Notes: generated from the sequence alone by a model not told the origin. A DNA stretch of 64,000 nt from Mustelus asterias (GCF_964213995.1 NC_135804.1:59210001-59274000); one strand, 5' to 3'. Shown: positions 1 through 64,000, numbered from the stretch's first letter. A program made the numbers and translations.

Positions 1-308
1 GCTTCTTACTTCAGTTGACATGCTACACAAGATTCAATTTGCATATTAAGGGACTGAATAATGTCCATATTTCTCTTAGCAGTGGCGAGTTTCGTTTCAT
101 TGAATTACGAATATTTTATTAAATAAGAGAAAACGACAAGTCAAGTGCAAGAACAAGTCTATTGATCCATCGAAATGTACTCGAATGGAATGTTTTGAGC
201 GCCCCAAACTGGTACTCTCCCTCGCAGGTTATTCTGGTGTTGTGAGAATAAATTAGTTGGACATCAATTCAGTATGGTAAATTCCGAATAATTTGAAGTA
301 ATGTTTTA

Positions 309-577
309 AAGTTTATTTATTAGTCACAAGTAAGGCTTACATTAACACTGCAATTAAGTTACTATGAAATTCCCCTCGTCGCCACAGTCCGGCGCCTGTT
401 CGGGTCAATGCACCTAACCAGCACGTCTTTCAGACTGTGGGAGGAAACTGGAGCACCCAGAGGAAACCCACGCAGACATGGGAAGAAAGTGCAAACTTCA
501 CACAGACAGTGACCCAAGCCTGGAATCGAACTCGGGTCACTGGCGCTGTAAAGCTGCAGTGCTACTGTGCCGCCCCG
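309..577 (-). mobile_element. tRNA-derived shark SINE (HE1-like head and core, different 3' tail)
   Basis: Shares the ggttcgattcc..gcttgggtcactgtctgtgtg core with other copies, but the tail differs (gtaagccttacttgtgactaataaataaac). Confidence 0.8.
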
Positions 578-808
578 ATGCTCTGCTCTGATCATATTAC
601 CCAGTTGCAGAAAACATGAGCACTAGTTTAACCAACAAATTAGGTAAAAGCAAATTACTGCGAATGCTGGAATCTGAAAGAAAAACGGCAAATGCTGGGA
701 AATCTCAGCGGGCCTGAAAGCAGCTGTGATGAGACAATATTAATTCGAGGATTTTTTTTAGGTAGCGACCGAAATGAATTAGAACTCAGCATGATTTCAA
801 TTTTGCAG

Positions 809-919
809 AGTCTGATGGCAAGTATCAGTACATTTGGATTTCTGGATGTACGGTGGGTGGATTGGCTTTTCTGATATTCATGGTCATAATTGGGACGAGA
901 GTCTGTCTGAAGAATACAG
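809..919 (+). CDS. Gene 0 (VJ-C1 inhibitory receptor paralog): transmembrane exon; V/C1 exons lie upstream of the window
   Basis: ttttgcag|AG acceptor and ACA G|gtaggt donor, phase 1/1. Translates (E)SDGKYQYIWISGCTVGGLAFLIFMVIIGTRVCLKNT, resembling the TM exons of genes A and B. Confidence 0.8.
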
Positions 920-2043
920 GTAGGTGCCACTTTACGCATTCGATTTTAATGCAAATCTTCAGGCGAACGGAGAGATCGTGCTCGGCGGCACTGTAAGCAT
1001 AAGGATTACGCAATTGTCACTTATTGGATGCAAGAAAAACCGAAATCGTGAGCGTCAACTGGGGGTGATTTTATAACGTAGTAATTGTCACAAAATTAGA
1101 ATTTAATTAATCTGATTATTTGTATATTACATTGGTAACGTCCACATTCTGGCAGATGGTAAATCAGATGGAGAAGGTTTATAATTCACTTAAAAATGTG
1201 AAAATCTGGCATCAGCAGAATACGATTAATCTGAAGACTGGCAAAAAATATCAAGTCACTGATTAATGTCCTTTAGAGACGGAGACAGATTCAACGCGGC
1301 CTGACCTATATGTGACTCCAGTCCGACAGAAGTATGCTCAATTTTTTAATAACTTCTGAAGTGGTCACGCAAGCCATTTAGTTGTATCTAGCTAATGACA
1401 GCCAGAGGGGGGACAACAAAGATGCCTGTCCGCGGCACCTACGTCTTGAGAATGAATGAAGCAAGATAGCAGCTTGACATTTTCTACACCCTTAATATTC
1501 TCACATCTTTCCATAAACAACATGGTCGAGCCGCCGCTTTGCAGGCTAAAGGATCAAATTTATTCCGACCCCGATAATGAATAATCACTCCGTATCTCTT
1601 TGAACAAACGTTTGGGTTTTATTATTAATTATCAAAATTGTATTCCGTTTTGCCATGGTCTAGAACACCCCACAGCTCGATCGTTCCCTCGTATGACACA
1701 CTGTCTTGTCCATGTGGTTTCACATCCAATATTAAAGCATTGTTAATCTGCATTAAATGGACATTTTATGTGCCCTGCCAACTAAATACTTGGTCGCTCT
1801 CAGTTTCACCTTTAGTAATATTAATAGAATCCAGGGATTTTTCTTTCCATCCCCGCTGTAGCCTGCGTCCGTGTGTGTTTCTGTGCGTGTTTCTGTGAGT
1901 GTCTCTGTTTGTGTAATTGTGTGCATGCGTGTTTCTCCAAGTGTGTGTTAAACTTTACCTAGCCTCTAAAAATACTTTTGAAGGCACAAATATGGAAAGT
2001 GACGAGAGATCGTAAGCATTGAAAGCATCTGCTTATTTTCCAG

Positions 2044-2087
2044 ATAAACAAGAAAGTGTGACAATAGTGAACACTGATGACGAGCTG
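2044..2087 (+). CDS. Gene 0: 44-nt cytoplasmic exon 1
   Basis: ttattttccag| acceptor and CTG|gtgggt donor. Translates DKQESVTIVNTDDEL. Length (44 nt) and phases (1/0) are identical to the equivalent exons of genes A and B. Confidence 0.8.
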
Positions 2088-2260
2088 GTGGGTTGACTTT
2101 TATATAAATGTTGTAATGAAGATACTTCGTCACGGTCTATTTAACTATCGGCATTTATCTCTAATTGATGCTTTATTAACATCGTGTTTTGAAAATCATT
2201 CGATGCTTGCTAGGATGCTGCTGAAGGTTGTTGAAAGAGGAAAAATGAAGGGGCAAATGA

Positions 2261-2621
2261 GGGCAGCACAGTAGTTAGCACTGCTGCCTCACAGCTCCAG
2301 GAACCGGGTTCAACCCCAGCCTTGGGCGATTGCCTACATGGAGTTTGCACGTTCTCTCCGTGCCGGCTTAGTTTCCTCCCAGAGTCCAAAAATATGCGGA
2401 TTAGGTAGATTGGTCATGCTACATTGCCCTTTAGTGTCCAAAAACGTGCCGTTTAGGTGGATTGACTTTGCTAAATTGCCCCTTATTGTCAAAAGGTATG
2501 TAAATTAGATGGATTAGCCATGACAAATGTGTGGGTTAAGGGATAGGGCGGGGGAGAAACGGAGTCAGATACTCGGTCAGAGAGTCGGTGCACATTCTTC
2601 TGCACTGTATGGATTCTATGA
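2261..2621 (+). mobile_element. Degenerate HE1-like SINE
   Basis: gggcagcacagtagttagcactgctgcctcacag head and ttctatga tail, with an internal partial duplication. Confidence 0.8.
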
Positions 2622-2770
2622 AGTTGATAGTTTCATTAACATACAGCGCTGTAATCGTCATATGTCGGACCATCTAAAGGTTGTTTTTGGGAGCTGAGAT
2701 TGCCGTTTAAAATGCTGAAATTGTATCTTGTCTGAACGCATCAATCAGCGAAAATCGGCAGGATGAAATG

Positions 2771-2990
2771 TAACCAAAAGAGAAAATGCTGGAAAATCTT
2801 AGCAGGTCTGGCAGCATCTTTAAGGAGAGAAAAGAGTTGACGCTTCGGGTCCAGACGACCCTTTGTCAAAGCTCTGGACTCGAAACGTCAGCTCTTTTCT
2901 ATCCTTACAGATGCTGCCAGACCTGCTGAGATTTTCCAGCATTTTCTCTTTCGGTTTCAGATTCCAGCATCCGCAGTAATTTGCTTTTAT
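2771..2990. mobile_element. Short palindromic element (Penelope-terminus-like or MITE-like) with 11-bp flanking direct repeat; second copy at 3473-3692, half copy at about 647-735
   Basis: Inverted arms of about 80 bp (agagaaaatgctggaaaatct...agattttccagcattttctct), flanked by aggatgaaatg at 2760-2770 and 2991-3001. Confidence 0.75.
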
Positions 2991-3177
2991 AGGATGAAAT
3001 GCAAGTTCCAATTGACACTGTATTTACCGACACATCTTTAAATATAGTCACGGTCAGTTCTGCATTTAATACGTAGGCCATGTCCCATTTATGTTCAGTG
3101 TTTAATCAGAAATTTTAATTCTGGTGACACCAATTAACTTACCAGATAACGAAATGTTTTCGTTCTGTCACACGCAG

Positions 3178-3342
3178 ACAGCTCAGCACAAGGTTGTGAC
3201 ATATGCTGCAGTGGATTTGAATAAGTCCACTAAAACTCCAAGACGTAAAGCTAAAGAGGAGGTGACAACGTACGCTCAGGTGCGTATGAGAAGTAGAGAA
3301 GGGACAGTATCGAACACCTGCGAAGAGCTAACAGTAATGTAA
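3178..3342 (+). CDS. Gene 0: terminal cytoplasmic exon with ITIM (VTYAAV) and ITSM (TTYAQV), copy 1
   Basis: ttctgtcacacgcag| phase-0 acceptor. Translates TAQHKVVTYAAVDLNKSTKTPRRKAKEEVTTYAQVRMRSREGTVSNTCEELTVM*. Confidence 0.85.
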   Translation, partial: TAQHKVVTYAAVDLNKSTKTPRRKAKEEVTTYAQVRMRSREGTVSNTCEELTVM

Positions 3343-3879
3343 TAGCGGAGTACTTGACGTTGCTGTGACTTTGTGTCGCATCGAAGGGCGTTTGTACATT
3401 TTCGCCGTTTAAAGTGCTGAAATTGTATCTTGTCTGAACGCATCAATAAGCGAAAATCGGCAGGATGAAATGTAACCAAAAGAGAAAATGCTGGAAAATC
3501 TTAGCAGGTCTGGCAGCATCTGTAAGGAGAGAAAAGAGTTGACGCTTCGAGTCCTGACGACCCTTTGTCAAAGCTCTGGACTCGAAACGTCAGCTCTTTT
3601 CTCTCCTTACAGTTGCTGCCAGACCTGCTGAGATTTTGCAACATTTTCTCTTTCGGTTTCAGATTCCAGCATCCGCAGTAATTTGCTTTTATAGGATGAA
3701 ATGCAAGTTCCAATTGACACTTTATTTACCGACACATCTTTAAAGATAGTCACGGTCAGTTCTGCATTTAATGCGTAGGGCATGTCTCATTGATGTTCAG
3801 TGTTTAATCAGAAATTTTAATTCTGGTGACACCAATTAACTTACCAGATAACGAAATGTTTCCGTTCTGTCACACGCAG

Positions 3880-4044
3880 ACAGCTCAGCACAAGGTTGTG
3901 ACATATGCTGCAGTGGATTTGAATAAGTCCACTAAAACTCCAAGACGTAAAGCTAAAGAGGAGGTGACAACGTACGCTCAGGTGCGTCTGAGAAGTAGAG
4001 AAGGGACAGTATCGAACACCTGCGAAGAGCTAACAGTAATGTAA
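3880..4044 (+). CDS. Gene 0: duplicated terminal ITIM/ITSM exon, copy 2
   Basis: Same acceptor and ORF as 3178-3342, offset by 702 bp, with a single M>L change. Confidence 0.6.
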   Translation, partial: TAQHKVVTYAAVDLNKSTKTPRRKAKEEVTTYAQVRLRSREGTVSNTCEELTVM

Positions 4045-4178
4045 TAGCGGAGTACTTGACGTTGCTGTGACTTTGTGTCGCATCGAAGGGCGTTTGTACA
4101 TTTTCCTGATAACCCTGACTTCAACTGCAAATTGGTAAAAATGACAAATCAATTATCCCTTTAAACATTTTTTTTCAG

Positions 4179-4300
4179 ATAAAACAAGGAACAGCCCGGA
4201 CAAGATAACACATACGGCTCTAGAATTGTTTGAATTTGAGACAGGGAGATTATTAGAAGTAACTAAAGAAGCGAACAATATACCGAACCACAGACGAAAA
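4179..4300 (+). pseudogene. Possible decayed paralogous ITIM/ITSM exon
   Basis: Strong tttttttttcag acceptor. Reads KITHTALEL (compare LTYAEVEL and VTYAAVDL), with a T-I-Y 23 codons later after a +1 frameshift. Confidence 0.35.
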
Positions 4301-6086
4301 CCCAAAGGGAGCAACAAAGGAGATATAGAGAGAAGCAGCAACCAAATGGAGTCACGAGCTTGGGCACAGAAGTCAGTTATTGTTGTATATCTGTGCCGCA
4401 TCTATATTAATTTCACTAAAAATGAAAGCTGGTGGGTTGGAAAAGAGCAGGGGCTCCAAGGTTTACTGGCTCAGCAGCGAAAGTATAAATAATTTATATG
4501 CGCATGTATATCAGTATTTACAATCACTGATGTGTAACATCGTAGTATATAAAAAATTATTTGATTCTTTAATTATTTGGAGATTATTAGTCAGCAATAT
4601 AAATACATGTAAGGAAAAACACTTTTAAAGTAAATTCTGTATTATTGGATATTTAGCTGTTATTCACTTTTGCAATTATAAGGTATACCAGTTGTCATAC
4701 TGTAACTATCTTATTATAATATTCAACAATGGATTTCTTAAACCTACTTACATAAGTTTTTGTATATTTCCTTCAAAAAGACGTTCATGTCTCAAAGAAC
4801 AACTGCAGTCTAATAACGTCAAGTGCAACATTATCTCATCAGTTTTTTATTTAAGCCTCGAAGGGTTCTATTTGTATGGTAGCATTTTTAAATACTTATG
4901 CAGCCACACAGCAAGGTACGTGCTCCTCTGCCCGACTTCGAATCTAACTATTTAAGGCTCTTCGGTTTCTCCCCCAATTATGGACACCTTCAAACATTTT
5001 TTACTCTCTACATTTACATTTTTTATTTTCTACATGGGCTTAACCGCCCAACCTACAATGACGATCAGTATTCCGCTGCAGGATTTCACATTCGCCATAC
5101 TCTCCTACGCATTATATAATAGCTTCAAAATTGGATGCTAACCCCTGAATTCTGATGAACCGATGACTTACATGTCTCATAAAGTAGAACAGCACCAAAT
5201 CATGCTGTGCAACACCGGTCATTAAATATTTAAATTCTAGAAGCTTGCTTTTATAATTGTGCTTTGTTTTCCATCTGGCAGTACTTGTGACTAGATTCAA
5301 CTTACTTCTACGTGGTGCCCTCTTTCATGATTTCTTATCAAACGCCTTCCGAAAACCCCTGTAAGTCACATCCACAAATTTCCTTTTTTTTTTACCTTTG
5401 TTATTTCTCAAAGAATTACCTAAGAGAAACCAAGCACAGTCTGCTTGTAAAAAAATGGGTGCTCATCGGGTCTTGCTGAATTTGTGTTTCTATAAAGGTC
5501 TGGCAAATTTTCTCAAGTGATAAAGTGTCCATTACTTGTAAGTAAATGTTCAAGAACTGTTTTAATACGATTGTGTTTCAAATTATCATCGCATTAGGCT
5601 TTGTCGTGCAATAACAGCACATGCTTCAGCAACCTTTCGATAACTAAATGATGAAACATTCGCGCGAGCAGTGAAAAAGTTAACGCGTGGAAGCGATCAG
5701 CTAAATGTTCCGCCTTGTGCTGTTACTATATCGACAAACATTGCGAAACATTAAGACAGGCGTGTTGATTTCTTAAAGCGAGACATGGCTCAATAGCTCA
5801 TTTCCGCTGCAGCAGTGCAAGCTTTAAATTTAGCTGTTAATTGCAACACTCTAAAAATATAAGCATGTACCCGGTGTTGCGAAGCGACGGTTATTGCACC
5901 TCACTTTCCAGTGTAATTGCAGAAACAGAAAATATTTACATGACACGGATACTATATTTGATATTTACCATTGTAAACTTTCCTAACTCATTATCAATTT
6001 GAATCTATAATTGCGACACGTTAAGGCGGCGAAATTGTTCCTATCATTTTCAACTTCCAATGTTACATCAGTAGGTTTAAGTAATG

Positions 6087-6419
6087 GGCGGCACGGTAGC
6101 ACAGTGGTTAGCACTGCTGCTTCACAGCTCCAGGGTCCTGGGTTCGATTCCCGGCTTGGGTCACTGTCTGTGTGCAGTTTGCACATTCTCCTCGTGTCTG
6201 CGTGGGTTTCCTCCGGGTGCTCCGGTTTCCTCCCACAGTCCAAAGATGTGCGGGTTAGGTTGATTGGCCATGCTAAAATTGCCCCTTAGTGTCTTGAGAT
6301 GCGTAGGTTAAAGGGATTAGTGGATGGATATGGGGGTAGGGCCTGGGTGGGATTGTGGTCGGTGCAGACTCGATGGGCCGAATGGCCTCTTTCTGTGCTG
6401 TAGTGTTTCTATTCTATGA
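6087..6419 (+). mobile_element. HE1-like SINE
   Basis: gggcggcacggtagcacagtggttagc A-box, ggttcgattcc B-box, and a CR1-like 3' tail (gggccgaatggcct...ttctatga). Confidence 0.92.
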
Positions 6420-7362
6420 GTATTGTGGCGCATCGACCCGTGCGCCTGAAAATCCCGCTTTGAGCCCCACACCGGACTTGTTGGCCAAGCAAAATGCGCT
6501 GATAACGTGGGTCAGCAGGGTGATTGTTAACCTGAACATCCTGCCTATGGCAGAAGGTAAGAACGGGAGGGTTTCCTTGTCAGCTAGAATTGTGTTGCAG
6601 CTGCTGCGCAACAGCCCCCTCACGTTAAAGACGGCCAAACGCAGGTTCCTAACACGGCCTGTGCTCCGAGAGTTGCGCGTTCCAGGCTTTGAGGGCCTAC
6701 CAAAGACAGTAATTATGCAATGAGTGCATTGGCCTAAGTACGACTTCTGGCCGTTTACTTATCTTCACAGATGATTTAGCATGCAAAGTCTGCCCTGGTG
6801 GAATGGAATGGTCTGCAATGCTGTAAGAACTGATCACATGGCATCCAGCTTTTAAGTTGTGGACACATTCCCAAAACGTCAAAAGGATTTGGTTAAAGTG
6901 ATGAAATTTTTATTTAATCATCTTTTGATTGACAAAATTTGAAGAGAAGCGTTGCTAATTACTGTAGTCCAAACGTTGTAGTTTATAATTTCTTAGAGGA
7001 CATCTTGCTGTTCTGTTTCATCTGTATTATGGCCATTCTTTGCTTTTTACTGAACGCAGTATGGGCTTGAAAAATTGCGCTTAGACTTTCCGAACACGCT
7101 GCATTTGTTTACACTCAAGGGAGTGGAAAATTTAGATCTCACCAACAGAAGCTCGATTAATGCCCAAAATACATGCGTGACTACTTACGCGCGGACGCAC
7201 AGACACGTAAGCCCAATTCACAGTCTTTGTGGAGATCTATTTGAAAAATATCTAATCTGCAATATCAAAGTGCATACATTATTGAAAGGGTCAACTTAAC
7301 AATGAAAAACGGCACCGTCTTGGGAGACTCACGAGGGGCAAAATCCATTCCTTAGCTGCTTA

Positions 7363-7702
7363 ATCATAGAATCCCTACAGTACAGAAAGAGGCCATTCGG
7401 CCCATCGAGTCTGCACCGACCACAATCCCACCCAGGCCCTACCCCCATATCCCTACATATTTACCCACTAATCCCTCTAACCTTCACATCCCAGGACACT
7501 AAGGGCAATTTTTAGCATGGCCAATCAACCTAACCTGCACATCTTTGGACTGTGGGAAGAAACCGGAGCACCCGGAGGAAACCCACGCAGACACGAGGAG
7601 AATGTGCAAACTCCACACAGAGAGTGACCCAAGCCGGGAATCGAACCCAGGACCCTGGAGCTGTGAAGCAGCAGTGCTAACCACTGTGCTACCGTGCCGC
7701 CC
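7363..7702 (-). mobile_element. HE1-like SINE
   Basis: Near-identical reverse complement of 6087-6419. Confidence 0.92.
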
Positions 7703-10384
7703 ATGTGCTACCGTGCTTGTATCTTAACCCATCAAACTCGTTTTACCTTTTCACCAATCACTATCCCTATATGCACGATGCCGTGGATATGTCGCTTCAT
7801 GCATTTTATACCATAGTTACGAGTTTGAGAGTGAGAAGGTTGGTTCTCAGATACACCCAATACATGATTTCTACTTACAAGAAGCAGGGCATCATATAAA
7901 TAGCCACGTATCTCACTGACAGCGTCATAAGAGCTGATAGAAGTGACCTAAATGTAAGATAGGTAGCATGACATTTACAGAGTGTGAACGTTGTAAACAG
8001 TGGCAGCAAGGACCTCATCCGGTTTAGCCATAAGTCGATGGCATTTGCAGTCGAGATACAGCGATGCTTCTTGCCGCACAAAATTATTTCCCTCCAGTCG
8101 ACGAAGGCAGAACGAAGCTGCATGTGTATTTAGCTTGAAATCACAGACAGTTAGATAGGAGGAGATGCACATGTTCATTCATCTACCGTCAAGCACATCG
8201 CAGCGGTTGTCGGATTTTCAAAGAGAAGTCAGTTTAAACCTTATTCCTGAAGTATCCAGGAGACACACTCTTTTGGCACAAACACGCCCTGATGATCATT
8301 TGAGCAATTTCTTTCTCTTTGGCCTATTAAGTATTTTGACATTTGAGTTTTTAAAATCTAAAATACAAGAACTCTGCTTGATTTTGCGATCAGTTATCTC
8401 GAATTGTCCTCAGAAGGAAGACGGATCGTTCAAACATCTCTGAATGCTCGCTAGTGACTTGGTGAACAACGAGTCTCCGGAAGCAGTGCTGAACCATACT
8501 GCACATGGGGTTCCTAATGTCCGTTGACATAATGTTTATGCACTGGAATTCTACAGTTCATCTCAGATGTTGTGAGCTTAATTTGGAATTCGTGCACGGG
8601 GAAGATCAGTTGGTGTTGTGGTAGATCTTGTAGCCTGATTATGCGCCAATGGACTGGGGAGAGCAAAATAGCTAAAACTCCCACCTTAAATGACTGTTAG
8701 TGTTGCACCTAAAATAAAATCATTGGACAAGCATATGTTAACACTGCAAGGCGAGGTCTCGATATGAAGCGATCGTTAGATTTTAGATTATTTTCTCCTT
8801 TTATTCTTTCTATCCATCTTTCTTTTTCTCCTTTCTCCCTCTTTAGTCGCAGTCTCTGATCTGCTGTTGGGTCTCCAACCGCGCAATTTCCATTGTTTGG
8901 TCTACAGACGGATTCACGTTGATAGAGCTTTTGTTTATAGCAAATTAAAAAATTCAAATCCAGAATAATAACAAAATGGTATTGATGCACTCCCGCATTA
9001 TTTGGTTTTGACGAACAGTTGATGTGAAGTATGGGCAATATTAATGTTACTGCACACAATGAGGATGTCTAAGAAGGCGGAACTTTTCCTTGTCAAGTTT
9101 CTTGAACACTCGAAATGTTTGTTTGTTGGAAGCGCTTTTTGCCCAACAAGGTATTGCCACCAAACCCAGTTCACTCTTTAACCTGATTGTTTCCAAGCGA
9201 GAAGGACGCGATATAAACGAAGTTCTGTCCGGCCTACCTGACATAACCTTAAGATGTGGAACTGAAGCCCAAATACTTTCTTGCACAAAGTTGGTCAAAA
9301 TACAGTACATGTTTTCTCCAGTTGTTATGAATGGCTTAAGCTATGCAGCTGGGATGAAGCTAAGGCGCAGATAAATCTAAGCCTTTTGAACATAAAGCTT
9401 TATTTAGAGGATCACTTGGCGCATCTATATCTACCAGCTAGAAACCAACGATTCCCCTATTACAACATTTCATTATCCCTTCAATTATTTCAGAGTGCTG
9501 CCTTCACTTTGGCATTTCAAGTCCTCTTCCATCATGGACCAGACCTGTGTGGCTTAATGCTTTTCATTCTTTTGCCTTTGGCATCTATATGGCATTGCAA
9601 GGTTATAGAGGCTGGTGATTATTTTTTTCTACAAGTGCTACCTGTTAGCTAGGAAAATCTAGGCTATTGACTTAAGGTTGTTGTAGTGCAATGTGCCTCC
9701 AGGTCAATATGACGTGATATTTACAGAAGAGATTGGAGGTGATTGCATTCTCTTGACGTTGCTGCTCTCATTCTGCTCAGTGGCGGGGATCGTACTGCTG
9801 TGGTGTCCAATAACATCGCCCTTAGAAAACTTCTAAAGTAGCTTGCGTCTGCAGCCGGATGCTGCTTTGAATTTCCATCACAGTGCCTGTTTCACATCGG
9901 CTGGTGCAACCAGTCAACTGCACTACATTTAATCAATCAGCCTGAAATTTCACTTCCGTCTATATCCGCTCATTTAAAATAAATATCCAAAACTTCATAA
10001 TGTGCGACTGTGAGACATATGAGCACTGCATGTGTTAATTACTTTATTAATAATACGGTGAATTCGAGTGAGGAAGTCAGTTTTCACAACGTGATACTGC
10101 ATGACACAATGATAATGAACTCCTAAGCCGCAATCTTTCCCAGAATCATACAGACATGGGTATTATTAAACAACCGATGATTATTCAATGTTCATGGTGT
10201 AACAATGCTAATTGAAGTTCTTATGGAATGGTTTCAGGAAATACATTGGTGGCAACGATTTACATTGGTGACAAATATTACTATAATTAATCGTGTTATA
10301 ATTTTGCACCCCGGAACATTATTTATGCATCCGCAGCTCTGAAGTACCTGTTAAGTCCAATGATATTATGAGTTGAACATGCCC

Positions 10385-11069
10385 ACAGATGGTGATCAAG
10401 AAGGCGAATGGAATGTTGGCCTTTATCGCGAGGGGGATAGAATATAAAAGCAGGGAGGTCTTGCTGCGACTGTACAAGGCACTGGTGAGGCCGCAACTGG
10501 AGTACTGTGTGCAGTTTTGGTCCCCTTATTTGCGAAAGGATATATTGGCCTTGGAGGGAGTGCAGAGAAGGTTCACCAGGTTGATACCGGAGATGAGGGG
10601 TGTGGCTTATGAGGAGAGATTAAACAGATTGGGTCTGTACTCGTTGGAGTTTAGAAGGATGAGGGGTGATCTTATAGAGACATGTAAGATAATGAAGGGA
10701 CTGGATAGGGTAGAGGTGGAGAGATTCTTTCCACTTAGAAGGGAAACCAGAACTAGAGGGCACAGCCTCAAAATAAGGGGGGGGGGCGGTTCAGAACAGA
10801 GTTGAGGGGGAACTTCTTCTCTCAGAGGGTAGTGAATCTCTGGAATTCTCTGCCCATTGAAGTGGTGGAGGCTACCTCGTTGAATATGTTTAAATCACGG
10901 GTAGATAGTTTTCTGATCGATAAGGGAATTAGGGGTTATGGGGAGCAGGCGGGTAAGTGGAACTGATTCGCTTCAGATCAGCCATGATCTTGTTGAATGG
11001 CGGGGCAGGCTCGAAGGGTCAGGTGGCCTACTCCTGCTCCTATTTCTTATGTTCTTATGTTCTTATGTT
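10385..11069 (+). mobile_element. CR1-clade LINE, 5'-truncated 3' end
   Basis: ORF2 C-terminus LVRPQLEYCVQFWSP and LEFRRMRGDLIE, ending in a (ttcttatg)n tail. Confidence 0.93.
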
Positions 11070-12782
11070 GAGAGATTGCAGCCTCTCAGACACAGGTGGA
11101 CATAGCAACAGCCCGGTTGTTCGGTGTTGTGAGGTAAATCGAGATGACCGGTACTGTCTTAACTATAAACAATACAAAACTCATGACACAGAAATCTCTG
11201 TATAGAGACATAACATTTCTTCAAAACAAAAACAAGCAGCTGCAAGGAGATCACAAAAAAGGGTTATTTAGCTCTGAGATACAATCTCTCTGGTGAATCT
11301 AACGTATACAATCAAAAACAGGTCAATTATAGATTCTCTTATCAATAATTCCCGCCTTATATTAACTTGAAATCAATTACATTTATCATACACACATCAA
11401 TAACAATCCCTAACATTCACCTCAGCTAATTGCATTTTACCATTCAGCATAATGATATGGCATGCATCCATGTAATTCGGACGCTAACTCCTATCTTGGC
11501 TAAAGTCACTTCCTTTTTGCCTGGTTACCCTAGACGCTACTACAGAGGTCATAGTCGACGTTCCCACTGAATCATTGCCAAACTGGATAGACATGTGAGC
11601 CCGTGTCTGGGCACGTCCCCATCCTAAGCCTAGACAATGACTATTTCTATTCATTGATGTTGCAATATGTGTTCCCGCATAAGAAACTTTCCTGATATGA
11701 ACTTTGCTAACTACGCGTTCCCAGGCCTTTGACTCTGAACTATTCGCCTTTACTATCATCCCTTGCAGTAACCTGCTTTCGCCTGAAGTGAACACTGTTT
11801 TATACAACACTTAAAATACATTAAAATATCAATATACATGTTTTAAAATCATAATTACTTCTTTAACTCACTTACTGATTTCACATATGTGTAAACTATT
11901 CTCTCATTAGCTTATTAACATGTTCTAAAAATCACTCAACCCTTTACTGGTAGTCCTGTCAGTGTCTTAATGTATTCTGTTTAAAAACCTTATCAACTGG
12001 TTAGAAATTTCCCACATCATTATGTCTCCCCCAACAATTGTTTTTAATCTTATTACCTGTCCCTTTGCCCCCCCCCCCCCCATAACATGAATATTCTACA
12101 TCGCATGGCCCCAACTGTTTCCCTCTTTTTCCTTTGTTGTGTTGTGAATATATTTTCCTGGAAGCTCTACCTAATTTCTGCAGACTGTTGAATTCAAGAC
12201 CTGCTCCTCCTGAAGTCTTCCTAACCCTGCTCGTACTTTGCTTCCTCTGATGTTGGGAGGATTGTTGTTTTTCTATCAGTTGAATTAGTATCAGTAATAA
12301 CCGCCTCCTGATTTATCTTGTTTTCCATCTGACGCTTTGTCATCCCAACACCGAACTTGCCCGTGAATTGCAGTTTCTTAATATAAAGGAAATTGCAACG
12401 CATGGTGCATGTGGCATTGAACGTGGAACATTGTGACCCTCCTTTCACAATTACAGACGCCCATAAAATATACCAAGTTGCATTGGAAAGCTCAAACGAT
12501 TCCACAAAAGTATTTAATCAAGTACAACATATTATGCAACTTTGAAGATACCTTACAAAAGAAGTTTGAAGTTGCCTTGAGTTGATGTGATAAGGGTTAA
12601 ATAATCTACCTGAAGCATACGCCTTCAGCTTACTCTTTAAACTCGGCCGATGGCACCAGAATCAGTAGAGTATCGTCTCATACGTCACCACTTCACACTG
12701 TTCATCAGGTTATGCGTGGCGCTATTTCTCCTCAGATCGAGACTTTCGTGTTATCTTCACATGTCCAGTACCTATCGCTAAA

Positions 12783-12837
12783 ATGGCATCGAGGGTTGTG
12801 CTTCAGAGCACACAGGTCATCTGGATTATCTTGAATG
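12783..12837 (+). CDS. Gene A: leader exon
   Basis: aaATGG start. Translates MASRVVLQSTQVIWIILN, then G|gtattt. 55 nt, phase 1, the same length as the gene B leader. A 99-nt intron separates it from the V exon. Confidence 0.75.
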
Positions 12838-12936
12838 GTATTTACTATCGCCCATTCCTTGTCTTTACGTGTGTGTCTCGCTCTCGCTCTGTCTGTTTTT
12901 TTTATAACTAAAACGAATGTTCATTTTCTTTCATAG

Positions 12937-13254
12937 TTGCTGCCAATCCTCTGATTGAAGTGACCCAGGCCCCTGAAAATATCCATTCGATAATCGGGAC
13001 TACTATTGCATTCGACTGCACGTTTCCTACTTCTCAAGACGACTTAGATGTGAACATTCATTGGTGGAAACTCGGCGAAAAGGATTTGATGCGGCCAGGA
13101 TCAGATAGCAGGAAATGGTTTGCCACTGGGAATGGAAGAGCCTCCTTTCAACTCTTGAATATCAGTATTCAGGACTCTGGAGTCTATTACTGCGGAGTGA
13201 CACTTCAGGGAAACTGGGTCACAAATGGAAGTGGAACAACGCTCGTCGTCAGTG
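12937..13254 (+). CDS. Gene A: germline-joined VJ-type Ig V domain exon
   Basis: tttctttcatag| acceptor and AGT G|gtaaga donor. V-set hallmarks: VTQ.P, FDCTF, IHWWK, LLNISIQDSGVYYC and the J-like NGSGTTLVVS. Confidence 0.93.
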
Positions 13255-14935
13255 GTAAGAGAAGTGTTAAGACGCGAGGTTGCATAGTCTCAACGTTATT
13301 CAAATAATAAAGATTAGCATCCCTTCAGCGTTCGCTTGGTCGATTCTTAAATAGATACATTGGAAATTAATTGCTCCAATAGAACGATTCTAGGCATGAA
13401 ATGAAGATCGTCTTTTCACCTTCTTACTTGCTTCAGTAATAATTATTTCTGCTCTTTCATGTGTTCAAACCTGCACAGGAAACGTTTTCAGGTCATTCAA
13501 GTGCGGATGCAGATTGTGAAACAACTTGAAGTAATTTCGGTATAAATAATGTTTTGCATATTTTAAAATAGTACTTATTATTAAAAAAAATCATGTTACA
13601 AGTCTTATTATTGAGTCCAATTACAATCAGAACACAAATTATACTCTTCCTGCGTTAAAACGAATGTCTGCATAGGGCTTTATAAGTGTATCACTGTTTT
13701 AATGTACGAACCTGGCAGCAGATCTGCACACAATAATATTCCATAAACGGAAAAGAGAAATTGCTAAATAATTACTAACAGTGTTTCGGGTACTAATTAC
13801 TAGCCAAGGGGACAATGTCAATGTATTTCTCTGAGTAGTGCTGGAGGCTACGTAGAGTTTATCTCCTCCAAAGCAGAGAGCTTGCACTGATTAAGTTCTC
13901 AAATGCGGGGAGTACAGCGTGGAACTCACGACCTAATCGGAGTTAAGGATCCTGCCATTGACCTACGGAATTCACCATGTGCTCCAGATCTGAAGGATCA
14001 GGGTCTCAGATGTTTGGCTATCATTTCAGTTCTTTATTCGGCCGCTTTGGTCACTTCCTGACTGATTAACACAATAATCTGAATCTTCTCAAGTCCCTTC
14101 AAAAACGAATATGTCGCCGATATAGAATTTGATGAATCTATTCCTGAGTTGTGCAAACTCTATTCGTCGCAGTAATTAATCTTCAGATACATGTCGCACG
14201 TTGAAGTAAGCAGTGAAATGAACGTCTCGCCTTTTGTTCAATCCCCGGTTGGGATTTTGTTCATTCCTTACGAACCCACGATAGAACTATATCACCCCCG
14301 TTTAGCTATCGGATTATAGTCAGCAACAGGATGGGTTGTGGGCGTGGGATCACAATTCCTCCGTTCATTGTAAGTAGCGATATAGTCTGAGGGCCTTCTG
14401 GAAGTTTCATCAGGTTGCTAATTGAGAGCAAATAAACTCTTCACAAAGGCATTTCCCATTCAGTACAGGAGCAACGCCAAATGCTTCATCCGTGCTTCCG
14501 AGTTCTTCTACCTGTTCAGGCAAACAGGAAAGTCTAATTTCGAGGATTTACATAGAGAACGATACAATTGCGCCGAGTTCAAAAGATCTGGAATGCACTG
14601 CCTGAAAAGCTTGTTAGAAGCAGATTCAGTAGAAATTTAAAAGGAAATTTGATATGCACTTGAAGTGGAATATTTGCTGCGCTGCGGTAAGAGCCGAGGC
14701 GTGAAATTAGTTGCTTATTTCTTGCATAGAGCCACCGCAGGTACAATAAGCCGACTGACATTCTTCATACTCTATGATGCAATAATCTACAATAATTATA
14801 AAGCGATGTTTTAATTCCGCCAGTAATAAACAGATTGATAGCTGTTTGAGCTGTTTTAGCTCAAATCGAATAAAAGTGAATGCCATTCTGCAGAATATAC
14901 GGTATATATAACTTCATTTCTCGATCTTTCGCCAG

Positions 14936-15247
14936 CTCTTCCAACTCCCGTGAAGATTCTTCCCCGCGCATCTGCAAGCAACGTACCCGATTCTTTGACG
15001 CTCGTGTGCGAAATGGCTTCATTTTACCCGGCGGGTCTAACTATCACTTGGTACAAAAATAATGGAAGCATTGAAAATGGAATTCACACCACCAAACAAC
15101 TCAGCAAAACTGGAATGTATGAAGCTTCCAGCTACTTTGAAGAGGCACAGCCGGTCCAGGGAGGGACTGTTTATGCCTGCCTAGTTTCTCATGCCGCTCT
15201 CCAGATTCCGGCCATGGCAAGTTACATAGTTCCCAATTGTAAACCAG
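14936..15247 (+). CDS. Gene A: Ig C1-set domain exon
   Basis: tctttcgccag| acceptor and CCA G|gtatga donor. C1 hallmarks: LTLVC, FYP, ITWYKN and YACLVSH. Confidence 0.93.
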
Positions 15248-16422
15248 GTATGATATCAGTTTTCTTGGAAAAAATGACAGTGCAATGAAATCTAACGTTA
15301 TTGAAAGTGAACGGGTTGTAAATTTCACGGCAGTGACAACGGTGGCAACAAAATGCAAAATATATTTGTAAAATCAGGTCATTATTTCAAGTATTGAAAT
15401 GTATTCTTTGTTTCCACTGCCTTTACTTTTCCATTTTCAGGCCGACCAGCTCCTCGGAATAGTGACAACTTCTTAAATAGAGGAAACTTCCACCTTTGGT
15501 CGGGAGTGAAAAGGCGGTCTCGGTTGGACCGCGTTATATATACCGCCAGATTTTACTTCCAACTTATTATACAACCAAATTTGAATATTCGCGCAACGCA
15601 ATTGCATCTCGACAGCTCAGTAAATACTGAAACCCAGAAAACATTGTTTTCACAAAATTCATTTCCTTCCCCTGTTCAATTTCATTCATCAATATTGTAA
15701 ATTCATTCAAACTGCGTTCATAATCTGCCAATTTCCCATTTCAACTCAGATAATCACTGATTTAGTGCCTTCCCATTGTAACCACAAGTGGATTTCTTTA
15801 GTCCGGCGCAGGTCTGAGACGTGTGTTGGAGTTCTTCAAAATGAAGTGGCAAATGGGAATGAACCCTTGACATCTCTGTGGCAAATGTATATCTGAACAT
15901 TTTTGTGTTCGCGATTTGCAATGGAATGGAAAACGTGTACAAAGTACAATTCTTTCTGCCGGTTATTAAATAATTATTGCATTTCTTTAACTTTCTTGAA
16001 ATAATGCTAGCCACGTGGTTTGGAATTTAAAATTATGTGTTGGGACAGTGGGTAAAAGTTTACACTCGCATTTTGTGGAGAAATAAAAATGTCTAGACAC
16101 ATTAGCAAAGTAAACCTTAACATCGAGAAGTCATGATACAACTCCACATAATACCAAGGGGAATTAATACTTGAATTAACTAACCTAGTAAAACAAAAAT
16201 TTTAATATTTTACTGCATCAATAGTAACCGAGTGTGAAAGAATAACGGGACGAAGTATCGGTGAGGTGAGAATTAAAATAATTTTCCACTTCCGCCCGTC
16301 ACGGGAATCGTAGCGGGCGAGGGGCGGACCATGGAAAGGTCCTTTGACCTCGTACGGGATTTTCCGGTTGCGGGACGAGCGCGGACGGAACATCTGGCCC
16401 TCAATACTTCGTCTTCTATGGA

Positions 16423-17970
16423 ATCCATCCCAGGGTACTGAAAGAAATGGCAGAAGTAATAGCAGATGCGTTGGTTGTAATTTATAAAAATTCGCTGGAC
16501 TCTGGGGCAGTGCCGCCTGATTGGAAAACAGCTAATGTGACGCCACTGTTTAAAAAAGGAGGTAGACAAAAGGCGGGTAACTACAGACCGGTTAGCTTAA
16601 CGTCCGTAGTTGGGAAATTGCTGGAATCCATCATTAAAGAAGAAATAGCAGGACACCTGGACAAAAATGGTTCGATCAAGCAGACGCAGCATGGATTCAT
16701 GAAGGGAAAGTCGTGTTTGACGAATTTACTGGATTTTTATGAAGATGTAACGAGTACAGTTGACAGAGGGGAACCGGTGGATGTGGTGTTTTTAGATTTC
16801 CAGAAGGCGTTCCATAAGGTGCCTCACAAAAGGTTGCTGCAGAAGTTTAAGGTACATGGAGTTGGGGGTAAAGTATGAGCGTGGATTGAGGATTGGCTAT
16901 CTAACAGGAAGCAGAGAGTTGGAATAAATGGGTGCTTTTCTGGTTGGCAGTTGGTGACTAGTGGCATGCCGCAGGGATCGGTGCTGGGGCCTCAACTGTT
17001 TACCATATACATAGACAATCTGGATGAGGGGACCGAGTGTAGGGTAACAAAGTTTGCGGATGACACAAAGATGAATGGGAAAGCGAATTGCGTGGAGGAT
17101 GCGGAAAGTCTGCAGAGAGATTTGGATAGGCTAAGTGAGTGGGTGAGGATCTGGCAGATGGAGTATAATGTTGACAAGTGTGAGGTTATCCACTTTGGAA
17201 GGAATAATAGTACAATGGACTATTATTTAAATGGTGAAAAATTACAACATGCTACTGTGCAGAGGGACCTGGGGGTCCTTGTGCATGAATCGCAAAAACT
17301 CAGTTTGCAGGTGCAGCAGGTGATGAAGAAGGCAAATGGAATGTTGGCCTTTATCATGAAGGAGTATAAAAGCAGGGAGGTCTTGCTGCAATTGTACAAG
17401 GTACTGGTGAGGCCACAACTAGAGTACTGTGTGCAATTTGTGGAAGGATATATTGGCCTTGGAGGGAGTACAGAGAAAGTTCACCAGGTTGATAACGGAG
17501 ATGAGGGGGTTAGCTTATGAGGAGAGATTGAGTAGATTGGGCCTGTACTTGTTGGAGTTTAAAAGATTGAGGGGAGATCCTATAGAGACATATAAGATAA
17601 TGAAGGGGCTAGACAGGGTAGAGGTAGAGAGAGATTCTTTCCACCTAGAAAGCAAACAAGAACTAGAGGACACAGCCTCAAAATAAGGGGGAGTCAGTTT
17701 AGAACAGAGTTGAGGAGGAACTTCTTCTCTCAGAGGGTAGTGATTCTTTGGAATTCTCTGCCCATTGAAGCAGTGGAGGCAACCTCGTTAAATATGTTCA
17801 AGTCACAGGTAGATAGATTTCTGACCAATAAGGGAATTAAGGGTTATGGGGAGTGGGCGGGTAAGTGGAACTAAACCACTATCAGATCAGCCATGATCTT
17901 ATTGAATGGCGGGGCAGGCTCGAGGGGCTAGATGGCCTACTCCTGCTCCTATTTCTTATGTTCTTATGTT
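16423..17970 (+). mobile_element. CR1-clade LINE (RT region, inactivated) in the C1-TM intron of gene A
   Basis: NYRPVSLTS, QHGF, PQGSVLGP and KFADD motifs, with stops and frameshifts and a ttcttatg tail. Confidence 0.93.
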
Positions 17971-18254
17971 CAGCAACAGCGCAAATTGGGCGATAGCGAG
18001 TCAGTAGCGGTTTTTACATTTCCTCTGATTGCCATTTAACTTTCCACAGGTTAAATTAAGCGATGTGTCACTTCCCCATCCTAAAATGCATCGCTTAGTT
18101 TTAAATAGCGGGAAATGAATTTTCACCAAAAAACACGCTGATTCCTCATACTAACCTGATCGAACAATTCTTCAATATCGGGAGCTCTTTGCAGTTGTGA
18201 CTGCAGATGACACCCTCCATATCTTCAAGTTTCAAAGTTATGTCAATCTTTCAG

Positions 18255-18374
18255 GTCGTGACAGGACCTCGTCCTCATCTTATTTACGAATCTTTGGGTG
18301 CGCAGGCTTCGCATTGATGTTTTTGCTGCTGGTGATCTGCATTAGAAAGTTGTTCATATTCGGCAACGATAAAG
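18255..18374 (+). CDS. Gene A: transmembrane exon
   Basis: atctttcag| acceptor and AAA G|gtagga donor. Translates GRDRTSSSSYLRIFGCAGFALMFLLLVICIRKLFIFGNDK. Confidence 0.85.
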
Positions 18375-18871
18375 GTAGGATATCGCATTAGAACGTAATA
18401 AAATTGTAAATCAGAAATGACAGGAAGCAGCCAATGAGCAGCAAAAGATGAATGATCCACGTTTGAACCCAATTTTCTGTTGGCGCTGGAAGAATTCAGT
18501 TGGTTGTTGACTTTGAAATTGGTCTGTGATATTGATTATAATATTTATTTTAGATTGGTATGAGTTTAACGATAGATTGTGGTTTCAGAACGCAACCTCC
18601 CAACACACCCCAATCCGAAAACGTCATCCCTGCATCCATGAGGGTAAACACACTACAGGAATAATATATCCAAAATTGTTTTCCCCATCACTTAGGCAGA
18701 TATTCCATTTTTTTAACTACAGTGAAGAGTTTTGAATTAGTATTTGCCATCCAGTATCCCACGGCGTAAATACAGTTTGCGGAGTTTAAAGATGCTTTCT
18801 TGTCTTATCCTCACTGTAAACTGATATTTTTATGTATCATTGACAATGACGTTTTGAATTTTGTGTTTTAG

Positions 18872-18915
18872 TAAGCAGACAGAGAAAAGACGAAGCAAAC
18901 AGAAATGGCAAATCT
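18872..18915 (+). CDS. Gene A: 44-nt cytoplasmic exon 1
   Basis: ttttgtgttttag| acceptor and TCT|gtaagt donor. Translates VSRQRKDEANRNGKS. Confidence 0.85.
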
Positions 18916-20047
18916 GTAAGTTAATAATACTCATTCGACTGATGTTTTAAATACAATGTGCAAATTTTGTGTTGAGCTGAGAGCTTCTGACATTTGATAC
19001 TGTTACCCACTAAGCTTTAGCTGGCTCTACTGGAAGTAAAAAATTGCAGCGTTTGCTAATTTCCGTTTTTTATGCTTCATGCCAATCTAGTTAGTGTCAA
19101 ACAGAATGCCAGTTTTACATTTGTACTCCACACTTTGGGCACTCAAAGTTAGTTTAGTCAACGTCCTGGAGGCGGATGTAGCATTAGCATTTCGGAGTTT
19201 CAGCGTGTCTCTGGCTATCAAATTCGAGCTTTTGTATCGACGTTCACCCGAAACTACGTCACGTGGATGGAATTTGCAATATTTCCTCTATTGCAGCAAT
19301 GGCAATCCTTCGAAGGGATTCATCGGTTCTTCATTTTGACGAGCTGTGGTGGTGAAAGACACTTAGTAAAAAATATTATCATTTTGCATATAATTACTGC
19401 TTGAAAATATTACTCATCGCTTGGAGTTAGGTTGAGGTTCATTGGATCTTACTAATACTTAAATCGCTAGATTGATAATTTTCGCGGAGGTTTTAGCTTT
19501 GAGGGTCAACTGGACACACTAGGGACCTTTTAATGTAAAATCATGCAGATCTGATTGAAGAATTGGAATTTTGAAGCATCTTGCGCCAGTCAATGGGGAA
19601 ATATTTCCACTGACAATGAATAGGTTACGAGAGGATATAATCTAACATTATCAGCAGAAGAACAGAGAGGTCGGAGAATCTTTCTCAGTCAGAGAGCTGT
19701 CAGAGAATGGAATTCCACATCAGAACAGCACGAAGCATAATCCATACAAGAATTTACAAGAAGAGGTGATACCAATTTCAAAAACAAAATACATAACTTG
19801 GTATGGGGAGAAAATACAAGTGTATGGGTCTAAATAGAAAACCCGCCCTAAGGACAGCTACAAGGACGACTTTACAATATTCTCAGTTTTCAGTGCTATA
19901 TCAAACACGTGACTTGTGAAATACTGAATGCAATGAACATTCCTGTAGCGTATCCTTCACAACTTTGCAATCATTGTTAAGCTAAATTAGCAGCCACTGT
20001 GAATTTGGGGGACAAACATATTTGAGGGGGCAAGATATCAGTTGAAC

Positions 20048-20373
20048 GAATCATAGAATCTCTAGTGCAAAAGAGGGTCATGCGGCCCATCGAGCCTGCA
20101 CTACAACAGTCCCATCCAGGCCCTATCCGAGCAACCCTACGTATTTTCCCTCCTAATTCCCCCTGACACTAAGGAGCAATTTAGCGTGGCCAATCCACCT
20201 AACCTGCATATCTTTAGACTGTGGAAGGAAAGCGGAGGACCCGGAGGAAACCCACTCAGACGCGGGGAGAACATGCGAACTCCGCACAGACAGTGACCCA
20301 AGCCGGGAATCGAACGCGGGTCCCTGGCGCTGTGAGGCAGTAATGCTAACCACTGTGCCACCGTGCCGCCCCC
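20048..20373 (-). mobile_element. HE1-like SINE in the last intron of gene A
   Basis: Same head, core and tail as the other copies. Confidence 0.88.
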
Positions 20374-20524
20374 CAGAATTTGCCTAATGTAGTTTCGTGA
20401 CCCAATATGTAAATTCGTTAAGCCAAGGACGACTCAATTATTATGATGAAATCACTCCGTTTTATTATGCATTCTGTGGATAATTGAGGTTAAGGCCTAA
20501 CTTTATAAAACATCTCTTTTATAG

Positions 20525-20662
20525 ACCTTGCAAGACGCATTTGACAATCCGCTGACTTACGCAGAAGTCGAACTAATTAGTTCTGAGAAAAATGGAAGTC
20601 CGAGAGGCAAGGAAAAGGGCACGGAATACGCAGGCATTAGGAACGTACGACAAGAGAGATAA
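20525..20662 (+). CDS. Gene A: terminal exon with ITIM (LTYAEV) and ITSM (TEYAGI)
   Basis: ctcttttatag| phase-0 acceptor. Translates TLQDAFDNPLTYAEVELISSEKNGSPRGKEKGTEYAGIRNVRQER*. The six exons sum to 987 nt (328 aa plus stop). Confidence 0.88.
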   Translation, partial: TLQDAFDNPLTYAEVELISSEKNGSPRGKEKGTEYAGIRNVRQER

Positions 20663-21609
20663 GTGCCGAATGTCCACACAGAACAAAGTTTCAATTAATG
20701 CCAATATTCGCCTTTTACTTCTTTACGTCGACCGGATCTACCTTCATGACATTGGATGACTTCTCTTTTCATCAATACAATCTCTTATCACCCAGATTAA
20801 GTTGAGCCCAAAGTTACAGCTAAAGTTTTATAGCTGGCGGAATTTTACGCTTGCAATTACGACAGATTCGCACATTTGCAGAACAAAACGGAAGCAAATA
20901 ATTTACTGTCGGTGAATCTCTGCTTCAGTTTAACTTAGGCTGTAAAGGTCACCAAATACTTTAATTTCTATAGAATCATAACGTGATGGGAACGTGCCCT
21001 TTTCGGTTGTTAGCCTACTTATAAAATTCCTTGGAAAAGATTACTCCTCGTTTATTAATGAGGAACGTGTAGTTTTTTTAAGCGTTCTACTTTATACTTA
21101 TTGCTAAACATCCTAGCTCAACCTGGAAACCTAATCATATATTTGTGGAATTTGAAATTTCACCATCATGTTAAAAATGCCATCAATTTTAAAAGTATTT
21201 TAAAGTTTTAGCTTGTACCTGAACCCAAACATGACCGCGAATTTTGCTGTCTGCAAATGAAAATGAAAAATGAATCGTTCTGGTTTGCTGTGTGTGAATA
21301 ATTCAATCTGATTAGTGACTTACTCGTTTGTTTGCATTACCGATGATACAGCCGAAGCTAGTTCGTTGACTTGACATTGGATGTAAACTCGATCGACAAA
21401 GAGGAATGCTATGCAACAGAGATCGCTTTTTGAGCAGAAATTCTTTAAGGTCAGAGACCAGGAGCATTGCTTTGGTGTTGACTAGAAAACTCCCTGTGAT
21501 AGCACATCTTTGTCCATACATGATAGCAGCTGAGGAAATGCTTGTGATTAATGTGGCAGTGAAACTTGCGAGCTACACCAACAATTAATATTGTCTGTAA
21601 AAGATCTGC

Positions 21610-23800
21610 ATAACTGGACTGGTAACCTAGAGATCCAGGGTAATGATCTGGGGATCTAGGTTTAAATCGCACCATGGTAGATGATGAATTTCGAATTCAA
21701 TAAATATCTGGAATTAAAAGTCAAATGACGACAATGAAACGATTGTTGTAAAAGCCCATCTGGTTCACGAATGGACTTTTATCCCCAGGAAGAAGAAGCA
21801 TCCCAAGGGGAGGAGGCAATCGTCGCTAACGACGGACGTCAGGGGCATTAAAGCAAAATAGAAAGCATACAATGTGGCGAAGTTTAAGTGGGAACCCAAC
21901 GGATTGGGGAGTTTTTAAAGACCAACAGAGGACAACTAAAAAAGAAAAAAAGGGGGAGCAGATAAAATATGAGGGTAAGCTAGCCAGTGATATAAAAGAA
22001 GATTGTAACAGTTTTTAAAATATGTAATGGGTAAGAGAGGGGCAAGAGTGGACAATGGTCTATTGGAAAATGAAGTCGGAAAAGTAGAAATGCTGGAGAA
22101 TCTGAACAGGTGCTTTGCATCAGTCTTCACGGTGGAAGACACCAGTAACATTATAAAAATTCAAGGGAGTCAGGGGGCAGAGTTGAGTACTGTAGCCATT
22201 ACTAAGGAGAATGTGCTCGGAAAACTGTCTGAAGGTCGATTGATCACCTGGGCCAGATAGACTGCACCCCAAAGTTCTGAAGAAGGTAGCAGAAGAGATA
22301 GTGGAGGCATTCGTAGTAATTTTTCAGGAATCACTGGAGTCAGGGAGGATTCCAGCTGACTGGAAAATCGCAAATGTAACACCCCTGTTTAAGAATGGAA
22401 GTAGGCAAAAGCGGGCCTGTTAGCCTGACCTCGGTCGTTAGTAAGATTTTAGAGTCCAGTATTTAGAATGAGATTTCGGCATACTTGGAAGTGCATGGTA
22501 AAATAGGGTGAAGTAAGCAAGATATCGTCAAGTGGAGGTCATGCCTCATAAATCTGTTAGAGTTCTTTGAGGAGGTAGCAAACTGGTTAGATGAAGGAGA
22601 GCCAGTTGATGTTATCGACTTGGATTTCCAGAAGGCCTTTGACACAACGTGCCACACTGGAGGCTGCTGAGTACGATAAGAGCCCATGGTGTTATAGCAA
22701 TGTACTACCATGGAATAGAAGATTGGCTGACTAGCCGAAAGCATGGAGTAGAGTTAAAGGGTCATTTTCAGGATGGCAGATGGTGGCTAATTTAGTTCTG
22801 CAGGGTTCAGTGTTGGAACTACAACTTTTCACTTTCCACATCAATGAACTAGATGAAGGAATTGGGGACATTGTCGGTAAGTTTGCAGATGATACAAAGA
22901 TAGTTGGGATGACTGGTAATATTGAGAAGTCGGGGAGGCTGCAGAACGACTTGGATAGATTAGGGGAGTGGGCAAAGAAATGGCAGATGGAAAAGGACGT
23001 GGGAAAATGTGGTGTTATGCACTTTGGTTGGAAGAATAGAGGCGTGGACTATTTTCTAAATTGGGAAAGAATTCAGAAATCAGAAGCGCAAAGGGACTTG
23101 GGAGCTCTAATTCAGGATTCGATCAAGTTTAACTTGTAGGCTGAACGGGTAGTTAGGAAGGCAAATGCAATGTTAGCATTCATTTAGAGAGGACTCGAAT
23201 ACAAGAGCAGGGATGTACTGCTGAGACTTAAAAATACTCTGATCAGACGGTATTTGGAGCATTGTGAGCAATCTTGGGCCCCAGGTTGTGCTGGCCTTGG
23301 AGAGTGTCCAGAAGAGCTTCACGAGAATCATCCTTGGAATGAAAAGCTTGACGTATGAGGAGAGTTTGAGGACTCCGGATCTGTTCTCGATTGAATTTAG
23401 AAGGATAGGGGGGGGAGCTAATTGAAAATTACAGAATACTGAAAGACCTGGATATAGTGGATGTGAGGAAGATGTTTCCATTAGTAGGAGAGACTGGGAT
23501 CCAAGGGCGCAGCCTCAGAATAAAGGGACAACCTTTTGATCAGAGATTAGGAGGAATTTCTTCAGCGAGAGGGTAGTGAATCTATTGAATTCCTTGCAAC
23601 AGAAGCCTCTGAAGGCCAGATCATTGAGTATGTTTAAGACAGAGATTGATAGGTTCTCGATTGGTAATGGAATCAAAGATTACGAGGAAAAGGCAGGAGA
23701 ATGGAGTTGATAAACTCGGTTGCCTAATTCTGCTCCTATATCCTATTGTCTTATGGTCTTTAGGGAAGGAAATATCTCTTCTTTCCTGGTCTGGCCTGAT
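21610..23800 (+). mobile_element. Old CR1 LINE (about 21780-23757) nested within a SacSINE1/Deu-like SINE
   Basis: Degenerate RT with KFADD and EWAKKWQM. The SINE halves (…cccatctggttcac and tttagggaaggaaat…tggtctggcct) flank it. Confidence 0.75.
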
Positions 23801-24399
23801 AAGACACCCACAACCCATGAGTAAATAAAAACAACCCATATCTGATGTTTTCAGGATTGTAAAGTTCTACCATGCTGTAACACTTGTCCTTAACTTCAAA
23901 ACCATTAAAGGATTATCCACAACCAATTCGTACACGATTGAATGTTTTACTAACTATGTTATGCTTAACCAATAAAATCCATACTTCTGGTTTGGGGATT
24001 AACAGTCACATTGGAGGCAGCTATGTGCGGCGGGCATTCTATGTTGGGCAAAACTCTCCCAATCGTTAAACAAATTGGAAGCTCAAGAGGCTTAACAATG
24101 AGAAACCTCACTGAAGCTGCGTGTCAATTGAAGTGATGGCATATTCTTACTCTGTTTTGAACATTAGAGGTATGCACTTTTAATTTGCTAGAACCATAAA
24201 CATATTCCATTAGCAATAGAGCTGTCAGCCTGAATCCATCTTCAGACCAAACACCAGAAGTCCAGTAAAGCTGTGATCGTGGAATCGAGCCAGAGTGAAG
24301 GTGGGAACAGTAGAGAGAGAAAAAAAATAAAACAATGAAATCACTTAACATGCAGCAATGAGTTTGGAGTGACACCATTGCTGGAACTGCAAACTGAAG

Positions 24400-24682
24400 G
24401 GAAGGCGGTGGCATATTAGCATTGTCAGCTGAGTAATAATTCAGAGATCTAGGGTAATGCTCTGGGGACCCCGCAATATGCTGCAATTTAAATTCGGTAC
24501 ACATCTGGATTTAAAAGCCAGATGATGATGAAGCCCAGCTAGTTCACTAATGCCCTTTCTGGAGGGCCTATATGTTAGTCCAGACCTAAAACCATAATAA
24601 TATGATTGACTCTTAAATGCTGAACAAGTGCAATTAGGGATGGGCATGTCCATGGGACACCCACTTCCTGTAAATAAAAAAA
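24400..24682 (+). mobile_element. Degenerate SacSINE1/Deu-like SINE (related copies at about 1255-1450 and 58395-58705)
   Basis: Shared blocks gggtaatgctctggggacc, gttcactaatg and caattagggatgggca. Confidence 0.6.
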
Positions 24683-27600
24683 GATGAACTGGTAATGATT
24701 CATCTACATGACTCAGTACTGCAGTTCCAGTTGTGACGATACTGTGCCTTTAAAAAATATATTTGTGTTTTACTTCTTGTGCAAGATTTGGTTTAGCATC
24801 TACTTATCGGTGCTGTTTTGTCTGTAACCAGCAGCCCCTGTTGTTACTGCAGCAGCATAATTGATGTTAGTTGCTAAAGTGTTTGTTTTACTTTGGACTA
24901 AAGCAGTTCTGTTATTGCTGTTAGTTCTCGGGCTTTTCAGAGTAGGGCTTGATGAGGTTGATTGACAGGAAAAACCATGTGATTGGGAGGCACAACTCTT
25001 ACAGAGCGAAATAAGCTCATTTGCTGCTTGGGATTTTTAGAGCGAGGTAGTTCTATGGCAATTGACCATAATCAGTTCTTCACACTTTACGGCAAAATAT
25101 TCAACCGAGAAGGTGGTCTAGAGAACATACTGAAAGCACTTGTTCATATTTTCATCAGTGTGTATTGCTAGATGATTGTGAAAGGAAGTTCCTTCAACGT
25201 TCATTTACAAAAGTGGCAGCCCCAGCAGATTTTTATGAGTTTAGATCACACTTGTCCAACGTGCGACAGGCGTACGCGGCACTCGAAACCCCTCTATACT
25301 CCCCAGGAGCGGGTTTTCAAACAACCCGTCAAACAGGTAGGTTTGAATGGAAGCTGGGAAGAATCTATGTGGAATTCTCCTCCGTTGCTTTTTCATGTTT
25401 GCTGCCCATCAGCAAATATGGGAGAGAAACAATGTGCGAGTGGGGTGGCAGCAAACTCCAGCGGCGGGGAGTTCGGGGGCAGGGGAACAAGGGCAGGGGA
25501 GCTGAGATTTGGGGAACCAAGGGGTGGAAACGAGAGACTAGAAATGGGGCCCAGAGAGTGAATGTCCAGAGATGCAAGGAGCACAACGCGGCAGCCGATG
25601 ACCACGGACCCAAAGAGCAGGGCCGGGAAGCCGAGGACTGCTCAGAAAGGACATGGGGCCCGGGGAGTGAAGGGCCAGGGAGCCAACGAAAAGGACCGGG
25701 GAGCCGAGCATCCGGGAGCCAAGGACCACGAGCAAGGCACAGGAAGCGGAAGTGCCAGGGCGCGGGACCCAGGGGTCAACGGTAGCAGGAAGAGCCGGAT
25801 AGCACAGCTGCCAGGGAGCAGCTCTCGGAAGTCCGTTGAGGAGCCTAAGTACAACGCCGCAGGCATAAGGCGTCAGGAGCGGGGCCCGCTGATGCCTCAG
25901 TAAGTGAGTGACAGGAGATTTTGTGTGTGAGAGAGAGAGAAAGTTTGCGAGGGAGCAGTGGGGGGGGGGGGGGGGGGGGGCATTGGGGGGGAGAGATTGC
26001 GTGTGCACAGCGGTGCAGGGTAGAGAGTCTGAAGGATAGAGAGTGTGAGGGCAGCTTGGGGATTTTGAGAGGGAAGTGTTGGAGAGTATCTTAGAGGGAA
26101 GTGGGGTGTGTGAGAGCGGATACGCGATTACGAGAGGCAGGTGAGGGTGTACGGGGAGGACTGTGTGAGCATGATGTGTGTGTGTCGGGGGGGGGGCGGT
26201 AGGGGTTGAGAGAATGGAAGATGGTGGAAGTGAGTTTGTGTCAGCTGGTTTGAGAGTGTTGTCGGTGGTGAGGGATAATGTTGGGAGGTGAGAAAGTGTT
26301 CTTTGCGGGGAGAGCAAGTCGGCGGGGAAGGCGGAGGGAGGGGTGGGCTGGGGTGGAGGTGGGAGTGGATGAGGGGTTGGAATGTGTTCATAAATCTGGG
26401 TCCCTCCCAATATAAGGGCTCGCACATGCCCTCAGCCACAAATGCTACTGTGTATTTACATCCACTCTCACAGTGGATGATGATGAGTAAGTGAACACCC
26501 GGAGCCTTCGACTGGGCCAGAAACACACTCTCATCCTATTGTACTCTCATATTCATCTTTATTAATTAATCAAGAAAATTGTTTCTTCCTCTACCTCAGT
26601 ATTATTAAAATGCACATTGAACGTTGTGCCAAAGATTTCCGAAATTTGCACATTGGCCTATCGAATGAGAAAACGTGTCCCTCACCACACGCGGGAAGGT
26701 GTGACATGCGTGGTACAAATGAATCAATATGCAAGTCTGCAGATACCTGACAATCTGTATTTCAAACTATACATTTCATGTCTACTTGATGAAAATACAT
26801 AAAGTCCTAAAACACAGATAGGGCAGGATTGTCTGCTGCTTTAATCATTTTTGAATTGCCTTTTCCAATGGGCTGTCATGTTGATTGACAAGCGTTTGAC
26901 TTTGAATTCACTGGGTGGCTACAAACGGGTCCGTGCGCTTTTCTGCGTTAAGTTTTCGCTCTACGTCGTACATTCTTTCAGACTGATTTCATTTACAAAG
27001 ATGAGTATAAACAGGGAGTCGTACCGCTGATACCATCCTTATGCACCTATAATGGAAACAGCGCACACTCCGCTTGGAGGCGGACGCACAGTGTCGCTGA
27101 CCTCACCGTTGTGCGCCAGCTGATTCCTCGCCATCCAATCACTCTGGCTACACACCAGGCCCGTTGTCGATTCGCTCGTTGCCCAACTCACCGTCCTCGC
27201 TTGCTGCTTCTCTCATCTCCCCACTCATCACCCTCCTTGCAGTTTCGCTCAGCATCGCCTTGCCGCTTCGCTCGCCGGCACCTCCCCGCTTGGCACGTCA
27301 CCCATTTTACTTCCCACTCGCTGCTTCTCTCACAGCTTGGAATCAGTGAGGGAGTAGAGCGATGAATAGGGGGTCGGGAGCAACCAATTTAACCAATATA
27401 AATGTGCTGAAGTTTTTGTATGGATGAATAAGAAAAAAAGTCCTAATTCAACAAATGAAAACTCAGTGAATGTAGGTGGGCTAAACTGATTAAAGCGAAA
27501 CACTTACGCATTCTCACCTGCAACGATAGCGGGGGAGGCAACACCACACAGACCAGAAATAGAATCTCTTTTGAATATGAACATGAAGTGATGCTATAAT

Positions 27601-28947
27601 TACACCGAAACTGCAGTGGAAACTTAATGCTTCTGTACAAGACTTGGTAGGCTTGGTAGGCATTTTGTGATCTACAAAATTAAATTGAATGTGTTGGTGC
27701 CTTGAGTAGAGTAGCTCAACCACATCCGTTACTTAATTTGGAAAAGTAATTCGCCCTTGTTAGTAGTTAGCAACACACTAGTGCCGCTAAAACTCAGTGT
27801 TAAAATCACAATGCTAAATCTGTCTTTTTTCCAGAATGATCAGATGGCCAAAATATTCACCTTTCAATTCTTGTGCCACTGCACTCCTGTTTCGATTGAT
27901 TAATTTTCAAAATAAGCTACAAGACTCAGTCTCAAATTTGAAGCAACAAATGGTAATTAGACGCGAAAATCCGATTGAACTGATCTGAAACATAGGCATG
28001 TAAATTGTTGTGCATTTGCTAGCATTTTGCAAATCTTTATCATTCGAAGTAGAATGGTTGAAAACTGGACTAACTTAGCCAAGCATGCCGTGATTCAGCA
28101 AAGGCAGATGATGTTTTATCTCCTGGTCGGATTATTTGAAGAAAGAAGGGTGAGGATAGATAAAGGTATTGTTGTAGATATGGATGTATGGAGTTTACTT
28201 TAAAAAGTCGCACCATAGGATAATAACTCTTCGAAACAAATCGTTGGGATCTTTGAAACGGAATTGGATATGTACTTGAAAAGGCGAAAGTGACAGTGGT
28301 TTGGGGAAAAGCTCCAATTTGAGATTAATTGCTAAACTCTTTCAAAATATCAACTATATGGACCAGATGCCTTTCTTTCGTTTTGTAAGTTTGTATGAGT
28401 TTACACGGCCACATGGATAGATGCGGGTTTGAGTGACAAGTACAACTGGAAGCTACTTTGTACTTTGATAGACGGATTTATAAAATTGAGCTCCGCCCGT
28501 TTCACATCAGGAGCGTACCGAGACTAGAAGTCATAATGCAGCAACGCCAGACATAAAACAAAATCTAGGTTTCACACTATCAATCGCCAAAATAGGTACG
28601 AATTCATGTTTTGTAGGAGATCGTGCCCACGTTTTTCCAGCATTCATAGATGTTGTTAATTGGGTATAGCAACGTGATTAGCGTTATCATTGCAATGGAA
28701 AGAGTTGAGACGTCTCATCAATTAAATAAAACGTCCCATCCATTAAATAGAACAGATATAACCATAAGGGATGGTAGAATGGCTACCTTTTTCTGCAAGG
28801 TAGTTAATATTGATCAGCAAATCGAACTGTAATTAAGAGCGGAAGCCAACATTCTCAGAACTATTATTGGAATTATCTTAAATCTCTGAAGATGATATCA
28901 TACCGTATATACGCGTCTGGAAAGATATAGCAGAGGAATCTTAATTG

Positions 28948-29118
28948 CTACTTGATTCTTGCTCCTGTATAGAGTTTCTCGATTACTTCACTTTTTTCTC
29001 TCTGCAGCTGGGCATAGTCTGTGCTCATTTCATTTTGCTGCATTTCCCCTTTTTTCTCTGCGCAAGCAAATGCAAGAGTCGCCTTTGTCTGCTCGTGTCC
29101 TTCTGTCGTGCGTTGTGT
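28948..29118 (-). CDS. Gene B: terminal exon (first ITIM Tyr replaced by Lys; TDYAQL retained)
   Basis: gttatattacag| phase-0 acceptor. Translates TQRTTEGHEQTKATLAFACAEKKGEMQQNEMSTDYAQLQREKSEVIEKLYTGARIK*. Confidence 0.8.
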   Translation of the reverse strand, partial: TQRTTEGHEQTKATLAFACAEKKGEMQQNEMSTDYAQLQREKSEVIEKLYTGARIK

Positions 29119-29868
29119 CTGTAATATAACCATTTAGAACTAATGTTAACTTAGCAATTTTGCAGGTCCGAAGTGCGCCTGTACAGACTATTATCGGAAG
29201 GTCGCAAAATGGCTTTGAAAACAACACACATCCAAAGTCACCAGAAATATATGCCCTTCGTTCTCTCATGATCGTCAATGTTAAATTCGTGATCTATAGT
29301 TTTTCTTATCTATTACTCATTCATACCTGAGTGTAGTCGGTTTTCTTGTCTGTATGGTTATGCCTTGAAACGTTACTGGTTCTGCTCCAATCTAGTGCAG
29401 CATAATGCACGACCTCCTCTTTTGCTGTCTGCATAGGCCAGAAAAAAATGTTTTATTATGTGGCCAGTTTATTTTCTTCTGCCGGTTCCACACACTCACT
29501 ATAGAAAAGGCAGATTGACCTGAGCTGCAAAACAATTAGACAAAGATCATTCGTTTTGATCTGCGTAAAGCGAATATTAACACCCTGGTCACTATATCCT
29601 CGAAGAATGCTATTTAAATGGAGAAAGGTTGCAAACCTTTGTGGTTCAGACGGTCTGAGTGTCCTGCACATGACGCACAAAAAGCTGGTATGCAGGTACC
29701 GTAAATGATTAGGAATGAAAATTGAATATTGGTGGTTATAGTGAGGCGATGTAATATTAAAGTAGGGAAATTTTACTGCAGCTGTACGCGGTCTGGGTGA
29801 ACCCACATCCGGAATGTTGTGTATAACTTTGGTCTCATATTTGAAATATATATACATAATTGTGTTAG

Positions 29869-30670
29869 GAACATAGAACATAGAACAGTACATAGAGCAT
29901 AGAACAGTACAGCACAGAACAGGCCCTTCGGCCCACGATGTTGTGCCGAGCTTTATCTGAAACCAAGATCAAGCTATCCCACTCCCTATCATCCTGGTGT
30001 GCTCCATGTGCCTATCCAATAACCGCTTAAATGTTTCTAAAGTGTCTGACTCCACTATCACTGCAGGCAGTCCATTCCACACCCCAACCACTCTCTGCGT
30101 AAAGAACCTACCTCTGATATCCGTCCTGTATCTCCCACCACGAACCCTATAGTTATGCCCCCTTGTAATAGCTCCATCCACCCGAGGAAATAGTCTTTGA
30201 ACGTTCACTCTATCTATCCCCTTCATCATTTTATACACCTCTATCAAGTCTCCCCTCAGCCTCCTCCGCTCCAGAGAGAATAGCCCTAGCTCCCTCAACC
30301 TTTCCTCATATGACCTACCCTCCAAACCAGGCAGCATCCTGGTAAATCTCCTCTGCACTCCTTCCAGCGCTTCCACATCCTTCCTATAGTGAGGTGACCA
30401 GAACTGCACACAATATTCCAAATGTGGTCTCACCAAGGTCCTGTACAGTTGCAGCATAACCCCACGGCTCTTAAACTCCAACCCCCTGTTAATAAAAGCT
30501 AACACACTACAGGCCTTCTTCACAGCTCTATCCACTTGAGTGGCAACCTTTAGAGATCTGTGGATATGGACCCCAAGATCTCTCTGTTCCTCCACAGTCT
30601 TCAGAACCCTACCTTTGACCCTGTAATCCACATTTAAATTTGTCCTACCAAAATGAATCACCTCACATTT
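29869..30670 (-). mobile_element. CR1-clade LINE 3' end (second subfamily) in the last intron of gene B
   Basis: ORF 29969-30661 with LVRPHLEYCVQFWSP, and an acatagaac-repeat tail. Confidence 0.93.
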
Positions 30671-30977
30671 ATTATCGCCTAAACCTTACCTGAACAGTTC
30701 AGGTAAGGTTTAGGCGACTCATTCCTGGGACGAGGGACGTATCTTATGAAGAAATATGCTGAGGGAATTGACAGGGCAGATACTCCAATCTGTGGAGAGT
30801 CCAGTACTCGGCGACACAGTTTAACAAGGATAAGTCTCACTTTTAAGATGGGATGAGGGGAATATTTTTCTTTCAGAGTCGTTAATATAGACAATGCCCT
30901 TCCCCAGAGTGCATGCTGGGTCATGGAATTAATTCAAGTTGACATATTTTTGATAGACAAGTGAATCAAAGATTACC

Positions 30978-31314
30978 ATAGAATCATATAATCATTGTAT
31001 CCCTACAGTACCGGAGGAGGCCATTCGGCCCATCGGGTCTGTGCCGACCACAATCCCACACAGGCTCTATTCCCGTAACCCCACACATTTACCTTGCTAA
31101 TTACCCCTGACACTCGGGTCAATTGAGCGTGGCCAATCAGCCGAACCCGCACATCTTTGGACTGTGGGAGGAAACCGGAGTACCCAGAGGAAACACACGC
31201 GGACACGGGGAGAACGTGCAAACTCCACTCAGACAGTGACCCGAGGCTTGAATTGAACCTGGGTCCCTGGCGCTGTAAGGCAACTGTGCTAACCACTGTG
31301 CCACCGTGCCGCCC
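30978..31314 (-). mobile_element. HE1-like SINE in the last intron of gene B
   Basis: Same head, core and tail as the other copies. Confidence 0.88.
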
Positions 31315-31824
31315 GCAGAGAGAAAAAAAGTATCGGGGTATGAACATACAGGGAAATGGAACTGAGAACAAAATCGGACCAACCATGACCTTGTTGAATG
31401 GCGGAAGATGTCGCAGGGCTGAATGACCTACTCCAGCTCCTGAGTCTAATGTTCCTATATTCCTACTATAATTAATAGTTAAAGTAGTCAACTTGCATTC
31501 CACAGAAATGTTAAAGCAATTATTCGTATTTTTTAATAATTTATGTTTCTTAAGTCCAATGAAGAAATGAAACCATCAGTTCCGAATTAGGCGCATTTTC
31601 AACGAAATACGCGGTTTTACTCTCTGTTAGATCACTTTTTAAAAAGTAGCAATGATGCGCCGAATGGAACATACATTGCTAAGCTGCACCTCAAGGCCAC
31701 ATTGTGATCGGACATATAGTTTTAGTAATTGGACGTAAACTGCTTTGACATGATTATAACCTATCTAATATATCAATGTTTCTTGACATTTCATCGGTAT
31801 GCCTCTATAAGTGGATAAGTATAC

Positions 31825-31868
31825 CGGTTCTTCACGGCGGATTCGATCAGTTACACACTCTTCTCTTC
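31825..31868 (-). CDS. Gene B: 44-nt cytoplasmic exon 1
   Basis: cttgctttacag| acceptor and CCG|gtatac donor. Translates GREECVTDRIRREEP, 44 nt, phase 1/0. Confidence 0.8.
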
Positions 31869-32495
31869 CTGTAAAGCAAGGAAATATGATGTTGAAATAA
31901 TGGAATATTTACACAGCTTCAGTGACGGCGAAGCCATTTTTAGAATCAGAACAAAGGCGAAAGTGCTCCTCGGTTCCTTGTTGTGCGAATAACGTTTGAA
32001 ATCTCAGCCACTGTCGCGATCAGAAGTTTTGGACACTATGGGAATCAGCAGTAAGGGGATGGGGCCGGAGTTTTCAGTTGTCGTGGAAGACCAGCTATGA
32101 TATATTTGTATGGGGAGTGGGCTCGAATGGCCGTGTGGCTGAATCCTGTTACTCGTGTGTAGAATAATTACTGTGTTCGGAATTTCAAATTCTTCTAGTC
32201 AAGGTTGTTGCGCCTCCACAGGAGGATGATTGAGCACATGATTATGTGTCAGGGGACGTGTCATTTATCGTTCAACAAAGGGAAAATTTCCGTTGCAACA
32301 CCGAGTAAATGATCTCAATGTCTATTCTGAGTCTGTGAGAATTTGTGCTTTATAAAATGCATTTGAAACATTCTCCCCTTCTGAAAACAGGAATGTCATT
32401 GTTTTCAAATTTAAGTCCCAATGGATTTCTCCCTGGCCGTGTTTCGGGGAGGCTGTCATACAGTCTGAGGTTTTGCTTCAAGATTAAGATCTTAC

Positions 32496-32609
32496 CTTCA
32501 TTATTTTGCAGTCGAAATCGCATCCGAATGACGACCATCAGCGCACAAAATCCAAGTCCAACCATAGCAAACCCAAGAACCCAGAGGTAAAGCGAGTTGA
32601 CGGTACTAA
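32496..32609 (-). CDS. Gene B: transmembrane exon
   Basis: aatcttgcag| acceptor and GAA G|gtaaga donor. Translates VSTVNSLYLWVLGFAMVGLGFCALMVVIRMRFRLQNNE. Confidence 0.87.
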
Positions 32610-33708
32610 CTGCAAGATTAATAAGAACATTGGTTATGACGGATGCTGGGTAAAATAGGCCCGAAGATAGTTTATTGTTTGAACTACAGGGGCAATATCA
32701 GGTGTTCGCTATCCAACAACAGCAATAAGAACGTTCAAAATGCAGCTCTTTGATGTAATATTTGAAATAACTTCCATAAATAGATTGAACATTTTGGATT
32801 AATCAGCGAAACGGTCTTTAAGGATCCCAGGACACTGTTTCGGGAGCATTGAAATGCGAAAGTGATCAAAGGTCAATGATCACTAACCGCGTTCTTGTTT
32901 TTGACCTTCCTTATTCAACATCATATCCATTGAGGAATTATGTGGCATTTTCACAAGCATGTCTTTAGTATCAGCGCAACATTCTGAATTGCAATAATGG
33001 GGTCAATACACAATGTCAACGATCTGTTCTATGTTTTAGTAAACTATGAAGGTCATTGAAACGTATAAGGCATGAACGGGCGAGTGCACTTTTTTCTGTC
33101 GGCGAAAGAATTGTTAACATTATTGTTTACCGAGCAGCCTTTACTGCAGCCAGGCTGCCTGCCTATCTTAAATGAGATTCATGAGAAAGAGGCGAATTCA
33201 TCCCGCTGTGGGTGGATGAAAGGCAGCAGTTGGCTATGGGTTTAATTTCAAAAATCTGCTATAGAAATGAAGTGGTGATGAGGATGATGTATGAATGGAT
33301 GGTGAGCGTTGGGGAGGAGGAGTTGGGATTGTGGAGTGAAGGAAAGGTTGAGTTGCTGGGGAGGTTAAGGTTGGAAACTACATTGGGTGAAGTTCGAGTA
33401 TAAGCAAACGTAAAAAAGACACAAACAAGCGCACAAAATCCTGGAATAGAAATTAAATTCTCCATATTATAATCATAATATGTCAAATGAAATAAATGTG
33501 AAATAAATACGGATGGACTGAGATCATTTGCTTGCCATGTGATGTAACTTGATTTTAAAATGCATGGTGTTCACATGAATTATTTAGTGCTTAAATTGAT
33601 GAATATAATGATTTCTTTAATATTTCCCATGACAGTGTTGTGTATTAACTTCATCAGTATTAACAGGCACAAAGAGTAGATTACATTACTTCACCTATTT
33701 AACAGTAC

Positions 33709-34047
33709 CTCTTTCCTCTTTTTGATCTGTCGACCTGGTAACTTCGTTACATTTAGAAACAGTATGCGTGACAACGACAGGAGTCTGGAGAGAGGCGTGA
33801 GATACCGAATAATTGGTGTCGCTTGGAACAGGTTCTACCACAGTCAAAGAGCTTGAGACTTTGTAGAGTCCCTCAGGATTTTGCATTTTATTGTTGCGTA
33901 TGCCTAATGCAATCTCTATTCCATTTTTATACCAAATTATGGTGAAGTTGTCCGGATAAAATGCAGCCGTTTTACACAAAAGAGTCAAAGACGCAGCGGG
34001 ATTCCGTCCACAAAATTTGGAGACAATCGTCAGTGGGGTTGGGGGCA
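33709..34047 (-). CDS. Gene B: Ig C1-set domain exon (second canonical Cys missing; 3' donor uncertain)
   Basis: ttctatttcgcag| acceptor. Motifs LTLLCK, FYPDN, IWYKNG and NYSVSHASL. The phase-1 donor I found before the in-frame stop is AGA G|gtactg, which is weak. Confidence 0.8.
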
Positions 34048-34910
34048 CTGCGAAATAGAAAATCAACCATTTAGGGTCACCCGGCAACAATGGGAGATAT
34101 TAGGCTTTACGCTTTTTTCACTTGATGTTAGTAGCACAATTGGAAAGTGCAATCTCCCGTTTCTTTCAATATTTCGCAGATCATCAGCACATATCTCAGC
34201 AGGTATCTTATAGACCCAGGGATCAATTAATTTTTACGGGAGTTAGCAAGGCTAAGACTCTGACTTGCTCAGCAGACAATTTGCAACGTTTTGGTATTCA
34301 ATATTTCACATTTATAATTTGAAAAAATACTTGAGGGCATTTGGCGTACTGCCTTCCTCCATATTTATAACAGAGACAGAGACAAATAATCTCCTCTTAT
34401 AACTAAGGACTTTGTCAATCTGGAACTGCTTTCATAACCCAAAGCAAGACAACTGGTGAATTACATTATGTTCAGGTAAACCACCGGGGTTTCAGAAACA
34501 CAATTCCTCTGTAAGTTTTGTTATTGGAGTTTTGTGAGGCGAAATGGCCTGCGTTTCAAAAATAGGCCAAGGGACTTTATGTGTTGGGAGAGACTCATTA
34601 AATAAATAATTTCAATCAGTCTGATGCTTCGAATTCATTCCGAAAATTCACTATCAAGCATCAGATGTATGAATGCCTTTGGAGCCGAAGTTTACCTGCA
34701 TAGTATTCATACGTGTTGCAATAGTCTGCCTGTGACATTGAATGTCTAAGTAGCACTTCTGTTCAAAGAACACGGATAAAACAACTAGTCGTGAAATGTA
34801 GTAATAGTCATGTTATTAAGGGCAAGTACGTGTAATAGGAAATTATGAAATTGCTCAGTTCATGTTCTATATATTTACGATTATTCCACTCTCCTGTTTT
34901 TCACACTTAC

Positions 34911-35231
34911 CATGAACAATTAGCTGTGATCCAGTTCCATTTCCCTGTACAACTCCTTGACACATCACCGTGCAGTGATAAACTCCAGAGTCCTGGAAAT
35001 TTGCGTCCAGCAACTGGAAGGTACTGAGCCAATTGTTCTTCAGGCTAAATCGTTTTCTGCCATTGGCGCCTTCTCGAAGGTATTCAGTCTCCCCATGTTT
35101 CCACCAATGCACTGTGATTCTAGATTCGTCTGGGCATCTGGGGAACTTGCAGGCGAAGGTGATGTTTCCTCCTGTGGATACAATCTGTTCTTTGGGCATT
35201 TGAGTCACTTTGAACGAAATTTGGTCCGCAT
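34911..35231 (-). CDS. Gene B: germline-joined VJ-type Ig V domain exon
   Basis: ttttctgacag| acceptor and CAT G|gtaagt donor. Motifs VTQMP, FACKF, VHWWK, FQDSGVYHC and GNGTGSQLIVH. Roughly 40% identical to the gene A V domain by eye. Confidence 0.92.
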
Positions 35232-35403
35232 CTGTCAGAAAATATAATCAATTCCAAGCGAGCTGTATTAGACACCACACGTGAAAGTGAAAGATAAAAG
35301 AAATAATCTCCAATACGAAATTACGAGTTAGTAAATAATTGTGGATGTTGCTTCGGAAGCATTTTATAAACTAAAGTACTTGGAATAACGGATCAGAATG
35401 TAC

Positions 35404-35458
35404 CTGTATAAATGTTCCCTTGCAGACTCAGGCAGAGAAGAACCAGGCACGCAGACAT
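35404..35458 (-). CDS. Gene B: leader exon
   Basis: Translates MSACLVLLCLSLQGNIYT, then G|gtacat. 55 nt, phase 1, with a hydrophobic signal core. Confidence 0.85.
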
Positions 35459-35510
35459 TCTGAGCAATTGATTCAATTGATCACCCTCTACCATTGCTGA
35501 ACGTTTGCTG

Positions 35511-35562
35511 CTTTTAATAATAGTTCGCGGTCAGATACTTCGCAATGACGTCTGTGTTCCTG
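35511..35562 (-). promoter_or_regulatory. Candidate proximal promoter of gene B (TATA-like element plus overlapping CRE and C/EBP-like sites)
   Basis: Minus strand reads acaggaacacagacgtcattgcgaag ... ttattaaaag, about 55-100 bp upstream of the ATG. Motif match only. Confidence 0.35.
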
Positions 35563-35594
35563 TAACTGCGGGTTTAGAATGTAAGCTTCTTTAA

Positions 35595-37042
35595 TTTGAA
35601 TCACCATCGTGTTTTGTAACTTCTGCACGTATTGAATTGCTGAGAAAAGCATGCGTTATGGATGACACGTAACAGAAAATATTTGAGTGTTAATTACAGA
35701 ACTTACTTAAACTCGCAACGTCAGTTTTGTTTCTTGAAAACTAACAGGGGTCTAACCAAGGTGGATAGTAAAGTAAAATCGTGGATAATTGTTGGTTGGT
35801 TGGTCATTCTATTGTTTCGGGGAAGTTCAGAAAACAAGCAGTCATAAGTTGTACACCATGGTCAAAATCGCTCACATTGTAACGGTTGACTTTAATTAGG
35901 GCCCGTTGGGGTTCCACGAAAGCACTCCCCGTCTTGTCCTCAAATAAATGGATCATCGTGACCCTCTATTCCCCGCTTCCTCGTATGCTTGTCCAGTTTC
36001 CTCTTAAATTCGCATTTTACCATTTTTACAACTATTCCCCGTGATGGCATATTTCACACTTCTTTCACGGTTTGGATAAAGGAAAGTATTTTTAATTCCC
36101 TATTGATTTTAGCGAATCTCATCAGTTCTCGTTTATTGTTTAGCATGCAGCACTCAAAGCAACAGTGGGCGGACTTGGAAAGGTTTTCTTTCGGGTGTTG
36201 TACTGTGCGTGCAAGTGCAGCTATGGGAAATGTGGAGTTGTGGAGAGGCGAAATCGCATATGAACAGGGGGATGATGACAACTGCTTCCACAAGGCAGAT
36301 ATAGAACAACGTATTTGAGGAAGTGGCCAGCAGGTGTGCGACCTTTTGCTGTAAACCGGAGTTATGGCCTCAAGAGGGCATAGGAAGTCGCATTATACCC
36401 ACTATTGTCAAGTCCGACATTCTGACTTGCCCAGTATTCTCCTCCAGAGGTAATCAAGCGCTCCTTGCAGGTCCATTCATTCATCTCACTTACGGCACCT
36501 CAGAGTCCCTTTCGAGCAGCCAGCAAACACATTCATCCTCACTCGAATGCCTTCTGGCAGATATGCACGAGACGATATCAGGCAACTTGGCAAGAGTCAG
36601 AGGCACTTAGTTTTGGGAGGGCAGAGGGGTCGGCATCCAATTGTCGGGATTTGGTAATGAATGGTCTCATGCTTCAATGTGCAGGCAGTTTTGCACCATG
36701 AAAGGACGGAAGGCGCTTTCGTGGAGACCCAACGAGCCCTAATCAAAGTGTACCGTTATAATATGTGTGATTTTGACCATGTGTACAACTTACGACTGCT
36801 TGTGTTCTGAACTTCTCTAATATATTAGAATGATCAACCAACCAACAATTACCCACTGATTGTTCTTTGCTATCCATCTTAGTTTTCAGTTAGTTAGTTT
36901 TCAGGAAATAAAACGGACGTTGCGAGTTTAGATTAATTCTGAAATTAACATTCAAATATTTTCTCTGACGTGTCATCCGTAACACATGCTCTTCTAGCAA
37001 TTCAATACATGCAGAAGTTACAAATCACAATGGTGATTCAAA
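35595..37042. repeat. Diverged inverted repeat with ~340-bp arms (35595-35933 / 36705-37042)
   Basis: Matching blocks include tttgaatcaccat/atggtgattcaaa, aaactcgcaacgtc/gacgttgcgagttt and ccacgaaagc/gctttcgtgg. Confidence 0.85.
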
Positions 37043-37869
37043 CATACATACATACGTTAATTTCGCTCTCCACCTCTGGGCACAAGTTGTATCAAAGGCT
37101 TCCACCTTATTGCTTCCGTTCCATGCAGAGAAGATATCAAACAACTTGGCAAGAGTCAGAGAGAGGCACATAGTTTTCGGAGGGAAGAGGGGTCGGCATC
37201 CAATTGTCAGGAATTGGGCGATGCATGGTCTATTGCTTCAACGTGCAATCAGCGTTGCACCATGAAGATTAAGCTGCCAGCAACCTCTTGCCCTCAGAGC
37301 CTGATTATCATGAGACAACCTTCTAGCACATGTCGGGATAGCTAGTCCATTGTCTTTAGAAATTCTATAGGTGATCTAGGCTCTTACCACTTACATCTCG
37401 TTGGCCATGACCTCTGTTTGCATAAAAGTGCTGGTGCTGCTATACTTTACCGTCCAGCTGCAGCTGGAGCATGTTATTGTGGGAAGCCCCATGTGTGAGA
37501 CACTCTGAAGAGGGAATGCTTCGTAGCTTTATTTGTTGCTCCCATGTTGCTCTGAGGTTGGCAGCAGCAAAGTGAAATTGCGGGTGAGTAAAGGGCTTGG
37601 CAAACACGCGACTCGGTCCACCTGAAACGACAAGGGCAACAGACGCATGAAAACAACAAGTCCTACTCCGAGACAATAATCCACATACCATGCTGACTTG
37701 GAACAATATCACCGCTCCTTCACTGTCATTTCGTCAAAAATTGGAACTCTCTTCGCAACACCACTGTGAGTGCAGCTTCTTTATCAGGACTGCAGCGGTT
37801 CAAAAAGGTAGATCACCGCCACCTTTCCAAGGTCAATTAATAATGGACAACAATTGCTGGCCTTGAGAG

Positions 37870-40255
37870 CAACAGGGTTGTGTGGTGTCGTGGTCACTAT
37901 TCTCCTGAAGGCTGGGTTATTTGCTGTGGACAATGGCCTGTTTGGGATTGCGCGGTTGTTGAAAGGCAAGTAGTGGGGATGTGAGGATGGCCTTGGCGAG
38001 ATGTTCGTCTTCATTGATACCATGTTGAAAGCTCCGGAGAAAATATCATAGCTTCTCCGCTTCGGGGACGTCCTGGACGACGAAGGGCTCTCTGTGCGCC
38101 GTGTCCCGCGTTTGTCTTCTGAGGAGGTCGGTGCGGTTTTTCAGTGTGGCGCGTCGGAGCTGTTGATCGATGAGTCCGGCGCCATATCCTGTTCTTAGGA
38201 GGGCATATTTCAGCGTCTGTAGCTGTCTGTTGTAATCCTCCTCATCTGAGCAGATCCTAAGTATACGGAGGGCTTGTCCGTAGGAGATGGCTCCGTTAAC
38301 GTGTTTAGGGTGGAAGCTGGAGAAGTGGAGCATCGTGAGGTTATCCGTGGGCTTGAGATACAGTGAAGTGCTGAGGTGACTGTCCTTGATGGAGATGCAT
38401 GTGTCCAAGAATGCAACCGATTCTGAAGAGTATTCCATGGTGAGTCTGATGGTGGGATGGAGCTTGTTGATGTCAACCTATAGTTGTTTCACTGATCGTT
38501 GGCGGTGAGTCCAAAGGAAGAAAATGTCATCGATGTACCTGGGTTTAACTCAGCACCCATGGAACAGTTGAATGAGAAACACTGCTCGTCGCAATGGATG
38601 TTTTGGCGCTCTACACCAGCTTCCCCCACGATGATGGCATTACTGCAACTGCCTCAGCACTCAACGTGGACAACTGCCAATCTCCAGATGCAATTCTACA
38701 ACTCATCTGCTTCATACTGGACCACAACATCTTCATCTTTAACAACCAGTTCTTCATCCAGACGCACGGAACAGCCATGGGGACCACAATTCGCACCTCA
38801 ATATGCCAACATCTTCATGCATAGGTTCGAACAAGACCTCTTCACTGCATAGGACCTCCAACTGATGCTATACACTAGATACATCGATGACATCTTCCTC
38901 CTTTGGACTCACGTCAAACAATCACTGAGACGACTATGTGTTGACATCAACAAGTTCCATCCCACCATCAGACTCACCATGGACTACTCTCCAGAATCAG
39001 TTTCATTCTTGGACACGTGCAGATCCATCAAGGATTGGCACCTCAGCACTTCACTATACCTCAAGCCTACGGATAACCTCACGATGCTCTACTTCTCCCG
39101 TTTCCACCCTAAACAGAGTAAAGAAGCCATCCCCTACGGACAAATTCACCGTCTACACAGGATCTGCTCAGATGAGGATTGCAACAGACAACTACAGACG
39201 CTGAAAGACGCTCTTGTAAGAACTGAATATGGTGCTCAACTCATCGATTGACTGTTCCGATGCACCACAGCGATAAACCGCACCGACCTCCCCAGAAGAC
39301 AAAAGCGGGACATGGCCGACAGAATACCCTTCATCGTCCAGTACTTCCCTGGAGCTGATAAGCTATGACATCTTTTCCGGACCCTTCAACATGTCATTGA
39401 TGAAGACGAACATCTCACCAAGACCATCCCCGCGTCCCCACTATTTGCCCTCAAACAACCGCGCAACTTCAAACAACCATTGTCCACAGCAAGCTACCCA
39501 GCTACTTCAGGAGAACAGTGACCACAACACTACACAACCCTGCCACAACAACCTCTGCACACGTGCCGGACCATCGACACAGATGCCATCATCTCACATG
39601 AGAACAATATCCACCAGGTACACGGTACATACTTTTGCGACTTGGCCAATGTTGTCTACTTGACACACTGCAGGAAAGGATGTCCCGAGGCATCGTACAT
39701 TGGTGAGACAATGCAGACATTGCGACAATGGATGAATGGACACCGCTCGACAATCACCAGGCAGGAATATTCCCTTCCTATTGGGCAACACTTCAGTAGT
39801 CAAGGACATTCAGCCTCTGATCTTCGGGTAAGCATTCTCCAAAGCGGCCTTCAAGACGCATGACAATGCAGAATCGCCAAGCAGAAACTGTTTGCCAAGT
39901 TCCGCACACATGAGGACGGCCTCAACCGGGATTTTGGGTTCATGTCACACTATGTGTAACCCCATGACTTGCCTGGGCTTGCAAAATCTCGCTAACTGTA
40001 CTGGCTTGAGACAATACACACCTCTTTAGCCTGTACTTAACCCTCTCTCCACTCGCATTGTCTGCACCTATAAAGACTTGATTATCTGTTAAGACTCGCA
40101 TTCCAACCATTACCTTGTAAACTGAGTCTGTGTCTATTTATACCCTATTTGCGAACCCAATCCTTACTCATCTGATGAAGGGGCACCACTCTGAAAGCTC
40201 GTGCTACCAAATAAACCTGTTGGACTTTAATCTGGTGTTGTGAGACTTCTGACTG
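37870..40255. mobile_element. Penelope-like retroelement: + copy (about 38590-40255; RT, GIY-YIG, terminal repeat) head-to-head with an inverted partial copy (about 37870-38540)
   Basis: MDV.ALYT, GTAMG, RYIDDIF and FLD RT motifs; NVVY...YIGET...NGHR GIY-YIG region; aataaacctgttggacttt terminus. Confidence 0.9.
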
Positions 40256-43100
40256 CTCATAATACAACACGCTCATTCTGGGTATAGCTGGTAAAGCTTC
40301 TCTGAACCCTTTCAAAGCATGTACATCTGTACTCAAATAAGGAGACCAAAATTGCACACAGTATTCGAAATGCAGTCTCAACAATGCCCTATATAGCTAA
40401 CGCATAGCATCCTTACTTTTACATTCAATTCCTCTTGTAATAAAGAAAAGTACTCCATTCGCTTTCTGGATTACATCCAGAAAGACCACTCTCACTAGTA
40501 ACTTTTTCCATACTATTACTCATCTCAACTCAAAGCGATCTACACTCTGATCACCTGAACCACGGTGATCTCAAATTATTGCACCAAGTGCCATCCTTGA
40601 TAAACAGTGCTGCCCTTTCATCTTTAGCTAGATTTCATTTCTTGTTGGGTGTCTTATGCCACTCAATGTTCAAGACCACTCCCCCCTTGTCATCCTGCAG
40701 CCACACATACGCAATGGCTTTCAGTTCATATTTATTTACTTCACTGTTTGCTATAAATTTGTTTGATTTGTTACAAATGTTTTGCACATTCAGATACATA
40801 ACCTTTAGTTTTGTCTTTTTGTTCCATTTGCAACATTTGGTCTTGATTCTTGGTATTTTCTTAGGGTTCTTCTCTCTGTCCCTTCCTGCCATTGCCCGAT
40901 TCTGATTTCCAATATTGCTGTTTTCCTCGCTTACTTTGTCTCTAGCCGTTAATATAAAACACCATACTTGTCACGTGTCCGAACTATTTAGTTCAAACCC
41001 TTCTCTACTTCTCTAGTTGCGCAGTTTCCAAGAACATTGGTCTCAGCACATTTCAGTTGTATACCACCTCAATGGTGTAGCCCCCAATTTCCCCAGCACT
41101 GTTGTCAGGACCCACAAACTGAAACCCATTTCTCCCATGGTAGTCTTTGAGCCATGTATTCATCACACTTATTTTATGTACCCGATGCCAATTTGAACGC
41201 TACTCCTCACCAAGCTTCAGGTATGTGCTAAATTCCCTCTGGTGCATTCAATTTGCCTGAGATATATTAAAGAGGCCTGTATTTATAGATAACTGAGCTG
41301 GTGCTAGAGTTTCAAGTAGTTTCAAGAAGTTAGCTAATAAACAGTCAGCTCTCACAGCAGAAAGTGAGTTTACCTTGTCTAAGCAGCAAAAAAATAACTT
41401 AGCATTCCTACACATTTGCTAAAATTGCAAGGATTCTGGGAGCAAGTCGGTCGCTAATGCGTTACCCAGTACACTTACGTTTCCTGTCCCCAAAATGTGG
41501 TCCAGCTGTGCCAGGTCAGCCTCTCTAAACTCCAACGCCATCCATCATTCTTGATTAGTGGTTCATTGATTGGCTTTTGAGCAAATGGAAAAGTCACCCT
41601 ACTCCCCCACAAACAACTATCGGTTCCAGCAGCAGATATACATTGTACTGTCAGGTGTAGTTCTGCGATCCAAGCGAAGCATTTGTAAGTATGAAAGTCT
41701 GTGCATAATTGTCGCGCCGCTGCCGTCAGTTGTTTGACACAATAATATCTGTTGCACAAAGGTGCTGCACAATGCCCTGAAAGGTGTCCACTGAGTTCCT
41801 GATTATAACAACCATAAGAAATAGGAACAGGAATAGGCCATTCAGTCCATCGAACATGTGCCACCATTCAATGGGATCATGATTGACCCGACATTCCTCA
41901 CGTCCACTTTCCTGCCCTTTCCCCTGAACACTTGATTGTCTTACTGATAAAAAAAACATCTATCGGAATCTTAATTATACACAAATACTCTGTCCCCACG
42001 ACTATCTGTGGCAAGAAGTTCCAAAGAGTCACAACCCTCTGAGAGAAGGCATCCCTCTTCATCTTAGTCTTAAATCAGCTCCCCTTTATTCTGAGAATAT
42101 GCTCTCTGGCCCTAGTCTCTCACATGAGGGGAAATATCCTCTCAGCATTTACCTGTCAAGTCCCTTAAGAAGCCTACATGTTTCAATAAGATCACCTCTG
42201 ATTCGTCGACATTCCAATGAGTGGAGTCCTATTCTGCTTAAACGTTCCTCATAAAACAATCTTTCTATACCGGGGATCATCCCAGCGAACCATTGCTGAA
42301 TTGCTTCCAATGAATTAAAATATTTGCTTAAATAAGGGGGGCAAAACTTCTCGCAGTACTCCAGATGTGGTCCCATCAGTAGATTGTACAGATGCAGCAA
42401 GCCTCTCCTATTCTTATACTCCAACCCCTTTGAAATAAGGTCCAACATTCTATGAGCCTCCCGGATTAGCTAATGCACCTGTGTGCTAGCTTTCTGTGTT
42501 TTGTGCACAAGCACCCACAAGCGTTGCAGGTTTCGCCTGATTTTCTCCATTTAAATAATATTCAGTTCTTTAGTTCTCCCGTCAGATTGAACAAATTAAC
42601 TTTCTTCCATATTATATTTCATTTTCCCGCTTTTGTAGCCACTTACACATCCTATTAATATCTCTTTGTAAACTTTTAGCATCCCTCTCTTTTCCACCTA
42701 CTGTTATGTCGTCTGCAAATATGGCGATAGCAGATTCGCTTCCTTCCTTCAAGTCATCAATATATATTGTAACCAGGTGCGATCCCAGCACTGATCTCTG
42801 TTGGTTACAGGTCACCGACCTGAAAAAGAACACCTTACCTCCCACTCGCTGTTTCCTGCCCATCAACCAATTATCTATCCAAGCCAATGTACGACTTTGA
42901 ACACCATGAACTCTTGTCTTATGACTTAACCTTTTGTAAGGTACCTTGTCTAACGCTTTCCGGAAATGCAAATTCAACACATCTTCTGGTCCCCCTCTAT
43001 CCACTCTGGTTGAGACTTACTCAAAAAACTCTGATAAATTAATCAGACAAGATTTCCGTTTCATGAAGCCATGCTGACTCTGCTTGATTATGGTAGACCT
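40255..43100 (-). mobile_element. Degenerate CR1 LINE fragments
   Basis: EYCVQFWSP, FADD and DKVPYKRL remnants on the minus strand, with a 3' tail near 41812. Confidence 0.75.
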
Positions 43101-44370
43101 CTTTCCATTTAGATGAAAAGACGTGTTCCTTCCAGCGGCAATCGAGTATCATTACAGCGTTTCCAACCTGATGGTTAAAAGTTTGACTCTGCCGCACCCC
43201 GCTACCCCTGCGCCCACCCAACGATACGTGCAAATATGATCTGCGGGAAAGAGCTGGCGAACCAGCTGGACGCCGACCGGCAGTGCTTATTGTATTGGCC
43301 ACCCGCCTCAGCTCCCCGACCAGGAGTGGACTGAAAAGCAAGTTTTTGATATCTCACTTCACCCGAACTCATCAGCTAAACTGTGAACCCGTGCTTTCAT
43401 TGCAATCGCTCGCATATTTATTTCGGTAAGTGACCAATTATTTTAATGCACTTTTTCTCTAACGTTATTTCTCGTGTGTATGCACAGGTCGGAATGATCT
43501 TGGTTTCCACTAGCTCATATCTGTTCATAGTATTTTTATCAAGTTCAGAAGTCTGTGATTGTGTCACTGCCAGCAAAGAGCCGGAGTCGACTTTTGATTG
43601 CACCCTAATCCCTTTCGTTATATCCCAGAAATGATAGGTGACTGGCCAAAGCTTTGGTTATGTTTTCGCATCAGTTTGGGAAGGTGTAGGGCGTGTGAAG
43701 GCAGGTAAAGTGACACGGGAATGTTTCACAGACGTTTCGTTCTTTTTCCGGCCGCATGTTCATTTTGCCAGCGCCGGGAAAGGTGCCAGATGGACTGACT
43801 GCGCGGGGGTGCACTTGAGGCATGAAAATGGCCAATTCCGTCCGACCCCATGCGTCAACGATCTTTCCCCCCACCCGGAGGCTCCACTACCGCATTGGGA
43901 GACCACCAGTTAAAAGTTGATAACCATTTTGCGGGCTTCAAGGCGCTACCTGGCCTGGGCAACACCGCGACAGTATCTCCAATCCGACTTACCTGTCTTG
44001 GAGGACGCACGACCATCGATAAGTGGCGTTGCTGAGGCCAGTGAGCTGCTGGGGCTGCACATGCTTTGCAGCATATAGTTGGAAATGCTTCTCTTGAAGC
44101 TATGCGTCAAATTATTATGAGGGATTGCGAAAGTGAAATAAAAGTACGCCTTTTATAAAATGAACTTGATTTAGCTGTTAATAATTACAAATTATTCAAC
44201 CAAAGCGCAGGAGGACTTTTGAAATTTCGGTATCGTGAATGTTGAGAAAATTTCTGTTTCTGAAAATGATTGCCGTATATAATCACAATTGGACTCGAAC
44301 ATCAAGGTATATTGTGAAGCCAGACTAGACGCCAACAATTTTTCTATTTTAAAATGAATGTGAGGAAAGG

Positions 44371-45750
44371 ATTTGATTTGATTTATTATTGTCACATGTA
44401 TTAGCTTGCAGTGAAAAGTGTTGTTTCTTGAGCGCTATACAGTCCAAGCATACCGTTCATAGAGAAGGAAACGAGAGAGTGCAGAATGTAGTGTTACAGT
44501 CGTAGCTAGGGTGTAGAGAAAGGTCAACTTAATGTAAGGTAAATCCATTCAAAAGTCTGACAGAGGCAGGGAAGAAGCTGTTCTTGAGTCGGTTGGTAAG
44601 TAACCTCAGACTTTTGTATCTTTTATCCGACGGAAGAAGGTGGAAGAGAGAATGTCCGAGGTGCGTGGGGTCCTTAATCATGCTGGCTGCTTTGCCGAGG
44701 CAGCGGGAAGCGAAGACCGAGTCAATGGATGGCAGGCTGGTTTGCGTGATGGATTGGGCTACATTCACGACCTTCTGTCGTTCCTTGCGGTCTTGGGCAG
44801 AGCAGCAGCCTTACCAAGCTGTGATGCAACAAGAAATAATGCTTTCTGTGGTGCATCTGTAAAAGTAGGTGAGACTCGGAGCAGACATGCAAAATTTCCT
44901 TAGTCTTCAGAGAAAGTAGAGGCGTTGGTGGGCTTTCTTAACTGTAGTGTCGGCATGGGGGAATCAGGGCAGGTTGTTGGTGATTGGACACCTAAAAGCT
45001 TGAAGATCTCGACCCTTTCTACTTCGCCTCCATTGATGTAGACAGGGACATGTTCTCCTTTACGCTTCCTGAAGTCGATGACAATCTTCTTCATTTTGTT
45101 GACATTGACGGAGAGATTATTGTTGTCGCGCCAGTTCATCAGATCTTCTATCTCATTCTTGTACTCTGTCTCATCATTGTTTGAGATCCAACTCACTATG
45201 GTGTTGTCGTCAGCAAACTTGAAAACTGAGCTGGAGGGGAATTTGGCCACACACACATAGGTGTATAACGAATATAGTAGGGGACTGAGAACACAACGTT
45301 GTGGGGCACCGGTGTTGGGGATGATTGTAGAGGAGGTGTTGTTGCCTATCGCTACTGATTGTGGTCTGTGAGTTAAGAAGTTCAGGATCCAGTCACAGAG
45401 GGAGGTGCCAAAGCCCAGGCCAGGGAGTTTGGAGATGAGTTTCGTGGGAATAATGGCATTGAAGACTGAGCTGTAGTCAATAAATAGGAGTCTGACAGAG
45501 ATGTTTCTGTTCTCCAGGTGTTCCAGAATTGAGTGCAGGGCCAGGGAGATGGCGTCTGTTGTGGACCTGTTGCAGCAGTAGGCAAACTATAGTGGATCCA
45601 GGCAGTCCAGGAGGCTGGAATTGATTCATGCCATGGCTAGCCTTTCAAATCACTTATAATGATAGATGTCAGAGCCAACGGCCGATAGTCATTACAGCAC
45701 GCTGCTTGGTTTTTCTTAGGTACCGGGATGATGGTCGTCATCTTGAAGCA
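44371..45750 (-). mobile_element. Rex1/Babar-like LINE, 5'-truncated
   Basis: [28 protein letters not shown] and RLKNSFFP, with a gattt-repeat tail. Confidence 0.85.
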
Positions 45751-48375
45751 GATATTTGCACCACAGTTTAAATATAACTCCAACAAAATGCAGCTTTTAA
45801 CCTGCATCTGCTGAACACTCTTTTAACATGAAACGAAACAAGTCTTAATTTCGAACTTATCACTATTCCAATTCCAAGTTATCAGCAATCAGCCCATGGA
45901 CATGACCCCCAGTTTAATTGCAGTTAACAAACTCAGGCACATCTGATTGAAATTGTGGTAACAGTCATGAAGGACCCAAAGACTTTTAGAGAGAGCAGCT
46001 TGTAGGCTATATTTAAACAGCCCTCTCCAGCCACTGAACAAAGAAATATGTTTTTATCTGCTAACCCCAAACTAGCTCCTCCAAATTCTAGCATCCGATG
46101 ACCATATGAGCTTTACATCCAACCTTCATTTACTTTAATCAAAAGCCCTCGGGTCCTCTCTAGTTATAAACTTAAATCAATTATCTTCATACGAAGTAAA
46201 TGCTGAAGGGTTAAGTTCCTGCTTTTCAGCATCTGTTGTATTCCCTTCAGACATACCGACAGCTTTGAGAAAAACACTGAACTTTAAACACGCTACAGAA
46301 AGATAAAATATATGAATATCATGGTATCATCACAATACGGTAAGGATGAATGCTAATTCAAAAGCCGAGCACCAGTGGGGAACGTGGAGTGTGTCTGTAA
46401 ACTATCCAACTAGAGAAAGCAAGCTCTGGCATCTAACATTCATTTGCCCTCGGTTAACCTGTCTGCAACGTATTCATATGTTTCAAGAATACAAAAGTGT
46501 CAGACAATTCCCAACTGGATAAGGATTGCTGTCATTAAATTGCATGAGTTCATTCTGGTTTGTTACAAAATTAAATGTATTTAAGTAATCCAAGGCCTTC
46601 AGCATAACAATCGATAAAAGTATTTCTCCAACGTTCCCTATCGTAATTTATTCAGTTCAGGATCATTGGTGCGCCCCATCAAGTTTTAGAAGGTCACATT
46701 CATGTTCCCCAGCCCGCCTGACAAAACGCTCAATTTCTCGACGGTAGAACCATGTGACCGAGATTATTTTTTATTTGCTTAAACAAATAATGATGATAAG
46801 TTGTAATCCCCAACCACAGGTCAGTCCTCTGTGGTGAACACTGTGACCTTTCTTCTTGCCGTCATCTTTACCTTATTCTACAGGGCGGCCATTTCTTGGT
46901 TCCGTGAGGAGGTTTTGCTCAGATATGCACTTGTAAGTGAGAGACGGAGAAGAGAAACAACAATGTGCTCATTAGTTGAAAATGTAGCTGTCTGCTTTGT
47001 ATGCTTCGGCAATCACGTTGAACAGATTGAGAATCTCGTCATTTATCTTACGCTTCGACAAAGTTTTAAAAGCCGTTGCATTGTGAAGCAAATATAAAAC
47101 TTCCAGGCACGTCGTCTTGTTATTTTGACCGTTCAGAAAAAAAAGCACTCAAATATCAGACAACTCTCAGAAGCACAATAAAGTAAAGGTACACACAGGG
47201 ACTTGAAGCGACAGTTGTACAGAATATATAAATATATATTTTCAATAACCTATTTGCCACCAGAAGCAGTAGTCAGCGGCAGTTCTTATCGCACCATCAT
47301 CCGTCACCCACCCCACACCTGAAGGAATTAACGAAAGAAAGGAAAGAGAGAAACGGACAAGGCGAATAACATGGAGCGTGGAGAATTCTGAAAGTGTGTC
47401 CTCATGCGTGAGGGTGAGAAATTAAGAGATGATATATGCAAAAAAGAAACAAGAGAAACAAAATAGAAAGGGCATCTGCGAAACAGATCGAGAGAAAGGT
47501 AACATCAAGGCAACAGTGAGATATAACAGGATCATACAATCCGATTTAACAAATACAACGCCACGGCTAAAATACAGCTTTCGTAACAATGTAATACTAC
47601 CTGGACCCTGAAATAAATAGATGCTATTGCAAAAGTAACGCTTAGACCGGCTAACTTCCACCTTCTCCAGAAAATGGCATTGAACACACGTAAAACTGTT
47701 ACACCATAACCCGTGGTAATTCCAGCATGTTTGGGGGAGGAGCGGGCAATAAGTATATATTACGTAATTATGTTTGAGTTGGCTATGGGTTTGTTGACTG
47801 AAGAGTGATCTGACACATGGTTATATTGTTTTCATTTAATGGAGTGTTCAGTGGTAGAATGGCTTCATTTGACCTTGCAACTCATATGAGAATGTTAGAA
47901 AATTAGCATCGATTTGAAGCTGGATGCGCGATTATAAAAGTGCCAACCGTTGCTACCAATAATGTTAATATGTCATTAGATGCATCAACTCGTTTAGTTA
48001 AAGTATAAATCCTCTGCCTATGGACACGATACACACTGAAAAATTTATAATGAAAGCAAGATATTGTAAATGCTGAGAGCCTAAAATTTAAATAGAAGAT
48101 ATTGGAAATACTAAGCTCTCTACTAACCCTCTGTGGGGGAAGAAACGAAGGCTACATTTTAGATTTGCTGACTTACTGACCACATCTTTGGATAATGCTT
48201 CGAAATTTTAAAGCTTTGTTTCCGATGAGAATTAAGACCGACAGTATCTCAGGTGAAATTGTCAGACAATTAAAGTACGATGGGATATAATGTGCTTGAG
48301 CGCTCAGCGTGAATAATAGCGAAACCGCAGCACCGAGAGCGAGAGTAGAACAATCCAAGCGGGAGGTTAGAAGCA

Positions 48376-50212
48376 TTCTGGGGTAGTGCCGGTTGATTGG
48401 AAAACGGCTAATGTTACGCCGCTGTTTAAAAAAGGAAGGAGACAAAAGGCGGGTAACTATAGGCCGGTCAGCTTAACGTCTGTAGTAGGGAAAATGCTGG
48501 AATCCATTATTAAAGAGGAGATAGCAGGGCATCTGGATAGAAATGGTTCGATCAATCAGACGCAGCATGGATTCATGAGGGGAAAGTCGTGCTTGACGAA
48601 CATGTTGGATTTTTATGAAGATGTGACTAGGGCGGTTGATGGAGGAGAACCGGTGGATGCGGTGTTTTTGGATTTCCAAAAGGCGTTTGATAAGGTGCCC
48701 CATAAAAGGCTGCTGAAGAAGATTAGGGCACACGGAGTTGGGGGTAGTGTGTTAAAGTGGATTGGGGACTGGCTATCCGACAGGAAGCAAAGAGTCGGAA
48801 TAAATGGGTATTTTTCCGGTTGGAGGAAGGTAACTAGTGGCGTGCCGCAGGGATCGGTACTCGGGCCACAACTATTTACCATTTATATAGATGATCTGGA
48901 GGAGGGGACGGAGTGTAGGGTAACGAAGTTTGCAGACGACACAAAGATAAGTGGAAAAGTGAATCGTGTGGAGGACGGAGAAGATCTGCAGAGAGATTTG
49001 GACAGGCTGAGTGAGTGGGCGAGGATATGGCAAATGGAGTATAACGTTGATAAATGCGAGGTTATACACTTTGGAGGAAATAATAACAAATGGGATTACT
49101 ATCTCAATGGAAACAAATTAAAACATGCTACCGTGCAAAGGGACCTGGGGGTCCTTGTGCATGAGACGCAAAAGCCCAGTCTGCAGGTACAACAGGTGAT
49201 CAAGAAGGCAAATGGGATGTTGGCCTATATCACGAGGGGGATAGAATATAAAAGCAGGGGTGTCTTGATGCACCTGTACAGGGCATTGGTGAGGCTGCAG
49301 CTGGAATACTGTGTGCAGTATTGGTCCCCTTATATGAGGAAGGATATATTGGCATTGGAGGGAGTGCAGAGAAGGTTCACCAGGTTGATCATAGAAATCA
49401 TAGAAACCCTACAGTGCAGAAGGAGGCCATTCGGCCCATCGAGTCTGCACCGACCACAATCCCACCCAGGCCCTACCCCCACATATTTACCCGCTAATCC
49501 CACTAACCTACGCATCACAGGACTCTAAGGGGCAATTTTTAACCTGGCCAATTAACCTAACCCGCACATCTTTGGACTGTGGGAGGAAACCGGAGCACCC
49601 GGAGGAAACCCACGCAGACACGAGGAGAATGTGCAAACTCCACACAGACAGTGACCCGAGCCGGGAATCGAACCCGGGACCCTGGAGCTGTGAAGCAGCA
49701 GTGCTAACCACTGTGCTACCGTGCTACCGTGATACCGGAGATGAGGGGTTTGGATTATGAGGAGAGGCTGAGGAGATTGGGTTTGTACTCGTTGGAGTTT
49801 AGAAGGATGAGGGGGGATCTTATGGAGACTTATAAGATAATGCGGGGGCTGGATAGGGTGGAGGCGGAGAGATTCTTTCCACTTAGTAAGGAAGTTAAAA
49901 CTAGAGGACACAGCCTCAAAATAAAGGGGGGTCGGTTTGAGACAGAGTTGAGGAGGAACTTCTTCTCCCAGAGGGTGGTGAATCTCTGGAATTCTCTGCC
50001 CACTGAGGTGGTGGAGGCTACCTCGCTGAATATGTTTAAACCGCGAATGGATGGATTCCTGATCGGTAAGGGAATTAAGGGTTATGGGGATCAGGCGGGT
50101 AAGTGGTACTGATCCACGTCAGATCAGCAATGATCTTATTGAATGGCGGGGCAGGCTCGAGGGGCTAGATGGCCTACTCCTGCTCCTATTTCTTATGTTC
50201 TTATGTTCTTAT
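48376..50212 (+). mobile_element. Young CR1 LINE 3' half (intact RT frame apart from a SINE insertion)
   Basis: ORFs 48386-49389 and 49731-50112 are contiguous once the SINE is removed. Ends in a (ttcttatg)n tail. Confidence 0.95.
49390..49730 (-). mobile_element. HE1-like SINE inserted inside a CR1 ORF2
   Basis: Interrupts caggttgat|accggag with a (t)gat duplication. The ORF2 frame resumes at IPEMRGL. Confidence 0.93.
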
Positions 50213-52289
50213 GACGGTAGCAGCGCCGACAGGAAGAGCAGAGTGGAGACAAGAGGGAGGAAGAGTGGCTGCAGCAGCCCAGATGATGAGAGAAAACAAG
50301 AATAAGAGAAGGATAAAAGAGTGACGACAGCAGTACCTCGATGTTAAGAAGAGCAGAACAACAGCAAGATCGACGCGTTAAAAATAAAAGTGTGACGTCG
50401 CAGGAAAGTAAGTATCTGATAGGTTGGTGAGGATTTTTTTCTGAGCTACACTTCCTTTCAAATTAGGAGCTGGGAAAAATTGAAAATCAGATGGGTTAAG
50501 TAAAGCAGTGAACTAATGAGGGCATAAACAGCGAACAAGTGGAAAAGATTAATATAAACAAGGCATTGAGTCGATAGCTAATAAGGGAATGAAATGTTTT
50601 CGAGATCAAGAATCATCATCTGAGACTGTTGCTTGCAGTTCCTGCGCAATGTAGGAAATTTAGGATATTTCACATACCTGTCGGTCATCAGCGGGGAATA
50701 GGTTCTTTTTGTCCTGTATGGGACTTTCCAACATGTAGGTTCAGCACAGATAGCAGGAGGTCTTGAGTCTTTGGTTGTGTGGTGCTCTCCAATAGGTACT
50801 TACGTTTGGGATTGCTGGAAATGATAACGCCTTGCAGCAGCGCAGCATAAATCAAGACAACAATGGCCAAGGAATTGATCAAGAGGGATATTAATGAATA
50901 GAAATGCAGCTGTTATGGCAGACGCCATATTCACGGGACAGGAAGGGATTTCTCTACCCATCAATCTGAAATATGTGGGGTGTATTCTCTCTCAGGTGTT
51001 GCGGTAAAGGACATCGTAGAGTGTGTGCAGGACAATCCACGAAGGGAGTGCCTGAAGTTATTGTATATATTGCTACCGGCGAAATAGAGGAACGCTATTG
51101 AGTGCTTACGGTTCGATTTTCAGGATGTACGGCGGAAAAGTAAAACCTCAAATGTTATAATTCTGGTTTCCTGCCGGTGTGACATGCTAATAAGAGCAGA
51201 AATAGGGAAGGTCTGTGTGTGGCTTGAGTGTTTTCCAAAGGTGCTGTGGTGGGTTATGGTAATTGGCTTCAGATTTCAGAGTGGGCTCAATCCCTCATTG
51301 GTGTATAATGGGCTACGAGCTCTGACCAATTGCTCTCCCAATACATATCACGTAGCTGCTCAGTGACATCTTGGACCCTGGAGGAGTTGATTCTGGAAGC
51401 AATGGTCGGAGATGGAGGAGGAGGCGGCGGGGGGGGGGGGGGGGGGGGCGGGGGGGTGGTGGTGGCGGGGGGGGGGGTGGGGAGGCGCAGAATATCAACT
51501 CAGTATCGCGTTTGAGGCCGGAGAACTGCATGCCTCTTTCCCTGACCCTTCCTTTCTGAATATTACTGCTCCTACCCTGTAGGTATGGACCATCCCCAGT
51601 GTTATGGACTTGCGCCTGGTTACATTTTGTCGTGTAACCATGATTCTTATCAACATTGAGAACTGAATACCCATTAGAGATCGAGAGATATTCATGGGAA
51701 TCTATTTTGCCGTTCTTCACTGTCCGCAGTCACTCTTTCTGCCTACTCTTCAGCTTTAGTTGAGCACCTCCACAACAATCTTCTGCATCGAGCTCCCAGC
51801 TTCACAGATGCATCGCAGTGAAATCAGCTGCTGCTTCAACTACAAAATATTTGATTCCTCGAAATGGTTATCCATGTTATGTATATTTTTCTTTTGATTC
51901 TGCAATAACTGTAAAAATAAAACCCAGAAATAATTGATTTACCGCAGTTATTTCCTTCATATTAATACAGCAGCACAGTACTGATCATCGACACATCTGG
52001 CTGCACGGAAACTGCCAAGAAATGTTCCGATTGAAAATCGACGATAGCTACGTTTTCAAGATACTTGCGATGTACGCATTGCTTGGCATGACTGCTTTTA
52101 CTTTTTAAGTTTGCGAATTGCTTGCCAACCATCTTCTGTAAAACCATAGACAATGCATTTTTAAAGAGAATGAAAACATCTCCGCGTTTCAAAACTGTCT
52201 TAATTTCACTCGATGTTGCAACTGAAAATACATCTCTTGCCTTTGTTCAATGTCTCGATACATTGGAGCGAGGTGGCTTGATAGCTGCT

Positions 52290-55200
52290 TAAAAAATTAC
52301 TTGCCATGTATTCTCCAAAATGCCATGGCACCGTGCATGACAGCTTTATACTGAGGAACTCAGATGTCCCAGAGGAGGAGCCTAGGGTTCAGGGATGGCT
52401 TGTGGGGGCCATGGGGCCACCGCTGCGGTCGTGGCTGATGACGCCTGTGCAGAGGCCTGAGACTGAGGCGGTAACCCGATGTAATGGGGCCCACGTTGCA
52501 GCCAGTCAATCATGGATTTGTACATTGGGCTCCTCAAAATGCTTCAGGTTCAGGTGAATTTACCCTTCTAGTGGGGCCCTCCAGTATACCCCCCGACATT
52601 GTTGCGCCTTTTAGTGGTAACTGTGCCCTGCAGAATCTGGCACAGCACTGGGGAGACATTCCGAATGAGGAGGTGGTGGAGGCGGGACCTGCCGGGCGAC
52701 GCAGGAGAGGAGGCCGCCTAGGAGGATGTAGAGGAGGAGGAGGACGACGGTCAACACCACCCAGGCTCTCGAGGGCTGGTGGCAGCAAGGGTCAGGCATG
52801 CGAGGGTGGCTACGGAGGCCCTGATCAATACGCCTTTTGGGAACTAGGGGCCACTGTTGCCGCACGCGGGTTCCAATCCCCCCACGTTTGCACCCCTACA
52901 ATCTCAGTGGTTGGGTGGTGTGGGGAAAATGTCTCCCTGGTTCTGTGGATGCCATGGTAGATGTTTTAAGTCGCTGCCATTGCATGCCACCCACTATAGC
53001 CAGTGAATGATTTGAGCACCTTGATTTTCACACTTGCAGTGCACTGAGGGCCTTCCCCCATGGACATCGACTTGTGGGTGCCTCCGGTGAAGGTCGGGTA
53101 AGTACATCACTGTTGGATGCTAATCAGAAACAGATTCCTCACAGCTGCGGGGTGCAATATCATATATTGGTGCCAACAAAAGTGCCATCAAACTAAGTAC
53201 TCATATATAACAAGTGCAAGTGAAACTTAACAATGGCTAATTATTATATCGAAATCATGCGCTCCTCCACCCATGCCACGTTTGTGCCGCTACAACTTCT
53301 TAGCTTTAAGTGGCCTGCCACTGCATCTCCGTGTCTCTACATGATGTACATCAGAGGTGGAGGTGGCCGACTGCTTGCCATGACCCTGGCCTGTGATGCC
53401 CTCTGAAGGGCCTGGACCTTGAGGGCACCAACCAGCTTCGAGGTGTCATGCACACATCCAGGCCATCCTGTTCATCCCACTGCCCTTGAGATGCACTGTT
53501 ACCAGGAGGAGTCAGAATGTGTTCGCCACTGCTGCAGTCTCGTGGGTGGAAGGCCCCGCCACGGCATGTAGCCCTTCCTCCTACCTTGGGGTTCCTGTGG
53601 GCCCTGGTTCACTCCATTGAATGGCAGTGCTTCTGCAGTGAGCTCCGTTGTCAAATGACCCGGCCAGTCCTGAATTCTTGCCATAGTGGGCTTGCCCTCA
53701 GCGATGGCATTCTGAGTCTGGGGCCACTTGCCAGTGGCAGCAACAAGAGCATCTGAGATTGGACTACGCACTGCAACCCCTCATCATGAATGGGCCACAT
53801 TCTCAAGGGCTGCCTCATAGCGCACTGTATCTCAGCGCTGTTCCACTGGGTCACCTGCAAGCTCTTGAGCCTCTCAGCTATATGCTGCAGAATCTCAGTA
53901 AGCCTGTTGAGGCCCTCAGCTGTAGCCTGCTGTGAGTCAGCCATGGCCTGCTGTGACTCAGCCGTGGCCTGTTGTAACTCAGCCATGGCCCACTGCGACT
54001 CAACCATGGCCCTCTACTCCATAGTGGCCTGCTGTGACTCAGCCATGGCTTGGACCCTGCCACTCATGGTGATGATTTCCTGGTCCCGGTTTTCCACCGC
54101 AGATGCCACCCTTGCTGTGATGGCCTGGGAACCACGCAGGACTGGCAATAGCTGGTCCACCTAAAAGCTTTGGTACTCCTCCCAACAGCCTCAGATTCCA
54201 TCCAGTCTTGCTGTCAGCTCCTCCTGCATTCCCTGACTCTGTTGCTGCATCTTCAGCAATTGAGCGAGAAGCGATTGCAGAGGCCAAGCATATAGCCTGG
54301 GGCCAGCTGTGTCTTGCTCCTGGCAGGTCCGCGTGCCAGAGATTTCGGACCTCCTTCACCCAATGGACATCAGCAGACGTATGGTGTACTCGAGAGAGTG
54401 ACCACTCGCTTGACTCATCCTACAGACTCTCTGGGGTGGTGAGCTGCAAGGTGGAAGCTGACACGAAGCTGGTGCTGGCTTGGTGGTCCCATCATTGTTT
54501 CTGCTGAGGAATCGTCTGAGCTGTCTTGAGAAGGATGGGTGGGAGCAGCAGTGCGTCTGGACCTGGTGCATCTGGTCCCTTCGTGCAACACAGCACATGA
54601 GGTTAAGTGCAAGGGAGGGACACGAATCTGGCTGCATGCAACTTAGTTCAGATATCTCCAACGAGTGGAGGATTAGCAGGTGCTCACTTCTACGCTCCAG
54701 CCCAACCTGGCTGTTGTATTTATTGTGGGTCCTCTCCTCTCCTGCCTCCTCAAATGGGGTGAGGACCTGACCTTCGGGCACCCCACCCCCTGTCTTCGCC
54801 CTCTCACGCTGGTTTTGGTTGTTCTTCTCCTGTGGGGCCGTGTAAATTCCGATGGCAGGATCCTGCAGGGTGTCAGGGGGTCGCCCTCAGGGGGCAAAGT
54901 TTGTGAGACATTTGGGGAGGGTGGGGTTGGAGGGAGGTGCTGGCGGTTTAGGGGCTGGAAGCATGCACCGGGCTGGGGGTGCCGGGGATCTGGGGATCAC
55001 TGAGAGGAAAGATACTAGGACAGGTTTAACATTCACCCTTGCTGCCCAGATTATGTCGTTCAGTTTCTTCTGGCGCTGTTTTTCAGTCCTCCTTCCCAGT
55101 GCCCTCGCACTGACACATGCTGCCACCGCCTCTCAGGCTGCATTGCCATCCCTTCCCTTGGGATAGCATTCTTCTGGGGGGTGGGGGGGGGGGGGTGGGA

Positions 55201-55955
55201 GGTGGGGGTGGGTGGGATTGGGTGGGGGGTAGGATCTCCTTTCGAGCTTCCACCACCTCCAGTAACGTGGCAAGATCTCCATCAGACAAACAGAGGGCTG
55301 TCTTCCTTCAGGCCATCGTCCTGCTGACTGCCTGTTTGTCCACCCTGGGGTCTTTAATGGAGCTCTACCTTGTTAAGACAGATCAGCTGTCTTCGGGCGA
55401 GTCATGCGCCCATTAGAGTATTCTAGCGAGTTCAATGCAGTTTGCCCTTTGTCACAGAGGGGCAACCAAGTCAGCACTTGCAGGTGTGCTGATTGGGAGG
55501 GGGAGGGGGGTGGGGGTTGGTGATGGTGGAGGTCACTGTACCTCTGTGATGTTGGGGGCAGGGAAGCGAGAGATTCATCTCACTGAGCAATCGGGGGCAG
55601 GAGTTGATGAGGGGGCCATGTGCAAAGTGGCCGGCAGGGGTTGTGGAGTGGGCGGTGAGTGAGGAGTTGCCAATATTGGGGGGGGGAGGGGCTCCCTGAT
55701 GTCCATGGGGGGAGGGGCCGGCGGAGTGGTGGGGCGGGGGGGGGGAGGGGTGCGGCTGGGAGCCGGCCTTATCTGATCCCGGTTGGTCTGTCTGTGTTTT
55801 GGACATTTCTTTGCACATGAGCAGTTTGTGGCTCCGAATTGAGCTGCAGGCTGGCTGGCGGGTTCAGTCCTGCCCATTACATCTCGTGGCTGGAAGCGTT
55901 CTGGCCCATTTTTTCATTATCTAACTCCATCGGATTGGGAGTAAAATCTCGCCCA
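52290..55955. mobile_element. Degenerate PIF/Harbinger DNA transposon: transposase remnant (+) and Myb/SANT-like gene remnant (-)
   Basis: + strand: HGTVHDSFILRNS, GWL.G, WLMTPV and AH (HARBI1-like DDE). - strand: SDGDLATLLEVVEARKEIL and VSARALGRRTEKQRQKKLNDI (Myb/SANT-like). Convergent two-gene layout with a gggcgagattttac-like end. Confidence 0.75.
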
Positions 55956-55964
55956 AGAAACGAA

Positions 55965-57705
55965 TCTGGAACTGTCCCATTTTCAAGCAAGGTGGACATC
56001 AAATGCCAGAAATGTTGGAGAATGCAAGATTTAGTGAGAGGGAAGAACTGAGGGAGGTCAACATTAGTAGAGAAACGGTGCTGGTAAAGATGATGGGATT
56101 GAAGGCGGATAAATCCCAGGGCCTGATAAATTACATCCCAGAGCACTTAAGGAAGTGGTTTTAGAAATAGTGGATGCATTGGTGGTCATCTTCCAGGATT
56201 CTATAGACTCTTGAACAATCCCAGCAGATTGGAGGGTAGTGAATGTCACTCCAATATTCAAAAAGGGAGGTAGAGAGAAAACAGGGAATTATAGACCAGT
56301 AAGATTAACATCGGTAGTGGGGAAAATTCTCGATCCATTATCAAGGACTTTATATCAGAGCATTTAGAAAGCAGTGGCAGGATCAGACAGAGTCAGCATG
56401 GATTTATGAAGGGGAAATCATGCTTGACAAATCTGTTGGAGTTCTTTAAACATGTAACTTGACAAGGGGGAGCCAGTCAATGTGGTATATTTGGACTTTC
56501 AGAAAGTGTTTGACAAAGTCCAGCACAAGAGATTATCATGCAAAGTTAAAGCGGTTGGGATTTGGGAAGTGTGTTGAGATGGACAGAAAATTAGTTGGCA
56601 GAAACGAAACAAAGTGTAAGAATTAATGGATGCTTTTCAAACTGGCAGGCAGTAACTAGTGGGGTTATGTAACGACAGGAATCGATGCTGGGACCATAGC
56701 TATTCACAATATATATTAATGATTTGGACGAGGGAACAAAATGTAACATCTCAACGTTTGCAGATGATACCAAGTTGGGTGAGAGGGTGAATTGTGGCGA
56801 GGATGCAGAGATCCTTCAGAATGACCTGGACAGGTTGGTTGAGTGGGCTAATCAATGGCAGATGCAGTATAATTTGGATAAGTGTGAGGTTATTAACTTT
56901 GGAAGCAAAAACAAGAAGGCAGATTACTACCTGAATGGCTGTACATTGAGAGAGGGGAGTGTGCAGTGGGGACCTGGGTGTCCTTGTGCACTAGTCACTG
57001 AAGGTAAGCATCAGGTGCAGCAAGTAGTAAAGATGGCAAATGGCATTTTGGCCTTCATTGCGAGAGTTCTCGAGTACAGCTTCAGGGAATGTGTTGTTGC
57101 AACTATACAGGGCCTTGGTGAGGCCACACCTAGAGTATTGTGTGCAGTTTTGGTCTCCTTTTCTGAGGAAGGAAGCTCTTGCTGTGGAAGGAATGCAACG
57201 AAGGTTTGCCAGGCTGATTCTGGGGATGGCGGATTGATGTATGACGAGAGATTGACTAGGTTAGGATTGGTTTCTCTGGACTTCAAACGAATGAGGTGGG
57301 AGGGGGGACGGGGGAGGGGGGGGGGTTGGAATCTCATAGAGACTTATAAAATTCCAACAGGATTAGACAGGGTAGGTGCAGGAAGGATATTCCCAATGGT
57401 GGGGGAGTCTATAACCAGGGGTCACAGTCAGGATTCAGGGTAGGCCATTGAGGATGGAGGTGAGGATACATTTCTGCACCCAAAGAGTGGTGAGCCTGTG
57501 CAATTCATTGCCACAGGCAGTAGTTGATGCCAAACCATTGAATGTATTCAAGTGGCGGTTGGATATAGCACTTGGGGCGATTGGGATCCAAGGTTATGGG
57601 GAAAAATCAGGATTAGGCAATTGAGTTGGATGATCGTAATGAATGGCGGAGTAGGGTCGAAAGGCCAAATGGCCTCCTCCTGCTCCAATCGTCTATATTT
57701 CTATG
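55965..57705 (+). mobile_element. Old CR1 LINE (RT region)
   Basis: FADDTKLG, EWANQWQM and RPHLEYCVQFWSP motifs with many lesions. Confidence 0.88.
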
Positions 57706-59017
57706 GCACTTCAAATGCTTCTCGTAAAATTCCGCCTATGGAGCTTATTTCTTGTTTGAATGTTCACACCGTAGGATATAGAATCTTGGGAGAGGAATCG
57801 ATGCGATCTTTCAAAGTTGAATTGGATATATTGCTGAGAAGGAAAAAATTTCATGACTTTGGGAAAGAGTGCAAAAGTAAGCCTAAATATCTTTCAAAAT
57901 GTTGGCACTGTCGCAATAGGGTGCATGGCTTTCTTCGTGTTGCAAGTTGCAACGCTTTTGCTGGGCCAGGTGGATCGATGCAGATATGTGTGACATAAAC
58001 ATATCTGTAACTTTCTTTCAGTACTTCGATGGACAAATTCATTGAATAAAGCTGCACTCTTTTCGCATTACGTGTGCACTTTGGCTATACGTCATGTGGC
58101 TGTAACAGGAGACATAAATAAAAACGCAGCTTTTACATTGTGAATCGCCAAAAAGGAGCACGAATTATTGATTTGTAAAAGATATTTTTTTTCTTGCGTT
58201 CATTTATCCTGATAGTTCGGTACAGCAATTGGAAGCGACGCGTATATGAGCACGCCTCGCGCTGCTCCTTGTTGAGTCAGTAATAGATATCTAAAATATT
58301 GTTGATAGGCAATTTGGGGGACCCTGTAGGCTTCTATCAAACAGCCATCAAAACGTCACATAACAATCCTTATCTTCTTAAATCCTCAATGCTCTGGGCA
58401 ACCTGGTTCAAATCTCACCTGGCAAATGGTAAAACTTGAATCCCATAAAATCTGGAATGAAATGTCTAACGACGATCATGAAACAAATCTCGATTATCAC
58501 CAAACCCCATCAGGTTCACTAATGTGGAAGGGCATTTGCCAGCCTTACCTGCTCTGGGCTACATGTAACTCCAGATCGACAACAATGGGTTGATTCTCAG
58601 ATATACTCTGAAATGGTCTGGCAAGCCGCTCAGTTCAAGAGACATTAGGGATGGAGAATAAATGCCGGCCAGCCAGCTAAGCCAACATGCCATTAATAAA
58701 TAAGAATAAAACATTTCCAGAAAAGTATAAACGTTATTCTCGCATGATGGTTTATGTTACACTGGTGTTCTATGTTAGTTTTTAATTGGTTACTCAGTCC
58801 CACCTGAGCGTAGATGACCCCTGATCATTACATTTATGTCCTGGAGCCTTTCTGGTTCTGCTGAGATCTAATGCAACAACATGTACGTTCTCAAACGTTG
58901 CTACATGCATGGGTCAGAAAGAAAAGGCTTGTTTATGTTAGTGGTTCATAGTGTTCAGCAGCATATACATTGCTGACCAAACTCGGATGGATTGATCTGA
59001 GCTGGAGAACAACTGAG

Positions 59018-62000
59018 GAACAAAGAACAAAGAACAGTACAGCACAGGAAACAGGCTCTTCGGCCCTCCAAGCCTGTGCCGCTCCTTGGTCCAACTAGAC
59101 CAATCGTTTGTATCCCTCCATTCCCAGGCTGCTCGTGTGACTATCCAGGTAAGTCTTAAACGATGTCAGCGTGCCTGCCTCCACCACCCTACTTGGCAGT
59201 GCATTCCAGGCCCCCACCACCCTCTGTGTAAAAGACATCCCTCTAATATCTGAGTTACACTTTGCCCCTCTCAACTGGAGCCTGTGACCCCTCGTGAACG
59301 TCACTTCTGATCTGGGAAAAAGCTTCCCACCGTTCACCCTATCTATCCCCTTCATAATCTTGTACACCTCTACTAGTTCTCCCCTCATTCTCCGTCTTTC
59401 CAGAAAGAACAAGCCCAGTTTACCCAATCTCTCCTCATAGCTAAGACCCTCCATACCAGGCAACATCCTGGTAAACCTTCTCTGCACTCTCTCCAACGCC
59501 TCCACGTCCTTCTGGTAGTGCGGCGACCAGAACTGGACGCAGTACTCCAAATGTGGCCGAACCAGCGTTCTATACAGCTGCATCATCAGACTCCAGCTTT
59601 TATAATCTATACCCCGTCCTATAAAGGCAAGCATACCATATGCCTTCTTCACCACCTTCTCCACCTGTGTTGCCACCTTCAAAGATTTGTGGACTTGCAC
59701 AGGTCCCTCTGTGTTTCTATACTCCTGATGACTCTGCCATTTATTGTATAACTCCTCCCTACATTATTTCTTCCAAAATGCATCACTTCGCATTTATCTG
59801 GATTAAACTCCATCTGCCACCTCTCCGCCCAATTTTCCAGCCTATCTATATCCTGCTGTATTGCCCAACAATGCTCTTCGCTATCCGCAAGTCCAGCCAA
59901 CTTCGTGTCATCCGCAAACTTGCTGATTTCACCAGTTACACCTTCTTCCAAATCATTTATATATATCACAAATAGCAGAGGTCCCAGTACAGAGCCCTGC
60001 GGAACACCACTGGTCACAGACCTCCAGCCGGAAAAAGACCCTTCGACCACTACCCTCTGTCTCCTATGGCCAAGCCAGTTCTCCACCCATCTAGCCACTT
60101 CTCCTTGTATCCCATGAGCCTTAACCTTCTTAACCAACATGCCATGTGGGACTTTGTCAAATGCCTTACTGAAATCCACATAGACGACATCCACGGCCCT
60201 TCCTTCATCAACCGTTTTGGTCACTTCCTCAAAAAACTCCACCAAATTTGTAAGGCACGACCTCCCTCTTACAAAACCATGCTGTCTGTCACTAATGAGA
60301 TTGTTCCTTTCTAAATGCATATACATCCTGTCTCTAACAATCCTCTCCAACAACTTCCCTACCACGGACGTCAAACTCACCGGCCTATAATTTCCTTGGT
60401 TATCCCTGCTACCCTTCTTAAACAACGGGACCACATTTGCTATCCTCCAATCCTCAGGGACCTCACCTGTGTCCAAAGAAGCGACAAAGATTTCCATCAG
60501 AGGCCCAGCAATTTCATCTCTCGTCTCCCTGAGCAGCCGAGGATAGATGCCATCAGGCCCTGGGGCTTTTTCAGTTTTAATGTTCCCTAAAAAACCTAAC
60601 ACTTCCTCTCTTGTAATGGAGATTTTCTCTAACGGGTCAACAGCTCCCTCTGACACTCCCGGTTAACACGCCCCTCTCCTTCGTGAATACCGATGCAAAG
60701 TATGCATTTAGGATCTCCCCTATTCCCTTGGGTTCTAAGCATAATTCCCCTCCTTTGTCGCTGAGAGGTCCGATTTTCTCCCTGACAACTCTTTTGTTCC
60801 TAACGTATGAATAGAATGCCTTAGGATTCTCCTTAATCCTGGCTGCCAAGAACATCTCGTGACCTCTTTTTGCCCTTCTAACTCCCCGTTTGAGTTCTTT
60901 CCTACTCTCTCTGTATTCCTCCAGAGCTCCATCTCTTTTCCGTTGCCTGGACTTAACGTACGCCTCCCTTTTCATTTTAATCAGATCCTCAATTTCCCTG
61001 GTTATCCACGGCTCTCGAATCCTACCTTTCCTATCTTTCCTTTTTACAGGCACATGCCTATCCTGCAGCCTTATCAATAGTTCCTTAAAAGACTCCCACA
61101 TGCCAGACGTGGACTAACCCTCGAACATCCTCTCCCAATCAACATCCACCAATTCCTGCCTAATCTGGCTTTAGTTAGCCTTCCCCCAATTTAGCACCCT
61201 GCCCGTAGGACAGCACTCATCCTTGTCCATTACTATCCTAAAGTTAACAGAGTTGTGGTCACTATTTGCCACATGTTCCCCGACCGAAACATGGACGACC
61301 TGACCGGGCTCATTTCCCAGAACTAGGTCCAGTATAGACCCCTCTCTAGTCGGGCTATCTACATACTGTTCCAAAGAACCTTCCAGTACGCATTTTACAA
61401 ATTCCTCCCCGTCCGGACCCCCAGCTCTAAGCACTTTCCAGTCTGTGCCAGGGAAATTAAAGTCCCCCACTACAACAACCCTATTTTTTCTGCACCTATC
61501 CAGAATCTCCTGACATATCCTTTCCTCCACTTCCCGTGGGCTGTTGGGTGGTCTGTAGTACACCCCCAGCATGGTGACTGCACCCTTCCTGTTTCTGAAT
61601 TCCACCCACAGCGACTCAGTACATGACCCCTCTAAATTGTCTACCCTCTGCACCGCGGTAATACGCTCCTTAACTAATATCGCTACTCCCCCACCTTTTT
61701 ATGCCCCTCCTCTGTCTCGCCTAAAACACTTATACCCCGGAATATTCAGCTGCCAGTCCTGTCCTTCTTTTAACCAAGTTTCCATCACCGCAACCACATC
61801 CAAATTCCGCATAAGCATTGAGGCCCTAAGTTCGTCTGTTTTACCCGTTACGCTCCTCGCATTGGAGCAGATGCACTCCAGACCTCCAGGCCCACTCAGG
61901 TCATCCTCCTCCAGAGTGCTCCTCTTCTTAGCTAGCCTTGCCCTGGCCCCCAGCTCAACCCCAGACTCAGTATTTATTGACCTATTGTTTTGTTCCCCAC

Positions 62001-63478
62001 CCCCCCGCCACACTAGTTTAAATCCTGCCGAAACACTCTAGCAAAACTCCCAGCCAGGATATTTGCTCCCTTCCAGTTAAGGTGTAACCCATCCTTTCTG
62101 TACAGTTGCCATCCTGACTTGAAGATTTCCCAGTTATCTATGAATTTAAAACCCTCCCTCTTGCACCAGTCCTTTAGCCACGCGTTCAACTGTAGAATCT
62201 CCCTGTTCCGAGCCTCACTTGCACTAGACACCGGGAGCAGTCCAGAGATTGCGACCCTGGAGGCCTTACTTTTTAGCCTAGCACCCAACTCCCTGAATTT
62301 CTCTCGTATGACCCCCCTGCTCTTCCTACCTACATCATTTTCACCAATGTGTATAATCACATCCGTTTGACTACCTTCCTTTTTAAATATGCTTCCTACC
62401 CTCTCGGAGACATCCAGTACCCCGGCACCAGGGAGGCAGACTACCATTCTGGATTCTCGTTCACTCCCACAGAACCGCCTGTCCGTGCCTCTAACCGTTG
62501 CGTCCCCCACAACTATCACTCTCCTAAACCCCTTCTTTCTGTTCCGGACCCCTGAGCCTGTCTCCGTGGAGGCGATCTGGTCCTCGTGGCTTACCCCTGG
62601 AGGGTCATCCCCCTCCACAGAATCCAAAACAATATACCTATTTTGGAGGGGGACAACCACAGGGGATCCCTCCACAGACTGCTCACTCCCTTCCCTTCTC
62701 CCATCTTTTGCCCATCCCTTTCTTTAATGGGAGACTGCCACTGGGGTACTTTCTGGCACATCACCCTTCTGACTATTACCCCTCCTAACTGTGACCCACG
62801 TGTCTTCCTTCCGAGACCCTGGTGTCACTACCTGACTATAACTTTTATCTATTAATCTCTCATTTTCCCTAACTAAACTGAGTTCCTCGAGCCTCAGCTC
62901 CAGCTCCCTTACACGATCCTTCAGGAGTTGCAGTTCCACGCATCTGGCACAGATATGGACTTCCAGGAGGCAAGTTGTCTCCAGGAACTCCCACATCCCA
63001 CACCGAATGCAGTATACTGGCCTCCCACTCATACCAGCCATGTCCTTTTTAGTTTTTGGGAGATAAAACAAAAAAGGGGGTGTAACAGAAGAAAAACAAA
63101 CAACCTTCCTCGCCTTCGCCGAAGCCCTGTGAGCCAAAGCCCTTACAGCTCACACTCTGCTCCCTGCTCATTCCACTGCCCGCTCCTGTTGCTGCCCGCT
63201 CAAAAGTGCGGCCTGCTTTTAAACCCTCCAAAAAACCTCCCCAGGCTGCTCCTGGGCCTACTTCCTGTTTTGAAAAAAAAAACCTTTTTAAATGAGCCCT
63301 TTTTAAACCTTCCCCAGGCTGCTCCTGGGCCTACTTCCTGTTTTGAAAAAAACCCTCCTTTTGAAATTAGCCCTTTTTAAACCTTCCCCAGGCTGCTCGT
63401 GGGCCTACTTCCTGTTTTGAAAAAAAAAACCTCCTTTTTAAATTAGCCCTTTTTAAACCTCCCCAGGCTGCTCCTGGG
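59018..63478 (-). mobile_element. Near full-length CR1 LINE (ORF1 with Cys-knuckle, coiled coil and SGNH esterase; ORF2 APE-RT), inactivated
   Basis: ORF1: CIRCGMW..HICARC, VVGDATVR, HIGENDV, DGLHLN. ORF2: CSNARS, YYRPP, VGDFN, SDH, PQGSVLGP, FADD, split into five pieces. gaacaaa-repeat tail. Confidence 0.95.
63233..63478 (-). repeat. Tandem ~73-bp monomers (three full plus one partial) at the 5' end of the CR1
   Basis: Repeated ccccaggctgctcctgggcctacttcctgttttgaaaaaaa...agccctttttaaacc. Confidence 0.9.
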
Positions 63479-64000
63479 AGGAAATCATTCATTTATAAAG
63501 CGTAGAGTTAGCCCACTCAATGACAATGGAGGGAAGGTATGCGTGGGGCAGCAGAATGAGTATATTAGTAACACAATTAATGATATCAAAACCACCACAT
63601 GGTGGGAGGATTTGAGAGATTGGGGAATTAATGTGAATATTTATCCATGGACTAAGGTTATATCACATGTATTGGCCTTTAAAGCATCAGAAGATGGAGT
63701 GTGATTGATGGACGTAACACCTGGTTGATGGCAGATGAGAAGACACCATCAAGTGCTACGTCATCAGCCGAAATATTGCAATCGCTGCTTTACTTTGTGA
63801 TCCCTGTGTGGAATAACTGATAAGAGCTGAGATTGGTTTTGGGAAAGGCTGTATAATAGGCTTCCAGAGAATGGAATGTCGTTAAAAAATAAATTTAAAC
63901 AGATGTTGCTTCAGAGACTCACGGTTGCAACCGTGTGGAATAGTCAACCACGGAGAACGGAAGAGCCAGAAACGAAGTGAGGACTCGATCCCATGAAAGA

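What the first reader, a model, noticed from the sequence alone, without database searches (positions are those of the whole stretch)
809..35458. Cluster of non-rearranging VJ-C1-TM-ITIM/ITSM receptors (antigen-receptor-like inhibitory family) in a cartilaginous fish
Seen: three paralogs share one exon plan, reconstructed from GT/AG sites and phases. Genes A and B are complete; only the 3' half of gene 0 is in the window. Each complete gene has a V domain whose J-like G strand (NGSGTTLVV / NGTGSQLIV) is in the same exon, with no RSS, followed by a true C1-set domain. All three have an uncharged TM and a tyrosine-motif tail. Known: C1 domains are largely restricted to Ig/TCR/MHC/B2M, tapasin, SIRP and some B7-family proteins, and a germline VJ-C1 gene is the long-proposed substrate for the RAG transposon insertion. 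SIRPalpha is V-C1-C1-ITIMs, and NKp30 is a single VJ with no C1. Inference: this is a diversified (about 40% V identity) multigene inhibitory-receptor locus with a single V plus a single C1. It may be a chondrichthyan-specific family related to SIRP or to non-rearranging VJ-C1 genes, and automated annotation may label it only generically.
Basis: partly seen in the sequence, partly recalled or inferred. Interest (0 to 1): 0.85.

Follow-up and report, generated by a model that had tools for sequence, protein, structure and literature searches.

The report
Shark V-C1 inhibitory receptor gene cluster
This stretch of shark DNA holds two and a half genes of a large, so far unnamed family of immune-cell surface receptors, found in sharks, rays and chimaeras, that look outside like one chain of an antibody or T-cell receptor but carry an "off-switch" tail inside the cell.

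Summary
Gene A (+, 12783-20663) and gene B (-, 35458-28948) each have a leader, a V exon ending in a J-like strand, one C1 exon, an uncharged TM exon and ITIM/ITSM tail exons. Every junction is AG/GT, in phases 1-1-1-1-0. Gene 0 (809-4044) is a 3' half.

Corrections:
- Gene B's C1 lacks the F-strand cysteine that 40 of 40 relatives keep.
- Gene 0's last exon is tandemly duplicated.

The genes belong to a family found in 16 chondrichthyan species: 48 of 48 named hits. RefSeq labels them inconsistently as tapasin-related, SIRP-alpha/beta-like, Ig-lambda-like, B7-H6-like, class II beta-like or CD276. Family C1 domains score at least 52.7 bits against gene A's C1; every other C1 fetched scores 36.6 or less. 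Gene A has orthologues in sharks and rays.

The most likely function is inhibitory signalling, paired with short-tailed Arg-TM relatives. Kinship to SIRP, B7-H6 or NKp30 is unresolved. I found no RNA data, and synteny could not be tested. My literature searches found no description of the family.

First-stage notes of this scan flag the same gene type at eight other places in this genome.

The parts
12783..12837 (+). Gene A leader exon (ATG, 55 nt, ends in phase 1)
   Evidence: Read directly and checked by script. 88% identical over 17 residues to residues 1-17 of the Mustelus asterias model P0170.
12937..13254 (+). Gene A V exon with the J-like G strand (NGSGTTLVV) fused in the same exon
   Evidence: Pfam V-set 35.7 bits against a cut-off of 26. 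94.3% identical to P0170 residues 20-124. AG/GT flanks.
14936..15247 (+). Gene A C1-set exon, with both canonical cysteines and a membrane-proximal cysteine
   Evidence: Pfam C1-set 48.2 bits against a cut-off of 21. The best single PDB domain is the Ig lambda constant domain, 34.5 bits. 92.2% identical to P0170 residues 126-228.
18255..18374 (+). Gene A stalk and uncharged transmembrane exon
   Evidence: Hydrophobic stretch found by script. Junctions checked. Matches family TM exons.
18872..18915 (+). Gene A 44-nt cytoplasmic exon (phase 1 to 0)
   Evidence: Junctions checked. Genes B and 0 have exons of the same length and phase. Matches P0169, P0184 and P0170.
20525..20663 (+). Gene A last coding exon: ITIM LTYAEV, ITSM TEYAGI, stop
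   Evidence: 66.7% identical over 45 residues to the C-terminus (283-327) of the Chiloscyllium model P0172.
35404..35458 (-). Gene B leader exon (55 nt, phase 1)
34911..35231 (-). Gene B V exon with the J-like strand NGTGSQLIV
   Evidence: Pfam I-set 31.0 and V-set 29.8 bits. Junctions checked. 53-54% identical to P0168 and P0032.
33709..34047 (-). Gene B C1 exon, lacking the F-strand cysteine because of a two-codon gap
   Evidence: Pfam C1-set 28.4 bits, matching model positions 14-75 only. The gap is seen against 4 of 4 aligned sequences. The cysteine is present in 40 of 40 relatives. Logan contigs agree with the window.
32496..32609 (-). Gene B stalk and uncharged TM exon
31825..31868 (-). 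Gene B 44-nt cytoplasmic exon
29327..29428 (-). Gene B tail exon with VHYAAL and TDYTQ. It ends at a CAG|GT donor. If it is not spliced there, a stop follows after one codon.
28948..29118 (-). It has the ITSM-like STDYAQL, but the ITIM tyrosine of relatives is a lysine here.
   Evidence: Family profile hit, E 0.032. Acceptor and frame checked. 49% identical over 55 residues to the C-terminal end of Heptranchias P0075, E 3e-10 in a set of 217 proteins.
809..919 (+). Gene 0 stalk and uncharged TM exon. The V and C1 exons lie upstream of the window.
2044..2087 (+). Gene 0 44-nt cytoplasmic exon
3178..3342 (+). Gene 0 last coding exon: VTYAAV, TTYAQV, stop
   Evidence: 63% identical over 30 residues to P0042.
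3880..4044 (+). Second copy of gene 0's last exon, inside a 702-bp tandem duplication (copies start at 2702 and 3404)
   Evidence: 97-99% identical copies. One residue differs between the two translations, M against L.

Best explanation
The region holds three members (two whole, one 3' half) of a chondrichthyan-wide multigene family of type I membrane receptors. Each chain has a split leader and a short V-like domain whose J-like G strand is encoded in the germline V exon, so no rearrangement is needed or possible. Then come one C1-set domain, a stalk, an uncharged transmembrane helix, and a tail with an ITIM followed by an ITSM.

Shown here: the gene structure, the domain types, the family, and its distribution among species.

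Inferred:
- The membrane-distal V-like domain binds a ligand.
- The tail tyrosines are then phosphorylated by Src-family kinases and recruit SH2 phosphatases (SHP-1/SHP-2). This is the established behaviour of ITIM/ITSM tails, which I give from general knowledge. It damps activation of the leukocyte that carries the receptor.
- Family members with an arginine in the TM and a short tail without motifs act as activating partners, which makes this a paired-receptor system.

Gene A belongs to a lineage kept as an orthologue in sharks and rays, which suggests a conserved ligand. Gene B is a divergent and probably decaying copy.
For: Gene structure:
- Exon plan, phases and motifs were read and checked.
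- Pfam V-set and C1-set scores pass the curated cut-offs.
- No RSS-like site is present.
- Gene A's exons match consecutive blocks of the RefSeq models of Mustelus asterias (P0170: leader 1-17, V 20-124, C1 126-228, TM 230-261, cy1 268-280) and Chiloscyllium plagiosum (P0172: 269-282, then 283-327). Independent annotations therefore use the same junctions.

Family:
- Searching gene A's C1 against 1.84 billion proteins gave 720 hits at E<=0.001.
- Of 178 fetched proteins with a C1 match, 95 have a best domain of 52.7 bits or more and 83 have 36.6 or less. None falls between.
- All 48 named family hits are chondrichthyan, from 16 species.
- In the C1 tree, 79 family rows are split from 24 other C1 rows with SH-aLRT 98. 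Gene A sits in a 12-row shark-plus-ray clade (96) next to Mustelus, at 92% identity.

Tails and partners:
- Relatives carry one to three ITIM/ITSM pairs.
- Some relatives (P0148, P0060, P0122) have an Arg-containing TM and short tails without an ITIM/ITSM pair.
- Unchecked first-stage notes report such a gene about 21 kb upstream of the window.

Structure:
- The AlphaFold model of the Mustelus orthologue has mean pLDDT 83.6. It shows two beta-sandwich domains and one TM helix.
Against: - No RNA run holds this stretch. Transcription, splicing and the expressing cell type are therefore not shown for this species, and I do not know what evidence underlies the RefSeq models.
- No ligand, phosphatase binding or surface expression has been tested anywhere that I could find.
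- Gene B lacks the invariant C1 cysteine and one ITIM tyrosine. It also has a long tree branch, 0.36 against about 0.13-0.23 for its neighbours, so it may not work.
- ITIM/ITSM-like strings also occur in proteins that act as ligands. B7-H6 is the best structural match.
- Some ray orthologues of gene A are modelled with short tails and no tyrosine motif. Either those models are incomplete or the tail is not kept in this lineage.
Confidence: 0.72

Rival explanations
1. These genes are the cartilaginous-fish (co-)orthologues of SIRP (signal-regulatory proteins). They would be ordinary members of a described family that differ only by having one C1 domain fewer.
For: - RefSeq calls many members 'tyrosine-protein phosphatase non-receptor type substrate 1-like' or 'SIRP beta-1-like'.
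- The language-model look-alike search lists SIRP-alpha clusters at 0.96, level with the two best unnamed V+C1 clusters.
- The family has inhibitory forms and Arg-TM short-tailed forms, as I recall for SIRP alpha and beta.
- The tails repeat a pattern of the type xTYAxL ... TEYAxL/I/V.
Against: - Each gene here has one C1 exon. Of the 95 family proteins fetched, 93 have a single C1 match; the two others are a fused model and a near-identical duplicate domain.
- The V domain is short, with no C'' strand in the model.
- No SIRP chain appears in the 60 rows shown by each of three PDB sequence searches or in the 50 rows of the representative-chain structure search.
- The lungfish protein annotated as SIRP-alpha-like (P0120) has a best C1 score of 30.3 bits and falls with the outgroup in the tree.
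- Tails of the ITIM+ITSM type occur in many unrelated receptor families (general knowledge).
Confidence: 0.15
2. The family belongs to the B7 / B7-H6 (NCR3LG1) group. Its members would then act mainly as cell-surface ligands for NKp30-like receptors, not as receptors.
For: - The best match of the whole ectodomain model among 48,161 representative chains is B7-H6 (4zso_E: Z 16.3, rmsd 3.6 over 192 residues). B7-H3, PD-L2, PD-L1 and butyrophilins follow at Z 14.5-15.1.
- RefSeq names several members 'natural cytotoxicity triggering receptor 3 ligand 1-like' or 'CD276 homolog'.
Against: - The Z values of the first dozen rows lie within about 2 units of each other. They include insect and nematode adhesion molecules, so the match reflects an extended two-domain shape.
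- No B7-H6 chain is among the 60 rows of the V-profile or C1 sequence searches. PD-L1 V reaches only 44.8 bits.
- The J-like GxG(T/S)xLxV strand, the paired Arg-TM forms and the multiple ITIM/ITSM units fit a receptor family better.
Confidence: 0.08
3. [quoted passage not shown] That would make it the closest living relative of Ig/TCR chains.
For: - The layout is that of a TCR or light chain: split leader, VJ in one exon, one C1, TM.
- The best single PDB domain for gene A's C1 is the Ig lambda constant domain (34.5 bits).
- All 50 listed Foldseek hits have E values of 7.5e-16 to 5.2e-15 and are antibody-complex or Fab entries, mostly light chains.
- The best single-domain structural match of the V domain is a skate IgNAR V (Z 14.6, rmsd 1.9 over 98).
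Against: - The V profile matches I-set domains (Robo2, 29.4 bits for one domain) as well as it matches Ig/TCR V domains.
- TM-scores to Fab chains are only 0.28-0.34.
- The family's C1 is no closer to Ig C domains than other C1 domains are: 36.6 bits or less.
- The literature I read names UrIg2 relatives, linked to the Ig/TCR complex, as the candidate (PMC12227049, abstract and section 7 read).
- Linkage of this cluster to the MHC or to antigen-receptor loci could not be tested.
Confidence: 0.07
4. The genes in this window are dead or dying copies in a repeat-rich region and no longer have a function.
For: - Gene B lacks the invariant C1 cysteine and one ITIM tyrosine, and has a long branch.
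- Gene 0's last exon is duplicated.
- LINE fragments lie in the introns.
- No RNA evidence was found.
Against: - All 13 exons of genes A and B, and the three of gene 0, keep open frames and AG/GT junctions.
- Gene A is 92-94% identical in protein to its Mustelus orthologue. It keeps every invariant residue of the family alignment that I checked, namely both cysteine pairs, the tryptophans and the J motif.
Confidence: 0.05

Closest known systems
SIRP family (SIRP alpha, beta, gamma). The architecture is recalled and was not fetched here.
   Same: - A germline V domain with a J-like strand, followed by C1-set domain(s).
- An inhibitory form with ITIM-type tyrosines, and short-tailed forms with a basic TM residue.
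- Automated annotation and the language-model search point to it.
   Different: - One C1 instead of two.
- A shorter V, with no C'' strand in the model.
- No SIRP chain among the listed PDB matches.
- Orthology and synteny were not tested.
B7-H6 (NCR3LG1) and other B7 or butyrophilin ectodomains
   Same: - An extended V plus C1-like two-domain ectodomain on a single-pass membrane protein.
- B7-H6 is the top structural match (4zso_E, Z 16.3).
- Some family members are auto-named after it.
   Different: - No sequence match among the listed rows.
- The family has a J-like strand, paired Arg-TM forms and repeated ITIM/ITSM units.
- B7-H6 is known as a ligand, not a paired receptor (general knowledge).
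UrIg and UrIg2, the non-rearranging elasmobranch 'antibody-like' genes (PMC12227049, abstract and section 7 read; PMC10751288, passages read)
   Same: - Germline VJ exon with a split leader, followed by C1-type domains.
- Present in cartilaginous fish.
- Auto-annotated under wrong names.
   Different: - UrIg2 has a VJ and nine to eleven C domains, and UrIg also has several C domains. This family has one.
- I found no ITIM tail described for them: 'ITIM' occurs 0 times in PMC12227049.
- The UrIg2 structure 9dmx_B ranks 40th (Z 13.6, rmsd 11.1).
- A white-shark protein with ten C1 domains (P0002) falls with the outgroup in the C1 tree. That it is UrIg2 is my guess.
NKp30 (NCR3) and PRARP, non-rearranging VJ genes. 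Both architectures are recalled; the PRARP paper (Fu et al. 2019, J Immunol 202:1992) was not held.
   Same: - V exon with a germline J-like strand.
- Arg-TM activating forms (NKp30) or an ITIM tail (PRARP, as I recall).
- Discussed as relics of antigen-receptor precursors (PMC10751288, passage read).
   Different: - As I recall, both have a single V domain and no C1.
- No NKp30 chain is among the listed PDB matches.
- No sequence comparison with PRARP or shark NCR3 was possible here.
Teleost NITR and NILT, and other paired IgSF receptor families such as KIR, LILR, PILR and CD300 (recalled)
   Same: - Clustered, fast-diversifying multigene families.
- Inhibitory (ITIM) members and activating (charged TM) members.
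- NITR V domains also have J-like motifs.
   Different: None of these has a C1-set domain next to the V (recalled). The family here is defined by V(J) plus one C1.

Membership tests
Non-rearranging V(J)-C1 IgSF gene (descriptive class) | V domain and J-like G strand (GxG(T/S)xLxV) in one germline exon, with no RSS | tested here: met
   - The V exons run through NGSGTTLVV and NGTGSQLIV to the splice donor.
- The 64 kb has 0 RSS-like sites with a 12- or 23-base spacer at up to 3 mismatches.
Non-rearranging V(J)-C1 IgSF gene (descriptive class) | C1-set constant-type domain directly after the V | tested here: met
   - Pfam PF07654 scores 48.2 bits (A) and 28.4 bits (B) against a cut-off of 21.
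- Gene A's best PDB domain is Ig lambda C.
- Gene B lacks the F-strand cysteine.
ITIM/ITSM inhibitory receptor (functional class) | Cytoplasmic (I/V/L/S)xYxx(I/V/L) followed by TxYxx(V/I), behind an uncharged TM. The consensus is recalled. | tested here: met
   - A: LTYAEV and TEYAGI.
- B: VHYAAL, TDYTQ(V) and STDYAQL.
- Gene 0: VTYAAV and TTYAQV.
- Sequence only. Phosphatase binding was not tested.
SIRP family | Ectodomain of one V and two C1 domains (recalled) | tested here: not met
   - One C1 exon per gene; the family profile finds no second one.
- 93 of the 95 family proteins fetched have one C1 match.
SIRP family | Sequence closer to SIRP than to other V and C1 proteins | tested here: inconclusive
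   - No SIRP chain in the rows shown (60 rows each; 50 rows). The lists are cut, and antibodies fill them.
- SIRP-alpha clusters score 0.96.
- No verified SIRP sequence could be brought into a tree.
SIRP family | Conserved synteny with the SIRP locus; binding of CD47 | not testable with these tools
The window holds only family genes and repeats.
B7 / B7-H6 family | Sequence and fold kinship with B7-H6 V-C1 | tested here: inconclusive
   - B7-H6 is the top structural match (Z 16.3), but eleven further rows lie within 2 Z units.
- It is absent from the rows shown in the sequence searches.
UrIg / UrIg2 | VJ followed by several (three to eleven) C domains (PMC12227049, section 7) | tested here: not met
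   - A single C1 exon per gene.
- UrIg2 chain 9dmx_B ranks 40th of the 50 rows.
Rearranging antigen receptors (Ig, TCR) | Separate V and J segments flanked by RSS | tested here: not met
   V and J-like parts are contiguous in one exon, and no RSS-like site is present.
PRARP / NKp30 (single-VJ receptors) | A single VJ domain without a C domain (recalled); sequence kinship | not tested
   - The paper was not held, and no reference sequences were available from any tool.
- The architecture differs, since a C1 is present here.

The most novel reading that the evidence does not exclude
This family may be a membrane-bound, non-rearranging counterpart of a TCR or light chain that works as a disulfide-linked dimer. 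It has one VJ domain, one C1, a cysteine next to the membrane in gene A's shark lineage, and a cysteine at the start of the TM in 20 of 35 relatives. Inhibitory and Arg-TM partners could pair through their C1 domains. It would then descend from the same VJ-C1 stock that gave rise to SIRP and to Ig/TCR, showing what an antigen-receptor chain did before RAG: germline-encoded recognition wired to ITIM or adaptor signalling. My searches found no description of it.
Probability: 0.15. Interest if true: 0.85.

Novelty: new variant of a known kind. Interest (0 to 1): 0.6.

Why it matters
Cartilaginous fish are the oldest living group with Ig, TCR and MHC. C1-set domains are almost confined to that system, so every germline gene that joins a VJ-type domain to a C1 domain bears on how antigen receptors arose.

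This family is large. First-stage notes list clusters up to about 417 kb upstream, one gene 8.5 Mb downstream, and five places on other pieces of this genome (unchecked). It is old, being shared by chimaeras, sharks and rays. It looks like a paired inhibitory/activating system.

It sits in public annotation under at least eight unrelated names. These would mislead anyone counting SIRP, tapasin, B7-H6, class II or light-chain genes in these species. Naming it, placing it on chromosome maps relative to the MHC and the Ig/TCR complex, and finding its ligands are all directly doable.

If it turns out to be a plain SIRP or B7-H6 relative, the value is a corrected annotation. It would also show that those families began with a single C1.

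Tried and rejected
Tried without a useful result:
- RNA evidence. The look-up of sequencing runs (kind rna) returned only two runs of one sample, neither on record as RNA. I therefore used read laying only to check the assembly at gene B.
Notes by place cannot reach beyond the window. MHC-type notes lie on other pieces of the genome, which proves nothing.
- Reaching bony-vertebrate relatives. The word-based search with a 20-sequence profile scored only the 8000 candidates with most shared words. It returned 14 family members plus three chance Ig-repeat proteins. Searches with P0017 and P0083 returned only chondrichthyan proteins.
- Foldseek against the PDB gave antibody light chains throughout, which is not discriminating.
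- Literature. Eight searches found no paper describing a shark V-C1-ITIM family. From them:
  - I read the abstract, section 7 and passages of PMC12227049, and passages of PMC10751288.
  - All other papers were seen as search listings only.
  - Four relevant papers were not held: Fu 2019 on PRARP, Flajnik 2023 on UrIg, Ohta 2019 on the primordial immune complex, and Flajnik 2012 on the B7 family.
  - A paper on shark NCR3 genes that I recall was not found.
  - So 'not described' rests on an incomplete library. Supplements were not opened.

Considered and rejected:
- Tapasin-related protein, MHC class II beta and Ig lambda, the RefSeq labels. The proteins have a V(J) domain, one C1 and an ITIM tail, with no tapasin N-terminal domain, no peptide-binding domain and no RSS.
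- A second C1 or further family exons in the window: none.
- An assembly error as the cause of gene B's missing cysteine: not supported.

I never joined the predicted exons into one protein. All searches with window sequence were done exon by exon. Natural full-length orthologues returned by the tools (P0170, P0172 and others) stood in for the whole chain in the alignments, the structure prediction and the Atlas search.

Full report
WHAT IS THERE

The window has no N and is rich in repeats. I read the three gene models base by base and checked every boundary by script.

Gene A lies on the + strand:
- a 55-nt leader exon from the ATG at 12783 to 12837
- a V exon, 12937-13254
- a C1 exon, 14936-15247
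- a stalk and transmembrane exon, 18255-18374
- a 44-nt cytoplasmic exon, 18872-18915
- a last exon, 20525-20663

Gene B lies on the - strand and mirrors this plan:
- a leader, 35458-35404, also 55 nt
- V, 35231-34911
- C1, 34047-33709
- TM, 32609-32496
- a 44-nt exon, 31868-31825
- a tail exon, 29428-29327

Gene 0 enters the window with its TM exon (809-919), followed by a 44-nt exon (2044-2087) and a last exon (3178-3342).

All internal boundaries are AG...GT, in phases 1, 1, 1, 1, 0. The V exons contain the whole domain, including the G strand (NGSGTTLVV in A, NGTGSQLIV in B), right up to the donor. The window has no RSS-like site with either spacer at up to three mismatches, where about 0.8 would be expected by chance. 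The TM segments carry no charge inside the hydrophobic run. The tails carry an ITIM-type and then an ITSM-type tyrosine: LTYAEV/TEYAGI in A, VHYAAL/TDYTQ in B, VTYAAV/TTYAQV in gene 0.

Pfam puts the domains above its own cut-offs. V-set scores 35.7 bits for A and 29.8 for B, against a cut-off of 26. C1-set scores 48.2 for A and 28.4 for B, against a cut-off of 21. A and B share 42.9% of 98 V positions and 41.8% of 98 C1 positions. A profile of the whole family, run over all six frames of the 64 kb, finds these exons. Below E = 1 it finds only one other hit, the extra gene B exon described below. A chance-level match at 22858-22950 (E 6.1, 3.4 bits) is the only further row.

THREE CORRECTIONS

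1. Gene B's C1 exon has a two-residue gap exactly where relatives have the F-strand 'x-Cys'. That cysteine is present in 40 of 40 aligned family members. Logan contigs of two runs from one sample cover 33600-33905 with no gap and no other letter. The gap is therefore in the DNA of that animal and is not a slip of this assembly. These runs may come from the same sample the window was assembled from, so they give no independent evidence about the species.
2. Gene B's tail exon ends at a CAG|GT. About 200 bases on, behind a TATTACAG acceptor, lies an open exon (29118-28948). It is 49% identical over 55 residues to the last 55 residues of a Heptranchias relative and ends at the same point. It keeps the ITSM-like STDYAQL, but the ITIM tyrosine of the relatives is a lysine here.
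3. Gene 0's last exon occurs twice (3178-3342 and 3880-4044) in a 702-bp tandem duplication. The two translations differ by one residue.

Gene B also has the longest end branch of its group in the C1 tree: 0.36, against 0.13-0.23 for its near neighbours. I read gene B as a copy under relaxed constraint, although every frame and junction is intact.

WHAT FAMILY IT IS

I searched gene A's C1 exon alone against 1.84 billion representative proteins. This gave 720 hits at E<=0.001, of which the best 150 were listed. Among 178 fetched proteins that match this C1, the best single-domain score is 52.7 bits or more in 95 and 36.6 bits or less in 83, with nothing between.

The high group consists of proteins of about 200-500 residues with the same layout:
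- a V domain with a striking W-W-K/R after the first cysteine
- N-G-T/S-G-S-x-L-x-V
- P-P-T-P-L at the start of C1
- Y-T-C-L-V-S-H in C1
- an uncharged TM
- one to three ITIM/ITSM pairs

The low group consists of multi-C1 proteins of pig, turtles, alligator, carp, trout, lungfish and sharks.

Every family protein whose name I could look up is chondrichthyan: 48 of 48. The 48 come from 16 species:
- Callorhinchus milii
- Heterodontus francisci
- Heptranchias perlo
- Mustelus asterias
- Cetorhinus maximus
- Scyliorhinus canicula and S. torazame
- Chiloscyllium plagiosum and C. punctatum
- Amblyraja radiata
- Leucoraja erinacea
- Mobula hypostoma and M. birostris
- Hypanus sabinus
- Pristis pectinata
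- Narcine bancroftii

Their automatic names are a muddle:
- tapasin-related protein(-like)
- tyrosine-protein phosphatase non-receptor type substrate 1(-like)
- SIRP beta-1-like
- immunoglobulin lambda-1 light chain-like
- NCR3 ligand 1-like
- HLA class II DP-beta or DO-beta-like, and BoLa DQB-like
- CD276 homolog
- uncharacterized

GENE A HAS ORTHOLOGUES

The Mustelus asterias model P0170 ('tapasin-related protein-like') is 94.3% identical to gene A's V exon and 92.2% to its C1 exon, so the window comes from a close relative of that shark.

Gene A's six exons match consecutive blocks of P0170 (1-17, 20-124, 126-228, 230-261, 268-280). The last two also match the Chiloscyllium model P0172 (269-282, then 283-327). 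Independent gene models thus use the junctions predicted here. I cannot tell what evidence those models rest on.

I built a C1 tree of 103 rows on 103 columns, using the quick method. With so few columns many forks stay open. The 79 family rows are split from 24 other C1 rows by a branch with SH-aLRT 98. Gene A sits in a 12-row clade (96) containing six shark and three ray species. Within that lineage the V domain has changed more than C1 in 8 of 9 comparisons.

SHAPE

I folded the Mustelus orthologue, a natural protein returned by a search, with a 40-sequence family alignment. Mean pLDDT is 83.6 and pTM 0.64. The model has two beta sandwiches and one long helix at 235-276. Between strand C (57-63) and the next strands (78-83, 86-91) there is no C'' strand and hardly any C' strand. 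This agrees with another first-stage note on this window that the V is short.

- Foldseek against the PDB lists 50 entries at E of 7.5e-16 to 5.2e-15. All are antibody complexes or Fab fragments, mostly light chains, with TM-scores of only 0.28-0.34.
- The search over 48,161 representative chains puts B7-H6 first (4zso_E: Z 16.3, rmsd 3.6, 192 residues). Rst/Neph1/SYG-1 D1-D2, B7-H3, PD-L2 and butyrophilins follow at Z 14.5-15.9.
- For the V alone, the best match is a skate IgNAR V domain (8ht3_A: Z 14.6, rmsd 1.9, 98 residues).
- For the C1 alone, the best matches are class II beta-2 domains (7zfr_B, Z 14.3; 8w84_D, Z 13.9 at 30% identity).
- UrIg2 (9dmx_B) ranks 40th. No SIRP or NKp30 entry is among the 50 rows.

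Rows within one Z unit count as tied, and a family that is not listed is not excluded.

In sequence, gene A's C1 is nearest to the Ig lambda constant domain (34.5 bits for that domain). A 14-sequence V profile matches single I-set domains (Robo2, 29.4 bits) as well as it matches PD-L1, TCR or antibody V domains. No SIRP, NKp30 or B7-H6 chain appears in the 60 rows shown. The language-model look-alike search gives two unnamed V+C1 clusters and two SIRP-alpha clusters, all at 0.96, followed by kappa-like light chains at 0.95. That is a lead, not a test.

HOW IT MOST LIKELY WORKS

Shown: these genes are built to give a type I membrane protein with a V-like tip, a C1 base and an ITIM/ITSM tail.

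Inferred from the established behaviour of such tails in many receptor families: ligand binding brings the tail near Src-family kinases, the phosphorylated ITIM/ITSM recruits SHP-1/SHP-2, and activation of the cell is damped.

The family also contains members with an arginine early in the TM, an acidic or histidine end and a short tail (P0148, P0060, P0122). That is the usual mark of activating partners that signal through an adaptor. First-stage notes, which I did not check, describe such a gene about 21 kb upstream of this window, and further clusters or single genes about 249 kb and 417 kb upstream, 8.5 Mb downstream and on other pieces of the genome.

So the best reading is a large paired-receptor family, of which this window shows three inhibitory members. 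Gene A's conservation from sharks to rays argues for a conserved ligand. The 40%-identity paralogues argue for several ligands.

WHAT IT IS NOT, AND WHAT STAYS OPEN

- It is not a rearranging receptor: there is no RSS and the VJ is fused.
- It is not UrIg or UrIg2, which have many C domains and for which no ITIM is mentioned in PMC12227049.
- It does not meet the three-domain definition of SIRP that I recall.
- Whether it is the sister of SIRP, of B7-H6 or of NKp30/PRARP could not be decided.
- No RNA run holds the stretch.
- Eight literature searches found no description of the family. Four of the most relevant papers are not in the library and supplements were closed. 'Undescribed' is therefore provisional.

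VERDICT

This is a real, correctly observed gene cluster. It belongs to an old, large, lineage-wide receptor family that public annotation scatters under wrong names and that I could not find in print. Its kind, a germline VJ-C1 inhibitory and paired IgSF receptor, is known from SIRP. Its single-C1 layout, short V and restriction to chondrichthyans make it a new variant of that kind.

Interest is moderate to high for comparative immunologists. It would be higher if synteny or trees tie the family to the antigen-receptor or MHC stock.

The predicted exons were never joined. All searches with window sequence were done exon by exon.

Noticed in passing
window 2702-4100: A 702-bp tandem duplication (copies start at 2702 and 3404, 97% identical over the 300 nt compared). 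It carries gene 0's last coding exon twice. Each copy also holds a short hairpin-like repeat element.
   Followed up: partly
window 16447-17686 (+), 29969-30661 (-), 10389-10805 (+), 22780-23139 (+), 42149-43004 (-), 48386-50112 (+), 56724-57443 (+): Reverse-transcriptase ORF fragments of LINE type. Two of them lie inside introns: gene A's C1-TM intron and gene B's 44-nt-exon-to-tail intron. They look like ordinary repeat load.
   Followed up: no
window 59095-63137 (-): A long, nearly continuous run of ORFs on the minus strand of 201, 325, 154, 160, 104, 220 and 137 aa. It looks like one fairly young LINE copy with endonuclease, reverse transcriptase and an ORF1-like part.
   Followed up: no
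window 362-595, 2260-2400, 6011-6289, 20137-20361, 31137-31500, 49552-49911: Copies of one short interspersed element in both orientations. Their ORF artefacts share the same 'GSIPGLGHCLCGVCTFSP'-like translation.
   Followed up: no
window 52000-56000: A G+C-rich block (0.53-0.57, against about 0.41-0.45 elsewhere) with low-complexity, proline- and glycine-rich ORFs on both strands. No family exon lies here. Its nature is unknown.
   Followed up: no
window 25100-26600: A purine- and pyrimidine-skewed, low-complexity stretch giving long ORFs on both strands (up to 295 aa, proline-rich). Probably a simple-repeat artefact.
   Followed up: no
window 33890-33905, 34040-34059, 34884-34899, 35029-35058, 35092-35121, 35230-35240: Logan's short-read contigs of the sample break repeatedly inside gene B's V and C1 exons, with raised summed word depth there. 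One C>T difference at 34158 appears in one of the two runs. This could come from near-identical paralogues or from heterozygosity.
   Followed up: no
protein P0024 (Amblyraja radiata) and protein P0168 (Scyliorhinus torazame): P0024 has two nearly identical C1 domains in tandem, and P0168 has two different V domains before one C1. These are either real exon duplications and fusions in those species or merged gene models of neighbouring family genes.
   Followed up: no
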